Source of the DNA: a virus
Lineage: Duplodnaviria > Caudoviricetes
Length of the DNA: 64,000 nucleotides
Reading direction: 5' to 3' (one strand)
IMG/VR virus record: IMGVR_UViG_2751185860_000001
Coordinates: 1-64,000 of that record
Part shown: in pieces, positions 1 to 64,000 of the stretch
Position numbering within the stretch: position 1 is the stretch's first letter
How the letters are laid out: every line of letters begins with the position of its first letter
Notes under the pieces: model-generated
Told to the model about the DNA's origin: nothing
Databases searched by the model: none
Seen by the model: the letters and a program-made list of their open reading frames with translations, nothing else
Translations under genes and position numbers: made by a program

Positions 1-1044
1 CTATCCCTTATTTTTTTGGAGCTTTTCGATTGATTCGAGAGCCAATCTTTTGCGATCAGCAGTCTTTGTGTAGAGAGATGCCATTTGATCATCAGTCCAT
101 CCAAAAATTGCTTTAAGTTGTGCGACCGTAGCACCTGCATTGGCAGCTCTTGTTGCAGCTAATTTTCTTAAACCATGAGCTGATTTTTTTATTCCCGCTG
201 CATTGCAAGCATCTCTAAACAGGTTCCCAAAGGTTTCTTTGGTTAGTTTTTTCCCCCCTTTCCCACAAATAAATGTTTCATCACCAATAGGACCCATTTC
301 AAGAGTTTTTGCTAATTCGGGTAGAATGGGAAGAAACACATCTGTTTGAAATTTGCTTTTTTCTGTCTTTAAATGAATGACATTATCCGTGACATCCTTC
401 CATCCGATGCGTACAACATCTCCCCGTCGTAAGCCTGTGTAAAGAAGAACATCAATCCATACCCGTTCATGCGTTCCGAGAGGCCATTGTTGATAATATT
501 TGTCGATGTCCTCTTCTATCCAAGCAGGGAATCCATCCTTGTTTTTGAGAAATGGTGTTTTAACCCCTAAAGCAGGATTATTTTCTAAAAGTCCTTGTTC
601 AACTGCCCATTTAAAAAGGCCATTAACTGCTTTGAGAAAATTCCGAGCATTTGCAGGTGTTTCTTTGCGTCGTTCAACGCCGGCTATGATATGCGACTTT
701 TTAATTGCTTTGTATGGAATATCTCCTATGGCATCTGACACTTTCATTAGAATAAGTTCTTTTTGCCTTTTCGTAGCATGAGCTAGGTTATGCCAAGTGA
801 CGCTGTCAAAATATTGTTTCAGGAGCCATATAAAACTACCTTCAACGAGTTTACCAGGTTTAGATTTAGGAAGCTTGTATCCTTGTAACTCAGAAAGAGC
901 ATCTTTATAGTCGTCAACAAATTCTTGTGTACCATAGGTTCCACGCACTCTACGCCTTTGACCATGGCCAATACGCACGTACCATACGATTTTACCATAG
1001 CGCGTAATTTCTTTGACAAGGTGGGGAGGCCGTGGTTTAGGCAT
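1..1044 (-). CDS. int: Tyrosine recombinase / phage integrase
   Basis: 347 aa; catalytic motifs TGLRRGD (R), SAHGLRK (HxxR) and C-terminal LYT (Y); stop codon at 1-3. Confidence 0.95.
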   Translation of the reverse strand: MPKPRPPHLVKEITRYGKIVWYVRIGHGQRRRVRGTYGTQEFVDDYKDALSELQGYKLPKSKPGKLVEGSFIWLLKQYFDSVTWHNLAHATKRQKELILMKVSDAIGDIPYKAIKKSHIIAGVERRKETPANARNFLKAVNGLFKWAVEQGLLENNPALGVKTPFLKNKDGFPAWIEEDIDKYYQQWPLGTHERVWIDVLLYTGLRRGDVVRIGWKDVTDNVIHLKTEKSKFQTDVFLPILPELAKTLEMGPIGDETFICGKGGKKLTKETFGNLFRDACNAAGIKKSAHGLRKLAATRAANAGATVAQLKAIFGWTDDQMASLYTKTADRKRLALESIEKLQKNKG

Positions 1045-1053
1045 AGCGTGACC

Positions 1054-1293
1054 TTACATACCAATATCAAAGTCATAATCACCCTTTGAGAGATCTAATA
1101 ATCTGTCTGGATGAGTAGCAGTATTTGGTATGGCGATATCAGCTTTGAGATAAATTAAGAGTTCACCAGTTGGTTTGATTTCCATTAACTCACAACCTTG
1201 CTTTTTAGCTTCTCTTAAAGCTCTTGCAATAGCGGACTGTGTTACGGCAGCGTGGCGACGAGCCATGTTGAATTTCCTTAATTTTGATTGCAC
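1054..1293 (-). CDS. Small excisionase-like protein
   Basis: 79 aa basic protein directly upstream of int on the same strand; positional inference. Confidence 0.5.
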   Translation of the reverse strand: MQSKLRKFNMARRHAAVTQSAIARALREAKKQGCELMEIKPTGELLIYLKADIAIPNTATHPDRLLDLSKGDYDFDIGM

Positions 1294-1344
1294 TTCACCT
1301 GTGGTGAAAAGTGCGCATGTGTGAGAGAGTGATTGAAAATGGGT

Positions 1345-1377
1345 GGGGGCGCTTAGGGGAGGGAGAACAGCGCCCCC
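1345..1377 (-). terminator. GC-rich hairpin, possible terminator or processing site between exo and xis
   Basis: gggggcgct (1345-1353) pairs with agcgccccc (1369-1377); weak U tract on the minus strand. Confidence 0.4.
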
Positions 1378-1384
1378 TATGGGT

Positions 1385-2005
1385 TTAAGCAGCTTGCGTC
1401 AAGAATTGCATATCTTGTTCTATTTCTGCTAAAAATGCTTCAACAGCTTTATTGATGAGCTCAATCTGTTCATCATCACGTGGGATGCGTAAAGTTTTGA
1501 TACACAAATGAGGTGATTTATCTATAAACCAAGGATGATAGCTAACAAAATCACACCATTTTCGTTCTGTGCAAGCCATTTGGAATTGCATTTGTAAAAT
1601 ATATTCAGGTTTGATTTTACCGTCTCGCAAAAAACGGACATGGGTTGTTTCTTGAGGGCATTTGACTTCTATGAGGCCCCCATCTCCAATGAGACCATCA
1701 GGACTAGCGCCTGCCATTTCAATTGTCGGATGGGGAATAAACCCACATCGTGTGACAGGAGTATCGTAAAGAAAGCTATATTCTTCAATTGCACTGTCTT
1801 CATATTCATTGCCCCATCGCATGGCAGGTGTTTCATAAGATGATATTGTTTTACCAGTTAAACGTTCTGTAATGAGCTTGATTTTGTACTCTTCATATTT
1901 ACTTGTGGGTAAGCCTTTAGCTGTTTTATCGACGATGCTGTTAATGTTTGAAGCTGTGACTTTACCTAAACGCGCTTGAAACCATTCTGCTGTTCTTTGT
2001 TCCAT
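1385..2005 (-). CDS. YqaJ / lambda-exonuclease family recombination nuclease
   Basis: MEQRTAEWFQARLGKVTAS start, ASPDGLIG and IEVKCP PD-(D/E)xK motifs. Confidence 0.92.
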   Translation of the reverse strand: MEQRTAEWFQARLGKVTASNINSIVDKTAKGLPTSKYEEYKIKLITERLTGKTISSYETPAMRWGNEYEDSAIEEYSFLYDTPVTRCGFIPHPTIEMAGASPDGLIGDGGLIEVKCPQETTHVRFLRDGKIKPEYILQMQFQMACTERKWCDFVSYHPWFIDKSPHLCIKTLRIPRDDEQIELINKAVEAFLAEIEQDMQFLTQAA

Positions 2006-2006
2006 A

Positions 2007-2783
2007 TCACACCCCCGTTGAAGCTTGTTGAATTGGTGTGTGTGGTTGTTTTGGTAAAGGTAAAGCTTGTTGTGCTTCTTCCATTTGTAAGTGTTGTTTT
2101 GCTTCCAAACGCCTTAAAACAATTTGCCCTGTCTCATGAGACATTTCTGCGAGATTTGTGACCTTTGCATAAGAGAGTACTTTTGCTTCTTCTGTTTTTG
2201 TTTGTTCCATTAAATCTTTGATTTGCTCAAGTAAATCATGAGATATTCTCTCGTTTTGGGGGAGATAGTTAGCCTCATTAATACGATCAGCTTCATCTTC
2301 ATCATAGATACCAGATAAACCGAATGCATAACGAGCACACTGTATCAGTGCCTTATGACGTAACATGCGAGCAGGACATTGATTCCAAGGTTCTGTATTT
2401 CGCTTACATTCTTTGAGATATTCTGTGATTTTTATGGGATATTTCTTATCTTTTAAATGTATAGTGCACGTAACAGAAAACAGATTGCCTTCATTATCAA
2501 AGTTTTCTTCAAGTTCTACCCCATCGAGACTAGGGTGTGAATTTATGACCTTAAGCCACCCATCAACAGAGACAGTTGCGATAATGCCGCCCCCTCTTTT
2601 AGGGATGGCATATATTTCTTTGTTTAGAGGGTCTAATCCATATTTTTTGGCAAGATAAACAAAGACCAAAAACTCAGCATTAGAAATATTACCGCTAATA
2701 CATGTTTTGAAAATTGCTTCACGAAATTCTTGTTCTGATAAATCATATTGTTGCGCCATTTTTGCAACGAGAGGAGTTGTCAT
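2007..2783 (-). CDS. RecT/Bet-family single-strand annealing protein
   Basis: GLDPLNKEIYAIPK, VSVDGW, PARMLRHKALIQCARYAFG motifs; likely start ATG 2783 with RBS aaggat; adjacent to exonuclease. Confidence 0.9.
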   Translation of the reverse strand: MTTPLVAKMAQQYDLSEQEFREAIFKTCISGNISNAEFLVFVYLAKKYGLDPLNKEIYAIPKRGGGIIATVSVDGWLKVINSHPSLDGVELEENFDNEGNLFSVTCTIHLKDKKYPIKITEYLKECKRNTEPWNQCPARMLRHKALIQCARYAFGLSGIYDEDEADRINEANYLPQNERISHDLLEQIKDLMEQTKTEEAKVLSYAKVTNLAEMSHETGQIVLRRLEAKQHLQMEEAQQALPLPKQPHTPIQQASTGV

Positions 2784-2849
2784 TATCGTTATCCTTAACT
2801 TTGGGTACACCCCACCTGTGGCGTGAAGCACGCGTGTTTTGAAAAAGGT

Positions 2850-2885
2850 GTGTTTGAATTAATTTTTAGATGTATTGAGAAGAAA
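2850..2885. repeat. Direct repeat copy A flanking the antirepressor gene
   Basis: gtgtttgaattaatttttagatgtattgagaagaaa; 33/37 aligned positions identical to 3704-3740. Confidence 0.8.
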
Positions 2886-3702
2886 ACGTTGTTGCTGTTC
2901 TTTTAAAATCAGCAACTTTGGCATTAGCAAAGCCGTTAATTTCTTCTTGAGTGTGGATTTGTTTGCAGAGTATCATACTCAGGCGTTTTAATCCTTTAGA
3001 TGTAATTTTTGCGCTAGGAACGGTTCTTTCTCGTCCACTGATTGTTTGAATGGTTTCGGGTATATAAGCCATCAATCCTTCATTGATTTTACTATAATAA
3101 GGCACCAAACTTTTATCAGTACGACAATAAATCCAACGACGATTAATCAAATAGTTCGCTAAATCTTCAGGACACATGTCTAACATTTTTGCTACATCAT
3201 TTATACTAAGCAAATCATCAGAGCGTTCTAAAGGTTTAAGTGCTTCTGTCTTTGGAGTTAATTCAGCAATGATATAATCTTTACATTCGCTTTCATTTTT
3301 TAAGTGCGTAAAAACACCTAAGATGATTTGGGGATTAGAATAGTCAATTTGAGAAGGGTTCATTTGTTTTGCTTTTCGTTCGCACTCAATGAAATATTGA
3401 CGAGCTTGTTTCCCTTTCTCATTACGTTCAATCATAGCAAGTTCTTTTGCCATGTCTAAGGTGAGGTAGTATTCTGTACTTGGACGAGCGTTTTGTTTGG
3501 ATTTTACTAAGATTTTAGTAAAACTCACAAAGTCTTTATTTTCTAGGAAACCATACTCTTTAATACGATTAGCTATCCAATTTCTAAAATTGGAATTCAC
3601 TTCCAAGAACGTATACAACTCACGTGCATTGACTGTTTGTACAGTTTCTTGATTAATTGTATGGTTCCAAATAGCGATAAATGCTTCCATTGCAGACCTC
3701 AT
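2866..3702 (-). CDS. Phage antirepressor (AntA/AntB N-terminal domain plus KilAC/ANT-like C-terminal domain)
   Basis: QTVNARELYTFLEV...YYLTLDMAKELAMIERNEKGKQARQYFIECE; C-terminal LLSINDVAK...AKITSKG. Confidence 0.9.
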   Translation of the reverse strand: MRSAMEAFIAIWNHTINQETVQTVNARELYTFLEVNSNFRNWIANRIKEYGFLENKDFVSFTKILVKSKQNARPSTEYYLTLDMAKELAMIERNEKGKQARQYFIECERKAKQMNPSQIDYSNPQIILGVFTHLKNESECKDYIIAELTPKTEALKPLERSDDLLSINDVAKMLDMCPEDLANYLINRRWIYCRTDKSLVPYYSKINEGLMAYIPETIQTISGRERTVPSAKITSKGLKRLSMILCKQIHTQEEINGFANAKVADFKRTATTFSSQYI

Positions 3703-3703
3703 A

Positions 3704-3740
3704 GTGTTTGGATTAGTTTTTCAGATGTGTTGAGAAGAAA
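3704..3740. repeat. Direct repeat copy B flanking the antirepressor gene
   Basis: gtgtttggattagtttttcagatgtgttgagaagaaa; immediately upstream of the ant ATG on the minus strand. Confidence 0.8.
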
Positions 3741-3743
3741 GGG

Positions 3744-4124
3744 TTATTGCCGATAAGTACTGTAGAATGGATTTTGATATTCCCGTTCTTCTATCTTGTC
3801 TAAGACATCACTGTATGCCCAGCTGTGAGCTATAAAAGGATATGGGGTATCCTCTACAAAGTAATAATGCTCATAATCGTCTAAGTATTTTTGAACATAA
3901 AGTTCAGCAACTTCTTCAGAAATATCATCATAGCGGTTTGACATAAGATCAATACGAAGAATGCTTACAACGGTTTCCATCTGGCCCACAATGTCCATGA
4001 TTTCAGTTTCATCAATTGGTCCAGGTTTAGCGTAGTAATCATCATCGTAAGTGGACACAATCAACAAGATCTCATCAGCACCTACAAAAAGCTGTTTATT
4101 CATTTTCCATCCCCTCTCATTCAC
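3744..4124 (-). CDS. Hypothetical acidic phage protein, first gene of the leftward early operon
   Basis: 126 aa ORF co-oriented with the ant/recT/exo operon, just downstream of the PL-like promoter. Confidence 0.65.
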   Translation of the reverse strand: MNERGWKMNKQLFVGADEILLIVSTYDDDYYAKPGPIDETEIMDIVGQMETVVSILRIDLMSNRYDDISEEVAELYVQKYLDDYEHYYFVEDTPYPFIAHSWAYSDVLDKIEEREYQNPFYSTYRQ

Positions 4125-4158
4125 GTTGGCAAATGTTTTTTTCTAAGTTATGGGGATA

Positions 4159-4208
4159 GATGTAACACGCTTTAGCGTTTATGTCAATTAAAAAAATCGC
4201 TATAGCGT
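4159..4208 (-). promoter_or_regulatory. Leftward early promoter PL with two operator palindromes (OL)
   Basis: Minus-strand TTGACA (4187-4182), 17 nt, TACATC; palindromes acgctttagcgt (4167-4178) and tcgctatagcgt (4197-4208). Confidence 0.7.
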
Positions 4209-4343
4209 TATTTTAATTAATAATGTAGGAACACAAAATGAAGAGTTCTAAAAATTTAGAAGTAATTTTACCTAATATTGTTGTAAGATGGGAGGCTTTA
4301 TCTACGACACAAAAACAAGAAATATTAAAGATAGTAGAAGATA

Positions 4344-4658
4344 TTACTCATGCTGTTCCGTCAACAAAACATTCAAAGCTTCGAGTTTCTTCTTATCTCC
4401 GGATGAAGCCCAAGTTATAAATTTTATATCTTCCTCGGAAATGTTGAATCCAGTTATTACATATATAGCGCTTGCATTTCCGAGTGCATTAAGAATAGCC
4501 ATCAATTTATCCACAGAAGGCCTTTTCCCTCCATTCACCATCTGTTGTATATAGTTTTGCCCACAGCCCGCGGCTTTACTTATTTCAATCATTGTTCGTC
4601 CGTCATTTTTTATTAGTTCAATTAAACGTTGAAACCAATCTTTTTCAATCTTTGTCAT
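4344..4658 (-). CDS. CI-like HTH repressor
   Basis: 104 aa XRE-type HTH (MIEISKAAGCGQNYIQQMVNGGKRPSVDKL), divergent from a cro-like gene, flanked by matching operators. Confidence 0.82.
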   Translation of the reverse strand: MTKIEKDWFQRLIELIKNDGRTMIEISKAAGCGQNYIQQMVNGGKRPSVDKLMAILNALGNASAIYVITGFNISEEDIKFITWASSGDKKKLEALNVLLTEQHE

Positions 4659-4667
4659 TTTAAAGCC

Positions 4668-4701
4668 TTTACACTTTTACGCTATAGCGTTATATTAGCG
4701 T
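4668..4701 (+). promoter_or_regulatory. Rightward early promoter PR with operator (OR)
   Basis: TTTACA (4668-4673), 17 nt, TATATT (4691-4696); perfect palindrome acgctatagcgt (4679-4690) in the spacer plus half site ttagcgt. Confidence 0.75.
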
Positions 4702-4743
4702 TATAAGATTAGATTATGTGATGAAGGAGTGTAAAAAAACACG

Positions 4744-4995
4744 ATGCGCCATGCTTCCCTTGTAAAGGATATAGAGTTGTTTTTAACTAATAACAAAATG
4801 TCTCCGTACACTTTTGGCTTCAAATCAATAAAAAATGGTCGTTTAGTTTCACGGTTACGACAAGGTGGACGCATATGGCCGGAAACGGAAATGCGCATTC
4901 GTACATTTATGAAATACTACCCAAATAATATACGCCCCGGCGTTACAAATCAAGATCTCCCCCATCGTGTGAGTTTGTTGATGGTTGTGCAGTAA
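4744..4995 (+). CDS. Cro-like small DNA-binding protein
   Basis: 83 aa, MSPYTFGFKSIKNGRLVSRLRQG; divergent partner of the repressor. Confidence 0.72.
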   Translation: MRHASLVKDIELFLTNNKMSPYTFGFKSIKNGRLVSRLRQGGRIWPETEMRIRTFMKYYPNNIRPGVTNQDLPHRVSLLMVVQ

Positions 4996-5047
4996 GCAGG
5001 GCAGGATATGAGCAAACCGATGCGCAACAGTCATTAGGTGGGTAGAG

Positions 5048-5746
5048 ATGAGTATATCAAAGAAATACGAGTTTGTAGAAGAAGGTACGTTGTTTAAGCC
5101 TTTCAGTTTTAATAAGGCATATATCTGTACTCTTTACCGAATTAGAGCCTTAAGAGATTTTGGTAATGTTAGCGCCGGTGAGCTTGGTGGTCTTATAGAG
5201 AAAGAAGATAATCTTTCTCATGATGGTGATTGTTGGGTTGGGTATGGTGCACTAGTTTACGAAAATGCTCGCGTTCACGGTGATGCAGAAGTTAGCATTA
5301 ATGCACGGGTTTGCGGTAGTGCACAGGTTTATGATGATGCTCATATTTGTGGTAATGCATATGTTTCCGGTAAAGCAGAAGTTTACGGTGGTGCTTGGGT
5401 TTATGATCATGCTCGTGTTTACGACAATGCTCGTGTTTACGGTCGCGCACAAGTTTACCGTGATTCACGAGTGTATGATAATGCAGAAATTTCCGGTGAT
5501 GCACAAGTTTATGATGATGCACGCGTTTATGATGATGCTTTTGTTTACGGTAATGCTCACGTTTATAGGGATGCACGGGTATATGAAAATGCGCATGTTT
5601 ATGGGGATGTAAAAACTGGCTATAATACACACATTTGTGGCGATACACGAGTTTATGAAAATGCAAAGATTAAAGACGAAATATGCTTTGCAAGTGGTAT
5701 TTTTAATTGTTGGCAGTCTTCCCCGGCTTTAAACCAGTTTAGATAA
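5048..5746 (+). CDS. Hexapeptide-repeat (left-handed beta-helix) phage protein, copy 1
   Basis: N-terminal YRIRALRDFGNVSAGELGGLIE...DGDCWV then many (A/V)xVYxN/D hexapeptides. Confidence 0.85.
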   Translation: MSISKKYEFVEEGTLFKPFSFNKAYICTLYRIRALRDFGNVSAGELGGLIEKEDNLSHDGDCWVGYGALVYENARVHGDAEVSINARVCGSAQVYDDAHICGNAYVSGKAEVYGGAWVYDHARVYDNARVYGRAQVYRDSRVYDNAEISGDAQVYDDARVYDDAFVYGNAHVYRDARVYENAHVYGDVKTGYNTHICGDTRVYENAKIKDEICFASGIFNCWQSSPALNQFR

Positions 5747-5848
5747 ACATTTTAACAAAACGTCAGATGACTGACACGCTTTTCTGTCTTGTTTAGGCAC
5801 GAAGACAGGCTGGGCAATTTTATACTTAAAGAAAGAAGGAGATATGTG

Positions 5849-6175
5849 ATGGCCACGAAATCATCCTGGGTAAAATTTTATCCTGGTCAATTTTTAATTG
5901 AGCTTATGCTTTTGAAGCCAAAAGAAACAGCTATTTATACAACACTGGTCTTGCTCATGCTTCATGAGCGCGCACCTATTTTTAATGATGCTTCTCATTT
6001 ATCAAGTTTGTGCAGCTGTTCAGTGTGGACGTTTCGAAACATATTAGAATCTTTAATGAGCCGTGGTTATATCATTCGTTTAGAGAGTGGCCGTTTGTGG
6101 TACACATCATCAGCAGTTGATCTTGATATCAGTAGTACATCTTCAGAAAAAAAGGGGGAAAGCTATGTCAACTAA
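5849..6175 (+). CDS. DUF1376/YdaU-like protein (short paralog)
   Basis: WVKFYPGQFL...AIYTTLVLLM...IRLESGRLW; RBS aaggag before ATG 5849; aligns by eye with the next gene. Confidence 0.7.
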   Translation: MATKSSWVKFYPGQFLIELMLLKPKETAIYTTLVLLMLHERAPIFNDASHLSSLCSCSVWTFRNILESLMSRGYIIRLESGRLWYTSSAVDLDISSTSSEKKGESYVN

Positions 6176-7297
6176 ATTACTGTGGGTTAAAAGTTTTTCG
6201 TCTGATTGTCTTGCTGACACGAGTGGAATGAAAGCATTTCAGATAGCAACATACGTAATATTGCAATGGCACATGCGTAGAAGTGGTGAACCTATTTTTT
6301 GTGATCCAAGTAAATTAGCACACAGTGCTGGTTGCTCGGTTAATGCTTTTAATAAGGCATTAGATTTTTTGTTACGTGATCAGAAAATCGTTCGTTTAGA
6401 AGATGGCCGTTTGTGGAGTTTGCAAGTCGAGGAAGAACTTAAAAACTTTATTGATAAACAAGAGCATATATCGCAAGTGCGTAGTGAAGCTGGGAGAAAA
6501 GGTGCACAAGCAAAAATGCTTAAAAAACAATCTGTTAATGATTATGTTGAAGCAAATGGTAAGCAAAATAATAATTTTGTTGAAGCAAACGATAAGCAAA
6601 ATCAAGCTATAAAGAATAAGAATAAGAATATATATAAAAAACTAACACTATCGTGTTATCAAAAAAAGAAAATGCTTCAGAAGATTTAGCAACTGAAGTT
6701 TCGGTTCAAGACGAAACAACCGATGATGCTGTTGAGCAGCATTTGGATCACGATACACCCTCATCAGAAAACCAATCACCCGTTTCACAGCAAAAAAGCA
6801 CTGAAAAGAAAACCAAGCGGTCTGGAGATAGACGAGGTTGTCGCATTCCTGAGGATTTCGAACCTAACTTGAAATACGCAATCGACAAGGGCTTAACGCA
6901 TGAAGAGGCGTTATCAGAGTTTGAGAGATTTAAAAACTACTGGCTAGCAAGACCAAGAAAATGTGCAGAAATCAAGGATTGGCAGCGGACATGGTACAAC
7001 TGGGTTACTTCCGATTATGGACTTTTAGCTAAGAAAAAAGCGAAACTGGAAAAGGAAAAACAAAATGGTAGGTATGAAAATTATTCTCAGCGACAAAAAA
7101 GTTTCAGCGAACGTCTTGCAGAAAGTTTCGAAAGTTCCAGAGATGATTTCTCATCTGGAAATGCTTATGAAGAGGATCAACCGAGGGTATCCATCGACCT
7201 TCAAGAGTGGGAGCGAATTGACGAAGCAGGAGGAGGAAAAAGTTTTGGATGCTTGCAATCGTCTACAGAGATTGCTCAGTGTGAAAGCTTCAGATGA
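6165..7297 (+). CDS. Phage replication initiator (DUF1376 N-terminus, DnaT-like C-terminus), interrupted by a -1 frameshift at A6 6636-6641
   Basis: ORFs 6087-6689 and 6653-7297 join as NIYKKTNTIVLSKKE if one A is added; C-terminal RGCRIPEDF...FERFKNYW...DWQRTWYNW. Confidence 0.72.
6545..6602. repeat. Iteron-like direct repeats inside the initiator gene (candidate phage origin)
   Basis: tgttgaagcaaatggtaagcaaaat (6545-6569) vs tgttgaagcaaacgataagcaaaat (6578-6602), 22/25 identical, in an A-rich tract. Confidence 0.55.
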
Positions 7298-7634
7298 GCA
7301 GATTAAGAAAGCTGCTTTCTTGCTTTCAAGTTTGAGAGTTCCTGCTAACACAGATCCCAATGTAGTTTCCTCATCCTACAAGCTAACACTCAAACAAGTT
7401 TCAGCGTACGCTCTTGCACAAGCCGTTGAAAATATTCTCACCGGTCAGGTTGAAGGGATGTCAAAGGTATTCATGCCCACATGTGCAGAACTTGTTTCCT
7501 ATTGTCAGAAGCTAGAAAGCGAGGTGCTTAGCAGAGCTTGGTATGTGCATAGAGCGATTGAAAATACACGGGCAAAAGCACTGAAAGAACAGGAGAAGCG
7601 AGAGAACGTCATTCCATTCACAAAAACGGCGTGA
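7065..7634 (+). CDS. Hypothetical replication-module protein (possible helicase-loader position)
   Basis: 189 aa ORF overlapping the 3' end of the initiator in another frame; start uncertain. Confidence 0.6.
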   Translation: MVGMKIILSDKKVSANVLQKVSKVPEMISHLEMLMKRINRGYPSTFKSGSELTKQEEEKVLDACNRLQRLLSVKASDEQIKKAAFLLSSLRVPANTDPNVVSSSYKLTLKQVSAYALAQAVENILTGQVEGMSKVFMPTCAELVSYCQKLESEVLSRAWYVHRAIENTRAKALKEQEKRENVIPFTKTA

Positions 7635-7818
7635 TGAGTTTTAGAACAGCAAAATAGAGAGAAGTGCTGATCATTTTTGGATTGGATATGCATTTAAATC
7701 GACAGAAAGGCACCTTAGAGAGAGATTTAGAAGTTTTTTGATGAAATTCCACATTGGGAACATAAAATGCTCTGTACGGGGTTAATTTAAGGAAATTAAA
7801 ACAGATGCTAAAATCGGG

Positions 7819-8136
7819 ATGATAATTATGAAATTTATAAAACGTTTTTTCTGTAAAAAACCTCAACAACCAATAAAAAAACATTTCGTGAGCACTGTTC
7901 ATGGTTATGAGGCATGGTTTCATCATGATGAATCATGGGAGTTGGTATGGAGTGAATGTTTTTACAACCTCTATGAGGATGAAGATGGAAGACGAACATT
8001 TGAAAGATTTAAAGGGCGTTATTATCGTTGTGAACCAAACGCAGTGGACTTTAGTGTGAGGGCACAAATAGATGCTTGGATTCACGGGGGTGATCTTCCT
8101 AAAACTGGAAATACTGGGAAGGATTTGACCAACTAA
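7819..8136 (+). CDS. Hypothetical protein
   Basis: 105 aa aromatic-rich ORF co-oriented with the PR operon. Confidence 0.55.
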   Translation: MIIMKFIKRFFCKKPQQPIKKHFVSTVHGYEAWFHHDESWELVWSECFYNLYEDEDGRRTFERFKGRYYRCEPNAVDFSVRAQIDAWIHGGDLPKTGNTGKDLTN

Positions 8137-8163
8137 ATTACAATGGAATGATGAGTTTTTTGT

Positions 8164-8192
8164 TTGACAGTGAGAGATAGTTTTGCTATACA
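8164..8192 (+). promoter_or_regulatory. Sigma70-type promoter for the C4-like leader
   Basis: TTGACA (8164-8169), 17 nt, TATACA (8187-8192). Confidence 0.65.
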
Positions 8193-8304
8193 GATACCCA
8201 AGTGCTCAAAACACTTAACGATAAGCGGATAGGTTACGAAACAATCTCTCCAATGTCTTTTTAAACTGACTATCTTTTTACGTATTTCAACGTATAGTGA
8301 TTTT

Positions 8305-8385
8305 GTCGGGTGTGGTTACACCATACAATACCCTTTATGGGGAAAGTGTAACGACGGACTTATCGCCGTGTTTTGAGCACCCGGC
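8305..8385 (+). ncRNA. C4-antisense-like structured RNA, copy 1
   Basis: Outer stem gtcgggtg/cacccggc, inner stem gttacac/gtgtaac, hairpin cccttta-tgggg; segments cttatcg and gtgttttgagcac are complementary to flanking sites at 8202-8225 and 8404-8424. Confidence 0.78.
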
Positions 8386-8435
8386 GCCCTTTTGGGGCGT
8401 CAATCAAAACTTTATTACGATAAGGAAAACTCCAA

Positions 8436-9092
8436 ATGCAAAAATATGAATTTACAAGCGAAACAATCGAAACAGCTGATGGGCACACTCTTCATCGTAT
8501 TCGTGCCTTAAGAGATTTTGGTAATGTTAAAGCTGGTGACCTTGGTGGCTATATAGAGCTAGAGGACAATCTTTCTCATGATGGTGATTGTTGGGTTGGG
8601 GGTAATGCTTATGTTTATAGAGACGTTGCCCGTGTTTATGAGAATGCTATCGTGTGTGGTGATGCTGTTGTTTGTGGACAGGTTTATGGGAATGCTTATA
8701 TGTCTGGATATACCCGTGCTTATATTGATGCACATGTTTATGGGAATGCTCGTATTTTAAAGGAAGCATGGGTTTATAGTGATGGCCATGTTTATGGGAA
8801 TTCTGAGGTCGCCGGTTCAGCTCGTATTGCATCAGGGGCAAAAGTTTATGGGAATGCAAAAATTGCTGCTCATGCAAAAATTATTGGTGAAGTTTATGAG
8901 AATGCTACGATTGGTGGCCGTGTTAGGATTTACGGTTCCGTTTATGGTAATGCAAAAATTGCTGGTAGTGGATGGGTTTGGGGAAAAGCATATGGTAATG
9001 CAAAAATCACAGGAAAAAACGAGTGGTCTATTCCAATAAATTGTGAGGTTTATGAAGGCGATAATATCGTCGAGATTGCTACAGCAGCGTAA
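8436..9092 (+). CDS. Hexapeptide-repeat (left-handed beta-helix) phage protein, copy 2
   Basis: HRIRALRDFGNVKAGDLGGYIE...DGDCWV then VYGNA repeats; paralog of 5048-5746. Confidence 0.85.
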   Translation: MQKYEFTSETIETADGHTLHRIRALRDFGNVKAGDLGGYIELEDNLSHDGDCWVGGNAYVYRDVARVYENAIVCGDAVVCGQVYGNAYMSGYTRAYIDAHVYGNARILKEAWVYSDGHVYGNSEVAGSARIASGAKVYGNAKIAAHAKIIGEVYENATIGGRVRIYGSVYGNAKIAGSGWVWGKAYGNAKITGKNEWSIPINCEVYEGDNIVEIATAA

Positions 9093-9126
9093 ATAACAGG
9101 CGCGGGGGGCGCCTGCTTTTAAACAA

Positions 9127-9159
9127 AAAAAGCCGCGTCATTTATGTGATGCGGCTTTT
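9127..9159. terminator. Bidirectional intrinsic terminator
   Basis: aaaagccgcgtca-tttatg-tgatgcggctttt between convergent genes. Confidence 0.8.
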
Positions 9160-9673
9160 AAAGAGGCTTCTTATTCACGACTTTAGAATAAAAAATCTTA
9201 CGGTATTTTTCATCTCCTTTATAGAGAGAAAATACAGAGCCATTTACTTGTACTATTAAGTAAAAATCATCAAAACTACTAAACTCCCAACACCTCTTGA
9301 TGTAACAAGAATCAAAATCGTTCTTAAACAAACAATCAGACAGATAATAATTGATGCTTGCAATACGCTGGTCAACCACATCGTCATCATAAAAAATATC
9401 GATAACGTCTTTCTGAAAACTAATATTAGGATTTTTTCTTTTATTTTTTCTTTGGTAATTGTTGTAGACACAGATGAGAAGATCATCAAAAATTTTCTGC
9501 CATTGAATATTTGTTTTTGATGTTAAAAGTGCATCCTGTTCTAAGGTTGCATCTCCATTATGGTGCGTCTTTAAAAATCTAATTCTCTCAGGTATATGAA
9601 ACATAGTCTTCCCTTCTGTAACCTCTGTGCGTTTTTCAGTTTTTCTTGTTAACACGAGCGTTTTCTGTATCAT
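9158..9673 (-). CDS. Hypothetical AT-rich accessory protein
   Basis: 171 aa ORF downstream of the TA pair on the same strand; no recognisable motif. Confidence 0.6.
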   Translation of the reverse strand: MIQKTLVLTRKTEKRTEVTEGKTMFHIPERIRFLKTHHNGDATLEQDALLTSKTNIQWQKIFDDLLICVYNNYQRKNKRKNPNISFQKDVIDIFYDDDVVDQRIASINYYLSDCLFKNDFDSCYIKRCWEFSSFDDFYLIVQVNGSVFSLYKGDEKYRKIFYSKVVNKKPL

Positions 9674-9753
9674 GATGCTTTAAAGAAGATTATATTTTTC
9701 CAAAATATCCTGCACAGCTTCAACCAATTGACTTTCTTTAATGGTTATTTAGG

Positions 9754-10065
9754 TTAGATATGTGGAACAGATCGTTCAAGGGGTTGTACAGCTAACCGAA
9801 GCCCCATAGTTCGTAGTAAGGCAGTCAAACTGCGAAGCTCAGGGTTTCCTTTCTGTGAAAGTGTACGATAAAGCTGTGTTGGATTTAGTTCAGCTGCTTT
9901 AGCTACAGTTTGAACACCACCATAGGCTTTTGCCATTTGACGAAGCGTTACAAGTAGCTCACCTTGATCGCCATCAGCTAAAATTGCATCAAGGGTAGCT
10001 GCTGCCGTTTCAGGATCATTACAGAACAGTTCAGCCATTGCATCATCATGGTTACGGTCTTTCAT
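9754..10065 (-). CDS. Addiction-module antidote, HigA-like HTH antitoxin (HI1420 type)
   Basis: LRQMAKAYGGVQTVAKAAELNPTQLYRTLSQKGNPELRSL. Confidence 0.88.
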   Translation of the reverse strand: MKDRNHDDAMAELFCNDPETAAATLDAILADGDQGELLVTLRQMAKAYGGVQTVAKAAELNPTQLYRTLSQKGNPELRSLTALLRTMGLRLAVQPLERSVPHI

Positions 10066-10077
10066 CTCTACACTCCT

Positions 10078-10401
10078 TTAATCTTCACGGTTTTGCCAAT
10101 CATGCCAATAAGCGCACGCGCGGGTAATATCAGTGTTTTGCGTCCTTTTGGTGCCACCACACAATAACAGCAACACGGTTTTTCCTAATTGGGTATAATA
10201 AATTCGGTAACCAGGCCCGATATGAATTCGCAATTCATAAATGCCATCACGAAGTGGTCTAAAATCACCAAAATTTCCTTGCTCCAAACGGTTAAGGCGG
10301 CGAATAATTGCGGTTTTAGCTTGCACATCACGAAGTTTGTATAACCAGTCGGTTATCAAATTTTTTCCATCAGCAGTAAGGTAGTGGCGTATCTTAAACA
10401 T
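10078..10401 (-). CDS. Addiction-module killer, RelE/HigB-like toxin (HI1419 type)
   Basis: GNFGDFRPLRDGIYELRIHIGPGYRIYY...LLLCGGTKRTQ; toxin-first order. Confidence 0.9.
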   Translation of the reverse strand: MFKIRHYLTADGKNLITDWLYKLRDVQAKTAIIRRLNRLEQGNFGDFRPLRDGIYELRIHIGPGYRIYYTQLGKTVLLLLCGGTKRTQNTDITRACAYWHDWQNRED

Positions 10402-10407
10402 AAACAG

Positions 10408-10436
10408 ATTATCGTTTATAAACGAATATTTGTCAA
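10408..10436 (-). promoter_or_regulatory. TA promoter with operator palindrome
   Basis: Minus-strand TTGACA (10436-10431), 17 nt, GATAAT (10413-10408); palindrome cgtttataaacg at 10413-10424. Confidence 0.72.
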
Positions 10437-10735
10437 GGATTGATATAGTTTTCTTGAAAAGATTTTGCCTTTATATGAAAGCTTTTTAAAATATGCATTC
10501 ATAGAAGAAATTTATGAATATTATCAATGAGTTCTATGAATGAGCTGAGAACAGCATTTGGATGTTGGTAAAATGCTATAAAATGTTTGTTTTCAGTATA
10601 TTATTTTGTTTATCTGTATTAACTAGTTTAATATATTATGATATAATATTGTAAATATATATAAAAATTAGTTTTTTATTCCTATATTTTGTTTCATTAA
10701 GACACACATAATTTTTCTTAGAAAAGATATCCAAC

Positions 10736-11170
10736 ATGATCAATAAAGTAATTTTAGTAGGCAATCTTGGTGCCGATCCTGAGAGCAGGACAATGGCATC
10801 TGGTGCAGAGGTGGTGAACTTTCGTATAGCCACGTCACAGAGCTATACAGATAAAGCAACAGGTGAAAAGGTAGATAAAACAGAATGGCATTCTGTCGTT
10901 GTTTTTAATCCACATCTTGCAAAGGTTGCGCTTCAGTATCTGAGTAAAGGTTCCAAGGTTTATGTTGAAGGTCAATTACAGACACGTAAATGGCAAGATA
11001 AAAGCGGGCAAACACGTTACACAACAGAAATTGTCTTGCCGCAATATAGGGGTGAATTGAGGATCCTTAATAGCATTCAAAAAGATGGTATTGATATGGC
11101 TTTGGAAGCGATGGAGCAAGAGGATAAGCGGTATTTAAAAACAACTTTGAATGATAGAATCCCGTTTTAA
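10736..11170 (+). CDS. ssb: Single-stranded DNA-binding protein
   Basis: [16 protein letters not shown]...[13 protein letters not shown]; acidic tail NDRIPF. Confidence 0.96.
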
Positions 11171-11184
11171 TCAGAGGTTTTCTT

Positions 11185-11730
11185 ATGAAGAAACGAAAGA
11201 AACGGGGAAGACCTAGAATAGAAGGTCAAATAAGAGAACCCAATGGACGTATTTCGCGTGCAAAAACGACTGACAAGTCTTTGTACCAACAGACACTTAA
11301 AATGCGTGCCAAGCGTTATGGGGCGAGTATTCAAGATGCGAAAAACCCGCTTATGGGCACTTATGTAGGGCGGTTATATTTGTTGGAAAAAAAGATTAAT
11401 CAAGATCAGTATGATGCGTCACAGCAGTATATTCAGGTGAAAAACGATTATCGGTGTGCAAAAGGGTTTCAGAGTGCAGTTTATAGTGAGATGCCAACAT
11501 GTTATGATGACAGAGGAAGGGAAAAATGGATTGAAATAGCAACTGATCGCTATGAAGCTGTGCAAGAGGTTATTAGAGAAACACAAGGTTTATATCGTCA
11601 GTATAATCTTCATGCTGCTTTGCAGTATATTGTTATAGAAGACCAACAACTGCCGCATCTTGTCAGTTCTCTATACATTGCTCTGAATGCTCTTCATAAA
11701 TACTTCTCGCAAGAGAAAAAAACTTTGTAA
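11185..11730 (+). CDS. Putative late-gene regulator / antiterminator (DUF6456-like by pattern)
   Basis: 181 aa; last early gene before the late promoter and terminators; INQDQYDASQQY and C-terminal LYIALNALHKYF; close paralog at 35830-36360. Confidence 0.5.
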   Translation: MKKRKKRGRPRIEGQIREPNGRISRAKTTDKSLYQQTLKMRAKRYGASIQDAKNPLMGTYVGRLYLLEKKINQDQYDASQQYIQVKNDYRCAKGFQSAVYSEMPTCYDDRGREKWIEIATDRYEAVQEVIRETQGLYRQYNLHAALQYIVIEDQQLPHLVSSLYIALNALHKYFSQEKKTL

Positions 11731-11752
11731 ACTTTAAGCAGCGTCTTGAATA

Positions 11753-11839
11753 TCAATAAGTGATGAACTCTTGAAAGTCTTTAATAATAACAATAAGGAT
11801 ATCATTATCATCTTTAATGAATTTAATGGCATATTTCAT
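11753..11839 (-). pseudogene. HicB-like antitoxin remnant (not in the ORF track)
   Basis: MKYAIKFIKDDNDILIVIIKDFQEFITY* resembles a HicB N-terminus; ATG overlaps the upstream stop (ATGA); a DIQDAA* tail follows in another frame (11734-11754). Confidence 0.5.
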
Positions 11840-12120
11840 TTGGAACAAGATTGTACGTTAAGTTGCAAATTAAGAGCTGTTAATACTGCAACTAAGGTTG
11901 AAAGTTTAGGATCACCATTTTCACTTAAAGAGCGATACAAACCACTTCGTGCGAGATCCGCTTCTTTTGCTAAAGCACTCATATTTTGAGCTCGAGCAAC
12001 AATACCAAGAGCATCAGCAATATGAGCTGCGTCACCTGTTTTAAAAGCTTCATTTAAGAATATTTGCTGTTCTTCAGAAGTTTTCAGATATTCTTCAGGT
12101 TTAAATGGTGTTACCTTCAT
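11836..12120 (-). CDS. Addiction-module antidote, HigA-like antitoxin
   Basis: ALGIVARAQNMSALAKEADLARSGLYRSLSENGDPKLSTL. Confidence 0.9.
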   Translation of the reverse strand: MKVTPFKPEEYLKTSEEQQIFLNEAFKTGDAAHIADALGIVARAQNMSALAKEADLARSGLYRSLSENGDPKLSTLVAVLTALNLQLNVQSCSK

Positions 12121-12409
12121 CAGTATACTCCTTTTTTAGTTTCAACGCTTTTTCAATATCTTTTTGCTGTGTTGATTTATCTCCACCACATAACAAAAGG
12201 ATAAATTCAGAACCGCTTTTGAAGAAATAAACCCGGTAACCGGCTCCATAGTGGATACGTAATTCACCGATACCATTAAAAAATTTTACATCACCTAATA
12301 ACCCTCGGTTTAAACGTGTGATACGTTCAAGAATAATAGCTTTAACACTTTTGTCTTTGAGCTTCTTAAGCCAAATGTCGAATTCTTCAGTTTTATGAAT
12401 GCGTATCAT
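12101..12409 (-). CDS. Addiction-module killer, RelE/HigB-like toxin
   Basis: GLLGDVKFFNGIGELRIHYGAGYRVYF...LLCGGDKSTQQKDI. Confidence 0.9.
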   Translation of the reverse strand: MIRIHKTEEFDIWLKKLKDKSVKAIILERITRLNRGLLGDVKFFNGIGELRIHYGAGYRVYFFKSGSEFILLLCGGDKSTQQKDIEKALKLKKEYTDEGNTI

Positions 12410-12415
12410 GTGTCT

Positions 12416-12444
12416 ACTATAGTGTACATATGATATTTTGTCAA
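12416..12444 (-). promoter_or_regulatory. TA promoter
   Basis: Minus-strand TTGACA (12444-12439), 17 nt, TATAGT (12421-12416). Confidence 0.7.
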
Positions 12445-12538
12445 GTGAAATCCTTTATTTTAAATGTGTGATTTTACACTTCCAAATACCATATTTAGAT
12501 TAATTGAGATAAAAAGATACCAGATTATGATTTTTTAG

Positions 12539-12567
12539 TTGACATGGGGGAGAAAATAGTATTTAAT
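12539..12567 (+). promoter_or_regulatory. Late promoter of prophage 1 (pR'-like)
   Basis: TTGACA (12539-12544), 17 nt, TTTAAT (12562-12567); near-identical copy at 37134-37162. Confidence 0.78.
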
Positions 12568-12642
12568 GACACCGCTGTAGGAGGTTTTATTGCGTCCAAA
12601 ATTACAGTTGTAATACAATTTTTATTTCTTGCTATGCTACGG

Positions 12643-12668
12643 AAAGCCCTGCGTTTGCAGGGTTTTTT
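12643..12668 (+). terminator. Intrinsic terminator 1 in the late leader
   Basis: ccctgc-gttt-gcaggg followed by T6. Confidence 0.82.
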
Positions 12669-12713
12669 GTTAAAGCAATCCAGTTTATTCATTTTTATTT
12701 ATTGACATTAATT

Positions 12714-12749
12714 GACCTCCTCTTGTCCCCCGAGAGTGAGGTCTTTTTT
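12714..12749 (+). terminator. Intrinsic terminator 2 in the late leader
   Basis: gacctc...gaggtc followed by T6, just upstream of the terS RBS. Confidence 0.6.
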
Positions 12750-12777
12750 GTTTAAATCACTTCCAAAGGAATCCCCG

Positions 12778-13098
12778 ATGGCATCTGGATCAGATAAGTC
12801 TGTGAAAGGGACACCGCCTAATGCAGGAGCAGGGCGTGTGAAAGGTGTTCCCAATAAGACAACGCGTATACTTAAAGAGGCTGTGATTAAGGCTGCAGAG
12901 CAGGCTGGCAACAAATATGGCAATGAAGGGCTGATCTCTTATCTTGAACGCCAGGCTGTAAAATGCCCCGCTGCTTATTTAGCGTTGTTGGGAAAGATCT
13001 TGCCTTTGCAGGTTACCGGTGAAAATGATGAAGCCATCAAGATGATTACACGTGTTGAGATTGTAGCACCTGTTATCAAGGACAAAGATGCTGTTTAA
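12778..13098 (+). CDS. Terminase small subunit (probable)
   Basis: GAGRVKGVPNKTT motif; directly upstream of the large terminase; RBS aagga. Confidence 0.7.
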   Translation: MASGSDKSVKGTPPNAGAGRVKGVPNKTTRILKEAVIKAAEQAGNKYGNEGLISYLERQAVKCPAAYLALLGKILPLQVTGENDEAIKMITRVEIVAPVIKDKDAV

Positions 13099-13109
13099 GG
13101 GTAATTGAG

Positions 13110-14435
13110 ATGGCTACAGCTCAAGTTGTGATCATCGAGAAATTAATCCCCTTGTTTCAAGGAGCTGCTGATGTGCGTGCTGCGTGGGGAGGGCGAGGAT
13201 CAGGAAAGACAAGGTCCTTTGCCTTAATGGCGGCCTTAAAGGGCTATGAATATGGTATGGGTGGGATATCAGGGATTATCCTTTGTGCTCGCCAGTTTCA
13301 AAATTCGCTTGCTGAGAGTTCATTGCAAGAGATTAAACGAGCGATTGAGACTTATGATTTTTTAAAGGATTATTACAACGTTGGAGAGTCGTCCATTAAG
13401 TCGAAAGATGGACGTATATCTTTTCAGTTTTCGGGGCTAGATCGCAATATTGCGAGCATTAAGTCGATGGGACGTATTTTGCTTTGTTGGGTTGATGAAG
13501 CTGAACCTGTGACAGAAACGGCTTGGCAAACACTGATACCGACATTGCGGGAAGAAGGAGAGGGCTGGCGTGCAGAGCTTTGGGTGACGTGGAATCCGTT
13601 GCGTGAGAATGCACCTGTTGAAAGACGCTTTCGTTTTACAAAGGACGAAAACATTAAAGGAGTAGAAGTTAACTGGTCTGATAATCCTTTGTTTCCCCAA
13701 AAGCTGCAAAGAGTACGTCTTGATGATCTTCAAAACCGTCCTGAGAGCTATAAGCATATTTGGGAGGGTGATTATCTTAAAGCTGTGCAAGGGGCTTATT
13801 TTCAAAAGGAGATGTTAGCAGCAGAGCAAGAGGGGCGCATAGGGCATGTTGCACGTGATCCTTTAATGCCCATTCGTGCTTTTTGGGATATTGGGGGCAC
13901 TGGAGCTAAAGCTGACGCAACGGCTATATGGATTGCACAGTTTGTGGGAAGAGAGATCAGGGTGCTTGATTATTATGAAGCACAAGGTCAACCCTTATCG
14001 GAGCATATAGGATGGTTGCGTCATAATGGTTATGACAAGGCAGTGATGGTGCTTCCTCATGATGGGGCGACAAGAGACCGTGTTTATAATGTGAGCTTTG
14101 AGAGTGCTTTAAATGAGGCTGGTTTTGACACACAGGTTGTGCCCAATCAAGGAGCAGGGGCTGTTAAGATGCGCATTGAAGCGGTGCGTCGTATTTTACC
14201 TTGTGTTTGGTTTCATGAAGAAACAACGGTTGCTGGCCGTAAGGCGTTAAATTGGTATCACGAAAAATGGGATGAAAAGCGCGCCATTGGTTTGGGTGCT
14301 GAACATGACTGGGCAAGTCATGGAGCCGATGCCTTTGGTTTGATGTGCACTGTTTATGAAGCACCACGTACTCCATCAAAACCAGAGCGTTATAGCGCGA
14401 CAGAAAGAGAAACGGCATCATGGATGGCATTTTAG
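13110..14435 (+). CDS. terL: Terminase large subunit (PBSX/Sf6-like)
   Basis: Walker A GGRGSGKT, Walker B WVDEAE, nuclease WDIG and ASHGADAF. Confidence 0.95.
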   Translation: MATAQVVIIEKLIPLFQGAADVRAAWGGRGSGKTRSFALMAALKGYEYGMGGISGIILCARQFQNSLAESSLQEIKRAIETYDFLKDYYNVGESSIKSKDGRISFQFSGLDRNIASIKSMGRILLCWVDEAEPVTETAWQTLIPTLREEGEGWRAELWVTWNPLRENAPVERRFRFTKDENIKGVEVNWSDNPLFPQKLQRVRLDDLQNRPESYKHIWEGDYLKAVQGAYFQKEMLAAEQEGRIGHVARDPLMPIRAFWDIGGTGAKADATAIWIAQFVGREIRVLDYYEAQGQPLSEHIGWLRHNGYDKAVMVLPHDGATRDRVYNVSFESALNEAGFDTQVVPNQGAGAVKMRIEAVRRILPCVWFHEETTVAGRKALNWYHEKWDEKRAIGLGAEHDWASHGADAFGLMCTVYEAPRTPSKPERYSATERETASWMAF

Positions 14436-16462
14436 AAAACGATGTACAAAAGACGACAAGTCTTGATGATGATGCGCTTTATAGACGTCTTAAGTCTTGG
14501 TATGCAGAAGATATAGAGCATGCCAATGAATGGCGTGAGCAAGCGCGTGAAGACTTTGACTTTTATAATGGACGTCAATGGGCAGAAGAAGATTTAGCTG
14601 TTTTAAAGGCACAGCGGCGCCCTGTGATGACGTTTAACCGTATTGCTCCTTTGGTGAATGCCATTGTTGGAGCAGAGCGTAACAATAAACGGGAAGTGCA
14701 GTTTCAACCAAGACAAGTTGGTGCAGCGATATCCAATGAATTACTCACCGGAGCAGCAGAATGGTTTCGTGATGAAGCTGAAGCTGAATATGCCGATTCC
14801 GATGCCTTTCAAGATATGGTCATTTGCGGTATGGGGTGGACAGATACACGGCTTGATTATGAAGAAAACCCTGAAGGTAAACCCACAGTAAGACGCTTAG
14901 ATCCACTCAAGATGGTGTGGGATGTGAATGCTGTAAGGCCTAATCTGGTTGATGCACAGCGTATGTGGTATGTTGATCGCAAGCCCATTGAGGATGCAAA
15001 AAGCTTGTTTCCCAATGTGGCCAGTGAAGATCTGAATGCTGATTGGGCTGTCGATAACACAACCGATCTTGAAGATTATCATGTTTCCCTTGATGCTTAT
15101 AGTGATGACAATAATAGGATAGATGCCGTTTCAAGGAAACGCTATGTCACGCTTGTTGAGTGTCGTTGGTTTGAACATGAGACCTATTACAAAGCACCTG
15201 ATCTTCAAACAGGACAGATGCGTGATTATAGTGCCCAAGAGTTTGAACAACTGCAAATGCTTGTGCCGCAAATCCAAGGAGCGAGCTTTCATAAAAAGGT
15301 GGTTAAGCGTGCTTTTTTAGGGCGTCGTCTTTTAGGCAAGCCTGACAGACCATTAGCGCCTGATGGGCAACTTGGATGGGAGTGCATTACAGGCACGTTG
15401 GATAAGCTTAAAAACCAGTTTTATGGCATTGTGAGGCCGGCGAAAGACCCACAAAAATGGTCGAATAAATATTTTAGTCAGGTGATGTATATCCTCAATA
15501 GCCAGGCTAAAGGTGGGATTATGGCTGAACGAGGTGCTTTTGATGATGAGCGCCAGGCCGTGGAGAGCTGGGCAAAGGCTGATACAATCACATGGCTTAA
15601 AAGTGGTGCTTTAACTCGTGGAATGATACAGTCTAAACCACGTGCAGAGTTTCCTAATGGTTTCTTTCAGCTGTTTAATGAGGCCTGTGAGGCGCTTACA
15701 CATGTGACAGGTTTATCTGCTGAGTTTATAGGAACAAGGGAGGTTAATCAGGCGAATGTGTTGGAGAATACACGTCGCCAGTCAACACTCAATTTGCTTG
15801 CAGGTTTATTTGATAATTTAAAGCTGTATCGGTGCCGACAAGGAAAGATCATTCTTTATCTGATTCAAACCTATCTTTCCGATGGTCGTTTGGTGCGCAT
15901 TTCTGGACCAGAGAAGGCTGAGTATGTACCCTTAACGCGTGAGGCTGTCACCACCCTTGAGTATGACATTATCGTTGATGATTCACCAACCAGTCCGAAT
16001 GAGAAAGAAAGAACCTTTGCAGCGGTTACTCAGATGTTGCCGTTGCTCGGGAATTTCTTAACGCCTGATATGATCCCCGATCTTTTGAAACTCTCGCCAT
16101 TGCCAGCAACTCTTGTAGCCAGTTTAACGGCTAAAGCCCAGCAAGCGCAAATGCAACAGCAACAACAGCAGATGATGATGCAAAACCAAGGGCCACAATT
16201 AAGCCCCGAGCAACAAGCAAAAGTTGCAGCCATTCAACAAGAAACTCAGGCGAAAGGCGTGCTCAATCAACTGGATGCCCAAAGCAAACAAATGGCACTG
16301 CAGCAAAAGAATATTGAGCTTTTCTTAAAGCAAGAACAAGCGCGTATGCAGCTTGAACAGCAAAGAGCAAGAAATGAGATAACCCAGCGAGAGATGCAGA
16401 TCAGAGCATTACAAATAGAGCTTGAAGGTTATCGAGCAGCAACCATCAGAGGCAAAACTTAA
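14420..16462 (+). CDS. Portal protein (P22-like) with Gln-rich coiled C-terminal barrel
   Basis: 680 aa after terL; EDFDFYNGRQW, RPVMTFNRI; poly-Q tail. Confidence 0.88.
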   Translation: MDGILENDVQKTTSLDDDALYRRLKSWYAEDIEHANEWREQAREDFDFYNGRQWAEEDLAVLKAQRRPVMTFNRIAPLVNAIVGAERNNKREVQFQPRQVGAAISNELLTGAAEWFRDEAEAEYADSDAFQDMVICGMGWTDTRLDYEENPEGKPTVRRLDPLKMVWDVNAVRPNLVDAQRMWYVDRKPIEDAKSLFPNVASEDLNADWAVDNTTDLEDYHVSLDAYSDDNNRIDAVSRKRYVTLVECRWFEHETYYKAPDLQTGQMRDYSAQEFEQLQMLVPQIQGASFHKKVVKRAFLGRRLLGKPDRPLAPDGQLGWECITGTLDKLKNQFYGIVRPAKDPQKWSNKYFSQVMYILNSQAKGGIMAERGAFDDERQAVESWAKADTITWLKSGALTRGMIQSKPRAEFPNGFFQLFNEACEALTHVTGLSAEFIGTREVNQANVLENTRRQSTLNLLAGLFDNLKLYRCRQGKIILYLIQTYLSDGRLVRISGPEKAEYVPLTREAVTTLEYDIIVDDSPTSPNEKERTFAAVTQMLPLLGNFLTPDMIPDLLKLSPLPATLVASLTAKAQQAQMQQQQQQMMMQNQGPQLSPEQQAKVAAIQQETQAKGVLNQLDAQSKQMALQQKNIELFLKQEQARMQLEQQRARNEITQREMQIRALQIELEGYRAATIRGKT

Positions 16463-16480
16463 ACGAAAAGGAACGAAACA

Positions 16481-17455
16481 ATGGAAGAAAAATTAACCCC
16501 TGAAGAACAAGCCCTTTATGATGAACAATTTGCAAGCAATTCTCCTGTTGGCGATTATTCTATTGAAAGCGTGCAAGTGGATGAACCTGAGCAAGATGTT
16601 AAAACAGATGGAGCAAATGACACAGGTGGGCTAGATGAGGCATCTGAGCAGCCAGGAGAAGAGGTTTCTCAAGAGCCGTTAAATGATGATGCTGGTGAGC
16701 AAGAGTCTGAAAAGCCTGATTACGGTGTTGTAGAGCAAGAGCGCCAAGCGCGTCAAAAAGCGGAGCAAGATGCTGCTGAGGCTCGTGAGCTTGCACTGGA
16801 GATGGCACAAAAATATGCCACCATGCAGCAAGAAATTACGCGCCGTTCTGATGAAAATGTTCCTTCTTTGGAAAAGGATCCCAAGGCGCATATGGCATGG
16901 CTTAGTCAGAAGGTGCAAGAACAGCAAAGATTGCTTCATGAGTTTTCATCGATAAGAGAGCAACAAGAGCGCGTCAATCAAGAGCACTATGAGCGTCAGC
17001 AATTAGGGGATTATTTTGAAGCAGCCAAGGCACAGGTTCAAGATAAATACCCTGACTTAGATAGCATGATGGATTATCTTTATGAGTATGCAGACAATGA
17101 TTTGAAAGAAAATGCCAATCTGTATCCGCAACTTAATGACCCTGCGGTAAGGCAAGAACAACTTGGCACTCAATTGCGTGATATATGTAAGCAGTGTCAA
17201 AGGGCAGGTATTAACCCTGTGGAGTTTCTTGTGCAAAAAGCAAAGAAGTCTGGATACTCTGGCCCACAGATGAGAGATGATGTGAGTGCTCTTCAAGAAC
17301 GCACAACAGCAGCACGTACATTGACAGCCCGTGGGGGGCAAGCTCCAACAGGGGGTGTTGATGTAAAAACACTTTCTTCCATGCCGGAAGCTGAGTTTGC
17401 AGCATGGGTTGAGAAAAATCCTGGGAAATTTGAACAAATTATGAGCGGGATGTGA
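16481..17455 (+). CDS. Scaffolding protein (probable)
   Basis: Acidic, coiled-coil 324 aa ORF between portal and capsid. Confidence 0.65.
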   Translation: MEEKLTPEEQALYDEQFASNSPVGDYSIESVQVDEPEQDVKTDGANDTGGLDEASEQPGEEVSQEPLNDDAGEQESEKPDYGVVEQERQARQKAEQDAAEARELALEMAQKYATMQQEITRRSDENVPSLEKDPKAHMAWLSQKVQEQQRLLHEFSSIREQQERVNQEHYERQQLGDYFEAAKAQVQDKYPDLDSMMDYLYEYADNDLKENANLYPQLNDPAVRQEQLGTQLRDICKQCQRAGINPVEFLVQKAKKSGYSGPQMRDDVSALQERTTAARTLTARGGQAPTGGVDVKTLSSMPEAEFAAWVEKNPGKFEQIMSGM

Positions 17456-17561
17456 AGGACATGCATCTTAGCTCATCAGAGATAACCAAGTGATGGTGCT
17501 TGGTTATGCCGTACTTTTTGCGGCAATTTTTTAAACAATACGAAGAAAGGCATTTTAAAAA

Positions 17562-18698
17562 ATGGCGACAACACAAATAACGATCAATGACCCATTAGCG
17601 GTTAGCGCTTGGGCTAAGATGCTCAATACAGAGACCTCAAAAGCGTTGTCTATTGCACCGCTTATGGGGACAAACAAAAATAGTGTCATCCAAGTTCAGG
17701 ATGAATCAGGAAAATCAGCGGGTGATTCAATCACCATGGGATTGCGTGTTCAGCTTATGGGTGATGGTGTTAGCGAGGGCCAAACGCTGGAAGGCAATGA
17801 GGAAGCACTTCAGTTTATGAGTGATAAGATACGCATTAATGAGCTTTCTCATGCTGTACGTGTTAAAAATGAAGGATCGATTGATCAGCAACGTGTTTTG
17901 TTTAACTTGCGTAATGAAGCAAAGGATGGACTTGTTGATTGGTATGCAGACCGTTTAAGCATGATGTTCTTTATTCAGGCTGCAGGCTATACAGCACCAT
18001 GGATGAAGTTTGAAGGGCATACCGTAACGCTTAAGCCTGTGCATTATGGTTTTAATGAACCTTTAGAGCCAAGCAGTAAGCGTGTTATTCGCCCAGGTCA
18101 GAAAAAAACGGATGAGACGCTTGCGAAAGAGGATGTGTTTAATCTCAAATTGATTGATCAAGCTGTGCAGCGTGCAAAACTGGCTAATCCTAAGATTAGA
18201 CCGGTGCGTATCAATGGAGACAGTGTCTATGTGATGTATCTTCACCCAATACAGGTGACCCAATTGCGCACCAATACAGATCCTGGTCAGTGGCTTGACA
18301 TTACCAAGGCAGTTTTTAATGGAAGCCGCTCTAAAAACCCCATTTTTGATGGATCATTAGGGATGTATAATGGTGTTGTTTTGCGTGAATCTGAACATGT
18401 GCCCAATGGTGTTGATTCAAAGACCAAAGAGCCTGTTTTGTCTGTTCGGCGTGCTGTTTTGCTTGGTGCACAAAGTATCATCATGGCTTATGGGCGTTTT
18501 AATGGTGGAGCGAAAGGCAATGGAGCAACACGCTATAAATTAGTGGAAGAGATGTTTGATTATGAACGTGAGTTTGGTGTGGCTGCTAAGACTCTTATTG
18601 GCATGAAAAAGCCACGCTACGCTTTACCCTATTCTAATCAGGGAGCACAAGACTTTGGCACCATTGTCATTCCATCTTTTGCTGAAGATAACGTATAA
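17562..18698 (+). CDS. Major capsid protein (N4-gp56/DUF4043-like)
   Basis: KSAGDSITMGLRVQLMGDGVSEGQTLEGNEEAL; GSLGMYNGVVLRE; RAVLLGAQS. Confidence 0.88.
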   Translation: MATTQITINDPLAVSAWAKMLNTETSKALSIAPLMGTNKNSVIQVQDESGKSAGDSITMGLRVQLMGDGVSEGQTLEGNEEALQFMSDKIRINELSHAVRVKNEGSIDQQRVLFNLRNEAKDGLVDWYADRLSMMFFIQAAGYTAPWMKFEGHTVTLKPVHYGFNEPLEPSSKRVIRPGQKKTDETLAKEDVFNLKLIDQAVQRAKLANPKIRPVRINGDSVYVMYLHPIQVTQLRTNTDPGQWLDITKAVFNGSRSKNPIFDGSLGMYNGVVLRESEHVPNGVDSKTKEPVLSVRRAVLLGAQSIIMAYGRFNGGAKGNGATRYKLVEEMFDYEREFGVAAKTLIGMKKPRYALPYSNQGAQDFGTIVIPSFAEDNV

Positions 18699-18726
18699 AC
18701 ATCAATGAAATGAGTAGGATTTAATT

Positions 18727-19158
18727 ATGACAAAACAACGTCTTATGACACAGACATTTGTTGATTTTACACAAACAACGGATGAGGGCATGCCACCTGT
18801 TTTGCAGGGGCGTGATATTCATACACAACAAGTGAGCTTTTTTCGCTCACGTATACAAGCAAGTGACACAGGGCTTACCACATCGGTTGGTGTTTTACCA
18901 CGGGGTGCTTTGATTAAAAGCATTACTGTTTATACACTGACAGATTTTGAAGGGGCCACTGCAACGATTGGCAAAAAACCAGGGGACAGTGATTATGGGA
19001 CACAAGTGCTTGAAGCGGAAGGTGTTAAAGAGGTTGAATTGCCTTTAAAAGCACGCAGCGTTCCCCTTCAGTTTGAAAATACGATTTATGTTACACGAGA
19101 CAAGAAAAGCTCCAAAGGGGATGCTGAGATCATTGTTGAGTTTTACACAAATCGTTAA
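18727..19158 (+). CDS. Capsid-associated / decoration protein (probable)
   Basis: 143 aa beta-rich ORF directly after the capsid gene. Confidence 0.55.
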   Translation: MTKQRLMTQTFVDFTQTTDEGMPPVLQGRDIHTQQVSFFRSRIQASDTGLTTSVGVLPRGALIKSITVYTLTDFEGATATIGKKPGDSDYGTQVLEAEGVKEVELPLKARSVPLQFENTIYVTRDKKSSKGDAEIIVEFYTNR

Positions 19159-19196
19159 AAGAAGGGGGCGTTTGTTCCTTACGCTCCCTCCTTTTT
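19157..19196 (+). terminator. Internal terminator after the capsid genes
   Basis: gggggcgt/acgctccc stem followed by tccttttt. Confidence 0.6.
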
Positions 19197-19216
19197 AAAT
19201 GTTGGGAATATTATTG

Positions 19217-19912
19217 ATGGCTATTACGATTCATACAGGCGGTCCCCTTGAGATAAAAGGAGAGATAGTTCCTCATGATCAAAATTTCATTCAGATGGTC
19301 GATGATATTCAAGATGAGATTGATGATCAAACCAATGAATATGTTGACCAAGTACAAAAGGTGATATTTTCAGCTATTCGTTTTTGTGAACGGTTTCCCT
19401 TTTATTTTAATGAAAGCCGTGAGGTTGTTTTAACCACATTGCAAGGCAAAAGCCGATATGGAGATGAGGCTCACCCTTCAATCAGTGGAGCTATTCAGAT
19501 TATTGATGCTTATATTGATGGGAATAATCATAGCAAGTCAAAGCTTTTGCGGGTAGATCCGATGGAGATTGAAGGGTTTGATGAGGCTCATCGTGGTTTG
19601 CCCACACGCTATGCTTATTTTGCACAAAGGCTTGTTTTCTATCCAACACCCGATAATGTTTATTCTATCAGGCTTATTCTTGATCCTATACGGGTTAAAA
19701 CTATTGAGAATGCGAGGCAAGCATCTGTATGGTTTTTGGAAGCTTATGAGCTTATCAAAACCCGCGCAAAATATGAGTTATATGCCAATATACTCAAAGA
19801 ACCACAGATGGCAGCAACAGCCCTTGCGATGTTTCAAGAGCAGTTAAACGCGCTTCAAATTGAGACCTCACGGCGTAAAAACTTTGCACAGATTCAACAC
19901 ACGGATTTCTGA
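19217..19912 (+). CDS. Head-tail adaptor / tail tubular protein A-like
   Basis: Position after capsid; GLPTRYAYFAQRLVFYPTPD typical of podovirus adaptors. Confidence 0.6.
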   Translation: MAITIHTGGPLEIKGEIVPHDQNFIQMVDDIQDEIDDQTNEYVDQVQKVIFSAIRFCERFPFYFNESREVVLTTLQGKSRYGDEAHPSISGAIQIIDAYIDGNNHSKSKLLRVDPMEIEGFDEAHRGLPTRYAYFAQRLVFYPTPDNVYSIRLILDPIRVKTIENARQASVWFLEAYELIKTRAKYELYANILKEPQMAATALAMFQEQLNALQIETSRRKNFAQIQHTDF

Positions 19913-21369
19913 TGACTTTTATCCCTATTGCTGAATTTAGACCAGACACTGCATTTATAAACAGTGGCTATTCGAATGAGATTGTGAATGTTTTGCCTGC
20001 CCCTCAGGCTTATATTCCCTTTCCAACGGTTGCACCTATTTCAGAACCATTTCCCGATGAGATCTTAGGCGTGTATGCTGTACGCTCATCAGGTGGTGTG
20101 CGTATCATTGTGGGTTCACCAACCAAGCTTTACGCGTTTGATAATAGTACGCGTGGATGGAAAGATATCAGCAAGCCTGATACGCTCTATCATGCCAATG
20201 AGACAGCACCTTGGTCATTTGCTTCTTTTGGGGATTATATCATTGCTGTTAATAGTAATGATGCACCACAGGTGCTTTCTTTAAAAAAGGATGAGAGGTT
20301 TGATGATTTGGGAGGGGAGCCTCCACGGGCTGGTATTGTGCGTGTTTGGGGTGATTTTGTTTGTTTGATGAAGCTTACAGATTATCCAAACCGTGTGCAT
20401 TGGTCAGGGTTAAATGATGCGCAGTTTTGGACTGTTGGGGAAAACAGCTGTGATTATCAAAATTTTCCAGATGGTGAATATGTTCAAGGTTCAACACAAG
20501 CAACCAACCCATTTATTTTTATGCGATCTTCTATTTACCATGCGACATTTGTACCAGGCTCGAAGATTATATTTAGTTTTACGAAAGTAAAGGATAAAAT
20601 AGGAGCCAAAAGCAGCACAGCCATTGCAAGCCGTGGGGAACATACTTTCTTTGTCGCTGATGATGGGTTTTACCAGATCAATAATGAAGGAGAGATGCTG
20701 CCTATTGGTTTTGGTAAAGTCGATAAAACGGTTTTTACACTTTATCATAACTTTTCTATTGATGACATGCACGCGTGCATTGATCCAGTTTATTCACGGG
20801 TATACTTTTCGATCAATGACGATATCGCTGGAATGCATATTTATGTGTATGATTGGATCTTGCAAACATGGAGTGTCATCAAGGGGCATGATCTTTTCTT
20901 ATTTCCCTTATTTGCAGTGGGGTATACCTTAGAAGGTCTCGATGAAGTCTCTAACCGTTTGATAGATTTGCCCGCTTCTCTTGATAGTAAGATATGGCAA
21001 AATGGTGCCCCTGTCTTAGGAGCGTTTAATCAAGACAATAGATTTGGGCTTTTTGCTGGCCCGCCGATGGAAGCGGTGATTACCTCACAGACGATGGGTA
21101 ATACGACAAGACAGATCAACCTGATGAGTGAGGCTTTTGTTCAAGCCGATACAACAGAGGGTTTGTTAAGTGTTGGGGCTGCTTTTATTCTGGATGATGA
21201 CAATCGGTTTCATTGGGCAGACGAACGTTATGCGGGCTATAATCACGGGATGTATAATATTCGCTCACGAGCGCGTTATCATGGGTTGCGTCTGAGAATA
21301 CCAGAAGGCACACCATGGACGCATATGACAGGTTTTGAAGTAACGCTCAAACCTGCAGGTATCAGATGA
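19912..21369 (+). CDS. Tail nozzle / P22 gp10-like DNA stabilisation protein
   Basis: 485 aa beta-propeller-like ORF (WSFASFGDYIIAVN, VHWSGLND) in the podovirus tail position. Confidence 0.65.
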   Translation: MTFIPIAEFRPDTAFINSGYSNEIVNVLPAPQAYIPFPTVAPISEPFPDEILGVYAVRSSGGVRIIVGSPTKLYAFDNSTRGWKDISKPDTLYHANETAPWSFASFGDYIIAVNSNDAPQVLSLKKDERFDDLGGEPPRAGIVRVWGDFVCLMKLTDYPNRVHWSGLNDAQFWTVGENSCDYQNFPDGEYVQGSTQATNPFIFMRSSIYHATFVPGSKIIFSFTKVKDKIGAKSSTAIASRGEHTFFVADDGFYQINNEGEMLPIGFGKVDKTVFTLYHNFSIDDMHACIDPVYSRVYFSINDDIAGMHIYVYDWILQTWSVIKGHDLFLFPLFAVGYTLEGLDEVSNRLIDLPASLDSKIWQNGAPVLGAFNQDNRFGLFAGPPMEAVITSQTMGNTTRQINLMSEAFVQADTTEGLLSVGAAFILDDDNRFHWADERYAGYNHGMYNIRSRARYHGLRLRIPEGTPWTHMTGFEVTLKPAGIR

Positions 21370-21794
21370 ATTTGAAAGTTTATAACACACAGCAATGGAG
21401 TGCTGAACAAATAGCACCTTATTGGCGTAATATCTTAAAATCGATTGCTTATTTTATTGATAAGTTTCCCGATGATTATGATCTTGAGACACTTTTGAGC
21501 GATATTTTAAAAGGGGAAAAGCTTCTTTGGATTATCGTTGATGAGCACGAAAATTTTATGGCTCATATCACTACACAATTGGATCATCTTATTACAGGGG
21601 TAAAGCGTGCGGTTATTGTGACGCTTGGTGGAACAGGTGGGCAGCATTTAAGTCAGATTATTCCACATATTGAGGACTATTACAAAGAACAAGGGGCAGA
21701 CGAGCTTATCATCATAGGCCGGCGTGGATGGGAGAGATCTCTTAAAGCGCATGGCTACTGCGTTAATCTTTTAGAATATAGAAAGCAGCTTTAA
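21366..21794 (+). CDS. Hypothetical protein, GNAT-like fold possible
   Basis: 142 aa; IIIGRRGWERSL motif common in this position of podovirus modules. Confidence 0.55.
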   Translation: MNLKVYNTQQWSAEQIAPYWRNILKSIAYFIDKFPDDYDLETLLSDILKGEKLLWIIVDEHENFMAHITTQLDHLITGVKRAVIVTLGGTGGQHLSQIIPHIEDYYKEQGADELIIIGRRGWERSLKAHGYCVNLLEYRKQL

Positions 21795-21795
21795 C

Positions 21796-22839
21796 ATGGG
21801 AAAAAATAAAAAACCAAAGGTGACACAAAACACGACACAGACAAATGCACCTCCTGCGTGGGCACAAGGTATTTTTGAGCTTGGTGCCAATGATGCGATG
21901 AATCTTTACAATAGTGGCAGTGGGAAGGAGGTTTATCAGGGGGATCGTGTTACCAATTTGAGTGATCAGACATTGGGTGCGATTACAGGGCTTAACAACA
22001 CGGCTCAAAGCTATAATAACAGCTATTTAAATGGGCTTGCCACGGGACCAAATGCAGCAAGTCAAAATTTAAGCAACATGGCTTCTGGGGCGCAAATAGG
22101 CGCTAACCCTTATTTTAATGAAGCCCTTCAAAACACCTTAAACAATACGGCGAACTCTATTAACAGTTCAATGTCAGGGGCAGGGCGTTATGGTTCAGGG
22201 GCACATACGGGTGTTCTTGCCAATGAATTGGGGGGTATTGCAACCCAAGCGATGGCACAGCAATATAACCAAGATGTCAACAATATGATGGCTGCCAATA
22301 GTTTGATTGACCAGGCTAACCAAAACCAGCTTGCAGGGGCATCGAATTTCTTCCAAGGTCAAGGTCAGGCGAATATAAATGCGCTTGCGGGAGGCAGTTT
22401 GATTGATGCCAATAATCAGCAGAAACTTGATGCAGAGCGGGAAAAATGGGAGCAGCAGAATAATCTTGAATGGGATCAGTTAAGTAAGTTACTGGCCGCA
22501 GGAGGGGCTGTTTCTGGCAATTACGGTACACAAACAGGGCAATCGACAACACTTGTTCCAAACAATCCATGGGCAACTATTGGAGGTATTGGGGGTATTT
22601 TTGGTGGAATGCCGGGGTTAAGTGATCGAAGAGCAAAAGAGAACATTGTTGAAGTTGGGTATAGAGATGGACACAAGCTCTATGACTATAATTACAAAGG
22701 GTGCTCTAAACGCTATCGAGGGGTAATGGCGCAAGATATTCTTGCAACAAATCCTGAGGCTGTTTTCTTAAATACTGTCACCGGCCTTTTGCATGTTGAT
22801 TATAGCAAGCTTGGTTTTAATATGGAAAGGGTTGCTTAA
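21796..22839 (+). CDS. Internal virion (ejection) protein with C-terminal peptidase S74 / intramolecular chaperone domain
   Basis: N/Q/G/A-rich body; C-terminal LSDRRAKENI...YDYNYKG...RGVMAQDI...VDYSKL. Confidence 0.7.
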   Translation: MGKNKKPKVTQNTTQTNAPPAWAQGIFELGANDAMNLYNSGSGKEVYQGDRVTNLSDQTLGAITGLNNTAQSYNNSYLNGLATGPNAASQNLSNMASGAQIGANPYFNEALQNTLNNTANSINSSMSGAGRYGSGAHTGVLANELGGIATQAMAQQYNQDVNNMMAANSLIDQANQNQLAGASNFFQGQGQANINALAGGSLIDANNQQKLDAEREKWEQQNNLEWDQLSKLLAAGGAVSGNYGTQTGQSTTLVPNNPWATIGGIGGIFGGMPGLSDRRAKENIVEVGYRDGHKLYDYNYKGCSKRYRGVMAQDILATNPEAVFLNTVTGLLHVDYSKLGFNMERVA

Positions 22840-24572
22840 TGTCTAGATTTGATGAGTTAGATCCACCTTTGGGTCAAGAAAATGGCCGCAATAATAAAGG
22901 GTTTATGCATTTTTTTGCTCGTTCTGACCCGTTCCTTAAGCATATCAATAAACAAGACAGGCGTTATAATCGACAAAAGGCCACTCTTCAGGATCTTATT
23001 CGAGGCGTTTATGATGAACCTGAAGAAACGGGTAAAAAAGGGCTTAAAGATTTAATTGTATCTGTTACAGATTTAAAAAGTCAGATGCCTCCTTTATCAG
23101 ATTACTCAATCAAAACAAACAATACACCCCAACTCTATCAAGGCAATTCTTTAGAGAATGCTGTGTCGTTGGCGCCCCAATCTGAATTTGTTTCTCCTAT
23201 TGATATGCCTTCACAAGATGAAGCAGAGCAACAGCAAAAGGATGCAATGAATTATATTGCTGAGCTCAACAGAGGAGGACCTGCCCCAGAGCAATTGCAG
23301 GGTGATGCGCCTTTGAATGAAGAGGAGGCTTTGAGTGAGGAAGGGGCTTTACAAGCAAATGATAAGCCAGAGCAAGCTGTAAATGGTGAAGCAGAAGATT
23401 TTTTCCAAAGGTTAGTGGGGGGCAATGGAGATACACAGGCGCATGATAAATACAGTGCGAGCGGTTTATGGGATCGTTTTAAGAACTCGGAATTTTCAGA
23501 GCGTTTAATGGATTCTTTTGCTGGTCTTGCTTCGGGGCAAACACCTCAAGAGAGCTTTTCAAATGCAGCACTTAAATTGCGCCAGGGCAATAGTGAGCGG
23601 GCTCAACGTCAGCAAATTTTAAAAGTTTTACAATCCAAAGGATATAGTGATCAAGAGGCGCAAGCAATTGCACAAAACCCTGATCTTGCTACGAAAATCA
23701 TGAGCGATACGTTAAGCCCTACTGGCCTTCAGGAGGGGTATAGAATACTCACACCCGAAGAAAAGGAAGCGCACGGCTTGCCCGGTGATATGGCTTACCA
23801 AATATCAACACAGACGGGCAAGATTGAACCTCTCAAGGGAACACAAAGAACAGATGATCCTAACAATATGCTTTCAAGGCCTGAGCTTGGACATATGTAT
23901 GTTAAAGATGAAAATGGCAACATACGTTCTGTACTTATTCCAGGAAGTGATGCAGAGCGTAAAAGAATAGATGAAGAGAACAAGAAAAAAGTAGAATTTG
24001 CAAACAAATCTTTTAAAGCAGAACAGTTCATTGGAATGGTAGAAAAATTACAGGAAAAATTGGATAAAAATCATAGCATTGTTGGTTTTTTGGGTTATTG
24101 GGAATCGCTCATACCAGGAACACCTGCTTCTCAATTTAAGTCTATGCTTAATGTTATTAAAGCAAACATTGCAATTGATAGATTGATGCAAATGAAAGAT
24201 CTTGCGCCAAATGGAGCATCAGGCTTTGGGAACTTATCTAACGTTGAATTTATGGCACTGCAGAACTCTATAGCTGCTTTAGAACAAGACCTTTCACCTG
24301 AGCAGATGAAAGAATCTTTCCAAACGATTATTGATACTTACAAGAAAGCCAATAAAGCAACGCGGATACTTCTTTTTAGTGAAGGAGAAGTATCACCTGA
24401 ACTTGTTCAAGAAGCATACGGAATTGAAGCTTATAAAAATCAAGATAAGGCGCAACAGACGCAAGATGAGCAGCCACGTGTGACGGAATATACGCAATTT
24501 GATACGTTACCAGAAGGTTATGCATTCCTTGATAGTGACAATCGCGTTAGAAGGAAACAAAGCAATGGCTGA
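22839..24572 (+). CDS. Internal virion / DNA injection protein
   Basis: 577 aa in the ejection-gene block; SGFGNLSNVEFMALQNSIAALEQ. Confidence 0.6.
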   Translation: MSRFDELDPPLGQENGRNNKGFMHFFARSDPFLKHINKQDRRYNRQKATLQDLIRGVYDEPEETGKKGLKDLIVSVTDLKSQMPPLSDYSIKTNNTPQLYQGNSLENAVSLAPQSEFVSPIDMPSQDEAEQQQKDAMNYIAELNRGGPAPEQLQGDAPLNEEEALSEEGALQANDKPEQAVNGEAEDFFQRLVGGNGDTQAHDKYSASGLWDRFKNSEFSERLMDSFAGLASGQTPQESFSNAALKLRQGNSERAQRQQILKVLQSKGYSDQEAQAIAQNPDLATKIMSDTLSPTGLQEGYRILTPEEKEAHGLPGDMAYQISTQTGKIEPLKGTQRTDDPNNMLSRPELGHMYVKDENGNIRSVLIPGSDAERKRIDEENKKKVEFANKSFKAEQFIGMVEKLQEKLDKNHSIVGFLGYWESLIPGTPASQFKSMLNVIKANIAIDRLMQMKDLAPNGASGFGNLSNVEFMALQNSIAALEQDLSPEQMKESFQTIIDTYKKANKATRILLFSEGEVSPELVQEAYGIEAYKNQDKAQQTQDEQPRVTEYTQFDTLPEGYAFLDSDNRVRRKQSNG

Positions 24573-27156
24573 GTTAAGACAACCCATGACAAACGAAAAG
24601 CCTTTTGATAAGCGATTAGTTGATAAGCGATTGCTTGATACAAACTATAATAATGCTGAAGTTCTTGGTCATATAAGTGACTTTACTCCAGAACAACTCC
24701 GAGAGATTTTCTCAAAAAATAAGGAGTTGCTTGAGAAAGCAAAAAAAAATAAAATTTCATCTCCCCCTCCTTTTGATAAGCGATTAGTTGATAAACGATT
24801 GCTTGACACAGACTATAATAATTCTCCTGTTCTTGGTCATATAAGTGACTTTACCCCAGAACAGCTCCGAGAGATTTTCTCAAGGAATAAAGAATTACTT
24901 GCTAAAGCAAGACAAAATGGTTCTATCACAAACAATAATAAACCAACGACACAAGAAGATAGTCCTAAAACGAGTACTATGGAGGCTTTGGGATGGGGGA
25001 CAGTTCACGGAGCGACTTTGGGCTATGATGATGAAATAGGAGCACTTTTTGGAAAAGAAACATATGACGACGGAGTGAAGAGACGGCGTGACTATCAAAA
25101 GTTGTTGGCTAAAGAGCATCCTTATGCTTATTTCGCCGGTAATTTAGCTGGTGGTGTGGCAGCCCTAGTTCCTGCAATAGTTGCAGGCCCTGTTGCAGCA
25201 GGTGGTGCTGCTGTTGCACGTGGTGCGCTTGCTGCTGGACGTGCTGCTCCTGCTATTGGACGAGGTATAGCTGGTGCTATACGTGGTGCTCCTGCTGCTA
25301 TGCGCGCTATGCCTTCAGCTGTACGCGCTGTTCCCGCTGCTATGCGTGCTGCTCCTGCTGCTGTTGGACGTGGTGCACTTGCTACTGGACGTGCTATTCC
25401 CGGTGCTATACGTGCTACTCCTACAGCAGCAAAAGCTGTAGGTAAAGCTGTAATGAGTCCTGTAAATAAGGCAGCCACAAGAACTTCAGGTGCAGCTGCA
25501 GATTATGTAAGTAGAGCAGAGGCAAAAGCATTTCATTCTGCATTAGCGCAAGGAGCCACACGGGCAGAAGCAAAACTTGCAGGGGAAGCAGCTGCAAAGA
25601 AAGCCGTAGCAAAGTTTAATACAATACGCGCAGCAAAAATCGGTGGAATCTATGGAGCTATAGCAGGAAGTGGTGAAGGGGAAGGTTGGGGGAATACTAT
25701 AGTAACTACTGGATTTGGTGGGGCATTTGGTGGTCTTACACCCTTTGCTCTATCAGCAGCAGCGCCTCTTGTCACAAAACCAGCTAGTGCAACGACTTCT
25801 TTTGTTAAAAAAACGCTTCCAAAATGGGTTCGTGGAAGTCAACCAGGTGAAGTTCAAATAAGCAACAAAGCGCTTAAAGAGATAAGTCGTGCTTTAGACA
25901 ATGCAGGTATTCATGATCTTGACAAGGCTTTAAAGTGGAAAGGCTCTGATTCAATGATCATTGATTTAAGTGATCAGCTTGCTGCACGGGCTTTAAGAGA
26001 GGCAAAAAAAGACTATCCTACACATTCAATAATGAGCAATCGTTTAGGAGCTAGGCAAGCTGAAAGTACTCAACGTGTAAGGGAAAGACTAAATGAAACA
26101 CTCGGTAAGAAAGTTAATACACTTGATTTAAAGCAAGACATTATTAACACCGCAAAAAGAGAGGCTGAACCGCTCTATGAAAAGGCATTTACTGCACCCA
26201 TTGCAGAGTCTGTTATGAAAGATTTACAGCTTTTAGAAGAAAGTCCTGCATTTAATGACGCACGTAAAAAAGCAATTGCGGGCTTGTTAAACGTGGGAGA
26301 TGAAACAGTTATAGCAAATCGTAAAAATCCAGAAATGAGTATGCAGATTTTGCACAGAATAAAGGGGGACATAGATAATCAGATTAAATTAGCTCTCAGA
26401 GAAGATAATCAAACACATGCTGCAGATTTGATGAATGTGAAGGAACGTCTTCTTCGTGTTTTAGATACGTCATCTCCACATTATACCCAAGCAAGAAAGT
26501 TTTACCATGATGAGCGCACTCTTGGCAGCGCCTTATCTCAAGGTGAAAAAGCGTTTGATAAGAATGTTACGCTTGATATGATCAAAAATCAGCTTTCAGG
26601 CTTGGAATCTAAAGAACTGGATGCGTTTAGAAAAGGTGCACGTTCACAGATAGAACATGCAGCAGCCAATGTACAAAGCCCTGAGAATAGTCTTTCCAAT
26701 TTGTTTAATACGCAAAGTGGACAAGAGAAATTACGGCTCATTTATGGTAAGGATAAAGCAAACCAAATGGTGAAAGCTTTACGGCCAGAGGTTGAGAGAT
26801 CAGAGTTATTTGCTCGCCTTCCAAGGAACGAGGGTGAGCTCGGATCAAAGGCAGGAGAAGCACTTGATAATGTAAGTAAGTCTAGCCTTCGTACTACAAT
26901 AATGAATTTTTTTACAGGGTCAGTCAAGCGTGGAGTGTCGTCAATCGATAGAAATGTCGAGAGAGATATTGCAGAACTCATAACAGCCCATGAACGTGGG
27001 GATGTTAGGTTATCGAGACAAAAATCTGTTGAGTTAATTAACAAGTTTCGTAAAGCAGAACAGAAGCGTTTAATCACACAAGAAGAATTTGTAAAGTTCA
27101 TCAATTTGCTTAATGTTCTATCGACGGGCAGCTATATTAGAGGGCTTAAAAATTAA
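24565..27156 (+). CDS. Large internal virion / ejection protein with repeats
   Basis: About 860 aa; duplicated 56-aa N-terminal unit and Ala/Gly-rich hydrophobic segment. Confidence 0.65.
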   Translation: MAELRQPMTNEKPFDKRLVDKRLLDTNYNNAEVLGHISDFTPEQLREIFSKNKELLEKAKKNKISSPPPFDKRLVDKRLLDTDYNNSPVLGHISDFTPEQLREIFSRNKELLAKARQNGSITNNNKPTTQEDSPKTSTMEALGWGTVHGATLGYDDEIGALFGKETYDDGVKRRRDYQKLLAKEHPYAYFAGNLAGGVAALVPAIVAGPVAAGGAAVARGALAAGRAAPAIGRGIAGAIRGAPAAMRAMPSAVRAVPAAMRAAPAAVGRGALATGRAIPGAIRATPTAAKAVGKAVMSPVNKAATRTSGAAADYVSRAEAKAFHSALAQGATRAEAKLAGEAAAKKAVAKFNTIRAAKIGGIYGAIAGSGEGEGWGNTIVTTGFGGAFGGLTPFALSAAAPLVTKPASATTSFVKKTLPKWVRGSQPGEVQISNKALKEISRALDNAGIHDLDKALKWKGSDSMIIDLSDQLAARALREAKKDYPTHSIMSNRLGARQAESTQRVRERLNETLGKKVNTLDLKQDIINTAKREAEPLYEKAFTAPIAESVMKDLQLLEESPAFNDARKKAIAGLLNVGDETVIANRKNPEMSMQILHRIKGDIDNQIKLALREDNQTHAADLMNVKERLLRVLDTSSPHYTQARKFYHDERTLGSALSQGEKAFDKNVTLDMIKNQLSGLESKELDAFRKGARSQIEHAAANVQSPENSLSNLFNTQSGQEKLRLIYGKDKANQMVKALRPEVERSELFARLPRNEGELGSKAGEALDNVSKSSLRTTIMNFFTGSVKRGVSSIDRNVERDIAELITAHERGDVRLSRQKSVELINKFRKAEQKRLITQEEFVKFINLLNVLSTGSYIRGLKN
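24601..24910. repeat. 168-bp tandem duplication in the ejection gene
   Basis: ccttttgataagcgattagttgata... starts at 24601 and 24769. Confidence 0.85.
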
Positions 27157-28025
27157 TGATTAATTTTCATCCTGATGTTCACAGTGCCATCTCCCAGGCG
27201 GCACAAAGGTATGATTTACCCGAAAGCTTTCTTAAACGCGTGGCGATGATAGAAAGTGGTGGTGATCCCAATGCAAGAAATAAGAACAGTAGTGCAGGTG
27301 GGCTTTATCAATTTTTAGATTCAACAGCACGCCAATATAAGTTGGATAACAAGTTTGATCCACTTCAATCGATTGATGCGATGGCACGGTTTACCAAAGA
27401 CAATATCCGTTATTTGCAAACAGCTTTGGGAAGAGCACCTTCAGAAGCTGAACTTTATTTAGCACATCAACAAGGGCCAGCGGGGGCTGCAAGGCTTATT
27501 AAAAACCCAAATGCACCAGCAAGCCAGCTGTTAACCCCCCAGGCAATAGCCCTTAATGGTGGCCGCCCTGGTGCAACAGCAGGTGATTTTATGAATCATG
27601 TTTATCAGCTGTACAATAAAACAGCACAGCCTGAGCAAGGTTATAGGCAAGCGGTTCCACCACGTGGCATGCAAAGGCTTCAAAATGTAATGCAGGGTGA
27701 TCAATTGGTTGCACAGAATATGGCAATGTATCCTCAAATGGTGCCTCCTGAAAATGTTGCACGTACTGATTTTCTAAAAAAAGGCGTGGATGGTTTAACG
27801 CAGTTAATCAAAGAGAATGCGCAAAATTATGATCAACAGATACAGATGGCACAAAATCACATGATGCAGCAGCCTGTGTTTTCACAAGCAGGGGCACGCC
27901 CTGCAGATCTAACGCCTTTGATTGACCCGTCACGACGTCAACCTGTTTCTTCTTTAAATGGTCGACAAAGAGGAGATCAATTGCGCAAAGAGTTCTTAAC
28001 AAGGGCAGGAGTTTATAATGTCTGA
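27156..28025 (+). CDS. Virion-associated lytic transglycosylase (SLT-like)
   Basis: AMIESGGDPNARNKNSSAGGLYQF. Confidence 0.85.
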   Translation: MINFHPDVHSAISQAAQRYDLPESFLKRVAMIESGGDPNARNKNSSAGGLYQFLDSTARQYKLDNKFDPLQSIDAMARFTKDNIRYLQTALGRAPSEAELYLAHQQGPAGAARLIKNPNAPASQLLTPQAIALNGGRPGATAGDFMNHVYQLYNKTAQPEQGYRQAVPPRGMQRLQNVMQGDQLVAQNMAMYPQMVPPENVARTDFLKKGVDGLTQLIKENAQNYDQQIQMAQNHMMQQPVFSQAGARPADLTPLIDPSRRQPVSSLNGRQRGDQLRKEFLTRAGVYNV

Positions 28026-28998
28026 TATTTATGATTGGTCACTGACAGCGGATACAAACGCACACTCAGATGATATTATTAATTGGGCACAAGGTCAGCC
28101 GCCCAGTTCTGTTAATAATAGTGCACGTGCTATGATGCAGCGTATACGAGAATATCTTGCAGATAATGGCGGGAGTATTGAAGCAAAGTTTGTCGTCAAC
28201 AGTCAAGAAAAGACGACATCAATTACACTCAATACAGTTTCTCCTATCACGGAATATAAGAATGATATCTTTATACGTTTTAAGGCAAGCGACACAAATG
28301 TTGGTGCGACAACAATAACCGTCAATCGTTTGAGTGAGAAGCCTGTTTATAAGATGACCGATGCAGGTGTTATGCCTTTAGAAGGTGGTGAACTGCAAAA
28401 AGATGGCATTTATGAACTGGTCTATAATAACAACACACTAACAAGAAGTCTTGATGGTTGGTATTTATTAAACCCAACCCCAAAAACACCTCCTAAGATA
28501 GAAATTTTTCCAGCTGGGTTTATTGCGACATTTGCAATGAAAGAAGTGCCAGGTGGTTGGCTTTTGTGTGATGGTGCAAGCTATGAGCGCAAGAAATATC
28601 CTCGGTTGTTCAAGGCAATAGATATATATTGGGGAGCAGATAGCGATACTACTTTTAGAGTACCCGATTTTAGGGGGATGTTTTTACGTGGTTTTGATAA
28701 TGGGCGTGGTGTAGATCAGGGTAGAAAATTTGCTGAAAAGCAGCAAGATAGCTTGAAAACGCATACACATGGCTGCACCATTGAAATGTCAGGGGCGCAT
28801 GTACACCAGTATCAGTATGAGGCGTTAAGAAGACCTGGCAGTCCTATTGGTGGAAGAAACCCTGCCTTTTATAGCCAAAATATAAGAGCAAATACAGCCT
28901 CAGCAGGTGCACATACGCATAGTGCAACGATTTATTCAACAGGTGGAGCAGAAACACGCCCTATTAATACAACGGTTGTTTACGCCATAAAATCATAA
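28018..28998 (+). CDS. Tail fibre with phage tail-collar domain
   Basis: PAGFIATFAMKEVPGGWLLCDGASY...FRVPDFRGMFLRGFDNGRGVD...ETRPIN. Confidence 0.88.
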   Translation: MSDIYDWSLTADTNAHSDDIINWAQGQPPSSVNNSARAMMQRIREYLADNGGSIEAKFVVNSQEKTTSITLNTVSPITEYKNDIFIRFKASDTNVGATTITVNRLSEKPVYKMTDAGVMPLEGGELQKDGIYELVYNNNTLTRSLDGWYLLNPTPKTPPKIEIFPAGFIATFAMKEVPGGWLLCDGASYERKKYPRLFKAIDIYWGADSDTTFRVPDFRGMFLRGFDNGRGVDQGRKFAEKQQDSLKTHTHGCTIEMSGAHVHQYQYEALRRPGSPIGGRNPAFYSQNIRANTASAGAHTHSATIYSTGGAETRPINTTVVYAIKS

Positions 28999-29011
28999 AG
29001 GTTTTTTAAAG

Positions 29012-29272
29012 ATGATCAATAATCCCTCGGCAATTGATGAGATTGCCGACACAGGGCAGATTCGTGTTCTTTTTTATGCAAGTCATAAATTAGTTCATGC
29101 GCCATTAAATAAGGTTCTTGATAAGGTCAAAGACGATATTCAGCATGATCTTTTGAATGTTTTTACAGCTTACCAAAAAGAGACAGAGCAACGCATTGAG
29201 ACTTTGCAAGAAGCCGTTGATGAATTGCGTTTGCAACTTGTCAATCTAACACATCCCGAAGATACAAATTAA
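29012..29272 (+). CDS. Small coiled-coil tail-associated protein
   Basis: 86 aa ORF between the two fibre genes. Confidence 0.55.
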   Translation: MINNPSAIDEIADTGQIRVLFYASHKLVHAPLNKVLDKVKDDIQHDLLNVFTAYQKETEQRIETLQEAVDELRLQLVNLTHPEDTN

Positions 29273-29285
29273 GGAATTCAAAGCG

Positions 29286-31582
29286 ATGCCTATTCCCTAT
29301 CACACACACAAGTTTGAAATTGAGCCAGCGACAAATAAGGAAGTCAAAGAAGGTATTTTAGACAATAAAGTTGTTGCACCCTCTTCATTGGGGAGTGCAG
29401 CGGCTTATTCTATGGGTTATTTTGCGACTGCTGCTCAAGGAAAGAAAGCTGATGAGGCCGTTGCAAAAAGAGATGTTGGGGCACTTGCTTATAAAGATAC
29501 GGTTACAGTTAATGATATAAGCACAAGTGGGGATCCTAGTGAGAATACAGTTCTATCGGGTACTGGCTGGATAAAGCTATCGCCTTTGGGAATTGGCGAT
29601 ATGAGTGCTGCTATTTATGATCCTTCTAATGTGATGTCAGATGCCTTTTCTATGGAGAATATGGTTGAAGGTGATACAAAGAAGATTTTGACTGCAGAAG
29701 AAAGAGTAAAGCTACAATGGATAAGTTCTGAGTGCCCTACAATAGAAAAATGGAAGAAGGCAGATGAGGATATCAATTATCCTATATCTCCTGCTGATCT
29801 TAAAGATACTATCACTCATTTTACATTATCAAAATCTCTTGCGATGTCAAAATCAGTTTATGATCCAGATAAAATAGCAAAGGATGTTTTTGCTATGGAT
29901 CATATGAAAGAGGGGGAGAAACACCTTATCTTAACGCCTCAAGAACGTATCCAGATTACGAAGATTAATCAAATTGAAGAGGTTGCACAGCAAGCACAAA
30001 CGACAGCTCAATGTGGGGTCAATGCAGCAGGTGAGGCTAAAGAGACTGCAGATAAAGCACAAGTGGCCGCAGAGAGTGCAAAAGAAACGGCGGCGGTTGC
30101 AAAAGAGGCGGCAGTAGCTGCACAAACGACAGCTAATAGTGCAAAGAAAGCCGCTGATACTGCACAAAGCACTGCCAATAAAGCACAAGAAACTGTAGAT
30201 AAGGTGCAAAGCACTGCAGAGAGTGCAAAGGAAACGGCAGCAGATGCTTTAAGCACAGCAAAGGATGCGCAAAGCACTGCTGATAAAGCACAAGTGGCTG
30301 TAGAGAGTGCAAAAGAAGCAGCGACAAGTGCAAAAACAGTAGCTGATAAGGCGCAAGAAACTGCCGTGGATGCAAAAGAGACTGCAGACAAAGCACAAAA
30401 AGCAGTTGATCTCATTCACCCTCTTGAAAAGCAAGATTGGATTGATGGCATCAAAGCAGAAAATGCACTGATATCACCGGCTCATCTTGTTGCTTCTATC
30501 AAAGCAAATAGTGGCGGCAGTAGTGGGGGCAGCAGCAATAGTGTGGGTGTAGGTGTTAGCAAACCTGTTGAGATTTTCATGACGGAAAGTGGGGAAATTG
30601 CATGGCCAGAAGGGACAACTGGAGACACCGAGCTTGAAATATGGGCTTGGGGTGGTGGTAATGCTGGTGATGATAGTGGTCGTCATGGTGGTAATGGTGG
30701 GTGTTGTACTTATGTGAGAACAAGGAAAAAGTTTCTTGGCAACAGTAAAGTAACTATCGGCAAGGGTGGAAAAACAGCTGAGAATAGCGGTTTCGCTGGG
30801 GAAAAAACAAAAGTTGGTCAGTTTATTACAGCTTCTGGTGGTTCTATCGGATACGATCCTAGTGGTATTCATGGTGCCAGGGGCGATGATGGAGCTGATG
30901 CAGAGGATCAAAGTGGTATTGGGGGTGATGGCAAGAATGGTGAAGTTGGTAGGATAGGTGGATTTGGTGGTAATGGGGGAAAGGGGGCAAAAGCGGTAAA
31001 AATAGTACTGGAGGGCGTGGGGGCAGTGGTGGCAGAGGGGGCGATAATTTTTTAAAAAGTGCCGGTAATGGAGGTAAAGGCGGTGATGGTGGGCGTGGCG
31101 AGAATGGTGGTAAAGGCGGCGGAGGTGGCGATGGTGGAAACAATATATATAACGGTGGCGGTGTTGGAGGTTGGGGTGGTAAAGGAGGAGATGTAGGTGC
31201 TGGTTTAGGTGGTGAAGGCGGTTGGGGTGGTAAAGGAGGCAATAGTATGTGGGGTGGTGGTGGCGGAGGTGGTATTGGAGGAGACGGTGGTGATAGTAAC
31301 CAAGGAATTGGTGGTAAAGGCGGTTTAGGCGGACGTGGTGGAGACAGTATTTATGGCGGTGCAGGTGGAGGGGCAGGGGGTGGCAAAGGTGGAAAAGGCG
31401 AGAAAAACGGTAATAATGGTACTAGTGGACTTGGGGGTCATAGCATGTGGGGTGGTCGTGGTGGACAGGGAAGTATTGGTTACTATGGTGGTGGCGGTGG
31501 ATATTTTCCCGGAAAAGATGCGACATCTTCATCAAGCGGTGCTGGGGGAGATGGTGCTGTATTAATTAAAGTGTATTTATAG
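29286..31582 (+). CDS. Long tail fibre: Ala-rich heptad stalk plus glycine-rich tip; continuous only through a -1 shift near 30977-30987
   Basis: ORF 29286-31055 and the -1 frame leading into ORF 31247-31582 join (GKGGKSGKNSTGG...); C-terminus GAGGDGAVLIKVY matches the fibre tips at 57093 and 58444. Confidence 0.72.
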
Positions 31583-31597
31583 AAATGGAATGAAACA

Positions 31598-32263
31598 ATG
31601 GCACGAAGGATTAGTAAAGACTGTTTGAATTGTTTAAAAAAATGGGAAGGCTTGCGATTAAACGCTTATCAAGATGCATCTGGTGTTTGGACCATTGGAT
31701 ATGGTCATACCGGAAAAGCTGGTAAGCCATTTGTTGTTGAAGGTATGACGATTACCAAGCAAAAAGCTGAAACTATACTTTTAACTGATTTGCAAAAATA
31801 TGAAGCAGCAGTAGAAAAAGAGGTTTGCGTTGATTTAAATGATGAACAGTTTGGGGCTCTGGTTTCATTTTGTTATAATGTTGGTGTAAGTGCTTTTCAA
31901 CGCTCTACCTTGCTTAAAAAGCTTAATAAAGGGGATTATGAAGCTGTACCGGCTGAATTACAAAAATGGACAATGGCAGATGGCAAACGTTTGAAAGGTT
32001 TAGTTCACCGGCGTGCTGCTGAAGCGGGGTTATGGGCAACGAGTGCTTATGTTTCTTCTAATTATCAAGCTGTAGAAGCAAAAGAATCAACAAGTGCTTT
32101 TAAAGTAGAAATGTTAGCGCCTGTCATTGGGTCTTTCTCGGGGCTTGGAGGATTACTTGCTGGCAATGGTCCAGTTCAGTGGGCTTTTGCGGCAATTATG
32201 GTTTTAGCAGCTTGTGTTGGTATTACGTTTGTTGCTCAACGTTTTTGGGAGCAACGGCTGTGA
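31598..32263 (+). CDS. Endolysin, GH24 phage lysozyme with C-terminal hydrophobic helices
   Basis: EGLRLNAYQDASGVWTIGYGHT (E-x8-D-x5-T); GLVHRRAAEAGLW. Confidence 0.92.
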   Translation: MARRISKDCLNCLKKWEGLRLNAYQDASGVWTIGYGHTGKAGKPFVVEGMTITKQKAETILLTDLQKYEAAVEKEVCVDLNDEQFGALVSFCYNVGVSAFQRSTLLKKLNKGDYEAVPAELQKWTMADGKRLKGLVHRRAAEAGLWATSAYVSSNYQAVEAKESTSAFKVEMLAPVIGSFSGLGGLLAGNGPVQWAFAAIMVLAACVGITFVAQRFWEQRL

Positions 32264-32487
32264 TTTGGTGGGGAAAGAAATATTTACTGATGGTGGCGGC
32301 GACTTTAGCCGCTTTTTTTGTAACTTTAGCTAAGGTTTTTCGGTTTGGAAAGAAAGTTGAGCAACGCAAACGGACTGAGAAAACTTTAAAAATAGCTATA
32401 ACACGGTTTGAAGTAGAAGATGAAGTTAACAAGAAAAGTGATGTGGATATACGCTCTGATCTGTCTGAGTGGGTGCGTAAAGAATGA
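32260..32487 (+). CDS. Inner-membrane spanin-like protein (Rz-like)
   Basis: GTG start overlapping the lysozyme stop (GTGA); N-terminal TM helix then coiled region. Confidence 0.6.
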   Translation: MIWWGKKYLLMVAATLAAFFVTLAKVFRFGKKVEQRKRTEKTLKIAITRFEVEDEVNKKSDVDIRSDLSEWVRKE

Positions 32488-32632
32488 CTATGTTTCTTGC
32501 CTAGGATGGATGCCAATTTATTTGGATAGGCAAGACTACGATGGAATCAGTTCAAACTTAGCACGAGACATTTTAAAGCATAATGAGAACGGAAAACGTT
32601 CTTGTGGATGGAAGCCTATTAACACAAGTTAA
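32420..32632 (+). CDS. Outer-membrane lipoprotein spanin-like protein (Rz1-like)
   Basis: Lipobox LSGC; overlaps the preceding gene in another frame. Confidence 0.65.
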   Translation: MKLTRKVMWIYALICLSGCVKNDYVSCLGWMPIYLDRQDYDGISSNLARDILKHNENGKRSCGWKPINTS

Positions 32633-32666
32633 AGGTGATTTATAAGGGTAAGTTGCAAAATCCTAT

Positions 32667-32696
32667 TCCCTAACCTGATTATTTTATCCCTAACCT
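32667..32696. repeat. Candidate integrase arm-type sites
   Basis: tccctaacct at 32667-32676 and 32687-32696. Confidence 0.5.
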
Positions 32697-32745
32697 TAAA
32701 TAAATATCAATAAAATCAATGGGTTATAGGGGTAAAAAAGGCATA

Positions 32746-32761
32746 TGGTGCCCCCAGAGGG
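32746..32761 (-). other. att core resembling a tRNA 3' end (...CCCTCTGGGGGCACCA)
   Basis: Minus strand reads T-stem half ccctc, acceptor half tgggggc, discriminator A and CCA; lies between the lysis genes of prophage 1 and the integrase of prophage 2. Confidence 0.7.
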
Positions 32762-32887
32762 CGAATCAGTCCTTAGCAAGTAGAATCCAATCACATAAAA
32801 ATGTGCAAAGACGTGTTGCTGTATATAGCTTTTTATGATTCAGTAAGAAAATTAATGATTAAATAAAAAATCTGATATCAAAAATTA

Positions 32888-32908
32888 AAGGTGGTCAAAA
32901 AGGTGGTC
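32888..32908. repeat. Candidate arm-type sites for integrase 2
   Basis: aaggtggtc at 32888-32896 and 32900-32908, just before the int start. Confidence 0.5.
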
Positions 32909-32923
32909 GAAAAGGAGGGGTAA

Positions 32924-34081
32924 ATGAGGGCGATTCATAGGTTAACAGCATCGTTTGTAAAGACATCTCCTCAGGGTAAGTATTGTGATGGAGCAGGCTT
33001 ATGGTTAAATGTTCGAAAAGACAATACACGCGGTTGGTTTTTTCGTTATACATACCGCAATAAACGCCGTGAAATGGGGCTTGGTCCTGTTACAAAAACT
33101 TCTTTAAAGGAAGCACGCGAGTTTGCTAAACATTATAGTGATATTCTTAAGGGTGGCAACGATCCTATTGTATTTCGAGAACAAAGCATTTTAAAACAGC
33201 AAAGCAATGTTTTTCAAGAAATTGCTCAAGCGGCTTTTGAAAGTAAAAAAGCTGAGTTAAAAAATGAAGGAAAAAATGGTCGTTGGTTTTCTCCACTAGA
33301 GTTACACGTTATTCCACATATAGGTAACCTTCCTGTAGAAAAATTAACAGCGAATATTATTCGTAATGTTCTTGCTCCACTTTGGCATAAAAAAGGAGAT
33401 ACAGCGCGAAAAGTACTTAACCGTATCAATATTTGCTTAAAATATGCCGCCGCTCTTGGCTTGGATGTTGATTTACAAGCTTGTATGAAAGCACGCGCTC
33501 TTTTAGGAAAGTCACGCGCTATATCAACAAATATTCCTGCTATGCCATGGCGGGAAGTTCCGGCTTTTTATCAAAACTTAAATGATGACCTCCTTTCAAA
33601 TTTAGCGCTAAAATTGCTAATTTTGACTGGAGTACGGTCATATCCCTTGCGATATTTGCGTCTTGAGCAAATTGATAAAAATGTATGGACGATACCAAAA
33701 GAAAATATGAAGGGTATTGTAGGCAAAGTTTCAGACTTTCGCGTACCGCTAAGTAATGAAGCTTTGAGAGTCATTGAAAAAGCTCTTTCTTTTGAAAAAA
33801 ATGGTTTCTTATTTTCTGGTCTTAAAGGCACCCCAATTTCTGATGCAAGCATGGCAAAACATATGAAATTTTGTGGTTTAAAGTATCGTCCTCACGGTTT
33901 TCGCTCAAGCTTACGAGATTGGATAGCAGAAACAACATCAACACCATTTGAGATTGCCGAAACTGTCCTTGCTCATTCAGTTGGTAGTTCAGTGACAAAA
34001 GCTTACATGCGAACAGATTTTTTAGAACAACGACATGCTCTCTTAGAACAGTGGGCTACATTTATAACAGGGACGACTTGA
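32924..34081 (+). CDS. int: P4-type tyrosine integrase with arm-binding domain
   Basis: HRLTASFV...YCDGAGLWL; LTGVRS; HGFRSSLRDW; LAHSVG...KAY. Confidence 0.95.
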   Translation: MRAIHRLTASFVKTSPQGKYCDGAGLWLNVRKDNTRGWFFRYTYRNKRREMGLGPVTKTSLKEAREFAKHYSDILKGGNDPIVFREQSILKQQSNVFQEIAQAAFESKKAELKNEGKNGRWFSPLELHVIPHIGNLPVEKLTANIIRNVLAPLWHKKGDTARKVLNRINICLKYAAALGLDVDLQACMKARALLGKSRAISTNIPAMPWREVPAFYQNLNDDLLSNLALKLLILTGVRSYPLRYLRLEQIDKNVWTIPKENMKGIVGKVSDFRVPLSNEALRVIEKALSFEKNGFLFSGLKGTPISDASMAKHMKFCGLKYRPHGFRSSLRDWIAETTSTPFEIAETVLAHSVGSSVTKAYMRTDFLEQRHALLEQWATFITGTT

Positions 34082-34224
34082 CAAAATCACGGAAGCATTT
34101 ATATACGCAAATCAGGTGCTTGAAAAACACCTTAAGCAAACAGCGGATAGATTGTCGACACAATCTTTTTTCTGCACATTAAAGGCTTTGACTCGTTGTA
34201 TACGTGTGGCGTATAGTGATCCTG

Positions 34225-34306
34225 TCGGGTGTGGTTATGCGATACAATACCCTTTATGGGGAAAGCATAACGACGGACTGTTTGCCGTGTTTTTCAGCGC
34301 CCGGCG
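34225..34306 (+). ncRNA. C4-antisense-like structured RNA, copy 2
   Basis: Same fold as 8305-8385 with compensatory stem gttatgc/gcataac; segments ctgtttgc and gtgtttttca are complementary to 34121-34143 and 34327-34349. Confidence 0.8.
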
Positions 34307-34358
34307 CTCTTTTTTTTGAGTGTCAATGAAAAACGTTTGTTACAAACAGGAGTTCGTT

Positions 34359-34874
34359 ATGAACAATCTTATAGAGATTAAAAAACAAGTGATTGATCAG
34401 GAAACTGTTCAGACAGTCAACGCACGTGAGTTGTGTGCTTTTTTAGAGGTAGGAAAAGATTTTTCTACTTGGATTACAAACCGCATTAATCAGTATGAAT
34501 TTGTTGAAAATCAAGACTTTGTTTGCTCCCCTATTTTGGGGAGCAAAGGCAGAGGTGGTCACAATCGCAAAGAATACCATCTCACCTTAGACATGGCGAA
34601 AGAGTTATCCATGGTTGAACGTAATGATAAAGGACGTCAAGCCCGTCGATATTTTATTGAATGTGAAAAAAAATTAAACAGTCAATTACAATTTGATCGT
34701 GAACTGTTTTCTCGTGATTTATTAAAATCACCTTCAGGTATTGGTGAAATTTTAGAAATAATTATGACACGTTTATTAGATGCAAATGGTTTTGAAAAAG
34801 AGCTTGAACATTACAAATCAGTTACAACAGAAGCCAAGCGTGTTTTAGAAAGCCCTGTTGCAAAGGCTGCTTAA
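34359..34874 (+). CDS. AntA/AntB-family antirepressor
   Basis: DQETVQTVNARELCAFLEV...YHLTLDMAKELSMVERNDKGRQARRYFIECE; RBS aggag before ATG 34359. Confidence 0.9.
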   Translation: MNNLIEIKKQVIDQETVQTVNARELCAFLEVGKDFSTWITNRINQYEFVENQDFVCSPILGSKGRGGHNRKEYHLTLDMAKELSMVERNDKGRQARRYFIECEKKLNSQLQFDRELFSRDLLKSPSGIGEILEIIMTRLLDANGFEKELEHYKSVTTEAKRVLESPVAKAA

Positions 34875-34949
34875 TTACAAAGAATATAACCATACCTTTC
34901 CCCTGTAAAATGGGGAGAGGTTAAGTTTTATATTTGTATGTTTAGCAAT

Positions 34950-35186
34950 TTACTTACATTGCTGAATAGAGAAACATCCGTATTTGTAGGGCACAAACTC
35001 ATAACTTTGTTTTTCTTCCCATTGCGTAAATAAAAATAAGTACTTTTGAAAATCTATACTTGAAAGGCGTCCTCCGAATTCTTGAAGGAAAGCTAACAAT
35101 AGTTTTTGCCGTTTGAATAGAATCCTACTTTTTACTGTTTTCATAGTATTATTTCTGTATCTGATTGATATTTTGCTTAGAACCAA
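34950..35186 (-). pseudogene. Truncated DUF488-like gene (N-terminal fragment)
   Basis: KLLLAFLQEFGGRLSSIDFQKYLFLF...YEFVPYKYGCFS then a premature stop. Confidence 0.5.
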
Positions 35187-35366
35187 CCCAATGAAATTAT
35201 ATCACAAAAAAGTATTTATGCACTGATAAAATCAACAATAATTGTTTATTTTCAATAATTTATGCTGTTTTTTCTTTGGAAAAATGGACTGTGTTGTGCT
35301 ATAGTAAAAGCAGCTTTTCATATCCGTATTTCATTTCAATTATTTTCCTTAGAAAAGATATCAAAC

Positions 35367-35813
35367 ATGCTTAATAAAGTAATTTTAATCGGCTATCTGG
35401 GTGCCGATCCCGACAGCAGAATAATGCCATCTGGAGTAGAAGTAGCAAATTTTCGTATGGGCACTTCTCAAAGTTATACAGATAAAACAACCTCTCAAAG
35501 AATAAATAAAACAGAATGGCATTCTATTGTGATTTTTAATCCGCATCTTGCAAAGATTGCGCTTCAGTATCTCAACAAAGGTTCCAAAGTTTACATTGAA
35601 GGTCAATTACAAACACGTAAATGGCAAGATAAAGATGGGCAAACACGCTACACAACAGAAATTGTCTTACCGCAATATAAAGGTGAGTTAAAAATCCTTG
35701 ATAGTGCTCAAAAGTCTGATCCTGACATGGCTACTCAAGAGCAAACAATGGCATGGGAGAGTGGTGGTCGAGAGTCTTTAGAAACGACTTTGAATGACAG
35801 AATCCCATTTTAA
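35367..35813 (+). CDS. ssb: Single-stranded DNA-binding protein, copy 2
   Basis: MLNKVILIGYLGADPD...[13 protein letters not shown]...NDRIPF. Confidence 0.96.
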   Translation: MLNKVILIGYLGADPDSRIMPSGVEVANFRMGTSQSYTDKTTSQRINKTEWHSIVIFNPHLAKIALQYLNKGSKVYIEGQLQTRKWQDKDGQTRYTTEIVLPQYKGELKILDSAQKSDPDMATQEQTMAWESGGRESLETTLNDRIPF

Positions 35814-35829
35814 TCAGGAAAGTTAATTT

Positions 35830-36360
35830 ATGAAGAAACGCAAAAAAAGGGGAAGACCTAGAATAGAAGGTCAAATAAGAAAACCCAATGGACGTATCTC
35901 GTGTGCAAAAACGCCTGATAAGTCTTCATATCAACAGACACTTGAAATGCGTGCCAAGCGTTATGGAGCGAGTATTCAAGATGCGAAAAACCCACTTATG
36001 GGCACTTATGTAGGGCGGTTATATTTATTGGAAAAAAAGATTAATCAAGATCAGTACGATGCATCACAGCAGTATATTCAAGTGCGAAACAATTATCGGT
36101 GTGCGAAAGGATTACCAGGGGCTATTTATGATGAAATGCCAACATCTTCTGATGATAGCGAAAGGAACAAGTGGGTTGAAGTAACAACTGATCGCTATAA
36201 AGCGATGCAAGAGGTTATCAGAGAAACACAGAGACTGCATCGTCGGTATAATCTTCATGATGCATTAGAGCATCTGGTTATTGAAGACCAACAACTGCCA
36301 CATCTTGTCAACTCTCTACGCATGGCTCTGAATGCTCTTCACAAATATTTTGATCCTTAA
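35830..36360 (+). CDS. Putative late-gene regulator / antiterminator, copy 2
   Basis: Close paralog of 11185-11730 in the same context. Confidence 0.5.
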   Translation: MKKRKKRGRPRIEGQIRKPNGRISCAKTPDKSSYQQTLEMRAKRYGASIQDAKNPLMGTYVGRLYLLEKKINQDQYDASQQYIQVRNNYRCAKGLPGAIYDEMPTSSDDSERNKWVEVTTDRYKAMQEVIRETQRLHRRYNLHDALEHLVIEDQQLPHLVNSLRMALNALHKYFDP

Positions 36361-36368
36361 TAAAAGGA

Positions 36369-36415
36369 TTGACATCAGATTTAAAATTAATAAAATGTGT
36401 ATATATTTACACATT
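36369..36415 (+). promoter_or_regulatory. hicAB promoter with operator palindrome
   Basis: TTGACA (36369-36374), 16 nt, TAAAAT; inverted repeat aatgtgta/tacacatt (36394-36415). Confidence 0.65.
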
Positions 36416-36428
36416 ATGAGTATATAAA

Positions 36429-36629
36429 ATGGAACAAGATAGCCGAAAAATCATTGCAAAATTAAAGTGTGACGGCTTTGAACTTGTTAAAGTAAAAGGT
36501 TCTCATCATAAATTTAAAAAAAATGGTCAAGTAATTATCGTTCCCCATCCTAAAAAAGACTTGCCAATTGGTACAGCGCGTTCCATTGCACAACAAGCGG
36601 GCTGGTTAAAAAAAGGAAAAGAAGAATGA
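36429..36629 (+). CDS. hicA: HicA toxin
   Basis: GFELVKVKGSHHKFKK...VPHPKKDLPIGTARSI. Confidence 0.93.
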   Translation: MEQDSRKIIAKLKCDGFELVKVKGSHHKFKKNGQVIIVPHPKKDLPIGTARSIAQQAGWLKKGKEE

Positions 36630-37021
36630 AAAGATTTTTTGCTCTTGTTCACAAGGATGAAAATTCTGCTTTTGGTGTTCAGTTTCCTGATTTTAAAGGA
36701 CTATTTTCTGCTGCCGATCAGGAAGAAAATCTTATTGCTAATGCAACAGAAGCTCTTCAACTATATTGCGAAGAAATGGATAAATTGCCAACTCCTTTAA
36801 AATTTGAAGAAGTGATACAGAAAGAAACTGTCAAAATAGCTTTGTCGGAAGGAGCTTTTTTAATACAAGTTCCATTTGTTGAAAATGATTCAGAAGTGGT
36901 GCGTATGAATATATCAATTGAACGAGGGCTCTTGCGTGCAATTGATGATTGTGCACAAGAAAGAGGCTTAACACGATCTGCCTTTTTAGCAACGGCAGCA
37001 CGTCATGAGCTTAATATTTGA
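36626..37021 (+). CDS. hicB: HicB antitoxin with C-terminal RHH domain
   Basis: AFGVQFPDFKGLFSA...RMNISIERGLLRAIDD...TRSAFL. Confidence 0.93.
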   Translation: MKRFFALVHKDENSAFGVQFPDFKGLFSAADQEENLIANATEALQLYCEEMDKLPTPLKFEEVIQKETVKIALSEGAFLIQVPFVENDSEVVRMNISIERGLLRAIDDCAQERGLTRSAFLATAARHELNI

Positions 37022-37133
37022 GTCATCAGATGTAATGAGAAAATTTACAACTTTTCTTCTACGACCATTTACACTTAACAAATACCATATTTAGTTTGAT
37101 TGAAATAAAAAATACCAGATTGTGATTTTTTAG

Positions 37134-37162
37134 TTGACATGGGGATATAAATAGTATTTAAT
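37134..37162 (+). promoter_or_regulatory. Late promoter of prophage 2
   Basis: TTGACA (37134-37139), 17 nt, TTTAAT (37157-37162). Confidence 0.78.
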
Positions 37163-37234
37163 AGCGCTACTGCACGTGTTTTTGTGCGCCCAAAATTACA
37201 GAATCATGTAATTTTTTCTTGTTGGTGTTGTTTT

Positions 37235-37262
37235 AAAAGCCCTGCAAATGCAGGGTTTTTTG
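37235..37262 (+). terminator. Intrinsic terminator 1 in the late leader of prophage 2
   Basis: ccctgc-aaat-gcaggg followed by T6. Confidence 0.82.
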
Positions 37263-37310
37263 ATTTAAAAAATCAAATTCAGTCACTCCTATTTTTTTAT
37301 GATTTACTGG

Positions 37311-37345
37311 CCTCACTCCTCCCCTCCTGAGAGTGAGGTTTTTTT
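37311..37345 (+). terminator. Intrinsic terminator 2 in the late leader of prophage 2
   Basis: cctcactc/gagtgagg stem followed by T7. Confidence 0.75.
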
Positions 37346-37374
37346 ATATCTCAGTTTCTCCAAAGGAATAACCC

Positions 37375-37845
37375 ATGGAAAAAGTACAAGTAGTCATCAC
37401 AAGACCTATGTGTGTTCTTGGTGACAATAAAGGAATCGTTCGTTTTGAGCCTTCCACAAAAAGTAATCCATTTGTTGAGGTTTCTTATCAAGTTTACTGT
37501 CGTCTTAAACGCGCTGGTGCTGCTAAGCTTTATCAACAATGGCTATCACAAACCGTCAATGAAAAACCAGAGCTTAATGAACAAGAAGTCTCTGTAGATG
37601 TAAACACTCAAGAGGTTACACAGGTCGTTGAAGAAGTTGAACAAACTGTCGATGAAAAACTAGAGCTTGGTAAGCAAAAAGTTTCTATACAAGAGTCTCA
37701 TGAGCAAGAGGTCTCTGTAGATGTAGATACGCAAGATACTGAACAGACTACTGAAGAAGTTGAACAAACACCTATAAAATCTGACAAACAGTCTCCAAAA
37801 GCAAAAACTTCTAAATCTTCGACGCGTGCGACAAAGAAAGCTTAA
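37375..37845 (+). CDS. Hypothetical first late protein with duplicated acidic segment
   Basis: 156 aa; EQEVSVDV...EEVEQT occurs twice; basic C-terminus. Confidence 0.65.
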   Translation: MEKVQVVITRPMCVLGDNKGIVRFEPSTKSNPFVEVSYQVYCRLKRAGAAKLYQQWLSQTVNEKPELNEQEVSVDVNTQEVTQVVEEVEQTVDEKLELGKQKVSIQESHEQEVSVDVDTQDTEQTTEEVEQTPIKSDKQSPKAKTSKSSTRATKKA

Positions 37846-37848
37846 ACT

Positions 37849-40598
37849 GTGAAGTCAAATACCCATGCAAAGCAAGTTGAACGCTTTGCTGAGACTGCTC
37901 AAAATTATATCACGCGCTTAACAAACATTTTAGCAGAGCCAGATACTGAAGTACGGCAAGCCTTTGACAGTTTCTTAGCAAAATTGCGTAATGATTTAAA
38001 TAACACGACCACAGAAGGCGATGCGATTGAAATGCTTGCACAGCATATTATCATGCTTCCTGTGTTTAAAGTGTTGTTTGAAGAATACCAATTTATTCGT
38101 GAAAATCCTGTGTCACGTGCTATACAACGTGTGCTTGATGCGCTTAAGAAAGCTAACTTTGAGCAAGAATCTAAAGATCTTGAAAAATTTTACGATAGTG
38201 TAAAATTACGGGCCTGTGGACTTACCGATCCACAAGAAAAGCAAAAATTGATTTTAGAGATTTATGAAAAGTTTTTCCGTTATGCATTTCCACTCACTGC
38301 TCAAAAACTAGGTATTGTCTACACTCCCATTGAAGTTGTCGATTTTATTATTCATTCAGTCAATGAGGTCTTACAAACTGAATTCGGCAAAACGCTTGGT
38401 TCACCCGGTGTTAAGATTATGGACTCGTTTACGGGAACGGGAACTTTTATCACACGGCTTTTACAATCTGGACTGATTAAAAAAGAGGAGATGGAATATA
38501 AATTCCGTCATGAGATTTATGCCAATGAAATAGTACCGTTAGCATACTATATCGCGGGCATTAATATTGAAGCCACATACCATAGCATTATGAGTGGAGA
38601 TTATGTGCCATTTGAGGATATTTATTTAACCGATACATTCCAGCTTTATGAGCAGGGAAAAGATCAGATGAGTGATTTGCATGAAGCAAAACAGTAAATG
38701 TCAGGAAAAACGAGATATTCGTGTCATTATTGGCAACCCACCCTATTCTGTTGGGCAAAAAAGTGAAAACGACAATGCGAAAAATCTCAGTTATCCAAAA
38801 TTAGATAATTATATCCATGAGACTTATGTAGCTCGATCTAAAAGCGTTAATTTACGATCACTTTATGACAGTTATATTCGTGCAATTCGTTGGGCGAGTG
38901 ATCACATAAAAGATTGTGGCGTTATTGGTTTTGTCACCAATGCAGGTTTTATTAATGCACGTTCCACGGATGGCTTACGAAAATGTTTGAGTGAAGAATT
39001 CTCGAGTATTTATATACTTAATTTACGGGGGGATATTCGTAAAAATATGTTAAGTAAAGGGCGTGCTCAAGAAGGTCAGAATATTTTTGGTAGTGGAAGC
39101 ATGACAGGTATTGCCATAACAATTCTTATCAAAAATCCAGATATTACTGAACCTTGCAAAATCTACTACTATGACATCGGTAATAATCTAACGAGAAAAG
39201 AGAAACTGTCTGAACTTCAGCGTTTTGGCAGTATTGGTGGCATCAAGCGTGAACATGGTTGGCAAGTGATTACACCAGATGAGCACGTCGATTGGATTAA
39301 TCAACGCAACAGTGATTTTGAAAAATTACTCGCTTTAGGAGATAGGAAAGGCGGTGATTTAAAATTATTCGAAACTTTTTCCGGTGGTGTTCAAACTAAC
39401 CGAGATGCTTGGGCATACAATTCAAGTCGTGAAGCTTTAGCAAAAAATATGAGCAATATGATTACCTTCTATAACAATGAAGTAGAGCGTTTTAATGCTA
39501 CATTCTCCCTCTAATCGTAAAGCACGTGAAAATGCTGTAGATGATTTCGTCAGCCCAGATGCTAGAAAAATCAGTTGGAGCCGTTATCTCAAACAACAGT
39601 TAACTAAAGGAAATACTTTCGAATTTGAGAATGACAGTCTTACCCAAAGCCTTTATAGACCTTTTACACGCCAGTGGCTTTATTATAATCATGCTCTTAA
39701 CGAAAAAGTATACCAAATATCACGCATATTTCCTATAAAAGAGGTCGTTGAAAACAAGGTAATCCAAGTCACAGGAGCCGGAGAAAGAGTAGACTTTTCT
39801 GTTTTGATGACTAAGGATTTACCTGATCATGGTGCAATGGATGTTGCCCAATGTTTTCCACGGTATATTTATGAAAATACTGCATCTTATGCAAAGGAAA
39901 CCAAAGCAGCTTGCTTACAACGACGTGATGCTATAACTGATGAAGGATTAGCATATTTTAAAGAAGCCTATCCTGGCCAAACAATTACAAAGGATGATCT
40001 CTTCTTTTACGTTTATGGAGTGTTACATTCTGAAGGTTATCGTACTCGCTACGCTCATAATCTTTCCAAACAATTGCCTCGTATTCCAACGGTTAAAAAA
40101 GTAGAGGACTTTTGGGCTTTTGTTAAAGCTGGTCGAAAGCTTGGTGATTTGCATACAAATTATGAAGAGATTGAACCATATCCTGTTACATATAAACAAG
40201 GTGATCCAAGCACTTGGATTATTGATGACAAAGTCAGTTTCTACCGTGTTGAGAAAATGAAGTTTGCTGGCAAGCGTGGAGCTATTGATAAAAGCACTGT
40301 AATTTATAATGCGCAAATTACTATGCAAAATATCCCATTGGAAGCTTATGATTATATAGTAAGTGGCAGACCTGCTCTTGAATGGGTTATGGATAGGCAA
40401 ATTGTAAAAACCGATAAAGCAAGTGGCATTGTTAATGATGCTAATCGCTATGCTGTGGAGACTGTTGACAATCCTGCTTACCCCTTAGAATTGTTTCAAC
40501 GGGTGATTACTGTAAGTTTAGAAACAATGAAAATTATTCGTCATCTTCCAAAATTAGAAATGAGAGAAGTCGAAGATACTCAAAAAACTCTACACTAA
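37849..40598 (+). pseudogene. Type ISP (LlaGI/LlaBIII-like) restriction-modification enzyme remnant: methyltransferase plus target-recognition domain, two frameshifts, nuclease/helicase missing
   Basis: LGIVYTPIEVVDFI, motif I DSFTGTGTF, motif IV GNPPY, C-terminal YIVSGRPALEWV...LELFQRVITVSLET; split in three ORFs. Confidence 0.82.
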
Positions 40599-40611
40599 AA
40601 AGGATTAGGTT

Positions 40612-41199
40612 TTGGGGTTAAAGATCCATGCCAAGTGGTATCTGCAACAGGCAGACAATACTTTTACGAGTCTTCAAGCCCCACGTCTTCATTGGGCATT
40701 GCGTAATGCTATTAATACCACGGCCAAGCAAGTTGAACGTTTTGCTGAAAAGAAAGTTGCAGAGGATGCTTCAATTCCACCAAAGCGCGTTAAGAAAGGT
40801 GTCTACATTAGCGGCAAAGCCACAGCTAAATTTCTTGAAGCGGATATCATTGGTTCAGCTTCTCTACTCCCTCTTAAGATTTTTAAGGCAAGGGAAACGA
40901 AACGTGGCGTGATTTATAAAATCTTCGGCAAAAGAGAAGTCATGCCCCATGGTTTTATTCGAGGGGGAAAGTTTCCAGAGCGTGTCAATCTAAAAATGGG
41001 AGGACATGTCTTTATGAGAACCTCTGGAGATAAGTTCCCCATTGCAAAACAAGACGGCACCTCGATTGCTTATGTCATGTCTAAACCAAAGGTCTCAAGT
41101 TCTATTGAACATCATGCACGTGAGAGACTAACCAAAAATATACAGAGCCAAATTGCTCGGCAAGAATATATGGTCAATCAAAAGGCCCCACGCTCTTAA
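40612..41199 (+). CDS. Phage tail completion protein, lambda gpZ-like
   Basis: ALRNAINTTAKQV...PLKIFKARETKRGV...PHGFI; basic 195 aa. Confidence 0.6.
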   Translation: MGLKIHAKWYLQQADNTFTSLQAPRLHWALRNAINTTAKQVERFAEKKVAEDASIPPKRVKKGVYISGKATAKFLEADIIGSASLLPLKIFKARETKRGVIYKIFGKREVMPHGFIRGGKFPERVNLKMGGHVFMRTSGDKFPIAKQDGTSIAYVMSKPKVSSSIEHHARERLTKNIQSQIARQEYMVNQKAPRS

Positions 41200-41274
41200 A
41201 CTATACTAATTATAAAAAGCATATGATGATGATTTTAATGTTTCAAACCAAATTATCGAGAGAAAAGTTTTTAA

Positions 41275-41345
41275 AAGGTACTTTCCAGTGGGGTGAGTGT
41301 GTTGCGGGGCAATCAAGCGCGACATATCGCTAGCGACAGAATTTT
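41275..41345 (+). other. Candidate cos/packaging site upstream of terS
   Basis: GC-rich island aggtactttccagtggggtgag...gcggggcaat...cgctagcgacag in an AT-rich intergenic gap, at the lambda cos position. Confidence 0.45.
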
Positions 41346-41458
41346 TAAATAACTGTACATTGTACACATAACCTATTGATAAATAACAATTATCATACAC
41401 TACCATTCCTTCAATGATGAGGTAGTTTCTAAACCATAATATTCAATCACGGTAAAAT

Positions 41459-42028
41459 ATGAATAAAAAGAATAGAGAAGGATTGTCAGCTCGAGCGTTT
41501 GCAAAGAAGATGGGCGTTTATCCTAATGCGGTTATTGCCCGTTTTAAGACGGGGAAGTTTGATGAAGCGCTTTATGATGACGGTTCTATCAATGAAAAAT
41601 TAGCAACAGCTTTATGGAATGAGAATCCCACCAAGCAAGCCTATATTGTAGGCGATGATGGAAAGCCTCGCACAAAGACAAAGCAGGATTCTATAGAAGG
41701 GGCTAATGAACACAAGATAAAACTCCAGAGAATGCAAATTGCACTTGAAAGTGAAACGATTGATCTTGAGCAGAAAAAAGAAACAACACTTGACCGTGAA
41801 GAAGTAAGGAGAGGAGCACGTAATTTTGGAAGAGCTTATCGTGATATCATGCTGCATTTTCCTCATCGTTACGGTGCGCGTATTGCAGCAAAGGTTGAGT
41901 GTAATGCCGCAAGTCTGATTGGTGCCATTGATCACTATATCCGAGAAGCTTTACAGGAAATCATAAAAGTTCCCGTTCCTTTCCATGATCAAGACCCTCC
42001 CGATCATAAGGAAGAGAAGAATGACTGA
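41459..42028 (+). CDS. Terminase small subunit (Nu1-like)
   Basis: N-terminal wHTH (LSARAFAKKMGVYPNAV), coiled coil, precedes the gpA-like terminase. Confidence 0.75.
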   Translation: MNKKNREGLSARAFAKKMGVYPNAVIARFKTGKFDEALYDDGSINEKLATALWNENPTKQAYIVGDDGKPRTKTKQDSIEGANEHKIKLQRMQIALESETIDLEQKKETTLDREEVRRGARNFGRAYRDIMLHFPHRYGARIAAKVECNAASLIGAIDHYIREALQEIIKVPVPFHDQDPPDHKEEKND

Positions 42029-43916
42029 TACAGGAGAAGGTTTTTTTTATTTTCATGCCAGTCAAGCATGCCAACCAGATCCTCCCTACACAGTTTCACA
42101 ATGGGCAGATAAAAACCGTTATTTAAGTACAGTAGCCAGTGCTGAACCTGGATTATGGAGGACCAAACGTACCCCTTATTTACGGGAAATCATGGACAAT
42201 CTTTCCTCTTACGTCCCAATTGAAAAAACAGTGGTGATGAAAGGTGCACAGATTGGTATGTCAGAGGCTGGCTTGAACTTTTGTGGTTATGCTATTCACC
42301 ATAGTCCTGGTCCTGTTCTTTATGTGATGCCTACAGTTGAGATGGCAAAGAAAGTATCTAAGACCCGTCTTGACCCTATGATTAAGGCCAGCCCTGCATT
42401 AAGCGAACGTATCTCTCCTGCCCGCGCTAGGGATAGTGGGAATACAATGTTTTCGAAAGAATTTGATGGTGGGGTATTAATGCTTACAGGAGCCAATAGT
42501 GCTGCTGGCTTGCGATCAATGCCTATTCGTTATTTGGTTCTTGATGAAATTGATGGCTATCCATTGAATGTTGATGGAGAAGGAGATCCTGTCAATCTTG
42601 CTGAAGCACGTACCGCAACTTTTATTCAACGAAAGATTTTTAAATTATCAACACCAACTCATCGTGACACAAGTCGTATAGCTAAAGATTTTGTCCTAGG
42701 AGATCAGAGATATTACAATATTCCTTGTGATGGATGTGGTACACTTCAACCCATTGTCTGGTCACAAATTAAATGGCCCAAAGGGGCTCCTGAACAGGCT
42801 GTATTTGTTTGTGCACATTGTGGTCATGAGCATGCTGAGCACCGTAAGGAAGATTTATTATCTGAAGAAAGGGGTGCTTGTTGGATACCAACAAAAGAGC
42901 CAATTAGACCTCGTTTGCGCTCTTACCATATCTCAGCACTCTATTCACCTTGGATGACATGGGGAGAGTGTGCTCTCAAATTTTTAGAAGCTAAAAATGA
43001 TCCTGCACTTTTACAGACTTTTGTTAACATCATTCTAGGTGAACCATGGGAAGATAAATCAGGAGAAGTCATTGATCCAGATAGCTTGTATGCCCAACGT
43101 GAAGATTATCCTCTTGCCCCTGCCAAAGCAGTCCTCCTCACAGCAGGCGTTGACGTACAAAATGATCGCTTAGAACTTGAAGTTGTAGGTTGGGGACGTG
43201 GTGAAGAAAGTTGGAACATTGATTATCAAGTCTTCCCTGGTGATCCCTCTTCTCTAGACGTTTGGGATCAATTGGATGAGTATCTTCAAAAACGATGGCC
43301 CCATCCTGGTTTCAAAGACGGAATAGAAATAGCAGCTGCTTGTATTGATACAGGGGGTAACCATACACAAGCCGTTTACAATTATGTGCGTCCTCGTGAA
43401 GGTAGACGTATCTGGGGCATTAAAGGACATGCAGGATCGCGCCCTGTATGGCCACGTCGCCCCAGTAAAAACAACAAAGGACAGATTAATTTATATATCG
43501 TTGGTGTTGATTCAGCAAAAGATACCATCACAAGGCGCTTTAAAAAATCAGGTCCTGAAGCATCAGGAGCTGGTGCAACGCACTTTCATAAAAACCTTGA
43601 TAGAGAATATTTTGAGCAACTCACTGCTGAAAAAAAGGTCATCAAATATTTCAAAGGTCATCAGCGGATAGAATGGCATAAAAGTGAAACAGCAAGAAAT
43701 GAAGCTCTCGATTGTAGGGTTTATGCTTATGCTGCCTTACAGGGTCTGATTTTAGCAGGTCTCAATCTTAATAAAGAAGTCGACATCTTAGAAGAGCGTT
43801 TGAAAAACATTGAAACTTCTTCAACCACAGTACCAAAAAGACTGAGACCAGAACCTGAAAAAAAACAAACCGTAATAAAAAGAAACCCTTATATGCAACG
43901 AGGTTGGGGATGGTAA
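42021..43916 (+). CDS. terL: Terminase large subunit (lambda gpA family)
   Basis: TPYLREIMD, MKGAQIGMSE, LVLDEID, LSTPT, LTAGVDVQNDRLE, RNEALDCRVYA. Confidence 0.95.
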   Translation: MTDTGEGFFYFHASQACQPDPPYTVSQWADKNRYLSTVASAEPGLWRTKRTPYLREIMDNLSSYVPIEKTVVMKGAQIGMSEAGLNFCGYAIHHSPGPVLYVMPTVEMAKKVSKTRLDPMIKASPALSERISPARARDSGNTMFSKEFDGGVLMLTGANSAAGLRSMPIRYLVLDEIDGYPLNVDGEGDPVNLAEARTATFIQRKIFKLSTPTHRDTSRIAKDFVLGDQRYYNIPCDGCGTLQPIVWSQIKWPKGAPEQAVFVCAHCGHEHAEHRKEDLLSEERGACWIPTKEPIRPRLRSYHISALYSPWMTWGECALKFLEAKNDPALLQTFVNIILGEPWEDKSGEVIDPDSLYAQREDYPLAPAKAVLLTAGVDVQNDRLELEVVGWGRGEESWNIDYQVFPGDPSSLDVWDQLDEYLQKRWPHPGFKDGIEIAAACIDTGGNHTQAVYNYVRPREGRRIWGIKGHAGSRPVWPRRPSKNNKGQINLYIVGVDSAKDTITRRFKKSGPEASGAGATHFHKNLDREYFEQLTAEKKVIKYFKGHQRIEWHKSETARNEALDCRVYAYAALQGLILAGLNLNKEVDILEERLKNIETSSTTVPKRLRPEPEKKQTVIKRNPYMQRGWGW

Positions 43917-43919
43917 TCC

Positions 43920-44168
43920 ATGTATGAGAAATCAAAGCAAATAAACTGGAAATATGAAAGACTTGCACAGCTTAAAAAACGACGAGAACAACTGGAAAAT
44001 GCACTTTATTCAGGTGCGCAATCTGTGCGCCACGGCGATAAGCAAGTCAATCATCGTTCGACTGAAGATATACGCAAAGCCCTTACAATGTTGACTGAGG
44101 AAATAGCCCTTCTTGAAGGATACAAGCCTTCATATGTTTATTATCTTAACGCATCACGAGGCTATTAA
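43920..44168 (+). CDS. Head-to-tail joining protein (gpW-like)
   Basis: SGAQSVRHGDKQVNHRS; between terL and portal. Confidence 0.8.
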   Translation: MYEKSKQINWKYERLAQLKKRREQLENALYSGAQSVRHGDKQVNHRSTEDIRKALTMLTEEIALLEGYKPSYVYYLNASRGY

Positions 44169-45682
44169 TGGCAAATTCTCTTATGCATCAAGTCAATCAT
44201 AACCCGCATTTTGAAGCAGCAAGCCGTAGCCGTCGATTGAGTGGATTTGATCCTGTCAAAAAACATATCAATAAAGCCGTTGAAGAATGTGGTGATACAA
44301 TCGTCGCTCGTTCAAGATGGCTCTATGACAATGAATGCCTTTACGGATCTGCAGCGGATGAATGGGTTTCAGCAGCAGTGAGTGATGGGATTAAGCCTTA
44401 TCCTAAAATTGAAGGGTTTCAAGAAGAAAAGAAAAAGCTTCTTGATCTTTGGTGGCAATGGGTCGATGAGGCTGATTATGATGAAGATGCTAGCTTTTAT
44501 GGCCTCCAAGAAATGATTGCTCGTGAGGTTTTTTTAACCGGTGAGTGTTTTGTAAGACTACATTATATCGATTTTTATGAGCGCTCACGTGTCCCGCTTC
44601 AATTGCAGATTTACCCCACAGAAATGCTGGACTTGACTTATAACGGACCAGCAGACATTAAAGGCAACACCATTCGTATGGGAATTGAATTTAATGCAAA
44701 GGGCAAACGTGTTGCTTATCATTTTTGGAAGCGTCACCCTTACGATGATCATCAGGTAACTCAGGTATTTACAGATCAAGAGCGTGTTAGAATCCCTGCT
44801 GAAATGGTTATTCATATCAAAGAACCTCGCATTGCAAAACAACTGCGTGGGTGCCCTAAAGCCACGCGTTGTATGACGAAACTCTTTCAGCTTGAATGCT
44901 ATGACGATGCAGAAATTGAAAGAAAAAGAACTGCTGCTCTTTTTGCTGTCTTTATCACAGGATCAAATCCTGGTGATATGGCAGCACCAGGCAATCATGA
45001 TGAAAACAAATCCGCAACATCCTCACAGGCACCACCAGATCTTCCTATAACAGAACCTGGTGCAACACTTTATATGGGAGAGAATAGAGATATTAAATTC
45101 TCCAACCCTGTGGAAGTTGGAGGCTCTTATGAAGCCTTTCAATATCGCAATACTTTAAAAATTGCATCAGCTTTAGGCATACCTTATTCTGTTCTTACAG
45201 GTGATGTCACACGAGGGAACTTTTCTAATGTGCGCACATCTATTATTCAATTTAGACGTCAGGTTAAAAAATGGCGTGAACACATCATCGCCTTTCAGTT
45301 CAATCGCGTTGTCTGGGAACGCTTTGTTCAATTGGCTGTGCTTGCTGGGTGTGTTGAATTACCAGGATGGGAAGAAAATCCCTTAGCATGGACCCAATGT
45401 GAAAGCTTTGCAGCCCCTCTTGAGATGATTGATCCCAATAGAGATATTGCAGCTGAGAAAGAAGAAATCCGAGCAGGTTTAAAAACACGACGCATGGCAC
45501 TTGCTGAGCGTGGTTTTGATATTGATACCATTAATGCAGAATTGGCAGAAGAGCAAAAATGCGCGCAGGCACTTGGATTATCATTCGACACAGATGGTGA
45601 CAATCCTTCTACTGGTTTGAGTGACGCTGACGAACCTGATGAAAGTGATCTCAACAAAGAGGCGCATGAAGATGAAGAATAA
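44168..45682 (+). CDS. Portal protein, lambda family
   Basis: ARSRWLYDN, MGIEFNAKGKRVAYHF, TGDVTRGNFSNVR. Confidence 0.93.
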   Translation: MANSLMHQVNHNPHFEAASRSRRLSGFDPVKKHINKAVEECGDTIVARSRWLYDNECLYGSAADEWVSAAVSDGIKPYPKIEGFQEEKKKLLDLWWQWVDEADYDEDASFYGLQEMIAREVFLTGECFVRLHYIDFYERSRVPLQLQIYPTEMLDLTYNGPADIKGNTIRMGIEFNAKGKRVAYHFWKRHPYDDHQVTQVFTDQERVRIPAEMVIHIKEPRIAKQLRGCPKATRCMTKLFQLECYDDAEIERKRTAALFAVFITGSNPGDMAAPGNHDENKSATSSQAPPDLPITEPGATLYMGENRDIKFSNPVEVGGSYEAFQYRNTLKIASALGIPYSVLTGDVTRGNFSNVRTSIIQFRRQVKKWREHIIAFQFNRVVWERFVQLAVLAGCVELPGWEENPLAWTQCESFAAPLEMIDPNRDIAAEKEEIRAGLKTRRMALAERGFDIDTINAELAEEQKCAQALGLSFDTDGDNPSTGLSDADEPDESDLNKEAHEDEE

Positions 45683-46532
45683 TATTGATATGCCTTTTTT
45701 GGTTTCACGACTTTTTAATGTACCGCATATGCTTGTCCCTACAAAGTTTGATGTCATTCTCAACGCTATGACACCACGTCTTTTTGAGGGAGATAAATTT
45801 TCTCCTGGAGCATTTTCTCAAGAGGATTCCCTCTTGCAAACTCCCCCAGAGACTTATGTGGTTAAAAATCATGTGGCTATTCTTCCGGTTCATGGCACGC
45901 TTGTACGTCGTGGTGCATGGCTTAGTGCTGCGTCAGGATTAACCTCTTACAATGGTTTGCAGGCCTCTTTTCAAGAAGCCATTGAGCAACCTGATGTTCG
46001 TGCAATTCTATTGGATATTGATAGTGGTGGTGGTGAAGCAGGTGGTGTTTTTGATTTGGTTGATGCGTTTCGTGCGCTTTCACAACAATACAATAAACCC
46101 ATCTGGGCACATGCCAATGAAATGGCCTGTTCAGCAGCTTATGCCATTGCTTGTGCAGCTTCTCAAATCTGGGTTGCACGCACGGGAATTGTTGGGTCAA
46201 TTGGGGTTGTATGTGCTCACCTTGATCAGTCTCGTGCTGATGAAATGGACGGATATAAATGGACTTTTGTCTATGAAGGGGATCACAAAGTTCACGGAAA
46301 TCCTCATGAGCCATTGGCTGATAAAGCCCTTGAAAAGATGCAAGCAGATTGTGCGCTTCTCTACGACATGTTTGTCGATTTAGTTGCACAAAATAGACCT
46401 ACGAGTGCTCAAGCGATCCGAGACACGAAAGCAGAGACATTTATAGGCACTCAGGCTGTAGAGCTTGGGTTAGCAGATGCGCAAGGCACATTTGCACAAG
46501 CTTTGGAAGCTCTAACAGCTTCCATTCAATAA
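45666..46532 (+). CDS. S49 prohead protease (gpC-like)
   Basis: LLDIDSGGGEAGGVF, ACSAAYAIA, GSIGV. Confidence 0.92.
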   Translation: MKMKNNIDMPFLVSRLFNVPHMLVPTKFDVILNAMTPRLFEGDKFSPGAFSQEDSLLQTPPETYVVKNHVAILPVHGTLVRRGAWLSAASGLTSYNGLQASFQEAIEQPDVRAILLDIDSGGGEAGGVFDLVDAFRALSQQYNKPIWAHANEMACSAAYAIACAASQIWVARTGIVGSIGVVCAHLDQSRADEMDGYKWTFVYEGDHKVHGNPHEPLADKALEKMQADCALLYDMFVDLVAQNRPTSAQAIRDTKAETFIGTQAVELGLADAQGTFAQALEALTASIQ

Positions 46533-46567
46533 CCCCTGAATATGAAATCAATAAAGGAATTAAATAT

Positions 46568-46999
46568 ATGGTGAATCTATTACGTACAAGATATCGCGCC
46601 AAAGATGATGGTGAGCTTTCCGCACAATTGCCTGCAGGAGAGAAAAGCGAAAAAATTGAAGTTTCTACAGAAGTAAACGCTGTCGACATTGGTGTTAACG
46701 CTGAGGTCTTTAATGAAGACAAGGATGCAGGTATTCAAGCGGCACTTGAACAAGAAAGAAAGCGTGCTCAGAGCTTTATGACTTTGGAAAAGCAAGCTCA
46801 GCGTTTAGGTGTTTCTTTTAATGCCGCACAAGCTATTCAAGATGGTATGAGCTTAGAGGAAGCAAAGAGCATCATTCTAGCTAATGCTACATCACAAAGC
46901 GAATCCTTAGTTGTATCGCCTTATGCACCCCATCCGGAAGGAAACACTCAAGCAAATATTTATGCAAAATGGGATAAAGTTTGGAGTACAATACAATGA
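46568..46999 (+). CDS. Scaffold protein (Nu3-like, separate gene)
   Basis: Acidic coiled 143 aa ORF between the protease and the decoration gene. Confidence 0.6.
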   Translation: MVNLLRTRYRAKDDGELSAQLPAGEKSEKIEVSTEVNAVDIGVNAEVFNEDKDAGIQAALEQERKRAQSFMTLEKQAQRLGVSFNAAQAIQDGMSLEEAKSIILANATSQSESLVVSPYAPHPEGNTQANIYAKWDKVWSTIQ

Positions 47000-47361
47000 G
47001 TAAAGTTTTTTATGAAGGCCCTCGTGATAGTGCTTATCTTGGGCGTTACAACCCTGACATGTCAAACGAGGAAGTGATCTTTGCAAAAGGATCTGAAGTC
47101 GCAGCGGGAACCGTTATGGGGCTCGTGACCACAACGGGCAAATATGTGCCGTTTAATCCCGATGCGTCAGATGGCAGTGAAATTCCAGCAGGTATTTCTT
47201 ATGCCAATGTTGATGTCTCACAAAGCGATCAACGAGCAACGATTACAGTGCGTTTATGCACGGTAAAAGCATCTGAACTGATATGGCCTGAAAAAATTGA
47301 TGAAGAGAAAAAGCAAACAGCCATTCAGATCTTAGAAAAAAATAACATTCTATTGCGATAG
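46996..47361 (+). CDS. Head decoration protein (gpD-like)
   Basis: AAGTVMGLVTTTGKYVPFNPDASDGSE; ATGA overlap with the upstream gene. Confidence 0.85.
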   Translation: MSKVFYEGPRDSAYLGRYNPDMSNEEVIFAKGSEVAAGTVMGLVTTTGKYVPFNPDASDGSEIPAGISYANVDVSQSDQRATITVRLCTVKASELIWPEKIDEEKKQTAIQILEKNNILLR

Positions 47362-47374
47362 GAGACATACAAAT

Positions 47375-48451
47375 ATGGATATAAGTTTTTTTAATCACAA
47401 CGCATTCTCAATGGCAACAATGATGAAAGCGATTGAGAATTACGCGTTTAAACCTGATCTGATTGGTTCACTTAACCTTTTTGAGGAAGTTGAGACAAAC
47501 AAGACAACAGTTGGCATTGAGAGACGTGACAACAAATTATCACTCATTCCAACAAGTGAACGTGGTGCGCCTTTAATAGAAGCAGGTAGAGATAGTCGCA
47601 ACGTTCGGTTTTTTCCAACAACACGTATTGCTAAAAGCGACACAATAAAGGCGGAAGAAATTCAAGACCGCCGAGAGTTTGGTACAGAAGACCAGCTTGA
47701 AACAGCGATGAAATTTATCGCTAAAAGGCAAAAGAATCTGATTGGGGAAATTGAACTGACCTGGGAAAATATGCAGCTTGGAGCTATTCAAGGTATTGTT
47801 CTCGATGCTGATGGATCAGTGCTTTATGATTGGTATAAGGAATGGGGGATCACACCACCAGAGCCTATTGATTTTAAACTAAATGAGGACACAACCGATG
47901 TTTCTTATATGGTTAATCAAATTCGCATCAAGATGGTTAAAGCTTCAGGCAATACATTTTCCACTCGTTCACGAATTATTGGGTTTTGTGGAGATGAATT
48001 CTTTTTCAAGTTAAAAAATCACAAAACAATTCGTGAAACTTATCTCAACACATCTTTAGCACAAACATTAAATAGTACAGCAGGTATCGCAACGCCTGGA
48101 GCTATTGAATTAGGAAGCTTTGGAAGTTTTGATTTTGCTGGTGCGACGTTTGTTAATTACTGCAACATTCATGATTATAATATGAATACTAAATCCAAGA
48201 CAAAACGAAGCATAGGTATTAAGCCTGATGAATGTCAATTTGTTCCTGTTAATGTGCCTGGTGTATTCCAAAAAACATTTGCTCCGGGTGAAAGTTGGAA
48301 GGTTGTTAATACAGTCGGTAAACCTCTTTATCCTACACTTGTTATAGATCGCGATAATGACGCGTGGGTGAGAGCTGAAGTATACAGTTATCCACTCTTC
48401 ATTTGCGCGCGTCCTGAAATGCTCTTCAAAGCAGTTGTGAAAGCACAATAA
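47375..48451 (+). CDS. Major capsid protein (lambda gpE family)
   Basis: LSLIPTSERGAP, SYPLFICARPE. Confidence 0.9.
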   Translation: MDISFFNHNAFSMATMMKAIENYAFKPDLIGSLNLFEEVETNKTTVGIERRDNKLSLIPTSERGAPLIEAGRDSRNVRFFPTTRIAKSDTIKAEEIQDRREFGTEDQLETAMKFIAKRQKNLIGEIELTWENMQLGAIQGIVLDADGSVLYDWYKEWGITPPEPIDFKLNEDTTDVSYMVNQIRIKMVKASGNTFSTRSRIIGFCGDEFFFKLKNHKTIRETYLNTSLAQTLNSTAGIATPGAIELGSFGSFDFAGATFVNYCNIHDYNMNTKSKTKRSIGIKPDECQFVPVNVPGVFQKTFAPGESWKVVNTVGKPLYPTLVIDRDNDAWVRAEVYSYPLFICARPEMLFKAVVKAQ

Positions 48452-48452
48452 A

Positions 48453-48797
48453 ATGCAATGGCATGGGCTGCTCAGTCAAATGATTGAAGATGTACGTAAC
48501 ACTTTTGGGCAGCCCGTGATCTATACACGAAAAAAAACAGGGCAATCTTTTCATATCACAGCGATTTACAGCATTAAGCATGCTGAACAAGAAGCGGGGG
48601 GAAGAGTCAAAACAACAATCCCAAGGAAAGAACTTGATATCTGCATCAACGATATTGGTGGAGTACAACCTGAACTCGGAGATCATATTGTTTTGCTTGC
48701 TTCCCAGGAGAATTTTTCTGTCGCAAATGTGCAAGCGTCGGAATCCAATATGTACAAGCTTATCCTACGCGAAGAATCTGTCGTAAACAGGAGCTAA
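48453..48797 (+). CDS. Head-tail joining protein
   Basis: 114 aa after the capsid gene; TFGQPVIY. Confidence 0.65.
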   Translation: MQWHGLLSQMIEDVRNTFGQPVIYTRKKTGQSFHITAIYSIKHAEQEAGGRVKTTIPRKELDICINDIGGVQPELGDHIVLLASQENFSVANVQASESNMYKLILREESVVNRS

Positions 48798-48798
48798 G

Positions 48799-49320
48799 AT
48801 GCATCCACGAGATACATTAAGAGAGACGTTTGTTGAGTTGATCAAATCTGGCAAGACATCGGCTGGTGATGAAGTTTACAATATGCGAGACTTTAATTTT
48901 TTTAATGAAGAGCATCCGTTTGTTAATGTATCGACCCCAAACGAAACGATAGAAGATGGGCATGATTATGGAGCAAGACGACGTATTTTAACGGTTGATG
49001 TTGAATGCTATGACACGAGAGACAATGGAGCACGCTTTGTTGATCAATTAGCCTGGGAAATAGAAACGATTTTCCATAGCAATCCCAGTCTCAACAACAC
49101 AGTTGAAAACTGTCGCTTACAAAACATAGCCATGGCTTTTGGTGATAACGGCTCCTTAGCATTGCATGGTTCCATTTTAACCTTTGAAGTCACTTATGTA
49201 ACCAATATCCCTCCTGAAGAAGAAGGCGCTGTCTTTTTTGAACCTTGTGTAGGCTTTGATCCCGATACAGGGCCTAACAATGAGGATAAATATCAAACCA
49301 CTGGAAATTCCCCATGTTAG
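48799..49320 (+). CDS. Tail terminator-like protein
   Basis: 173 aa; FVDQLAWEIE...FEVTY. Confidence 0.6.
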   Translation: MHPRDTLRETFVELIKSGKTSAGDEVYNMRDFNFFNEEHPFVNVSTPNETIEDGHDYGARRRILTVDVECYDTRDNGARFVDQLAWEIETIFHSNPSLNNTVENCRLQNIAMAFGDNGSLALHGSILTFEVTYVTNIPPEEEGAVFFEPCVGFDPDTGPNNEDKYQTTGNSPC

Positions 49321-50051
49321 AGCGGCGTGATAGCGAAATCACAGATTTAAAAAGGCGTGTGGCCAATATGGTTATGGTGGGCAAGATTAGCCACGTTGAT
49401 CATAAAAACGCACGCTATCGTGTTCAAAGCGGTCATATTGTAAGTGATTGGATTCCAGATACACAGGCCCGTGCAGGAAAAACTCGTTCCTATGAAGGAC
49501 GTGATGTGGGTGAGCAAGTTATTGTCCTTTCCACATCAGGTGATTTATCACAAGGGATGATTATTGGCTCTATTCATACAGATGCCAATCAAGCAGCTGA
49601 TAAGGGCAATATCCATACAACCATATACCCTGATGGCACAACGGTTGAATATGACGATGAGACAAGCACTTACTCATTGACGATTAAGTCAGAAGGCAAA
49701 TTCATTTTAACGATATCCGACGGCGTTTCCATGAAAGGTGAAGGAGGTGAATTAGAAATCACCGCTCCAGAGGGCATAAAGATTATTTCAGAAAGTGATA
49801 TGACTTTAAAAGCAGATGGAAACATGACACTGGAGGCAGAGGGAGATGTTTCTATCAAATCAAGTGATGGGGTTTCTCTTGAGTCAGGCAGTCATATGTC
49901 CCTTAAATCAAGTAGTGGCACCTCTCTCAAAGCGGGTGGTGAGGTGTCTGTTAAATCAAGTGGGTTAAAGCATAATAGTGTTAACGTCGGAAGTGGCCAT
50001 AAACACCCTGGTGTTACATCTGGTAATGCTATGACGGGAGGCCCCATTTGA
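49314..50051 (+). CDS. Baseplate spike protein (P2 gpV-like)
   Basis: OB-fold VGEQVIVLSTSGDLSQG, beta-helix repeats, tip HKHPGV. Confidence 0.9.
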   Translation: MLERRDSEITDLKRRVANMVMVGKISHVDHKNARYRVQSGHIVSDWIPDTQARAGKTRSYEGRDVGEQVIVLSTSGDLSQGMIIGSIHTDANQAADKGNIHTTIYPDGTTVEYDDETSTYSLTIKSEGKFILTISDGVSMKGEGGELEITAPEGIKIISESDMTLKADGNMTLEAEGDVSIKSSDGVSLESGSHMSLKSSSGTSLKAGGEVSVKSSGLKHNSVNVGSGHKHPGVTSGNAMTGGPI

Positions 50052-50389
50052 GTGTAGGAATGAATTGTCAGACAGGCAAATCCATGGTCGGAGTTGATCA
50101 CTTGCGTCAGTCCATCATAGATATTTTAACGACACGGATAGGAACACGGGTTATGCGTCGTGATTATGGATCACGTGTTCTTGATCTGATTGATGATCCA
50201 GTCAATGAAACCTTTAAGGTTGCCATTTATGCAGCTGTTGCAGAGGCTTTAGATAGATGGGAGCCTCGTTTAAAGCTTCAACAAGTGAATTTAACTTCTG
50301 TTGAACCGGGAAAAGTTTCCATGTTTTTTGAAGGAATTTACATCCCTTCAGGAAAGCCAATCACTATGGAAGGATTGCAGATAGGATGA
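50048..50389 (+). CDS. Baseplate wedge protein (gpW/gp25-like)
   Basis: HLRQSIIDILTTRIGTRVMRRDYGS...RWEPRL. Confidence 0.92.
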   Translation: MSVGMNCQTGKSMVGVDHLRQSIIDILTTRIGTRVMRRDYGSRVLDLIDDPVNETFKVAIYAAVAEALDRWEPRLKLQQVNLTSVEPGKVSMFFEGIYIPSGKPITMEGLQIG

Positions 50390-51210
50390 ATGAGGATTTC
50401 ATAAAACCAGAAATCATTCCAGAGCTTTCTATTGAAGAAATACGTGCTGCTTGTCTTGAGAGTTTAAAACAGCTTTTACCCAATTACACACCTTTGGAAA
50501 GTGATCCAGCGGTTAAAATCATTGAGGTTGCAAGTTACAGAGAGTTTTTATTAAGGCAGCGTATTAATGAGGCTGCACGCAACACTGTTCTTGATTTTGC
50601 AAAGGGGGAAGCTCTTGATGCTTTGGGTGAGTGGCATGGTGTTGAACGCTTAGAAGGTGAAAGCGATGACAACTATCGTGAACGCATTAAGCTTCGTGTA
50701 CGGGCTGGTAAAGGGGGTGGAACAGAGCCTTATTATAGGTATTTCGCCTTATCAGCAGATAATCGTGTGAAGGATGCGGTCATTTATCGAAAAGGAAGAA
50801 ATCCTACCATTCACGTGGCTATTTTTGGCAAGAATGAGCAAGGAACAGCGAGTGAGGAATTATTACAAAGAGTCAAAGAAGTGCTGACGGATAAAAGTGT
50901 GATTATGACCAATGATACCATTGAAGTTCACGCTGCAGTGACAAAGGTTTTAGATTTAGAAGCAGATGTTTGGCTCTTACCTGAAATCTCTTTAGAGATC
51001 TTAACCCAAATGGAAGCAAATTTACGGGCAGCTTGGAAGAAAGAGCAAGCCCTTGGTCGTGAGTTGAGTTCATCATGGTGGATTTCAAAACTGATGATCC
51101 CTGGTGTGCAAAAAGTCATTGCTGTTAACCCAACAAATGATATTGCCGTCTCCAGTGAAGAGGTTTTAGCCATTGGTAAAGTAACACTCAATTTCAAAGG
51201 GCGTCTATAG
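50386..51210 (+). CDS. Baseplate J-like protein
   Basis: LESDPAVKIIEVASYRE, AKGEALDALG. Confidence 0.9.
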   Translation: MNEDFIKPEIIPELSIEEIRAACLESLKQLLPNYTPLESDPAVKIIEVASYREFLLRQRINEAARNTVLDFAKGEALDALGEWHGVERLEGESDDNYRERIKLRVRAGKGGGTEPYYRYFALSADNRVKDAVIYRKGRNPTIHVAIFGKNEQGTASEELLQRVKEVLTDKSVIMTNDTIEVHAAVTKVLDLEADVWLLPEISLEILTQMEANLRAAWKKEQALGRELSSSWWISKLMIPGVQKVIAVNPTNDIAVSSEEVLAIGKVTLNFKGRL

Positions 51211-51212
51211 TA

Positions 51213-52484
51213 ATGCTTGGGTGCTTACTTCCAACAAATACAACACAATTTGAAAAGCGCCTTGCCGATGCTTGTGACTTTCATAAAGACATTGAAGATT
51301 CAATCAATTTTATCTCTCGTGCAAAGCTTGATATCATAGACCCAAGCTTCTTGCCATGGTTGGTTGAAGAATATGGGCTTGGAGAACTAACATCTTATGT
51401 TCCGGATTTCTCTGTTTTGCTTGAAACGGGACCGGAATGGCAGCGGGTACGTGGATCTTTAGCGGCTATTGATAAAGGGCTTGAATGGTTAGATCTGAAT
51501 GCACATTTCGTAGGAGCATGGCCAGAGCGAAAATGGTGGAATTCATTCCAGCTTTATTTTGATCAATTGCCTGATACAGACAAACTTAAAGCTATTGAAG
51601 GGATCGTTAAGCTTTCTGAATGTTTGCGCTCTGATCTTTGGCGTGGTATTCATGGTTATGACGCTCCCATTGTAGAAGGGAATATATCTCGCTTAGATGA
51701 CAGCATGTTTGACTCTCAAAGTGGTGTGTGCGTGACAGAAAGCGGCACAGTATTTTCCTTTGGGCGTTCTAAAGAAATAAGCCTCACTTTAACTGAAGAA
51801 GACGGAAAGTTCATTGGCAATTGGATTGATGATCAAGAAGAGCTCGTTTGGGAAGGTTTAGATTATCCATGGGATAGAGCAAATTTCCCTTGGGAGTCAG
51901 CGCAAATAAGTGAGCATGATGTATTGATAGCATCTCAGTTTAAGGATCGTTCCCTTTATAATGAAAATGATGAACTTATTGACAATTGGATTGATGATGA
52001 GAATGAGGAGTTCAGTTGGAAAAGTTTAGATTATCCATGGGATGAAGCAAATGTTCCTTGGGTATCAGATCAAAAAAATGGGCGCGATATATTGATGGCG
52101 AATTGGTTTAAAGATCGCACCCTTTATCTGGCTTTAAGAGATAACAATAATAAGCTGATTGGTTATCGAAGATGTAACATTGTCCAGCAAGTGACAAGAG
52201 TTTCAGATGGAGTTTACAGTTATTCAGGTCATCGCTTTACACCCTTTATAAAGGGTACAAAAGTTTTGCTTGCAGCACGAACACAGTTTGATGATATCAA
52301 CGATAAACAAGCAGCGTTTGTTTCCGTTTTCGTGCATGCGGCTCCTGCAAAACATATCTCGCCTGGCAAACTATGGTTAGAGCCTGATGAGCTTATTGAT
52401 GGCGTGGAGATTCTCAAAACCCCTGTCTCTCTATCTTTACGTAAAGACGTTCGTGAACAATTCAAAATTTTATTGAGGTTTTAA
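51213..52484 (+). CDS. Baseplate/tail protein I-like with internal duplication
   Basis: LLPTNTTQFEKRL, FLPWLVEEYGL, RGSLAAI. Confidence 0.8.
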   Translation: MLGCLLPTNTTQFEKRLADACDFHKDIEDSINFISRAKLDIIDPSFLPWLVEEYGLGELTSYVPDFSVLLETGPEWQRVRGSLAAIDKGLEWLDLNAHFVGAWPERKWWNSFQLYFDQLPDTDKLKAIEGIVKLSECLRSDLWRGIHGYDAPIVEGNISRLDDSMFDSQSGVCVTESGTVFSFGRSKEISLTLTEEDGKFIGNWIDDQEELVWEGLDYPWDRANFPWESAQISEHDVLIASQFKDRSLYNENDELIDNWIDDENEEFSWKSLDYPWDEANVPWVSDQKNGRDILMANWFKDRTLYLALRDNNNKLIGYRRCNIVQQVTRVSDGVYSYSGHRFTPFIKGTKVLLAARTQFDDINDKQAAFVSVFVHAAPAKHISPGKLWLEPDELIDGVEILKTPVSLSLRKDVREQFKILLRF

Positions 52485-52485
52485 T

Positions 52486-55400
52486 ATGGAGCATGAAAGC
52501 GGTTTGCCGTTTGCAATTGACCGATCTGTAGGCAAAGACGAACAACAAAGCGTCGTATTCTATGGAGAACGCCCCTTTATTCAAAGCGCAGAACTCAATG
52601 AAGTTCAAACCATTATTCGTGGCCGTCATGATCGTTTAGGAAGACTTGTGGCCAAAGAAGGTGACCGTATTGAGCGTGCCGATGCTTTCGTTGATCAAAG
52701 CACTCAAAAAGTCACTTTGACAGAAGGGAAAATCTTTATCGCAGGGGATATTTTCCCTGTAGCAGAAACCGTTTTAAACAATGTCCCCATGCTTGGACGT
52801 GTAGAGATCGGTGTGAAACTCCAAAAACAATGGATAACCCATGAAGATGATCCACAGTTATTAGGTCAAATTCCAGGCACATTGGCAGAAGGTGAACCAG
52901 GAGCAGCAAGGGAAACAGCAAAGCTTGTATGGGCTTTACAAAATGACAAACAAGAAGGTGTTTTCTTCCCCGTCTATATCTTACAAGATGGCACTTTGAT
53001 TGATCAGAAGCCCCCTTCATTGTTAGAGCCTGCCTTGCAAGCTATTGCAACTTATGACCGTGCTCATGGGCATTATATTGTCAATGGTTGTCGGGTGACA
53101 GCCTTAGGACAAAATGATGGCAAACAAATATTTAGTATAGAAGAAGGCGAAGCCAATATTAATGGCTTTAAGCATAAACGCCTTGCTGCTTTAAGGCATG
53201 AAGAGCCAGAAGACTACTGTGAAGGTATAGTGCCAAGTGAAACACATCTCTTTACATCCAAGAAAGCCAAGGCAACTAAATCGGAGAAGACAAGCTTTAC
53301 GTTTGAAACTTATTATTTTCCCATCGCAACTGTTCACTCTATTTTACTCACAAAAGAAAAGACCACTAATGTCACCCGCGGTGGCGTAGCCTCAGGGCGT
53401 GATGGAGTTCCCGATAAAAGTGTTGTCAGTTTTGTGAAAGTCGTTCAAGGGGATAAGGAATTTAAAGAAGGTGTAGACTTTAAAAAGACTGGTGATACGA
53501 TTGACTGGTCTTTATCTGGTGATGAGCCTAAACCAGGTAGCACTTATGAGGTCACCTATCATTATCGTGCAAAGGTGGATGCTGATAAGGTCACAGCGCG
53601 GGAAATTACTGTTTCAGATGGTGCTGAAGGTGGAGATATTATTGTCAGTTACACCTACAAACTCCCTCGTATTGACCGCATAGGCTTAAATGCTCAAGGT
53701 GGAGTGGTTTACATTCAGGGGATTTCAGCAGACAATCCCATAGCACCTAGTGTTCCTGATGATATCTTATCGCTTGCAACGATCACAAATAATTGGCTTG
53801 ATTATCCACGTGTCGATAATAATGGCACACGTGTTGCCCCTTATGCTGAAATGTGGCGCTATTTTAACCGTGTTCTTGACCTTGATCGGTTGTTACAGCT
53901 TGAAAAGATTAAGAGCAATGTTGATTCAAAAGAACCTGTCTCTAAAAAAGGGATGATTGCCGATCCTTTTCTTGATGACAGTCTTCGTGATGAAGGAATC
54001 GAGCAAACAGGTGCCATAGGTCATGGCTTGTTACGCCTTGCCATTGAGCCTACATTTTACTACGCTTCCTTAAATGAGCCTGTTACCCTTGATTGGGAGA
54101 ATGAAGTCATCATTGCGCAAGAATTGATGACTGCTTGCGAGAAAATCAATCCTTATCAAAACTTTGACCCATTGCCAGGCACACTCGCTCTCACCCCTGC
54201 AACGGACTTCTGGCGTGTTCAGCGTACAGATTGGCTTTCAGGTGTGACCAATGAATTGTCGATGGGCAGCCGTCCTGGGGGTGGTCGTACTACAGAAACG
54301 AAGGATGAACTGGTCAGCACACATCAAGAGCAAATTGATTTCTTAAGACAAATTGATCTCAACTTTAAGATTGAAGGCTTTGGTAAAGGAGAGATTTTAG
54401 AAAGTCTGACATTTGATGGCGTTAATGTTTTACCAAAAGAGACACTTACTGCCAATCCTCAAGGCATTATTGAAGGGAAATTTAAAATTCCCAAAGACAT
54501 CACAGCAGGAACAAAGAACGTCATTGCTGTTGGTACAGGAAAAACAACGGCTACAGGCCTTTTCACAGGGCAAGGTGTGATTGATGTGCAGGTTATGCGG
54601 CGTGTCACAACAGTGCGTGTATGGAAAAAATCTGATCCACAAGCACAAGTCTTTACACCCGATGAAACGCGGCAAATAACAGGTATTGATTTCCATATTT
54701 GCAAGATTGGTAATCGTGCTCATGATTTGATGATTGATCTTGTTACAACAGACAATGGCTATCCTACATCTGACATTCAAGCACAAGCTCTTTATTCAAT
54801 GAAAGAGGCTGAAACGGGATGGGCTGCAGCACGTTATAGTGTTCCATTAACTGTGCTTAATGATCGTTTAACCGCCTTTGTCATTAAAACAGATGATGGC
54901 GATCATTCTGTTTCATTAGCAAAACTTGGAGATTTTGACGAAGAAAACCAAAGATATGTTTCTAGCCATCCTTATATCACAGGTCCTCGTTTTTCTTCTG
55001 TGAATGCGCAAACATGGACAGCTCATCAAGATGAAGCCTTAGCATTTCGTGTACTTGCTGCTCGTTATACACAAACAGAAAAAACTGTCGATTTAGGTGA
55101 GTTTGATCTTAAAGAATGTTCTGATTTGCAGGTGCGTGCAGCGATTGAATTGCCTTCCAGTGAATGTTCTGTCATCTTTGAAATTGAACGCAACAACGGT
55201 ACAATTTATCAACTCTTACCGTTCCAATTGCTGAGTTTAACGGAATATATCAGTGAAAAAGTCCAGTTACGTGCCATTTTAAAAGGGACCGGGAAGCTAT
55301 CGCCAGTGTTGTTTGCTCCCATTGAATTGATCGCGGGCAAGATTAGAAAAGAAGCAACCTATGTCACACGTGCTTTTTCCTTTGGAGAAAAGTCGAGACT

Positions 55401-55644
55401 AACCAGTTATATTAAAACTTTTTTACCAGGCGGTTCGACTTTCAAAATGGAGCTGCAACTGGATGATGGTGATTTCACTTCCCTAAAATTAGAAGAAACA
55501 GAACAACTCGCACAGCCACTTTGGACGGAACGTAAATTTGTCAGTGAAGATAAGACAGCTGGGCAAGCGCGTTTGAGACTGACATTAACTGGCGGTCCTG
55601 CTGCACGTTCTATGGCAAGTGATTTTGGTGCGGGAATTATGTGA
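52486..55644 (+). CDS. Large baseplate/fibre-attachment protein (DUF4815-like)
   Basis: 1052 aa; FIQSAELNEVQ N-terminus; between gpI and the fibres. Confidence 0.7.
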   Translation: MEHESGLPFAIDRSVGKDEQQSVVFYGERPFIQSAELNEVQTIIRGRHDRLGRLVAKEGDRIERADAFVDQSTQKVTLTEGKIFIAGDIFPVAETVLNNVPMLGRVEIGVKLQKQWITHEDDPQLLGQIPGTLAEGEPGAARETAKLVWALQNDKQEGVFFPVYILQDGTLIDQKPPSLLEPALQAIATYDRAHGHYIVNGCRVTALGQNDGKQIFSIEEGEANINGFKHKRLAALRHEEPEDYCEGIVPSETHLFTSKKAKATKSEKTSFTFETYYFPIATVHSILLTKEKTTNVTRGGVASGRDGVPDKSVVSFVKVVQGDKEFKEGVDFKKTGDTIDWSLSGDEPKPGSTYEVTYHYRAKVDADKVTAREITVSDGAEGGDIIVSYTYKLPRIDRIGLNAQGGVVYIQGISADNPIAPSVPDDILSLATITNNWLDYPRVDNNGTRVAPYAEMWRYFNRVLDLDRLLQLEKIKSNVDSKEPVSKKGMIADPFLDDSLRDEGIEQTGAIGHGLLRLAIEPTFYYASLNEPVTLDWENEVIIAQELMTACEKINPYQNFDPLPGTLALTPATDFWRVQRTDWLSGVTNELSMGSRPGGGRTTETKDELVSTHQEQIDFLRQIDLNFKIEGFGKGEILESLTFDGVNVLPKETLTANPQGIIEGKFKIPKDITAGTKNVIAVGTGKTTATGLFTGQGVIDVQVMRRVTTVRVWKKSDPQAQVFTPDETRQITGIDFHICKIGNRAHDLMIDLVTTDNGYPTSDIQAQALYSMKEAETGWAAARYSVPLTVLNDRLTAFVIKTDDGDHSVSLAKLGDFDEENQRYVSSHPYITGPRFSSVNAQTWTAHQDEALAFRVLAARYTQTEKTVDLGEFDLKECSDLQVRAAIELPSSECSVIFEIERNNGTIYQLLPFQLLSLTEYISEKVQLRAILKGTGKLSPVLFAPIELIAGKIRKEATYVTRAFSFGEKSRLTSYIKTFLPGGSTFKMELQLDDGDFTSLKLEETEQLAQPLWTERKFVSEDKTAGQARLRLTLTGGPAARSMASDFGAGIM

Positions 55645-55657
55645 CAGGAGTAATATC

Positions 55658-57093
55658 ATGGCGAAAACAGAGAAGTTAGGAATGGAATTACCTCAAGAAG
55701 GTCGTTTTATCAGCGCTGAATTTCCTCTTTTACGTAAAAACCTGATTATCATTGACCAAGCCGTTTCTGATCTGGATGAAAAAGTGGATGAGAAGGCTCC
55801 TTCACAGCATACTCATGAGATGAGTGAAGTCAGTGGACTTGAAGATGCACTCAGTGGAAAGATGGAGGTAGATAAGACCTTTGCCTTGGTTGATTTAACT
55901 GATATCCAAGGTGCCAACGATGCAGCTGAAAATCATGTTTTGTATAAATCAGGTGAGGATGCTTTGCCTTTGGCACTGCTCTCTCGCTCTTAGGCGAACA
56001 CCAGCATACCATTGAAGATATCACAGGTCTTGAAGAGTATGTAGAAAGCGTCAATGTAGATTTGAAAGATTATGGGTGTTTGTCTGGTGAAAATGCGTGG
56101 GAAGATACCAATGTTTTCAAAGGTAAAGTCAGTGTTGAAAAGGACATTGAATTAACTGAAACCTCTTCTTTAACTTTGAAACAAAGTGATAAAGTGGTGA
56201 CACAGTTAAATGCAACTGGAAGTTTGCTTAAAGGGCCTCTTAAGGTTGATGGCAAACCCGTTTACACCAAACCGCAAGCGGATAAAGCTATATCGGAAGA
56301 AATAGAAAAACTAAAACAGTCTTTGACTGATGAGAACTCGAGTTGCTCTGTTGTCATCAATAAGCTCGTTCATTGGCCTAAGCGTGCTGATGCCGAGTTA
56401 CTTTACACACAAAGTGGGAAGATTAAGTGGCCAGATTGGATAACCGATGAAGCCGTGGTTGAAATCCAAGCGTGGGGCGGCGGCGGTTCTGGTGGGGGAG
56501 CTGGTCAGATACATTTGGGCGGCGGTGGCGGTGGAGGAGGATGCTCAGTATGGTATGGCCATAAATCAAGTTTGAATGAGCATGAAGACTTCATCATTGG
56601 TAAAGGTGGAGCTTCTGTAAAAGATAAAAATACGTCAGGCAATCCTGGTGGAAAAACAACTGTTGGAAAGAATCTTATCGTAGCCACAGGCGGCGGTGGG
56701 GGGTGGGGAGCTTCTGACACTAGTTCAGGACAAGGTGGTGTTGGAGGAGAAGGAAAAACCGTTACTGAATTAATGGACGGTCGTCCAGATCTTGCCAAAA
56801 GTGGCAATGGTAGCTCGGGAACGAAAGGCAATGCTAGATTTAAAAGTGGCTTTGGTGGTGATGCTGGAGGGGATACATCAAGAGGCGGCTGTGGAGGGAC
56901 TGGCAGGGGGCACTTTATTTCAGGTAAACCAGGTCGTGGATTTGGTGGTGGCGGTGCTGGATCGCATTATCAAAATAATCCCAGTGGCAATGGAGCTAAT
57001 GGTGCTGTTCTTATAAGAATATGGAAGAAACCATATGAAAAGATCAGTGATCTAAATTATAAAGCTTTCAGTACTTTAATGCGACAGGAATAA
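55658..57093 (+). CDS. Tail fibre 1 with glycine-rich tip, interrupted by one missing T at about 55960
   Basis: ORFs 55619-55993 and 56062-57093 join; the paralog reads gaggattgctttg where this copy reads gaggatgctttg. Confidence 0.78.
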
Positions 57094-57094
57094 T

Positions 57095-58444
57095 ATGATG
57101 GCGAAAACAAATAAGTTGGCAATGGAATTACCCTTAGAAGGTCGTTTTATTAGTGTTGAATTTCCTATTACACGTGAAGATTTGATAATAATTGATCAGG
57201 CGGTTTCTGATCTTGACGAAAAAACAGATGGTAAGGTGCCTTTACAGCACACTCATGAGATGAGTGAAGTCAGTGAGCTTGAAGAAGCATTAAGTGGCAA
57301 GATGGCAACAGATAAAACATTTGCTTTGGTTGATTTGACTGATGTCGAAGGTGCCAACGATGCACCTGAAAATCATGTTTTATATAAATCAAGTGAGGAT
57401 TGCTTTGTCTTTGGTGATCCGACATCACTCTTCCACCCGCACCAACATGAAGCTGAAGATATTACAGATCTTGAGAAATATATAGCAACTGTCAATGTAG
57501 ATCTGAAAGATTATGGATGTTTATCGGGTAAAAACGAATGGGAAAATACCAATGTTTTTAAAGGTAAGATCAACATTGAAGAAGGTGTTGAATTAGCTGA
57601 AACCTCTTTTTTAACTGTAAAGCAGAAAGATAAAGTGGTGACAAATTTAAGCACAACTGGAAGCTTGCTTAAAGGACCTCTCAAGATTGATGATGAACCC
57701 ATTTATACTAAATCGCAATTGGATGAAGCTATGTCAAAAGAAATCGAAAAACTGAAACAATCTTTGACTGATGAAAATACAAGTTGCTCTAAGCTTGCTG
57801 ATGCGGAATTACTTATTACACAAAGTGAGAAAATTAAATGGCCAGATTGGGCAACTGATGAAACCAAAGTTGAGATCCAAGCATGGGGCGGCGGCGGCGG
57901 TAGTGCAAAGAACAATGATTATCCGGGTGGCGGTGGCGGTGGTAGTGGCTGCGTAGTGTGGTATGGCTATAAGTCAAGTTTAAATGGACATCACGATATC
58001 ATCATTGGTAGTGGGGGACATGATGGTGGTGGATCAGGCTATGGTGGTAATTCTGGAGGACACACAATTATAGGCAATAATTTTATTGCCGTCGCAGGTG
58101 GTGGCGGTGGTGGGCCCGGTGTTGAACAGAAGGTAGGAAACAGTGGCTACGGGAGTAGAGGAGATAACTTTGGTTTGGTAACTGATGAACATCCCGGTCT
58201 TGTCAGAGCTTGTAATGGTTATGCCGGAGGGCATGGAGAATATAAACAAAGAAGTGGCTTTGGTGGCAATGCAGGCAATGCGATAAAAGGGGTTACTGGA
58301 GCACAGGGAGGTGGTTTAGGTAACCTTATCTCAGGAGTTGGAGGTGCAGGTTATGGTGGTGGTGGTAGTGGTGCTCGTGGAGCTCAAGATGCTGGCGGTA
58401 AGGGAGCTAATGGTGCTGTCCTTATAAGACTATGGAAGAATTAA
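57095..58444 (+). CDS. Tail fibre 2 with glycine-rich tip (intact paralog)
   Basis: HTHEMSEV and HQH repeats, EIQAWGGGGG, C-terminal GANGAVLIRLW. Confidence 0.85.
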   Translation: MMAKTNKLAMELPLEGRFISVEFPITREDLIIIDQAVSDLDEKTDGKVPLQHTHEMSEVSELEEALSGKMATDKTFALVDLTDVEGANDAPENHVLYKSSEDCFVFGDPTSLFHPHQHEAEDITDLEKYIATVNVDLKDYGCLSGKNEWENTNVFKGKINIEEGVELAETSFLTVKQKDKVVTNLSTTGSLLKGPLKIDDEPIYTKSQLDEAMSKEIEKLKQSLTDENTSCSKLADAELLITQSEKIKWPDWATDETKVEIQAWGGGGGSAKNNDYPGGGGGGSGCVVWYGYKSSLNGHHDIIIGSGGHDGGGSGYGGNSGGHTIIGNNFIAVAGGGGGGPGVEQKVGNSGYGSRGDNFGLVTDEHPGLVRACNGYAGGHGEYKQRSGFGGNAGNAIKGVTGAQGGGLGNLISGVGGAGYGGGGSGARGAQDAGGKGANGAVLIRLWKN

Positions 58445-58474
58445 CGTCCTAAAGATTTTTACAAAGGAGTTTTT

Positions 58475-58699
58475 ATGCAATATGCAGTTGTTGAAAATGG
58501 TATGGTAACTAATATTATTGTTGCACCAGAGGATTATGTTTATCCGTTTGAAGGGAAAGCTATTGCCTCAAACGAAGCACAAATCGGTTGGACTTATAAA
58601 GACGGGCAATTTTATCCTCCTGTTGATGAGGAAAAAGACGACTTATCTTTCACTGAAACAACACAACCAGAGACATCTGAAGACCCCATAGAGGTGTAA
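58475..58699 (+). CDS. Tail-fibre assembly / chaperone-like small protein
   Basis: YAVVENGMVTNIIV...AQIGWTYKDGQFYPP, directly after the fibres. Confidence 0.7.
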   Translation: MQYAVVENGMVTNIIVAPEDYVYPFEGKAIASNEAQIGWTYKDGQFYPPVDEEKDDLSFTETTQPETSEDPIEV

Positions 58700-58751
58700 A
58701 GAAGGACACTTCAGTTAAGTTTCATCAAAACCTTTCTTAAGAAAGCAGTGC

Positions 58752-58785
58752 AAGGCCAAATAGATTTATTTGGCCTTTATTTTTT
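58752..58785 (+). terminator. Internal terminator before the sheath gene
   Basis: aaggccaaata-gatt-tatttggcctt then T-rich. Confidence 0.65.
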
Positions 58786-58816
58786 CATCAGCCAATCATT
58801 TAAAGGAGCACCAAGA

Positions 58817-60208
58817 ATGGCATCAGGATTTTTACACGGTGTTGAAGTCATCGAGAATGACGATGGCACACGCCCTATTGCGCCAATTCAGTCGGCAGTT
58901 ATAGGCATTGTAGGTACAGCACCCAATGCAGATGAAGAGGTCTTTCCTCTTAATACACCGGTTTTAATATCAGGATCTCTTTCCAAGGCAGCTAAACTCG
59001 ACAAATACAACACAGGAGAAGGTACACTGCCCAATGCTGTTGATCTGATTTTCAAACAAGCAGGTGCCATTGTTGTTGTGGTGCGCGTAGAAGAAAGCAG
59101 AGATGAAAACAAAACATTGACGAATGTTTTAGGTGGTGTCAATGCCAATGGTTCTTACGAAGGTGTCCATGCTTTCATAGGAGCACAATCCATCGTTGGG
59201 CAAACACCACGCATTCTGATTGCTCCTGGTTTTACTCACAAACGCGATGCTGGTGTGTCTGCTATAAGTGTCTCAAACGGAGGCAGTGGTTACACATACG
59301 CTACTGTTAAAATAGAAGGCAATGCCAAGGCGACAGCTATTGTTTCTGATGGAGAAGTGCGAAGCATTGTAGTTGATGAGAGTGGAAGTGGTTATGAAGA
59401 AGCCCCTCGTGTAACCATTGAAGGTGATGGAGAAGGTGCCACAGCCGAAGCGACAATCAAAAAAATGTCTAATCCCGTAGCAGCAGAGCTAATTGGTATT
59501 GCTGAACGTTTACGCGCTATTGTGGTGATTGATGGACCCAACACAACGGATGAAGAAGCAATCTCAACGAGAGGAGATTTTGATTCCAAACGTGCCATCA
59601 TAGCTGACCCATTTGTAAGTGTTTTGCGTAATGGAAGAATTTCACAAGAACCAGCAAGTTCAGTAGTTGCCGGTATTATTGCTAAAACAGATTTCACGCA
59701 CGGTTTTTGGCATTCTCCTTCAAACAAAGGGATCAATGGCATTAGTGGTACAGCACGACCCATTGATTTTGCCATTGGTGACAGTTCCAGTCGTGCTAAT
59801 TTGCTTAATGAAAAGAATATAACAACAATCATTCGTGAGAATGGTTATCGCTTATGGGGTAATCGTACACTTTCATCAGATCCAAAGTTTGCTTTTATAT
59901 CCGTGGTGAGAACTGCAGATATGATTAACGATGCCATTTTACGTGGGCATATGTGGGCAGTCGATCGAAACATCACAAAAACTTATCTGAGCGATGTGAG
60001 TGAAAGCGTCAATGCTTATTTACGTGACTTGAAAGCACAAGGCGCCATTATTGGAGGGCGTTGTTATCCTGACCTCGAACTTAATACACCAAGTGCCATT
60101 GAAAGTGGACAAGTCTATTTCAATGTCGAATTCCAACCAACCACGCCAGCAGAACGCATCACGTTCCGTTCGCGTATTGTCAATGATTACATAGAGGAGA
60201 TCCTTTAA
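58817..60208 (+). CDS. Contractile tail sheath protein (P2 FI-like)
   Basis: FLHGVEVIE, PRILIAPGF, WHSPSNK, RLWGNRT. Confidence 0.95.
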   Translation: MASGFLHGVEVIENDDGTRPIAPIQSAVIGIVGTAPNADEEVFPLNTPVLISGSLSKAAKLDKYNTGEGTLPNAVDLIFKQAGAIVVVVRVEESRDENKTLTNVLGGVNANGSYEGVHAFIGAQSIVGQTPRILIAPGFTHKRDAGVSAISVSNGGSGYTYATVKIEGNAKATAIVSDGEVRSIVVDESGSGYEEAPRVTIEGDGEGATAEATIKKMSNPVAAELIGIAERLRAIVVIDGPNTTDEEAISTRGDFDSKRAIIADPFVSVLRNGRISQEPASSVVAGIIAKTDFTHGFWHSPSNKGINGISGTARPIDFAIGDSSSRANLLNEKNITTIIRENGYRLWGNRTLSSDPKFAFISVVRTADMINDAILRGHMWAVDRNITKTYLSDVSESVNAYLRDLKAQGAIIGGRCYPDLELNTPSAIESGQVYFNVEFQPTTPAERITFRSRIVNDYIEEIL

Positions 60209-60714
60209 TGATTGCACCTAGATTACCAAGAGCTTTGAAACATTTTAACATTTATGTTGATGGGATTCCCTATAGAGAAAAATGTGACAGTGTTACTTTA
60301 CCAAGTTTAAATTTCGTCGTTGAAAGTTTTCGTGCAGGTGGCATGGATGTTCCTGTTGGAATCGAGATGGGAATGGAAGAGCTCACGCTTTCTATGACTG
60401 TTGCAGATTGCTCTGACGAACTTCTAGGTCTTTTGGGTAAACCCAATATTGATATTTCTTTGCGTGGTGCAATTCAAGCACAGGGTGCAGCAGAAGAAGG
60501 AGTTGTAATCTCCATGCGTGGATTTTGCAAGGGCTATGAACCTGGCCAATGGCAGCCTGGTGCTAAGTCTACCACAACGATCAATTATACCCTGAATTAT
60601 TTCAAATATGTTCAAAATGACAAGGAAATCGTTGAGATTGATGCTTACAACATGGTGAGAAAATTCAATGGCGTTGATCAATTAGCAAAACATAGAGAAC
60701 TTTTAGGAATGTAA
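60208..60714 (+). CDS. Tail tube protein (P2 FII-like)
   Basis: ESFRAGGMDVPVGIEMGMEEL, VEIDAYNMVRKFNGVD. Confidence 0.93.
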   Translation: MIAPRLPRALKHFNIYVDGIPYREKCDSVTLPSLNFVVESFRAGGMDVPVGIEMGMEELTLSMTVADCSDELLGLLGKPNIDISLRGAIQAQGAAEEGVVISMRGFCKGYEPGQWQPGAKSTTTINYTLNYFKYVQNDKEIVEIDAYNMVRKFNGVDQLAKHRELLGM

Positions 60715-60715
60715 A

Positions 60716-60976
60716 ATGACTATTAAACAAAATATTACCCATAAATTGCTCTTCCCCATTAACGTTGAAGGAAAAGAACGCACCGAAATCACTTTACGCC
60801 GTCCAAAGGTAAAAGACGCCGAAGCTACTGATAAAACAGAAGGTGTTGAGCAAACGATAATTATGATTTCACGTCTTTCTGGGTGGCCTGAAGAGGCTGT
60901 TGGTGAACTTGATGTCGATGATATGGAAAATATCGGGAAAAAATTGGCGGCTTTTATAAAGCGGCGGGCTACCTAA
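60716..60976 (+). CDS. Tail assembly chaperone (P2 gpE-like)
   Basis: ITLRRPKVKD, between tube and tape measure. Confidence 0.85.
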   Translation: MTIKQNITHKLLFPINVEGKERTEITLRRPKVKDAEATDKTEGVEQTIIMISRLSGWPEEAVGELDVDDMENIGKKLAAFIKRRAT

Positions 60977-61113
60977 CCTGGGAAACCGCCGCTGAACTCA
61001 TGGCCGATATTGCTATCGTGTTTCATTGGCCCCTTTCAGAGATGATGGAAATGGAACCTCAAGAGCTCTGGTTTTGGCGCCATAAAGCTGCAGAAAGGTA
61101 TAAGAAAAAATGA
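60952..61113 (+). CDS. gpE' extension in the -1 frame (probable programmed frameshift product; not in the ORF track)
   Basis: -1 frame open 60922-61113: YLTWETAAELMADIAIVFHWPLSEMMEMEPQELWFWRHKAAERYKKK*; stop overlaps the tape-measure ATG. Confidence 0.75.
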   Translation, partial: FYKAAGYLTWETAAELMADIAIVFHWPLSEMMEMEPQELWFWRHKAAERYKKK

Positions 61114-63151
61114 GTAAAACAGTTGCAGATGCTAAGGTGCGATTGACCCTTGAAGACAAGATAACTGCACCCATTAAACGTATTCAAAAACGTTTAACGG
61201 ACTTATCAAATAAATTATCAAATAAGTTTAAAATCCCTCGCCTTATGGCTGCGACACGCAAAATGACAGCAAGCTTAAAAGGGGTCAACAATGCTCTTGG
61301 TACAGTAACCAACCGTGTTTCTATGTTATCAGGAGCATTAGGCCTTGCTGGTGGCGGTCTTGCTGCAAGCTTGACTGCAGTGACTATGAAAACCATGCAT
61401 ATGGGGGATAGTCTTCACCACGCATCGCGTCATTTAGGTATGAGCGTTAAAGATCTTCAGTTATGGGGTGATGCAGCGGATAATTCAGGTTATTCTGCTG
61501 AGAAATTCCAACAATCCCTGGCTGTTTTAAACAGGCGTTCAGCACAAGCTTTAGCTGGACAAAAAAGGGGAATTATGGGGTTTCAGGCGCTTGGTATTTC
61601 TGTAAAAGATGCCTCTGGAAAGCTTAAATCAAACTCAGACTTGTTAGAAGAAATTACCGACAAGATGAGTAAGATAGACAACCAAGCACAAAGACAACAT
61701 ATTGCTGCCTTGCTTTTTGGTGGTGACGGTAAAGAAATGGCTGCCATGCTCTCGCAAGGTATGGAGCCTATCAAGGAGTTGTTTGAAAAGGCAAAAAAGA
61801 GCGGATGGCTTATGGGGGCTGATGTTGCTCACTATGCTGCAGATTTAAATGATAAGCTTGGAGCTTTTAAGAAAAAACTGGGCGGTGTTGCCACTTTTAT
61901 TGGGGCACGGTTCATGCCGGTAATCAATGATTTGATTGATGCCTTTTCAAAGTTGATTGATGAAAACCGTGATCTCATTCAAACAACTGTCGCAAATTGG
62001 GCGAGGGTTTTAAGAAAAGCTATACAGGATTTATGTGATCCTACTTCTGAATTAAGGCAAAATATCACAAATGTTACAGAAAGTATTAAAGGCTGGTTTC
62101 GATGGTTAGAGCCACTAATTGGTGAGATAACTCTCTTTAAAATAGGTCTTACAGCTCTTGTGGCCTTCATTGTGGGGCCACTGGTTTCAGCACTTGCTGT
62201 GGTTGGTGCAGCGTTTGTTACATTTGGTACAACTATTGTTACCCTTATTATGGGGCCACTTATAACAGCGATTTACACACTTACTACAGCTTTTTTACAT
62301 TTGGTGCGGCCATTATGACCACACCTGTTGGGTGGATTGCAGCAGCTATTATAGGGCTTATTGCAGCAGGGGTCGCACTTTATGTCTATTGGGATAAAGT
62401 CAAGAAAGTGCTTACTATAGCACTCAATAAGATTTGCGATGCCTTTGTTAAGCTGGGTGACTTCATTATGAAGTATACGCTTATCGGTTATGTAATTAAT
62501 GGCATTAAGAAGCTTGTTGCAACAGCTGTTTGGCTTTACGAAAATTGGGATGAGGTCATGGCCTCCTGCGGGCGGTTATGGAGCTCTCTTGGGGAGACAA
62601 TTAATCAATTTTTTGATTGGTTTTCTAATCTCAGTTTATTTGAGGCAGGTGCTAGCCTGATTACAGGTCTGTGGGATGGTCTCAAAAGCGTATGGGATAC
62701 TATGACACAATGGCTTTCTGGTGCGGTGCAAAAATTAATGGGGTGGATGCCTGATTTTGTTAAAGACAAGCTAGGATTTAACGTTACAGTTAGCAAAAAC
62801 ACTACCGAGAGTTTAAAGAATCTCACACAAGAGACAAAAACATACGCACAAAAGATTATTCATTCAACTGTTGTTTCTAACATCTCTCCTGAGCAACGTT
62901 ATTACACAGATGAGAGATATGTTAATGGTGAAGGTAGGCGACCTTATGGGGAGGCATTTAAAACGCCTGAACCGATTATGGCACATAAGGAAAATAAGAC
63001 GACTAATGTTGATGCATCTATTACGATTAGCGGTTTAAACATCAGTGGGGGCAGCGGTTCACCGCAGGATATTAGTGCTGCTATTAAAAAAGCTCTTGCA
63101 GATCAAGCTAGACAGCAACGTTTAGCAATTAACTCAAGTTTATCGGATTAA
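61110..63151 (+). CDS. Tail tape measure protein, interrupted by a -1 frameshift at T6 62291-62296
   Basis: ORFs 61110-62318 and 62315-63151 join as TAFFTFGAAIMTTPVGW if one T is added. Confidence 0.82.
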
Positions 63152-63156
63152 GCGTC

Positions 63157-63546
63157 ATGATGTTAGCATTGGGGGATTTTATTTTTTCCGTTAACACAGC
63201 TGCCTATCAAGAACTTGAGATGACTTATGATGTTCCATGGGTAGAGCAAGGACGTCTGGGAAGTAAAGCAGCGTTTCAGTTGCCGGCCATTGCTAATGCC
63301 GAATATTCTTTATCAGGCGTGATTTATCCGAATTTTAAGGGTAGTTACGGTCAATTGGATAGATTGCGGAGCATGGCGCATGTAGGGCCACATTTGTTGG
63401 TAAGTGGAAAAGGCAAAATTTTCGGTAAATTTGTTATTCTTTCCCTAGATGAAAAACAGAGCTTTTTTCATAAAAACGGTGATCCACGCAAGCAAGAATT
63501 CACATTGCAACTAAGAGAATATGGTGGAGATGGGGGCATGTGGTGA
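63157..63546 (+). CDS. Tail protein (P2 gpU-like)
   Basis: MMLALGDFIFS...YSLSGVIYP...FTLQLREY. Confidence 0.9.
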   Translation: MMLALGDFIFSVNTAAYQELEMTYDVPWVEQGRLGSKAAFQLPAIANAEYSLSGVIYPNFKGSYGQLDRLRSMAHVGPHLLVSGKGKIFGKFVILSLDEKQSFFHKNGDPRKQEFTLQLREYGGDGGMW

Positions 63547-63767
63547 GTGATATTTACGTTACCAAAGATGGCGATATGGTTGATGCCATTTGCTGGAGAC
63601 ACTATCCAAAGGGTCAGCAAGCACTGGCTGTTGAGCGTGTTTATGCAACCAACCACAGACTAGCAGATCTTGGACCCATTTTAAAAGCGGGGATCACAAT
63701 TATTTTACCTTCCCTTCCTCATCCTCAAGCAACACCCGTCATTAGGCTCTGGGGCAGCAAACAATGA
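63540..63767 (+). CDS. Tail protein (P2 gpX-like, LysM-like)
   Basis: YVTKDGDMVDAICWRHY...PILKAGITIILP. Confidence 0.9.
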   Translation: MVSDIYVTKDGDMVDAICWRHYPKGQQALAVERVYATNHRLADLGPILKAGITIILPSLPHPQATPVIRLWGSKQ

Positions 63768-64000
63768 AACCTTTCTGCAGGGTGATGTCTAATGGTGAGG
63801 ATGTCACAAAAGCTTTAATGGATTATGTTCTATCCATTGAAATAACCGATGAAGCAGAAGACAAAAGTGATCGGATCACCATAGAGCTCGATGATCGTGC
63901 GCGCATCAGTGATAATGGTTTTTTAGAGATCCCTTTAATTGGAACAGTTATTTCTATAACGCTTGGTTATGAAAATGGTAAAGCACGTGACATGGGATCC
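63764..64000 (+). CDS. Baseplate hub / late control protein (P2 gpD-like), cut by the window edge
   Basis: MKPFCRV...SIEITDEAEDKSDRITIELDD...LGYE. Confidence 0.85.
   Translation, partial: MKPFCRVMSNGEDVTKALMDYVLSIEITDEAEDKSDRITIELDDRARISDNGFLEIPLIGTVISITLGYENGKARDMGS

Follow-up and report, generated by a model that had tools for sequence, protein, structure and literature searches.

Each of the two non-coding blocks (8202-8424 and 34115-34349) is probably part of a complete antisense module built like c4 of phage P1. The layout of the blocks, the covarying fold of their RNAs and the co-variation of the recognition words at three sites throughout the genus Bartonella are evident from the alignments, and the antisense mechanism to which these comparisons point is well supported. 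Positions are those of the window, the whole 64-kb stretch of DNA that was analysed, and all features lie on the plus strand (Table 1).

Organization of the two blocks

Both blocks consist of an upstream target pair, a folded RNA and a downstream target pair covering the ribosome-binding site (RBS) of the next gene, as described in the original prediction, and every segment that it quoted lies exactly where it was placed. The recognition words differ between the copies and change together at the three places, where exact complements are found. Similarly, the inner stem covaries as claimed (gttacac/gtgtaac versus gttatgc/gcataac). The prediction correctly distinguished two recognition words, but its labels 'a' and 'b' are swapped relative to the P1 nomenclature, where a' denotes the single-stranded word on the 3' side and b' the loop of the hairpin.

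The TTGACA of the distal promoter-like site is invariant across an alignment of 42 units; the copy 1 site was not called by the promoter scan because its -10 element has a terminal A. Neither leader hairpin was called by the terminator scan, that of copy 2 because it has too few G-C pairs. Across the 42 units, the copy 1 leader hairpin block matches the RNA itself in conservation, and its function would be that of a terminator. The proximal promoter-like site of copy 2 ends 6 nt from the RNA and is conserved in the alignment, and a TTGACT-N17/18-TATAGT promoter consensus ending 6 nt before the RNA is conserved in most units. The proximal -35 element is poor in the copy 1 subtype. The terminator scan called a terminator-like site in copy 2 at 34296-34308 together with the T-run, whereas the copy 1 RNA is followed by a U4 run only. 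The small post-RNA hairpin of copy 1 (fold of -16.4 kcal/mol, z -2.9) covaries with the copy 2 hairpin.

Both copies are located in prophage early regions with an integrase or ssb adjoining. The copy 2 gated protein matches phrog_5817 (anti-repressor Ant, E 9e-50); a terminator hairpin follows its gene, and icd is absent. The copy 1 gated protein belongs to phrog_5070 (E 1.7e-61), a family without an assigned function, and none of its family matches points to an antirepressor; an immunity role of copy 1 is accordingly tentative. The gated genes are monocistronic, each with its own terminator, and in most units they encode an AntA or Rha antirepressor.

Table 1. Features of the two blocks and their gated genes in the window
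Feature	Position	Strand	Details
Copy 1 distal promoter-like site	8164-8192	+	TTGACA 8164-8169, 17-nt spacer, TATACA 8187-8192
Copy 1 upstream joiner-word target (P1-type a1)	8202-8214	+	13 nt, gtgctcaaaacac; exact reverse complement of 8368-8380
Copy 1 upstream loop-word target (P1-type b1)	8219-8225	+	cgataag; exact reverse complement of 8359-8365
Copy 1 leader hairpin and nearby T-run	8227-8262	+	ggataggtt/aatctctcc; 42-unit alignment
Copy 1 proximal -10-like site	8293-8298	+	TATAGT; 6 nt 5' of the first RNA base; conserved in alignment
Copy 1 RNA gene	8305-8393	+	RF02221 55.3 bits; genus model R1 97.7 bits; outer stem 8305-8313 paired with 8377-8385; loop word cttatcg 8359-8365; joiner word gtgttttgagcac 8368-8380
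Copy 1 small post-RNA hairpin	8383-8401	+	Shares last 3 nt of outer stem
Copy 1 downstream targets	8404-8426	+	tcaaaac 8404-8410; cgataag 8418-8424, overlapping Shine-Dalgarno (SD) aagga 8422-8426
Copy 1 gated gene, YdcK-type beta-solenoid phage protein	8436-9092	+	218 aa; start codon 8436; PF18836 E 2.6e-7
Prophage 2 tyrosine integrase	32924-34081	+	PF13356, PF22022, PF00589; ends at copy 2 distal promoter
Copy 2 distal promoter-like site	34078-34106	+	TTGACA 34078-34083; TATATAC -10 region 34100-34106
Copy 2 upstream targets	34121-34143	+	tgaaaaacac 34121-34130; gcaaacag 34136-34143
Copy 2 leader hairpin and T6 run, terminator-like	34149-34171	+	agattgt/acaatct; predicted folds
Copy 2 proximal promoter-like site	34188-34217	+	TTGACT, 18-nt spacer, TATAGT; 10/12 consensus matches
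Copy 2 RNA gene including U8 tail	34224-34317	+	RF02221 46.3 bits, E 3.3e-7; R1 100.3 bits; loop word ctgtttgc 34278-34285; joiner word gtgtttttca 34287-34296
Copy 2 downstream targets	34327-34352	+	tgaaaaac 34327-34334; caaacag 34343-34349, overlapping SD aggag 34348-34352
Copy 2 gated gene, AntA-type antirepressor	34359-34874	+	171 aa; start codon 34359; PF08346 E 2.4e-26

Fold and family of the RNAs

The minimum free energy folds of both RNAs equal the consensus structure, in which an outer stem surrounds two hairpins and a single-stranded 3' joiner within ~85 nt. Of 36 distinct genus RNAs, 22 have C-G and 13 have U-A at pair 15/44, and 23 have G-C and 9 have A-U at pair 16/43; double-sided changes are present in helices 2 and 3. 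Paired cells amount to 99.6% in these RNAs, compared with 32-55% when the partners are slid. The hairpin-1 motif AUACAAUACCC...GGGGAA is near-invariant among the 36 RNAs and aligns to the sRNA-Xcc1 consensus. Columns of the 84-column RNA alignment that lack a majority base occur only inside the loop and joiner words.

Searches with the Rfam models C4 (RF01695, clan CL00128; 45-bit cut-off), c4-a1b1 (RF03163) and isrK (RF01394) gave no match in either block at E<=10; in this Infernal check, which the original prediction had proposed for C4 and c4-a1b1, the RNAs instead proved to be members of sRNA-Xcc1 (RF02221). The copy 1 match lies above the 53-bit gathering cut-off (55.3 bits), so that copy 1 can be found by Rfam-based annotation. 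The copy 2 match lies under the cut-off (46.3 bits) with an E of 3.3e-7 over the full model length, and the copy 2 RNA aligns closely to that of copy 1. In a control with phage P1, the C4 model scored 68.8 bits, and the leader was matched by c4-a1b1 (51.0 bits) and isrK (35.1 bits). The genus model R1 gave no match at the P1 c4 locus. As judged from these model searches, the copies and C4 appear to share a common design rather than a demonstrated homology.

Recognition words across Bartonella

The two switches predicted in the tandem prophage are both present, but they are two of nine such units in this Bartonella genome and of ~700 in the genus, where 68 of 90 genomes carry units, as many as 42 per genome. 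Word statistics were obtained from a sample of 42 units from 35 loci, in which 22 different loop words and 7 different joiner words form 33 combinations. Each unit has an upstream target for its own loop word (exact 7-mer, 42/42) and for its own joiner word (42/42), and the downstream targets are present in 40/42 and 38/42 units, respectively. RNA/flank swaps between units with different words gave 4/1660 and 0/1660 for the loop word and 0/1462 and 0/1462 for the joiner word. The agreement between words and targets in the genus is far beyond chance, and homologues retain the RNA-target complementarity with hardly an exception; loss of it was one of the results named in the original prediction as refuting it. 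The upstream joiner target (9-13 nt) is longer than the downstream one (6-10 nt). Among the 40 units that have a downstream site, the loop target always covers the Shine-Dalgarno sequence: GAG, GAA, GAT or a similar sequence comes after it, and the ATG is 8-12 nt further on. Two genus units keep the RNA and the upstream sites and have no downstream sites.

Genome-wide, a closely spaced bipartite target occurs only in the unit of the RNA itself or in a word-sharing duplicate; the remaining matches are few, have long spacers and look like chance. Predicted duplex energies of the window copies are -15.0 and -16.3 kcal/mol for the cognate pairs versus -5.7 and -8.5 kcal/mol for the crossed pairs, in agreement with the proposed orthogonality of the two copies. 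Similarly, the cognate pair is always the best in the 9x9 matrix of duplex energies (mean of -16.9 vs. -7.8 kcal/mol). Units sharing a word show intermediate predicted cross-pairing (e.g. -14.9 kcal/mol), and the insulation between units with one word in common may be incomplete.

Proposed mechanism and alternative explanations

In the proposed module, the proximal promoter would produce an RNA of ~85-90 nt that exposes two words, one formed by the 8-nt hairpin-2 loop and the other by the single-stranded joiner on its 3' side. These words would pair with two sites in the 5' untranslated region (UTR) of the downstream gene, where the loop site ends in the AG of the AGGAG Shine-Dalgarno sequence, 8-12 nt before the ATG; therefore, pairing would block ribosome binding and keep the gene silent. 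Since every unit possesses a word pair of its own, its RNA would act in trans only on the element that carries it or on an identical incoming one, and the words would constitute a private immunity code like the heteroimmunity of P1/P7 immI. Each element thus probably has a private off-switch. The distal promoter would produce a leader carrying the upstream target pair. In the long transcript, the upstream targets would pair in cis with the RNA words, unfold the outer stem and terminator and free the RBS; thus, transcription from the distal promoter would activate the gene, and transcription from the proximal one would silence it. In predicted long-transcript folds of the two copies (z -4.8 and -3.7), the upstream targets base-pair with the words of the RNA, and the copy 1 SD stays unpaired. 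This anti-antisense and antiterminator role of the leader is plausible, with the balance tilted slightly against it.

The strong intramolecular pairing in these folds would also be expected of a switch acting only in cis, in which the RNA is a structured 5' UTR that yields no separate small RNA and no immunity in trans, and the words of one molecule pair either downstream, closing the RBS, or upstream, opening it. All three sites are within ~230 nt on one strand, the proximal promoter of copy 1 is weak, and no clear terminator follows the copy 1 RNA. However, the conserved TTGACT-N17/18-TATAGT just upstream of the RNA in most units, the terminator-like U8 tract after the copy 2 RNA, the two genus units that retain the RNA and upstream sites without downstream sites and the free 77-nt RNA of the P1 relative make this explanation improbable. 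An even lower probability attaches to a reading of the words as DNA-level repeats, that is, protein-binding operators or recombination sites with an incidental RNA fold. In its favour, the flanking words recur in the RNA in inverted orientation, but the RNA words coincide exactly with the loop and the single-stranded joiner of a fold that has both covariation and an Rfam covariance model behind it, and one site always overlaps the SD. Hypervariable words on a constant scaffold are also unexpected for operators of a shared repressor. We regard this reading as extremely unlikely.

The same antisense mechanism could instead serve an addiction module resembling a type I toxin-antitoxin system, in which the RNA restrains a growth-inhibiting protein and retains the module or island rather than providing prophage immunity. 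The units are monocistronic RNA-plus-gene cassettes with their own terminators and reach copy numbers of 42 per genome, sRNA-Xcc1 is found upstream of the toxin gene symE in Xanthomonas integron cassettes (bioRxiv 10.1101/2025.06.18.660453), P1 c4 also gates the cell-division inhibitor icd, and the copy 1 beta-solenoid protein has no known function. However, the majority of gated genes encode antirepressors (AntA, Rha or Bro), the two copies in the window belong to prophage early regions (integrase or ssb), and the gated proteins have no known toxicity. The addiction function is thus unlikely, marginally more so than the purely cis-acting switch, and the P1 c4-type module remains the best explanation.

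Comparison with c4 and other systems

The Bartonella modules resemble c4 (immI) of P1/P7 in the outer stem, the two hairpins and the location of the words in the hairpin-2 loop and the 3' joiner. They also share the target pairs up- and downstream on the same strand, the loop target over the SD of the next gene and specificity variants that change at three places together; in copy 2 and most units, though not in copy 1, the regulated output is an antirepressor, as in c4. In the P1 record, a1, b1, c4, a2 and b2 are arranged likewise, b2 falling on the icd SD. The P1/P7 precedent invoked earlier is borne out by the P1 and P7 records, which differ by two substitutions per word, changed at a1/a'/a2 and b1/b'/b2. 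However, the Bartonella outer stem is shorter than that of P1 c4, and hairpin 1 is longer and carries the near-invariant motif. In the Bartonella modules, a promoter separates the upstream targets from the RNA, whereas in P1 both promoters precede a1b1; the gated gene is monocistronic without an icd-like ORF, unlike the icd-ant arrangement of P1; and Bartonella has dozens of specificities compared with two in P1/P7. The C4 RNA is cut out of an operon transcript by RNase P and works in trans as an immunity factor, and that of P1 is a free 77-nt RNA. The position of the proximal promoter suggests a primary transcript rather than excision from an operon transcript, and the Bartonella RNAs probably need no 5' processing.

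Satellite phage P4 makes a processed immunity RNA, CI, whose seqB is complementary to the flanking seqA and seqC of the same operon. However, CI works through premature termination of transcription and not through RBS occlusion, and it is not known to gate an antirepressor. A further parallel is the isrK-orf45-anrP locus of Salmonella Gifsy-1, which likewise has a terminator-bearing leader upstream of an antirepressor gene. There, a short leader RNA activates translation of the antirepressor on a read-through transcript, and a single promoter gives rise to both the short and the read-through isoform (PMC4825925). The P1 a1b1 leader, the counterpart of the Bartonella upstream target block, is hit by the isrK model, but the Bartonella leader is not. 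Identity with the Bartonella Brt RNAs (Tu et al. 2016, PMC5387305) was rejected: the published probe misses all nine units and has its one-mismatch hits at three other sites in the genome, and the gated genes are AntA, Rha or YdcK-like rather than an XRE-type trp gene.

The Bartonella RNAs have the same fold and the same hairpin-1 motif as sRNA-Xcc1, which was first described in Xanthomonas campestris and is assigned to no clan in Rfam. A passage in a citing paper describes it as a trans-acting, HrpG/HrpX-controlled sRNA on integron cassettes (PMC12189769), and a literature search found no statement of c4-type cis-linked targets for sRNA-Xcc1 in the papers that it covered. In other genera, c4-type cis-linked target pairs were found in 28 of 29 sampled sRNA-Xcc1 loci, with complements of the word regions upstream in 26/29 and downstream in 21/29. 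Several of these non-Bartonella loci precede Bro-N/P22_AR_C or Rha genes.

Implications

It is conceivable, if rather doubtful, that the whole sRNA-Xcc1 family is a second widespread c4-type lineage, which radiated in Bartonella into a combinatorial address code, in which 22 or more loop words combine with 7 joiner words and a genome holds as many as ~40 co-resident modules, each an RNA-only bistable switch. If so, the distal promoter would give a self-neutralising antiterminated transcript (on) and the proximal promoter a free antisense RNA (off), and many related prophage-derived antirepressor modules would be insulated from one another. sRNA-Xcc1, currently listed as a stand-alone trans-acting 'virulence' sRNA, would then be a c4-type cis-linked regulator.

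Layout of the RNA blocks in the two prophages

Each of the two prophages in the window holds one copy of the RNA block, so the original prediction of one per prophage is right for the window. The recognition segments and positions that it had proposed in both blocks proved exact when re-read from the sequence (table). The isolated RNAs of both copies have the same predicted fold, with a 9-bp outer stem, a long hairpin 1 and a 4-bp hairpin 2 with an 8-nt loop. The loop of hairpin 2 carries one word (the loop word), and the single-stranded joiner after hairpin 2 carries the second (the joiner word). The downstream loop target of copy 1, cgataag, lies 11 nt ahead of the ATG at 8436. Hairpin 1 (8320-8345 and 34239-34264) contains the motif AUACAAUACCC...GGGGAA, which varies hardly at all within the genus or in the phylum-wide Rfam consensus. 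A small hairpin immediately 3' of the RNA (8383-8401 in copy 1, 34303-34324 in copy 2) shares the last 3 nt of the outer stem and covaries between the copies (ggcgccc/ggggcgtc vs. ggcgctc/gagtgtc).

In copy 2, a proximal promoter-like TTGACT-N18-TATAGT is located 3' of the upstream targets, ending 6 nt 5' of the RNA, and a terminator-like site with U8 follows the RNA. The promoter and terminator scan called only these two sites and nothing relevant in copy 1. All other promoters and terminators were assigned by reading the sequence and by conservation. The repressor-side intergenic region (4640-5060), read for common operators or targets, showed none. Both prophages have toxin-antitoxin-like gene pairs in their early regions (9754-10401 and 36429-37021); one is a Gp49/HI1420-antidote pair encoded on the minus strand.

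Table. Positions of the prophage genes, recognition words and gated genes (window coordinates unless a contig, C1 or C2, of the window's genome is named)
Feature	Sequence or content	Position	Complements or remarks
Prophage 1	integrase; then exonuclease, RecT, AntA-KilAC gene, HTH repressor, copy 1, ssb, terminase	1-1044 (integrase)	
Prophage 1, continued	lysozyme	31598-32263	
Prophage 2	integrase; then copy 2, antA, ssb	32924-34081 (integrase)	
Copy 1 loop word	cttatcg	8359-8365	upstream 8219-8225; downstream cgataag 8418-8424
Copy 1 joiner word	gtgttttgagcac	8368-8380	upstream 8202-8214; downstream tcaaaac 8404-8410
Copy 2 loop word	ctgtttgc	34278-34285	upstream 34136-34143; downstream 34343-34349
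Copy 2 joiner word	gtgtttttca	34287-34296	upstream 34121-34130; downstream 34327-34334; ATG 34359
YdcK-type genes in the antirepressor slot		8436-9092; C1:3636-4292; C1:12746-13267	behind 3/9 units
AntA/Rha-type gated proteins sharing a C-terminal domain		C2:608073-608588 (= window 34359-34874); C2:640454-640948; C2:718985-719467; C2:965753-966226; C2:1187002-1187517	

Family assignment

The Rfam scan of the window at the gathering threshold gave a single match, sRNA-Xcc1 (RF02221), at 8305-8393 (55.3 bits, cut-off 53). In a permissive scan, copy 2 matched the same family at 46.3 bits (E 3.3e-7), under the 53-bit cut-off. The Rfam models of C4, c4-a1b1, c4-2 and isrK matched neither block at E<=10. 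The RNAs are 'C4-like', as in the original prediction, in their layout and word rule, and by covariance model their family is sRNA-Xcc1. In Rfam, C4 and c4-a1b1 both belong to clan CL00128, and sRNA-Xcc1 belongs to none.

Two other identities were considered. The covariance models of the P1 c4 and the Bartonella RNAs do not match each other's RNAs in either direction; homology to P1 c4 via covariance was dropped because the model of the genus RNAs (R1) had no match on the P1 locus. Identity with the Bartonella-specific Brt RNAs (PMC5387305) was rejected, as the Brt probe and primers match other loci. The published probe has three matches in the genome, with one mismatch each (C1:14075, C2:1299833 and C2:1300228). 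The unit at C1:13319 is ~680 nt away from one of these. The presence of these Bartonella-specific matches also backs the placement of the genome in the genus. On the sequence evidence and by the available tests, both RNAs are members of a known Rfam family (sRNA-Xcc1) with probable c4-like working, not of the C4 family; they have their own promoter architecture and belong to an unusually large set of specificities. The finding is real, and the overall interpretation of the original prediction is essentially right.

Coordinated change of the recognition words

The window's genome (1.81 Mb) contains nine such RNAs. All nine units share the order of distal TTGACA promoter, two upstream targets, conserved leader hairpin with T-run and proximal promoter, followed by the RNA, the small hairpin, two downstream targets, SD and ATG. 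Across the genus, matches were obtained in 68 of 90 genomes, ~700 in total and at most 42 per genome.

Covariation was analyzed in 42 distinct units from 35 loci, leaving out three loci that did not fit the anchor pattern (L010, L018 and L023). They use 33 combinations of words, built from 22 loop words and 7 joiner words. A 7-mer that exactly complements the loop word of the same unit lies at the expected place upstream in 42/42 and downstream in 40/42, and the corresponding counts for the joiner word are 42/42 and 38/42. When the RNAs were set against flanking sequences from units that carry different words, the counts were 4/1660 and 0/1660 for the loop word and 0/1462 and 0/1462 for the joiner word. 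The words therefore change together at all three places, as predicted (38-42 of 42 cognate units vs. at most 4/1660 swapped). Genome-wide, the closely spaced bipartite target of each RNA occurs only in its own unit or the duplicate of that unit.

In the RNA alignment, columns without a majority base are found only inside the two words. The scaffold is paired in 99.6% of cells, compared with 32-55% with slid partners, and double-sided changes in helices 2 and 3 include the inner stem for which covariation had been proposed. Over the 230-nt block, the word sites are only modestly more variable (entropy 0.75-1.36 vs. 0.74 elsewhere), because the leader and spacers vary too; the concentration of variation is thus claimed for the RNA gene itself only.

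Two tandem units (L009/L004) lie 570 bp apart at C2:1186303-1186952; the first has only a 40-aa AntA stub behind it and carries the same words as the unit at C2:966279. Two units of the genus (L020:1502-1584 and L027:1228-1310; loop GCTATGTG) keep the upstream target pair and have no downstream pair, and look like orphan antisense RNAs; L027 has a second unit ~270 nt further on. An extra unit on the minus strand (C2:640999-641078; words CTAGGTA and GTTTGTTAG) lies ~3.3 kb past the window end, at or close to the far end of prophage 2, and gates a Rha-type gene.

Downstream targets and gated genes

A downstream site is present in 40 units. In every one of these, the last bases of the loop target are AG and merge with the SD, which is typically AGGAG, and the ATG follows after 8-12 nt. 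The gated genes of the genome encode three AntA-type proteins (including one 40-aa stub), three Rha-type proteins and three YdcK-type beta-solenoid phage proteins (phrog_5070, a family of unknown function), each with its own terminator behind. The AntA type predominates genus-wide. The AntA-type and Rha-type gated proteins have a common C-terminal domain of ~60 aa, which makes them modular antirepressors whose N-terminal domains are exchangeable. The slot position of the YdcK-type protein suggests an antirepressor-like or Icd-like role. A YdcK-type paralogue at 5048-5746 has no RNA leader.

Comparison with P1/P7 c4 and IsrK

The annotated P1 record has the order a1 (ttgacag), b1, 77-nt c4 RNA, a2, b2 on the icd SD and then ant. 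This topology is the same as that of the Bartonella units, in which the joiner word has the distal target and the loop word the SD-proximal target; the a and b of the original prediction are the b and a of P1, respectively. Alignment of P1 with P7 showed two substitutions per word at all three places, confirming that their specificity differs by coordinated substitutions. The Bartonella units follow the same rule on a much larger scale. However, P1 c4 lacks the conserved hairpin-1 motif, and the Bartonella units, unlike P1 c4, have a promoter between the upstream targets and the RNA and no icd-like ORF.

The short leader RNA IsrK of Gifsy-1 activates antirepressor translation on a read-through transcript (PMC4825925), and is the nearest tested precedent for the leader proposed here. 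The Rfam isrK model matches the P1 a1b1 leader and terminator hairpin (35 bits, E 7e-6; L041:195-276, AF234172 48244-48325). The IsrK paper does not mention c4 (PMC4825925); the processed 'orf45 prime' species of ~80 nt that it describes may be the c4-like RNA of the Gifsy-1 locus.

Proposed mechanism

Transcripts from the proximal promoter would be free RNAs of ~85-90 nt that block the RBS of the cognate mRNA. By predicted duplex energy, the cognate pair is the best in every unit (mean -16.9 vs. -7.8 kcal/mol), with -15.0 and -16.3 kcal/mol for the window copies compared with -5.7 and -8.5 kcal/mol when crossed; units with one word in common have intermediate values. In the predicted folds of the distal-promoter transcripts (z -4.8 and -3.7), the RNA words pair in cis with the upstream targets, which dissolves the outer stem and leaves the copy 1 SD unpaired. 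The joiner word has systematically longer targets upstream than downstream, and these longer targets extend into the stems. From the predicted cis pairing and these longer targets, we infer that the leader would act as a cis anti-antisense element and antiterminator.

sRNA-Xcc1 beyond the genus and implications

In 151 genomes sampled from the phylum, representing 97 genera, RF02221 was found in 22 genera. Of 29 loci from outside Bartonella, 26 have complements of the word region upstream at the expected place and 21 have them downstream. Swapping gave rates of 22% upstream and 10% downstream, and the rest of the RNA gave 7 and 1, respectively. Several of these RNAs lie directly ahead of Bro-N/P22_AR_C or Rha genes. 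In papers that name it, sRNA-Xcc1 is treated as a virulence-linked or vesicle-borne trans-acting sRNA, or is noted 5' of a symE or ORF6N gene (PMC12189769; bioRxiv 10.1101/2025.06.18.660453; 10.1101/2020.03.17.996009). The literature searched, which is that apart from the original description (Chen et al. 2011), gave no statement of c4 logic for sRNA-Xcc1 and none on Bartonella. Compared with the free-standing virulence or vesicle-cargo sRNA of several papers, sRNA-Xcc1 would be re-read as a local regulator of the adjacent gene, and one regulatory design would link three separate Rfam filings (C4 with c4-a1b1, isrK and sRNA-Xcc1).

If this reading is true, Bartonella genomes contain dozens of antisense RNA/target pairs that are insulated from one another and share one scaffold, a natural library that would also be a ready source of orthogonal translational repressors. 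Because three sites must change together, they would also provide a direct system for the evolution of RNA-based phage immunity specificities. The insulation could be the reason that one small genome can house many related prophages, and perhaps other phage-derived elements as well, with no cross-induction among them.

Follow-up and report, generated by a model that had tools for sequence, protein, structure and literature searches.

A putative Q-like antiterminator cassette upstream of the late operons of Bartonella prophages

Introduction

The window analysed here (64,000 nucleotides, positions 1 to 64,000 of IMG/VR record IMGVR_UViG_2751185860_000001) is Bartonella DNA in which two prophages carry one regulatory module in front of unrelated virion modules, raising the question of what this module does and whether the small protein encoded in it governs the late genes of both. 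Two relevant regulators, BrrG and GafZ, are experimentally demonstrated processive antiterminators (bioRxiv 10.1101/2024.11.20.624540; PMC11150451), a role established as recently as 2024-2025 and solely in domesticated gene transfer agents (GTAs), and earlier links among GafZ, BrrG and Q21 relied on predicted structure alone. GafA, whose homologs are annotated as DUF6456, has been described as a direct activator contacting the omega subunit of RNA polymerase (PMC9638019). In Bartonella, brrG sits behind brrC and brrF in the run-off-replication (ROR) locus (PMC5496983), and the bgt locus of the BaGTA presents a promoter, a leader and a terminator under BrrG control.

Anatomy and distribution of the cassette

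Both prophages share the order ssb, an ORF of 176-181 aa, a toxin-antitoxin cassette, a TTGACA-17-TTTAAT promoter, two intrinsic terminators and the first late gene:

10736..11170, plus strand: ssb of prophage 1 (ORF list; 14 nt 5' of the regulator gene)
11185..11730, plus strand: putative late antiterminator, 181 aa, remote DUF6456/BrrG relative (phrog_15385; hhalign to DUF6456 96%)
11836..12409, minus strand: toxin-antitoxin cassette, copy 1 (Pfam; Gp49-like toxin 12101-12409, HI1420-type antidote 11836-12120)
12486..12529, plus strand: two direct repeats just 5' of the -35, copy 1 (ATACCAtATTtaG at 12486-12498 and ATACCAgATTatG at 12517-12529, 31 bp apart)
12539..12567, plus strand: late promoter, copy 1, TTGACA-17-TTTAAT (-35 at 12539-12544)
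12568..12607, plus strand: conserved initially transcribed block including TATTG(C/T)GTC.AAAATT (21-promoter comparison)
12643..12668, plus strand: intrinsic terminator T1, copy 1 (-21.7 kcal/mol, z -4.9)
12714..12753, plus strand: intrinsic terminator T2, copy 1 (-17.7 kcal/mol, z -5.7)
12778..13098, plus strand: BgtK homolog, the first late gene of prophage 1; terL (13110-14435) and portal (14420-16462) lie behind it (PHROGs)
about 19157..19196, plus strand: internal intrinsic terminator, late operon of prophage 1 (-19 kcal/mol, z -3.2)
35367..35813, plus strand: ssb of prophage 2 (likely start MLNKVILIG)
35830..36360, plus strand: regulator paralog, 176 aa (80% identity to copy 1; phrog_15385)
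36369..37021, plus strand: hicA/hicB cassette, copy 2 (Pfam; 36429-36629 and 36626-37021)
37082..37162, plus strand: direct repeats and promoter, copy 2 (repeats 37082-37094 and 37112-37124; -35 37134-37139; -10 37157-37162)
37235..37261, plus strand: terminator T1, copy 2 (-15.9 kcal/mol)
37309..37346, plus strand: terminator T2, copy 2 (-15.1 kcal/mol)
37375..37845, plus strand: first late gene of prophage 2 (156 aa; phrog_37815)
58753..58792, plus strand: internal terminator, late operon of prophage 2 (GGCCAAATA...TATTTGGCC, then a T-run)

Every element of the shared module that the earlier note had described ahead of the two virion modules was found where it had been placed, and its comparison with the lambda Q / pR' / tR' layout, in which a regulator at the end of the early operon is followed by a promoter and by intrinsic terminators before the late genes, fits both copies. 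The early-right operon ends with the regulator ORF, which lies behind a DUF1376 replication gene and, in both copies, directly behind ssb; the two ORFs show 80% identity across 163 residues (E 3e-101). The toxin-antitoxin cassettes, each with a promoter of its own (12444-12416 in copy 1 and 36369-36396 for hicA/hicB, both 11/12 in the promoter scan), are variable cargo between the regulator gene and the late promoter.

The first late gene of prophage 1 starts at ATG 12778 and not, as read before, at TTG 12712. The bgtK, terL and portal genes of the BaGTA have homologs in the type-A virion module, and the prophage 1 BgtK homolog, terL and portal share 52%, 73% and 65% identity with the bgt locus of the same genome, while the phrog_37815 gene that opens the late operon of prophage 2 is the usual first gene behind this promoter in other Bartonella species. 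The terminators reported inside the late operons, at 19157 and 58752, were also recovered, the first standing after the major head gene (17562-18698) and a 143-aa gene and the second directly 5' of the tail sheath gene (ATG 58818; phrog_23). Since both late operons contain such internal terminators, a processive mechanism is called for.

Five intact cassettes, plus one frameshifted ORF, are present in the 1.8-Mb genome. Each of the five promoter occurrences lies 3' of a paralogous ORF, each of the five phage ssb paralogs has the regulator ORF as the next gene, and no orphan copy of the prophage promoter was found in the genome. Among the 61 Bartonella genomes searched, the ORF family is present in 52 (with up to 17 matches in a single genome) and the promoter DNA in 40, all of which also have the ORF; in about a dozen pairs whose coordinates were compared, the promoter lies 0.4-1.3 kb downstream of the ORF on the same strand. 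The five genomic copies, each behind a paralogous ORF, and this conservation across the genus make the cassette more than a chance arrangement. Furthermore, the ORF directly precedes late operons with three unrelated terminase types, and the Q-type layout extends to one non-Bartonella prophage, in another alphaproteobacterium (L090), where a family member, a promoter-like stretch, a canonical terminator, a terS-like gene, terL and portal follow in order. At a further locus outside Bartonella (L092), a family member lies directly 5' of HNH, terS, terL and portal genes.

Late promoter and leader

The two copies become homologous at a sharp boundary some 65 nt 5' of the -35: identity is 29% beyond that point, 88% over positions -57 to -1 counted from the TTGACA, and 86% within the core. 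Across 21 promoters from 18 Bartonella genomes, the perfect TTGACA of the -35 is invariant, TATTTAAT, the upstream direct repeats and a block from +10 to +40 are conserved, and the flanks diverge; TATTTAAT and the GAC after the promoter are invariant or nearly so. The two ATACCA-type repeats are candidate protein-binding sites, and the block at 12568..12607 is a candidate sigma-dependent pause or loading element. Its TATTG(C/T), at about +13 to +18, occurs in most but not all of the 21 promoters, among which a NANNNT -10-like pause element at the BaGTA-type position, 5 bp past the -10, is not conserved. In a correction to an earlier reading, the -10 hexamer TTTAAT was found to lack the usual A at position 2, a key base, so the promoter may not be constitutive. 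Within the leader, the T1 sequence of copy 1 is 93-96% conserved in distant species, and a terminator or stem-loop persists at the same position of the leader where the sequence has changed, the hairpin not being a canonical terminator in 13 of the 21 promoters compared.

Remote homology of the regulator

The earlier note had seen no recognisable Q sequence in the ORF, and indeed no Pfam family was matched at E<=1 beyond sub-threshold noise. The likeness to DUF6456 that it had recognised by eye is upheld by profile-profile comparison and not by the Pfam model. That model, which detected the Caulobacter sequence used as positive control, matched neither window ORF at E<=1, nothing anywhere in the genome at E<=1 and none of 99 family members at E<=0.01; the window ORFs, lying below its detection, were therefore rejected as Pfam DUF6456 members. 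By hhalign, the regulator family profile aligns with DUF6456 at 96% (E 5e-9) over 111 columns and the whole domain (positions 5-136), against at most 0.8% for shuffled profiles, at most 1.2% when 15 column-shuffled profiles and one reversed profile are taken together, and at most 1.6% for column-shuffled controls across the profile-profile comparisons.

The placement of BrrG in the DUF6456 family fared similarly: it is a remote relative by profile, the syntenic BrrG ortholog(s) reaching 97% (E 2.7e-11), and the BrrG ortholog of this genome is not a member by the Pfam model. The regulator family and BrrG match each other at 73-78% (E 2-3e-5) over only 52 columns, much less well than either matches DUF6456; the family HMM scores the BrrG ortholog at only E 0.09, and local likeness is seen in the motif G.IS..QY.AA..Y. 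Because the window ORFs are multi-copy prophage genes and the true brrG stands apart from them, as a single copy within the ROR locus (L047:9411-9986), they were rejected as BrrG orthologs. By profile homology, then, the regulator belongs to a remote superfamily with DUF6456 (the GafA family) and BrrG.

PHROGs lists both ORFs under phrog_15385 as of unknown function, and no solved structure was matched by the regulator sequence. The 181-aa protein carries an invariant N-terminal basic arm, RGRP. Its AF2 model (pLDDT 93.5) gave no Foldseek match at E<=0.001 and only weak matches to Q21 and to sigma region 4, the latter in the C-terminal part, none of them standing out from the noise seen among helical proteins. 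The last 50 residues of the protein and the promoter spacer sequence group by virion type, which hints at some specificity.

Discussion

The reading that we consider probable is that the regulator is a Q-like processive antiterminator of the BrrG/GafZ type and that the cassette is the late-gene switch of a group of temperate Bartonella phages. In this model, the 176-181 aa protein would be made from the 3' end of the early-right (replication) operon, on one transcript with ssb, while the late promoter, with its perfect -35, would fire and yield transcripts that end at T1 and T2 within a leader of about 200 nt. Once accumulated, the regulator would bind at the promoter, where the ATACCA-type repeats and an A/T-rich stretch 5' of the -35 are candidate sites and the RGRP arm may help, and would join RNA polymerase early in elongation to form a terminator-resistant enzyme, so that T1, T2 and the terminators inside the operon would be read through and the head, tail and lysis genes transcribed. 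What the sequences establish is the anatomy of the cassette, its conservation, the linkage between gene and promoter and the remote homology; the activities (DNA binding, polymerase loading and terminator read-through) we infer.

An unlikely alternative is that the regulator activates initiation, as a GafA-like factor or a sigma-region-4 appropriator, with T1 and T2 only damping leaky transcription and no terminator-resistant polymerase being formed. Such a role would suit the inclusion of GafA, a direct activator, in DUF6456 (PMC9638019), the missing A of the -10, the two conserved repeats in the typical place of activator sites and the weak sigma region 4 likeness; however, the -35 shows neither a mismatch nor variation, two strong terminators beyond the start site and more inside both operons would be too much for a mere activator to overcome, and the closest characterised relatives from its genus and class, BrrG and GafZ, antiterminate on constitutive or separately activated promoters. 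It is less probable still that the ORF encodes an ssb or replication accessory, that another phage or host factor controls the late operon and that the linkage of ORF and promoter merely reflects shared module order. Differing toxin-antitoxin cassettes do stand between the two, PHROGs assigns no function, and some database records label family members 'single-stranded DNA-binding protein', a label that probably stems from adjacency. Against this, the family is tied by profile homology to known regulators, GafA/DUF6456 and BrrG; the early genes that were scanned contained no alternative late regulator such as a Q family member or a sigma factor; and the ORF stands immediately in front of late operons of three unrelated terminase types. 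Lastly, the start of the leader could act in cis, as in HK022 put, or as a riboswitch-like attenuator requiring no phage protein. The high conservation across the genus of some 35 nt at the transcript start is what such an element would show, but RNAalifold, applied to the first 84 nt of 20 leaders, predicts no conserved pairing, single leaders fold no better than shuffled sequences (z -0.1, -1.5) and no Rfam family matches the leader start, making RNA-mediated read-through very improbable.

The favoured antiterminator reading is best judged beside the known systems. BrrG, from the same genus, is likewise a small helical protein whose gene closes a phage-type replication operon, is likewise a remote DUF6456 relative, and acts at a TTGACA-N17 promoter whose long, terminator-bearing leader precedes bgtK-type late genes. 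The brrG gene, however, is single-copy, lies downstream of brrF (TOPRIM) and is kept in all the Bartonella lineages that the search returned, and its product lacks the RGRP arm, whereas the prophage regulator is multi-copy and resides in apparently complete prophages. The prophage promoter differs from P_bgtA-K in its upstream direct repeats, -10 and spacer, and its leader of about 200 nt holds two terminators, whereas the B. henselae BaGTA promoter lies 864 bp upstream of bgtK (10.1101/2024.11.20.624540). With GafZ and GafA (DUF6456, PF20057; GTAs of Caulobacter and Rhodobacter), the prophage regulator shares profile-profile homology over the whole domain, control of a virion gene cluster (putative here) and a predicted sigma-like helix-turn-helix, and GafZ is a processive antiterminator (PMC11150451), as proposed here for the prophage protein. 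The latter is phage-borne instead of residing in a domesticated element, falls below Pfam detection and has the extra basic arm; no GafY-like partner was identified in the analysis. The lambdoid Q proteins (lambda Q, Q21, Q82) provide the same layout, with a gene at the end of the early-right operon adjoining a strong late promoter, a short leader RNA ending at intrinsic terminators and further terminators within the late operon, but they bear no sequence relation to the regulator, and the prophages interpose a toxin-antitoxin cassette, carry two tandem terminators instead of one and offer only candidate pause and binding elements.

Whether one regulator could serve several targets bears on the whole genome, in which five co-resident prophages of two particle types carry near-identical pairs of regulator and promoter. 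With 86-88% identity between the promoters as far as the -10, cross-activation between prophage types is plausible, and on sequence grounds one regulator could serve both virion types. The further suggestion that it might control the chromosomal GTA promoter found no support, since P_bgtA-K shares only AGTTGACA and the 17-bp spacing, and the genome has no orphan prophage promoter. A broader proposal, which we advance tentatively as possible and less probable than the switch itself, is that the superfamily of DUF6456, BrrG and the 181-aa ORF is the native late antiterminator of many alphaproteobacterial temperate phages, associated with at least three unrelated packaging/virion modules, that it was the phage source of GafA, GafZ and BrrG, and that the five co-resident prophages cross-activate. 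If so, induction of one prophage would trans-activate the late operons of the others, including copies whose regulator has been severed from the early operon by inversion of the late segment.

These results add a sequence-profile link between BrrG and DUF6456 and a third branch of the superfamily, located in apparently complete prophages at the textbook position of Q. The BaGTA capsid module, moreover, has its closest phage relative in one of these prophages. The combined picture suggests how GTA regulators could have arisen from phage late switches, and a promoter, two terminators and one small protein make a simple cassette for tests of mechanism. With up to 17 family matches in one Bartonella genome, prophages may communicate through this switch, which could affect horizontal gene transfer in Bartonella pathogens.

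Organization of the putative late-control cassette

In both prophages of the window, the ssb gene is followed after 14–17 nt by a putative regulator ORF, and then by a toxin-antitoxin (TA) pair and a near-identical late promoter, as the earlier note had claimed. The features of the two cassettes and of the late operons behind them are the following.

Features of the two cassettes and late operons (window coordinates)
11185-11730: regulator ORF, copy 1, 181 aa, 3' of ssb
35830-36360: regulator ORF, copy 2, 176 aa, 3' of ssb
11836-12409, minus strand: TA cassette, copy 1, Gp49-like toxin and HI1420-type antidote, with its own strong promoter
36369-37021, plus strand: TA cassette, copy 2, hicAB, with its own strong promoter
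12539: late promoter, copy 1, TTGACA followed by 17 bp and TTTAAT
37134: late promoter, copy 2, TTGACA followed by 17 bp and TTTAAT
3' of the copy 1 promoter: two leader hairpins with U-tracts, -21.7 and -17.7 kcal/mol
3' of the copy 2 promoter: two leader hairpins with U-tracts, -15.9 and -15.1 kcal/mol
12778: ATG start of the first late gene, prophage 1, preceded by AAAGGAA
~19157-19196: internal terminator, prophage 1 late operon, 3' of the major head gene
58753-58792: internal terminator, prophage 2 late operon, 5' of the tail sheath gene

The regulator ORFs are 80% identical. At the DNA level, similarity between the two copies drops out in the TA cassettes (29% identity) and restarts sharply about 65 nt 5' of the -35 element, with 88% identity at positions -57 to -1, counted from TTGACA, and 86% across the core promoter. 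With unrelated TA cassettes occupying it, the slot between regulator gene and late promoter has the appearance of a cargo (moron) site set within the control module. None of 200 shuffles reached as good a fold as the leader hairpins of either copy, which upholds the claim of two terminators per promoter, and the further terminators claimed within the late operons were likewise found. A consensus scan overlooked both the late promoters and the terminators, the former because the scan demands an A at position 2 of the -10 element, the latter probably because it lets their stems continue into the A/U pairs. The first late gene of prophage 2 is immediately followed, within the late transcription unit, by three consecutive ORFs (37849-40598) that resemble fragments of one large DNA methyltransferase or restriction-type enzyme, with weak PHROG methyltransferase matches.

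Distribution and conservation of the cassette

The window corresponds to C2:573715-637714 of a genome of 1.81 Mb in three contigs. Five intact copies of the regulator ORF are present in the genome, each with a promoter 3' of it, and one more, frameshifted, lies on contig C1.

Intact regulator ORFs and their promoters (contig C2)
584899: ORF, promoter at 586250
609544: ORF, promoter at 610845
720882: ORF, promoter at 722076
934052: ORF, promoter at 935434
1190743: ORF, promoter at 1192125

The late module 3' of these cassettes is of type A, the virion module of prophage 1, in two cases and of type B, that of prophage 2, in three. Relatives of the ORF occur in Bartonella melophagi, B. schoenbuchensis, B. 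bovis and further members of the genus, which identifies the genome as one of Bartonella, nearest to the species associated with ruminants. Of 61 Bartonella genomes, 52 carry the family, and a single genome has up to 17 matches. The promoter DNA is present in 40 of the 61, never in a genome that lacks the ORF, and in all of the approximately 12 pairs compared by coordinates it lies downstream on the same strand, 0.4–1.3 kb from the ORF. In an alignment of 21 promoters from 18 Bartonella genomes, TTGACA and TATTTAAT are invariant throughout, as is the C of a GAC 3' of the -10 element, the G and A of which are nearly so. The same alignment reveals a spacer A-tract, a pair of direct repeats (A.AC.A.AT...G type) 5' of the promoter, and a TATTG(C/T)GTC.AAAATT block kept at about +13 to +35. 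Leaders are 170–215 nt long and carry two canonical terminators in the six promoters of the genome's own lineage and one in two other genomes; the remaining 13 promoters feature a stem-loop of varying sequence at the same position, followed by a more distant T-run.

Remote affiliation of the putative regulator with the DUF6456 and BrrG proteins

Direct searches place the regulator in no named family. A Pfam scan of both ORFs and 99 family members matched no family, DUF6456 included, and no match was obtained with the DUF6456 model against the whole genome or with tblastn against the phage collection. PHROGs assigns the ORF to phrog_15385, of unknown function, and its named relatives are all annotated as hypothetical. 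An exhaustive profile search returned 502 cluster representatives at E<=1e-3, and most of the ten family representatives looked up come from metagenomes. Among 300 other alphaproteobacterial genomes sampled, 4 contain a match, a frequency to be expected of a prophage gene; from one of the four, which is unpublished, only this match was used. The family HMM, run on every ORF of the genome, revealed no clear distant paralog, its best sub-threshold match being the ortholog of BrrG, the regulator of the gene transfer agent of Bartonella (BaGTA).

Comparison of profiles, on the other hand, links the regulator to DUF6456. When 99 diverse family members were aligned by hhalign with 22 DUF6456 domains from alphaproteobacterial genomes, the match had a probability of 96% (E 5e-9, 111 columns) and spanned the whole domain, whereas 15 column-shuffled versions and one reversed version of the DUF6456 alignment all scored 1.2% or less. 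The resemblance to DUF6456 seen by eye in the earlier note was hence right at the superfamily level, even though the Pfam model, which does register in Caulobacter, does not reach the ORFs. GafA homologs carry the DUF6456 annotation (PMC9638019), and Caulobacter GafZ has been described as homologous to the C-terminal part of GafA (PMC11150451, PMC9638019). BrrG, encoded in the run-off-replication (ROR) locus, binds at P_bgtA-K (TTGACA-N17-TATCAT, downstream of clpB), and in its presence polymerase passes a native and a synthetic terminator (10.1101/2024.11.20.624540). The corresponding loci of the genome are as follows.

BaGTA-associated loci
C2:1350453-1352999: clpB, with a TTGACA-N17-TACTAT promoter just beyond
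~20 kb away: ROR locus, with YqaJ, brrB (HTH repressor), brrC (DUF1376 replication gene), brrF (TOPRIM primase-helicase) and then a 191-aa ORF

The ROR gene order agrees with its published description (PMC5496983), and we take the 191-aa ORF, by synteny, to be brrG. This ORF was recovered in Bartonella species ranging from B. bacilliformis and B. ancashensis to B. henselae, most of them having a single protein cluster. Its ortholog alignment matches DUF6456 at 97% (E 2.7e-11, 120 columns) and the prophage regulators at 73–78% over 52 columns. Because a separate ROR ORF exists and the direct match is of this order, the prophage ORFs are not BrrG orthologs. Judged from these profiles, the prophage regulators constitute a third branch of one superfamily with DUF6456 and BrrG.

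An AF2 model built from a deep alignment (pLDDT 93.5) consists of helices only and is less ordered at its basic N-terminus, in which G-R-P is invariant within the motif RGRP; by likeness to the general motif, RGRP may be an AT-hook-like core. Searching solved structures with a sequence profile produced nothing above noise, and neither of two models had a Foldseek match in the PDB at E<=0.001. In a wide structure search, Q21 and sigma region 4 appeared for both models, tied with unrelated helical proteins, and were rejected as fold assignments because their scores lie within the noise band for helical proteins. The predicted structure scores agree with the picture reported for BrrG, GafZ and GafA, without establishing a fold.

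Position of the regulator gene

In the early region of prophage 1, the leftward genes encode an HTH repressor, Ant, RecT and YqaJ, and the rightward ones are YdcK-like and DUF1376 replication genes, ssb and the regulator ORF, which puts the regulator last among the early-right genes, ahead of the late operon. Q in lambda and brrG in the ROR locus hold the corresponding place, and the arrangement recurs in two of three non-Bartonella loci examined. In one (L090), a promoter-like stretch lies 3' of the homolog, with a canonical terminator (GCGCCCGGACC...GGTCCGGGCG and a T-run) next and, after that, terS-like, terL, portal and protease genes; in another (L092), it adjoins HNH, terS, terL and portal genes of another type. 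No late genes lie downstream in the third (L091), which resembles a remnant. Across loci, the regulator family would therefore serve three unrelated terminase families (phrog_3717, phrog_15 and phrog_9).

Other features of the early regions were also observed. Two paralogous YdcK-type beta-solenoid proteins (phrog_5070) are encoded at 5048-5746 and 8436-9092 in the early-right region, with additional copies in the other prophages as well as on contig C1. Rfam places an sRNA-Xcc1 match at 8305-8393 in the early region of prophage 1 (55.3 bits against a gathering score of 53), and ORF translations suggest a look-alike near 34200-34330, downstream of the prophage 2 integrase. In prophage 2 (window 32924-64000), the early genes (Ant, YdcK-like, DUF1376 replication gene, RecT, YqaJ) lie inverted beyond the late region (C2:640-650k), an arrangement shared by the 1190k copy (C2:1185-1226k); the 934k copy (C2:923-967k) has the normal order of early genes, ssb, regulator, late genes and integrase. 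Such arrangements are consistent with a segment, from ssb through the last of the late genes, that can invert, and its inverted state would separate the regulator gene from its own early operon.

Probable mode of action

The most likely reading is that the regulator acts as a Q-like processive antiterminator. That it is solely an activator appears unlikely, although this role would suit a -10 element devoid of A at position 2, the direct repeats 5' of the -35 element and the description of GafA as an omega-dependent activator; the protein could also be both activator and antiterminator. A role unrelated to late control is improbable, being at odds with the homology and the conserved position of the gene. 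Read-through mediated by the leader RNA itself is very improbable, given that no conserved leader structure was found: Rfam gave no match at the leader, and a put-like RNA was rejected because RNAalifold predicted no conserved pairs across 20 leaders. The Brt RNAs of the B. henselae Brt RNA/Trp system, highly structured and located 10–18 nt before helix-turn-helix genes (PMC5387305), were compared by description as candidates for the leader and set aside, since neither structure nor spacing fits.

The antitermination mechanism and two of the superfamily branches are already published; in a full-text literature search of partial coverage, neither this prophage family nor any antiterminator of a Bartonella prophage turned up.

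Possible cross-talk among prophages and relation to BaGTA

The earlier note had also proposed that the regulator might act on the chromosomal GTA promoter. This proposal is unsupported and was dropped, because P_bgtA-K has only AGTTGACA and the 17-bp spacing in common with the prophage promoter, BrrG is very distant from the prophage regulator, and a whole-genome search for the TTGACA-N17-TATCAT pattern and for orphan prophage-type promoters yielded none beyond the five cassettes. Within the long BaGTA leader of the genome lies a canonical intrinsic terminator, GTGCCCTGAGAGGGCATTTTT (C2 ~1349560, minus strand), ~830 nt past P_bgtA-K and ~300 nt ahead of bgtK.

Between prophages, few differences separate type-A from type-B cassettes up to the -10 element; the last 50 regulator residues and the promoter spacer do sort by virion type. 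The two type-A prophages (window 13110-16462; C2:720882-725988) have 100% identical terL and portal genes, and yet their regulators are only 80% and their promoters 81% identical. Such a pattern suggests that the early/late junction was a recent site of mosaic exchange and, together with the sorting of residues and spacer, makes some degree of private specificity of regulator/promoter pairs possible. The packaging and head genes of prophage 1 (12778-32600), in turn, are close homologs of those that follow P_bgtA-K in the bgt locus (C2:1344448-1349255), with identities of 52% for BgtK, 73% for TerL and 65% for the portal among its first late genes. On this homology, prophage 1 looks like a relative of the phage that gave rise to the domesticated capsid module of BaGTA.
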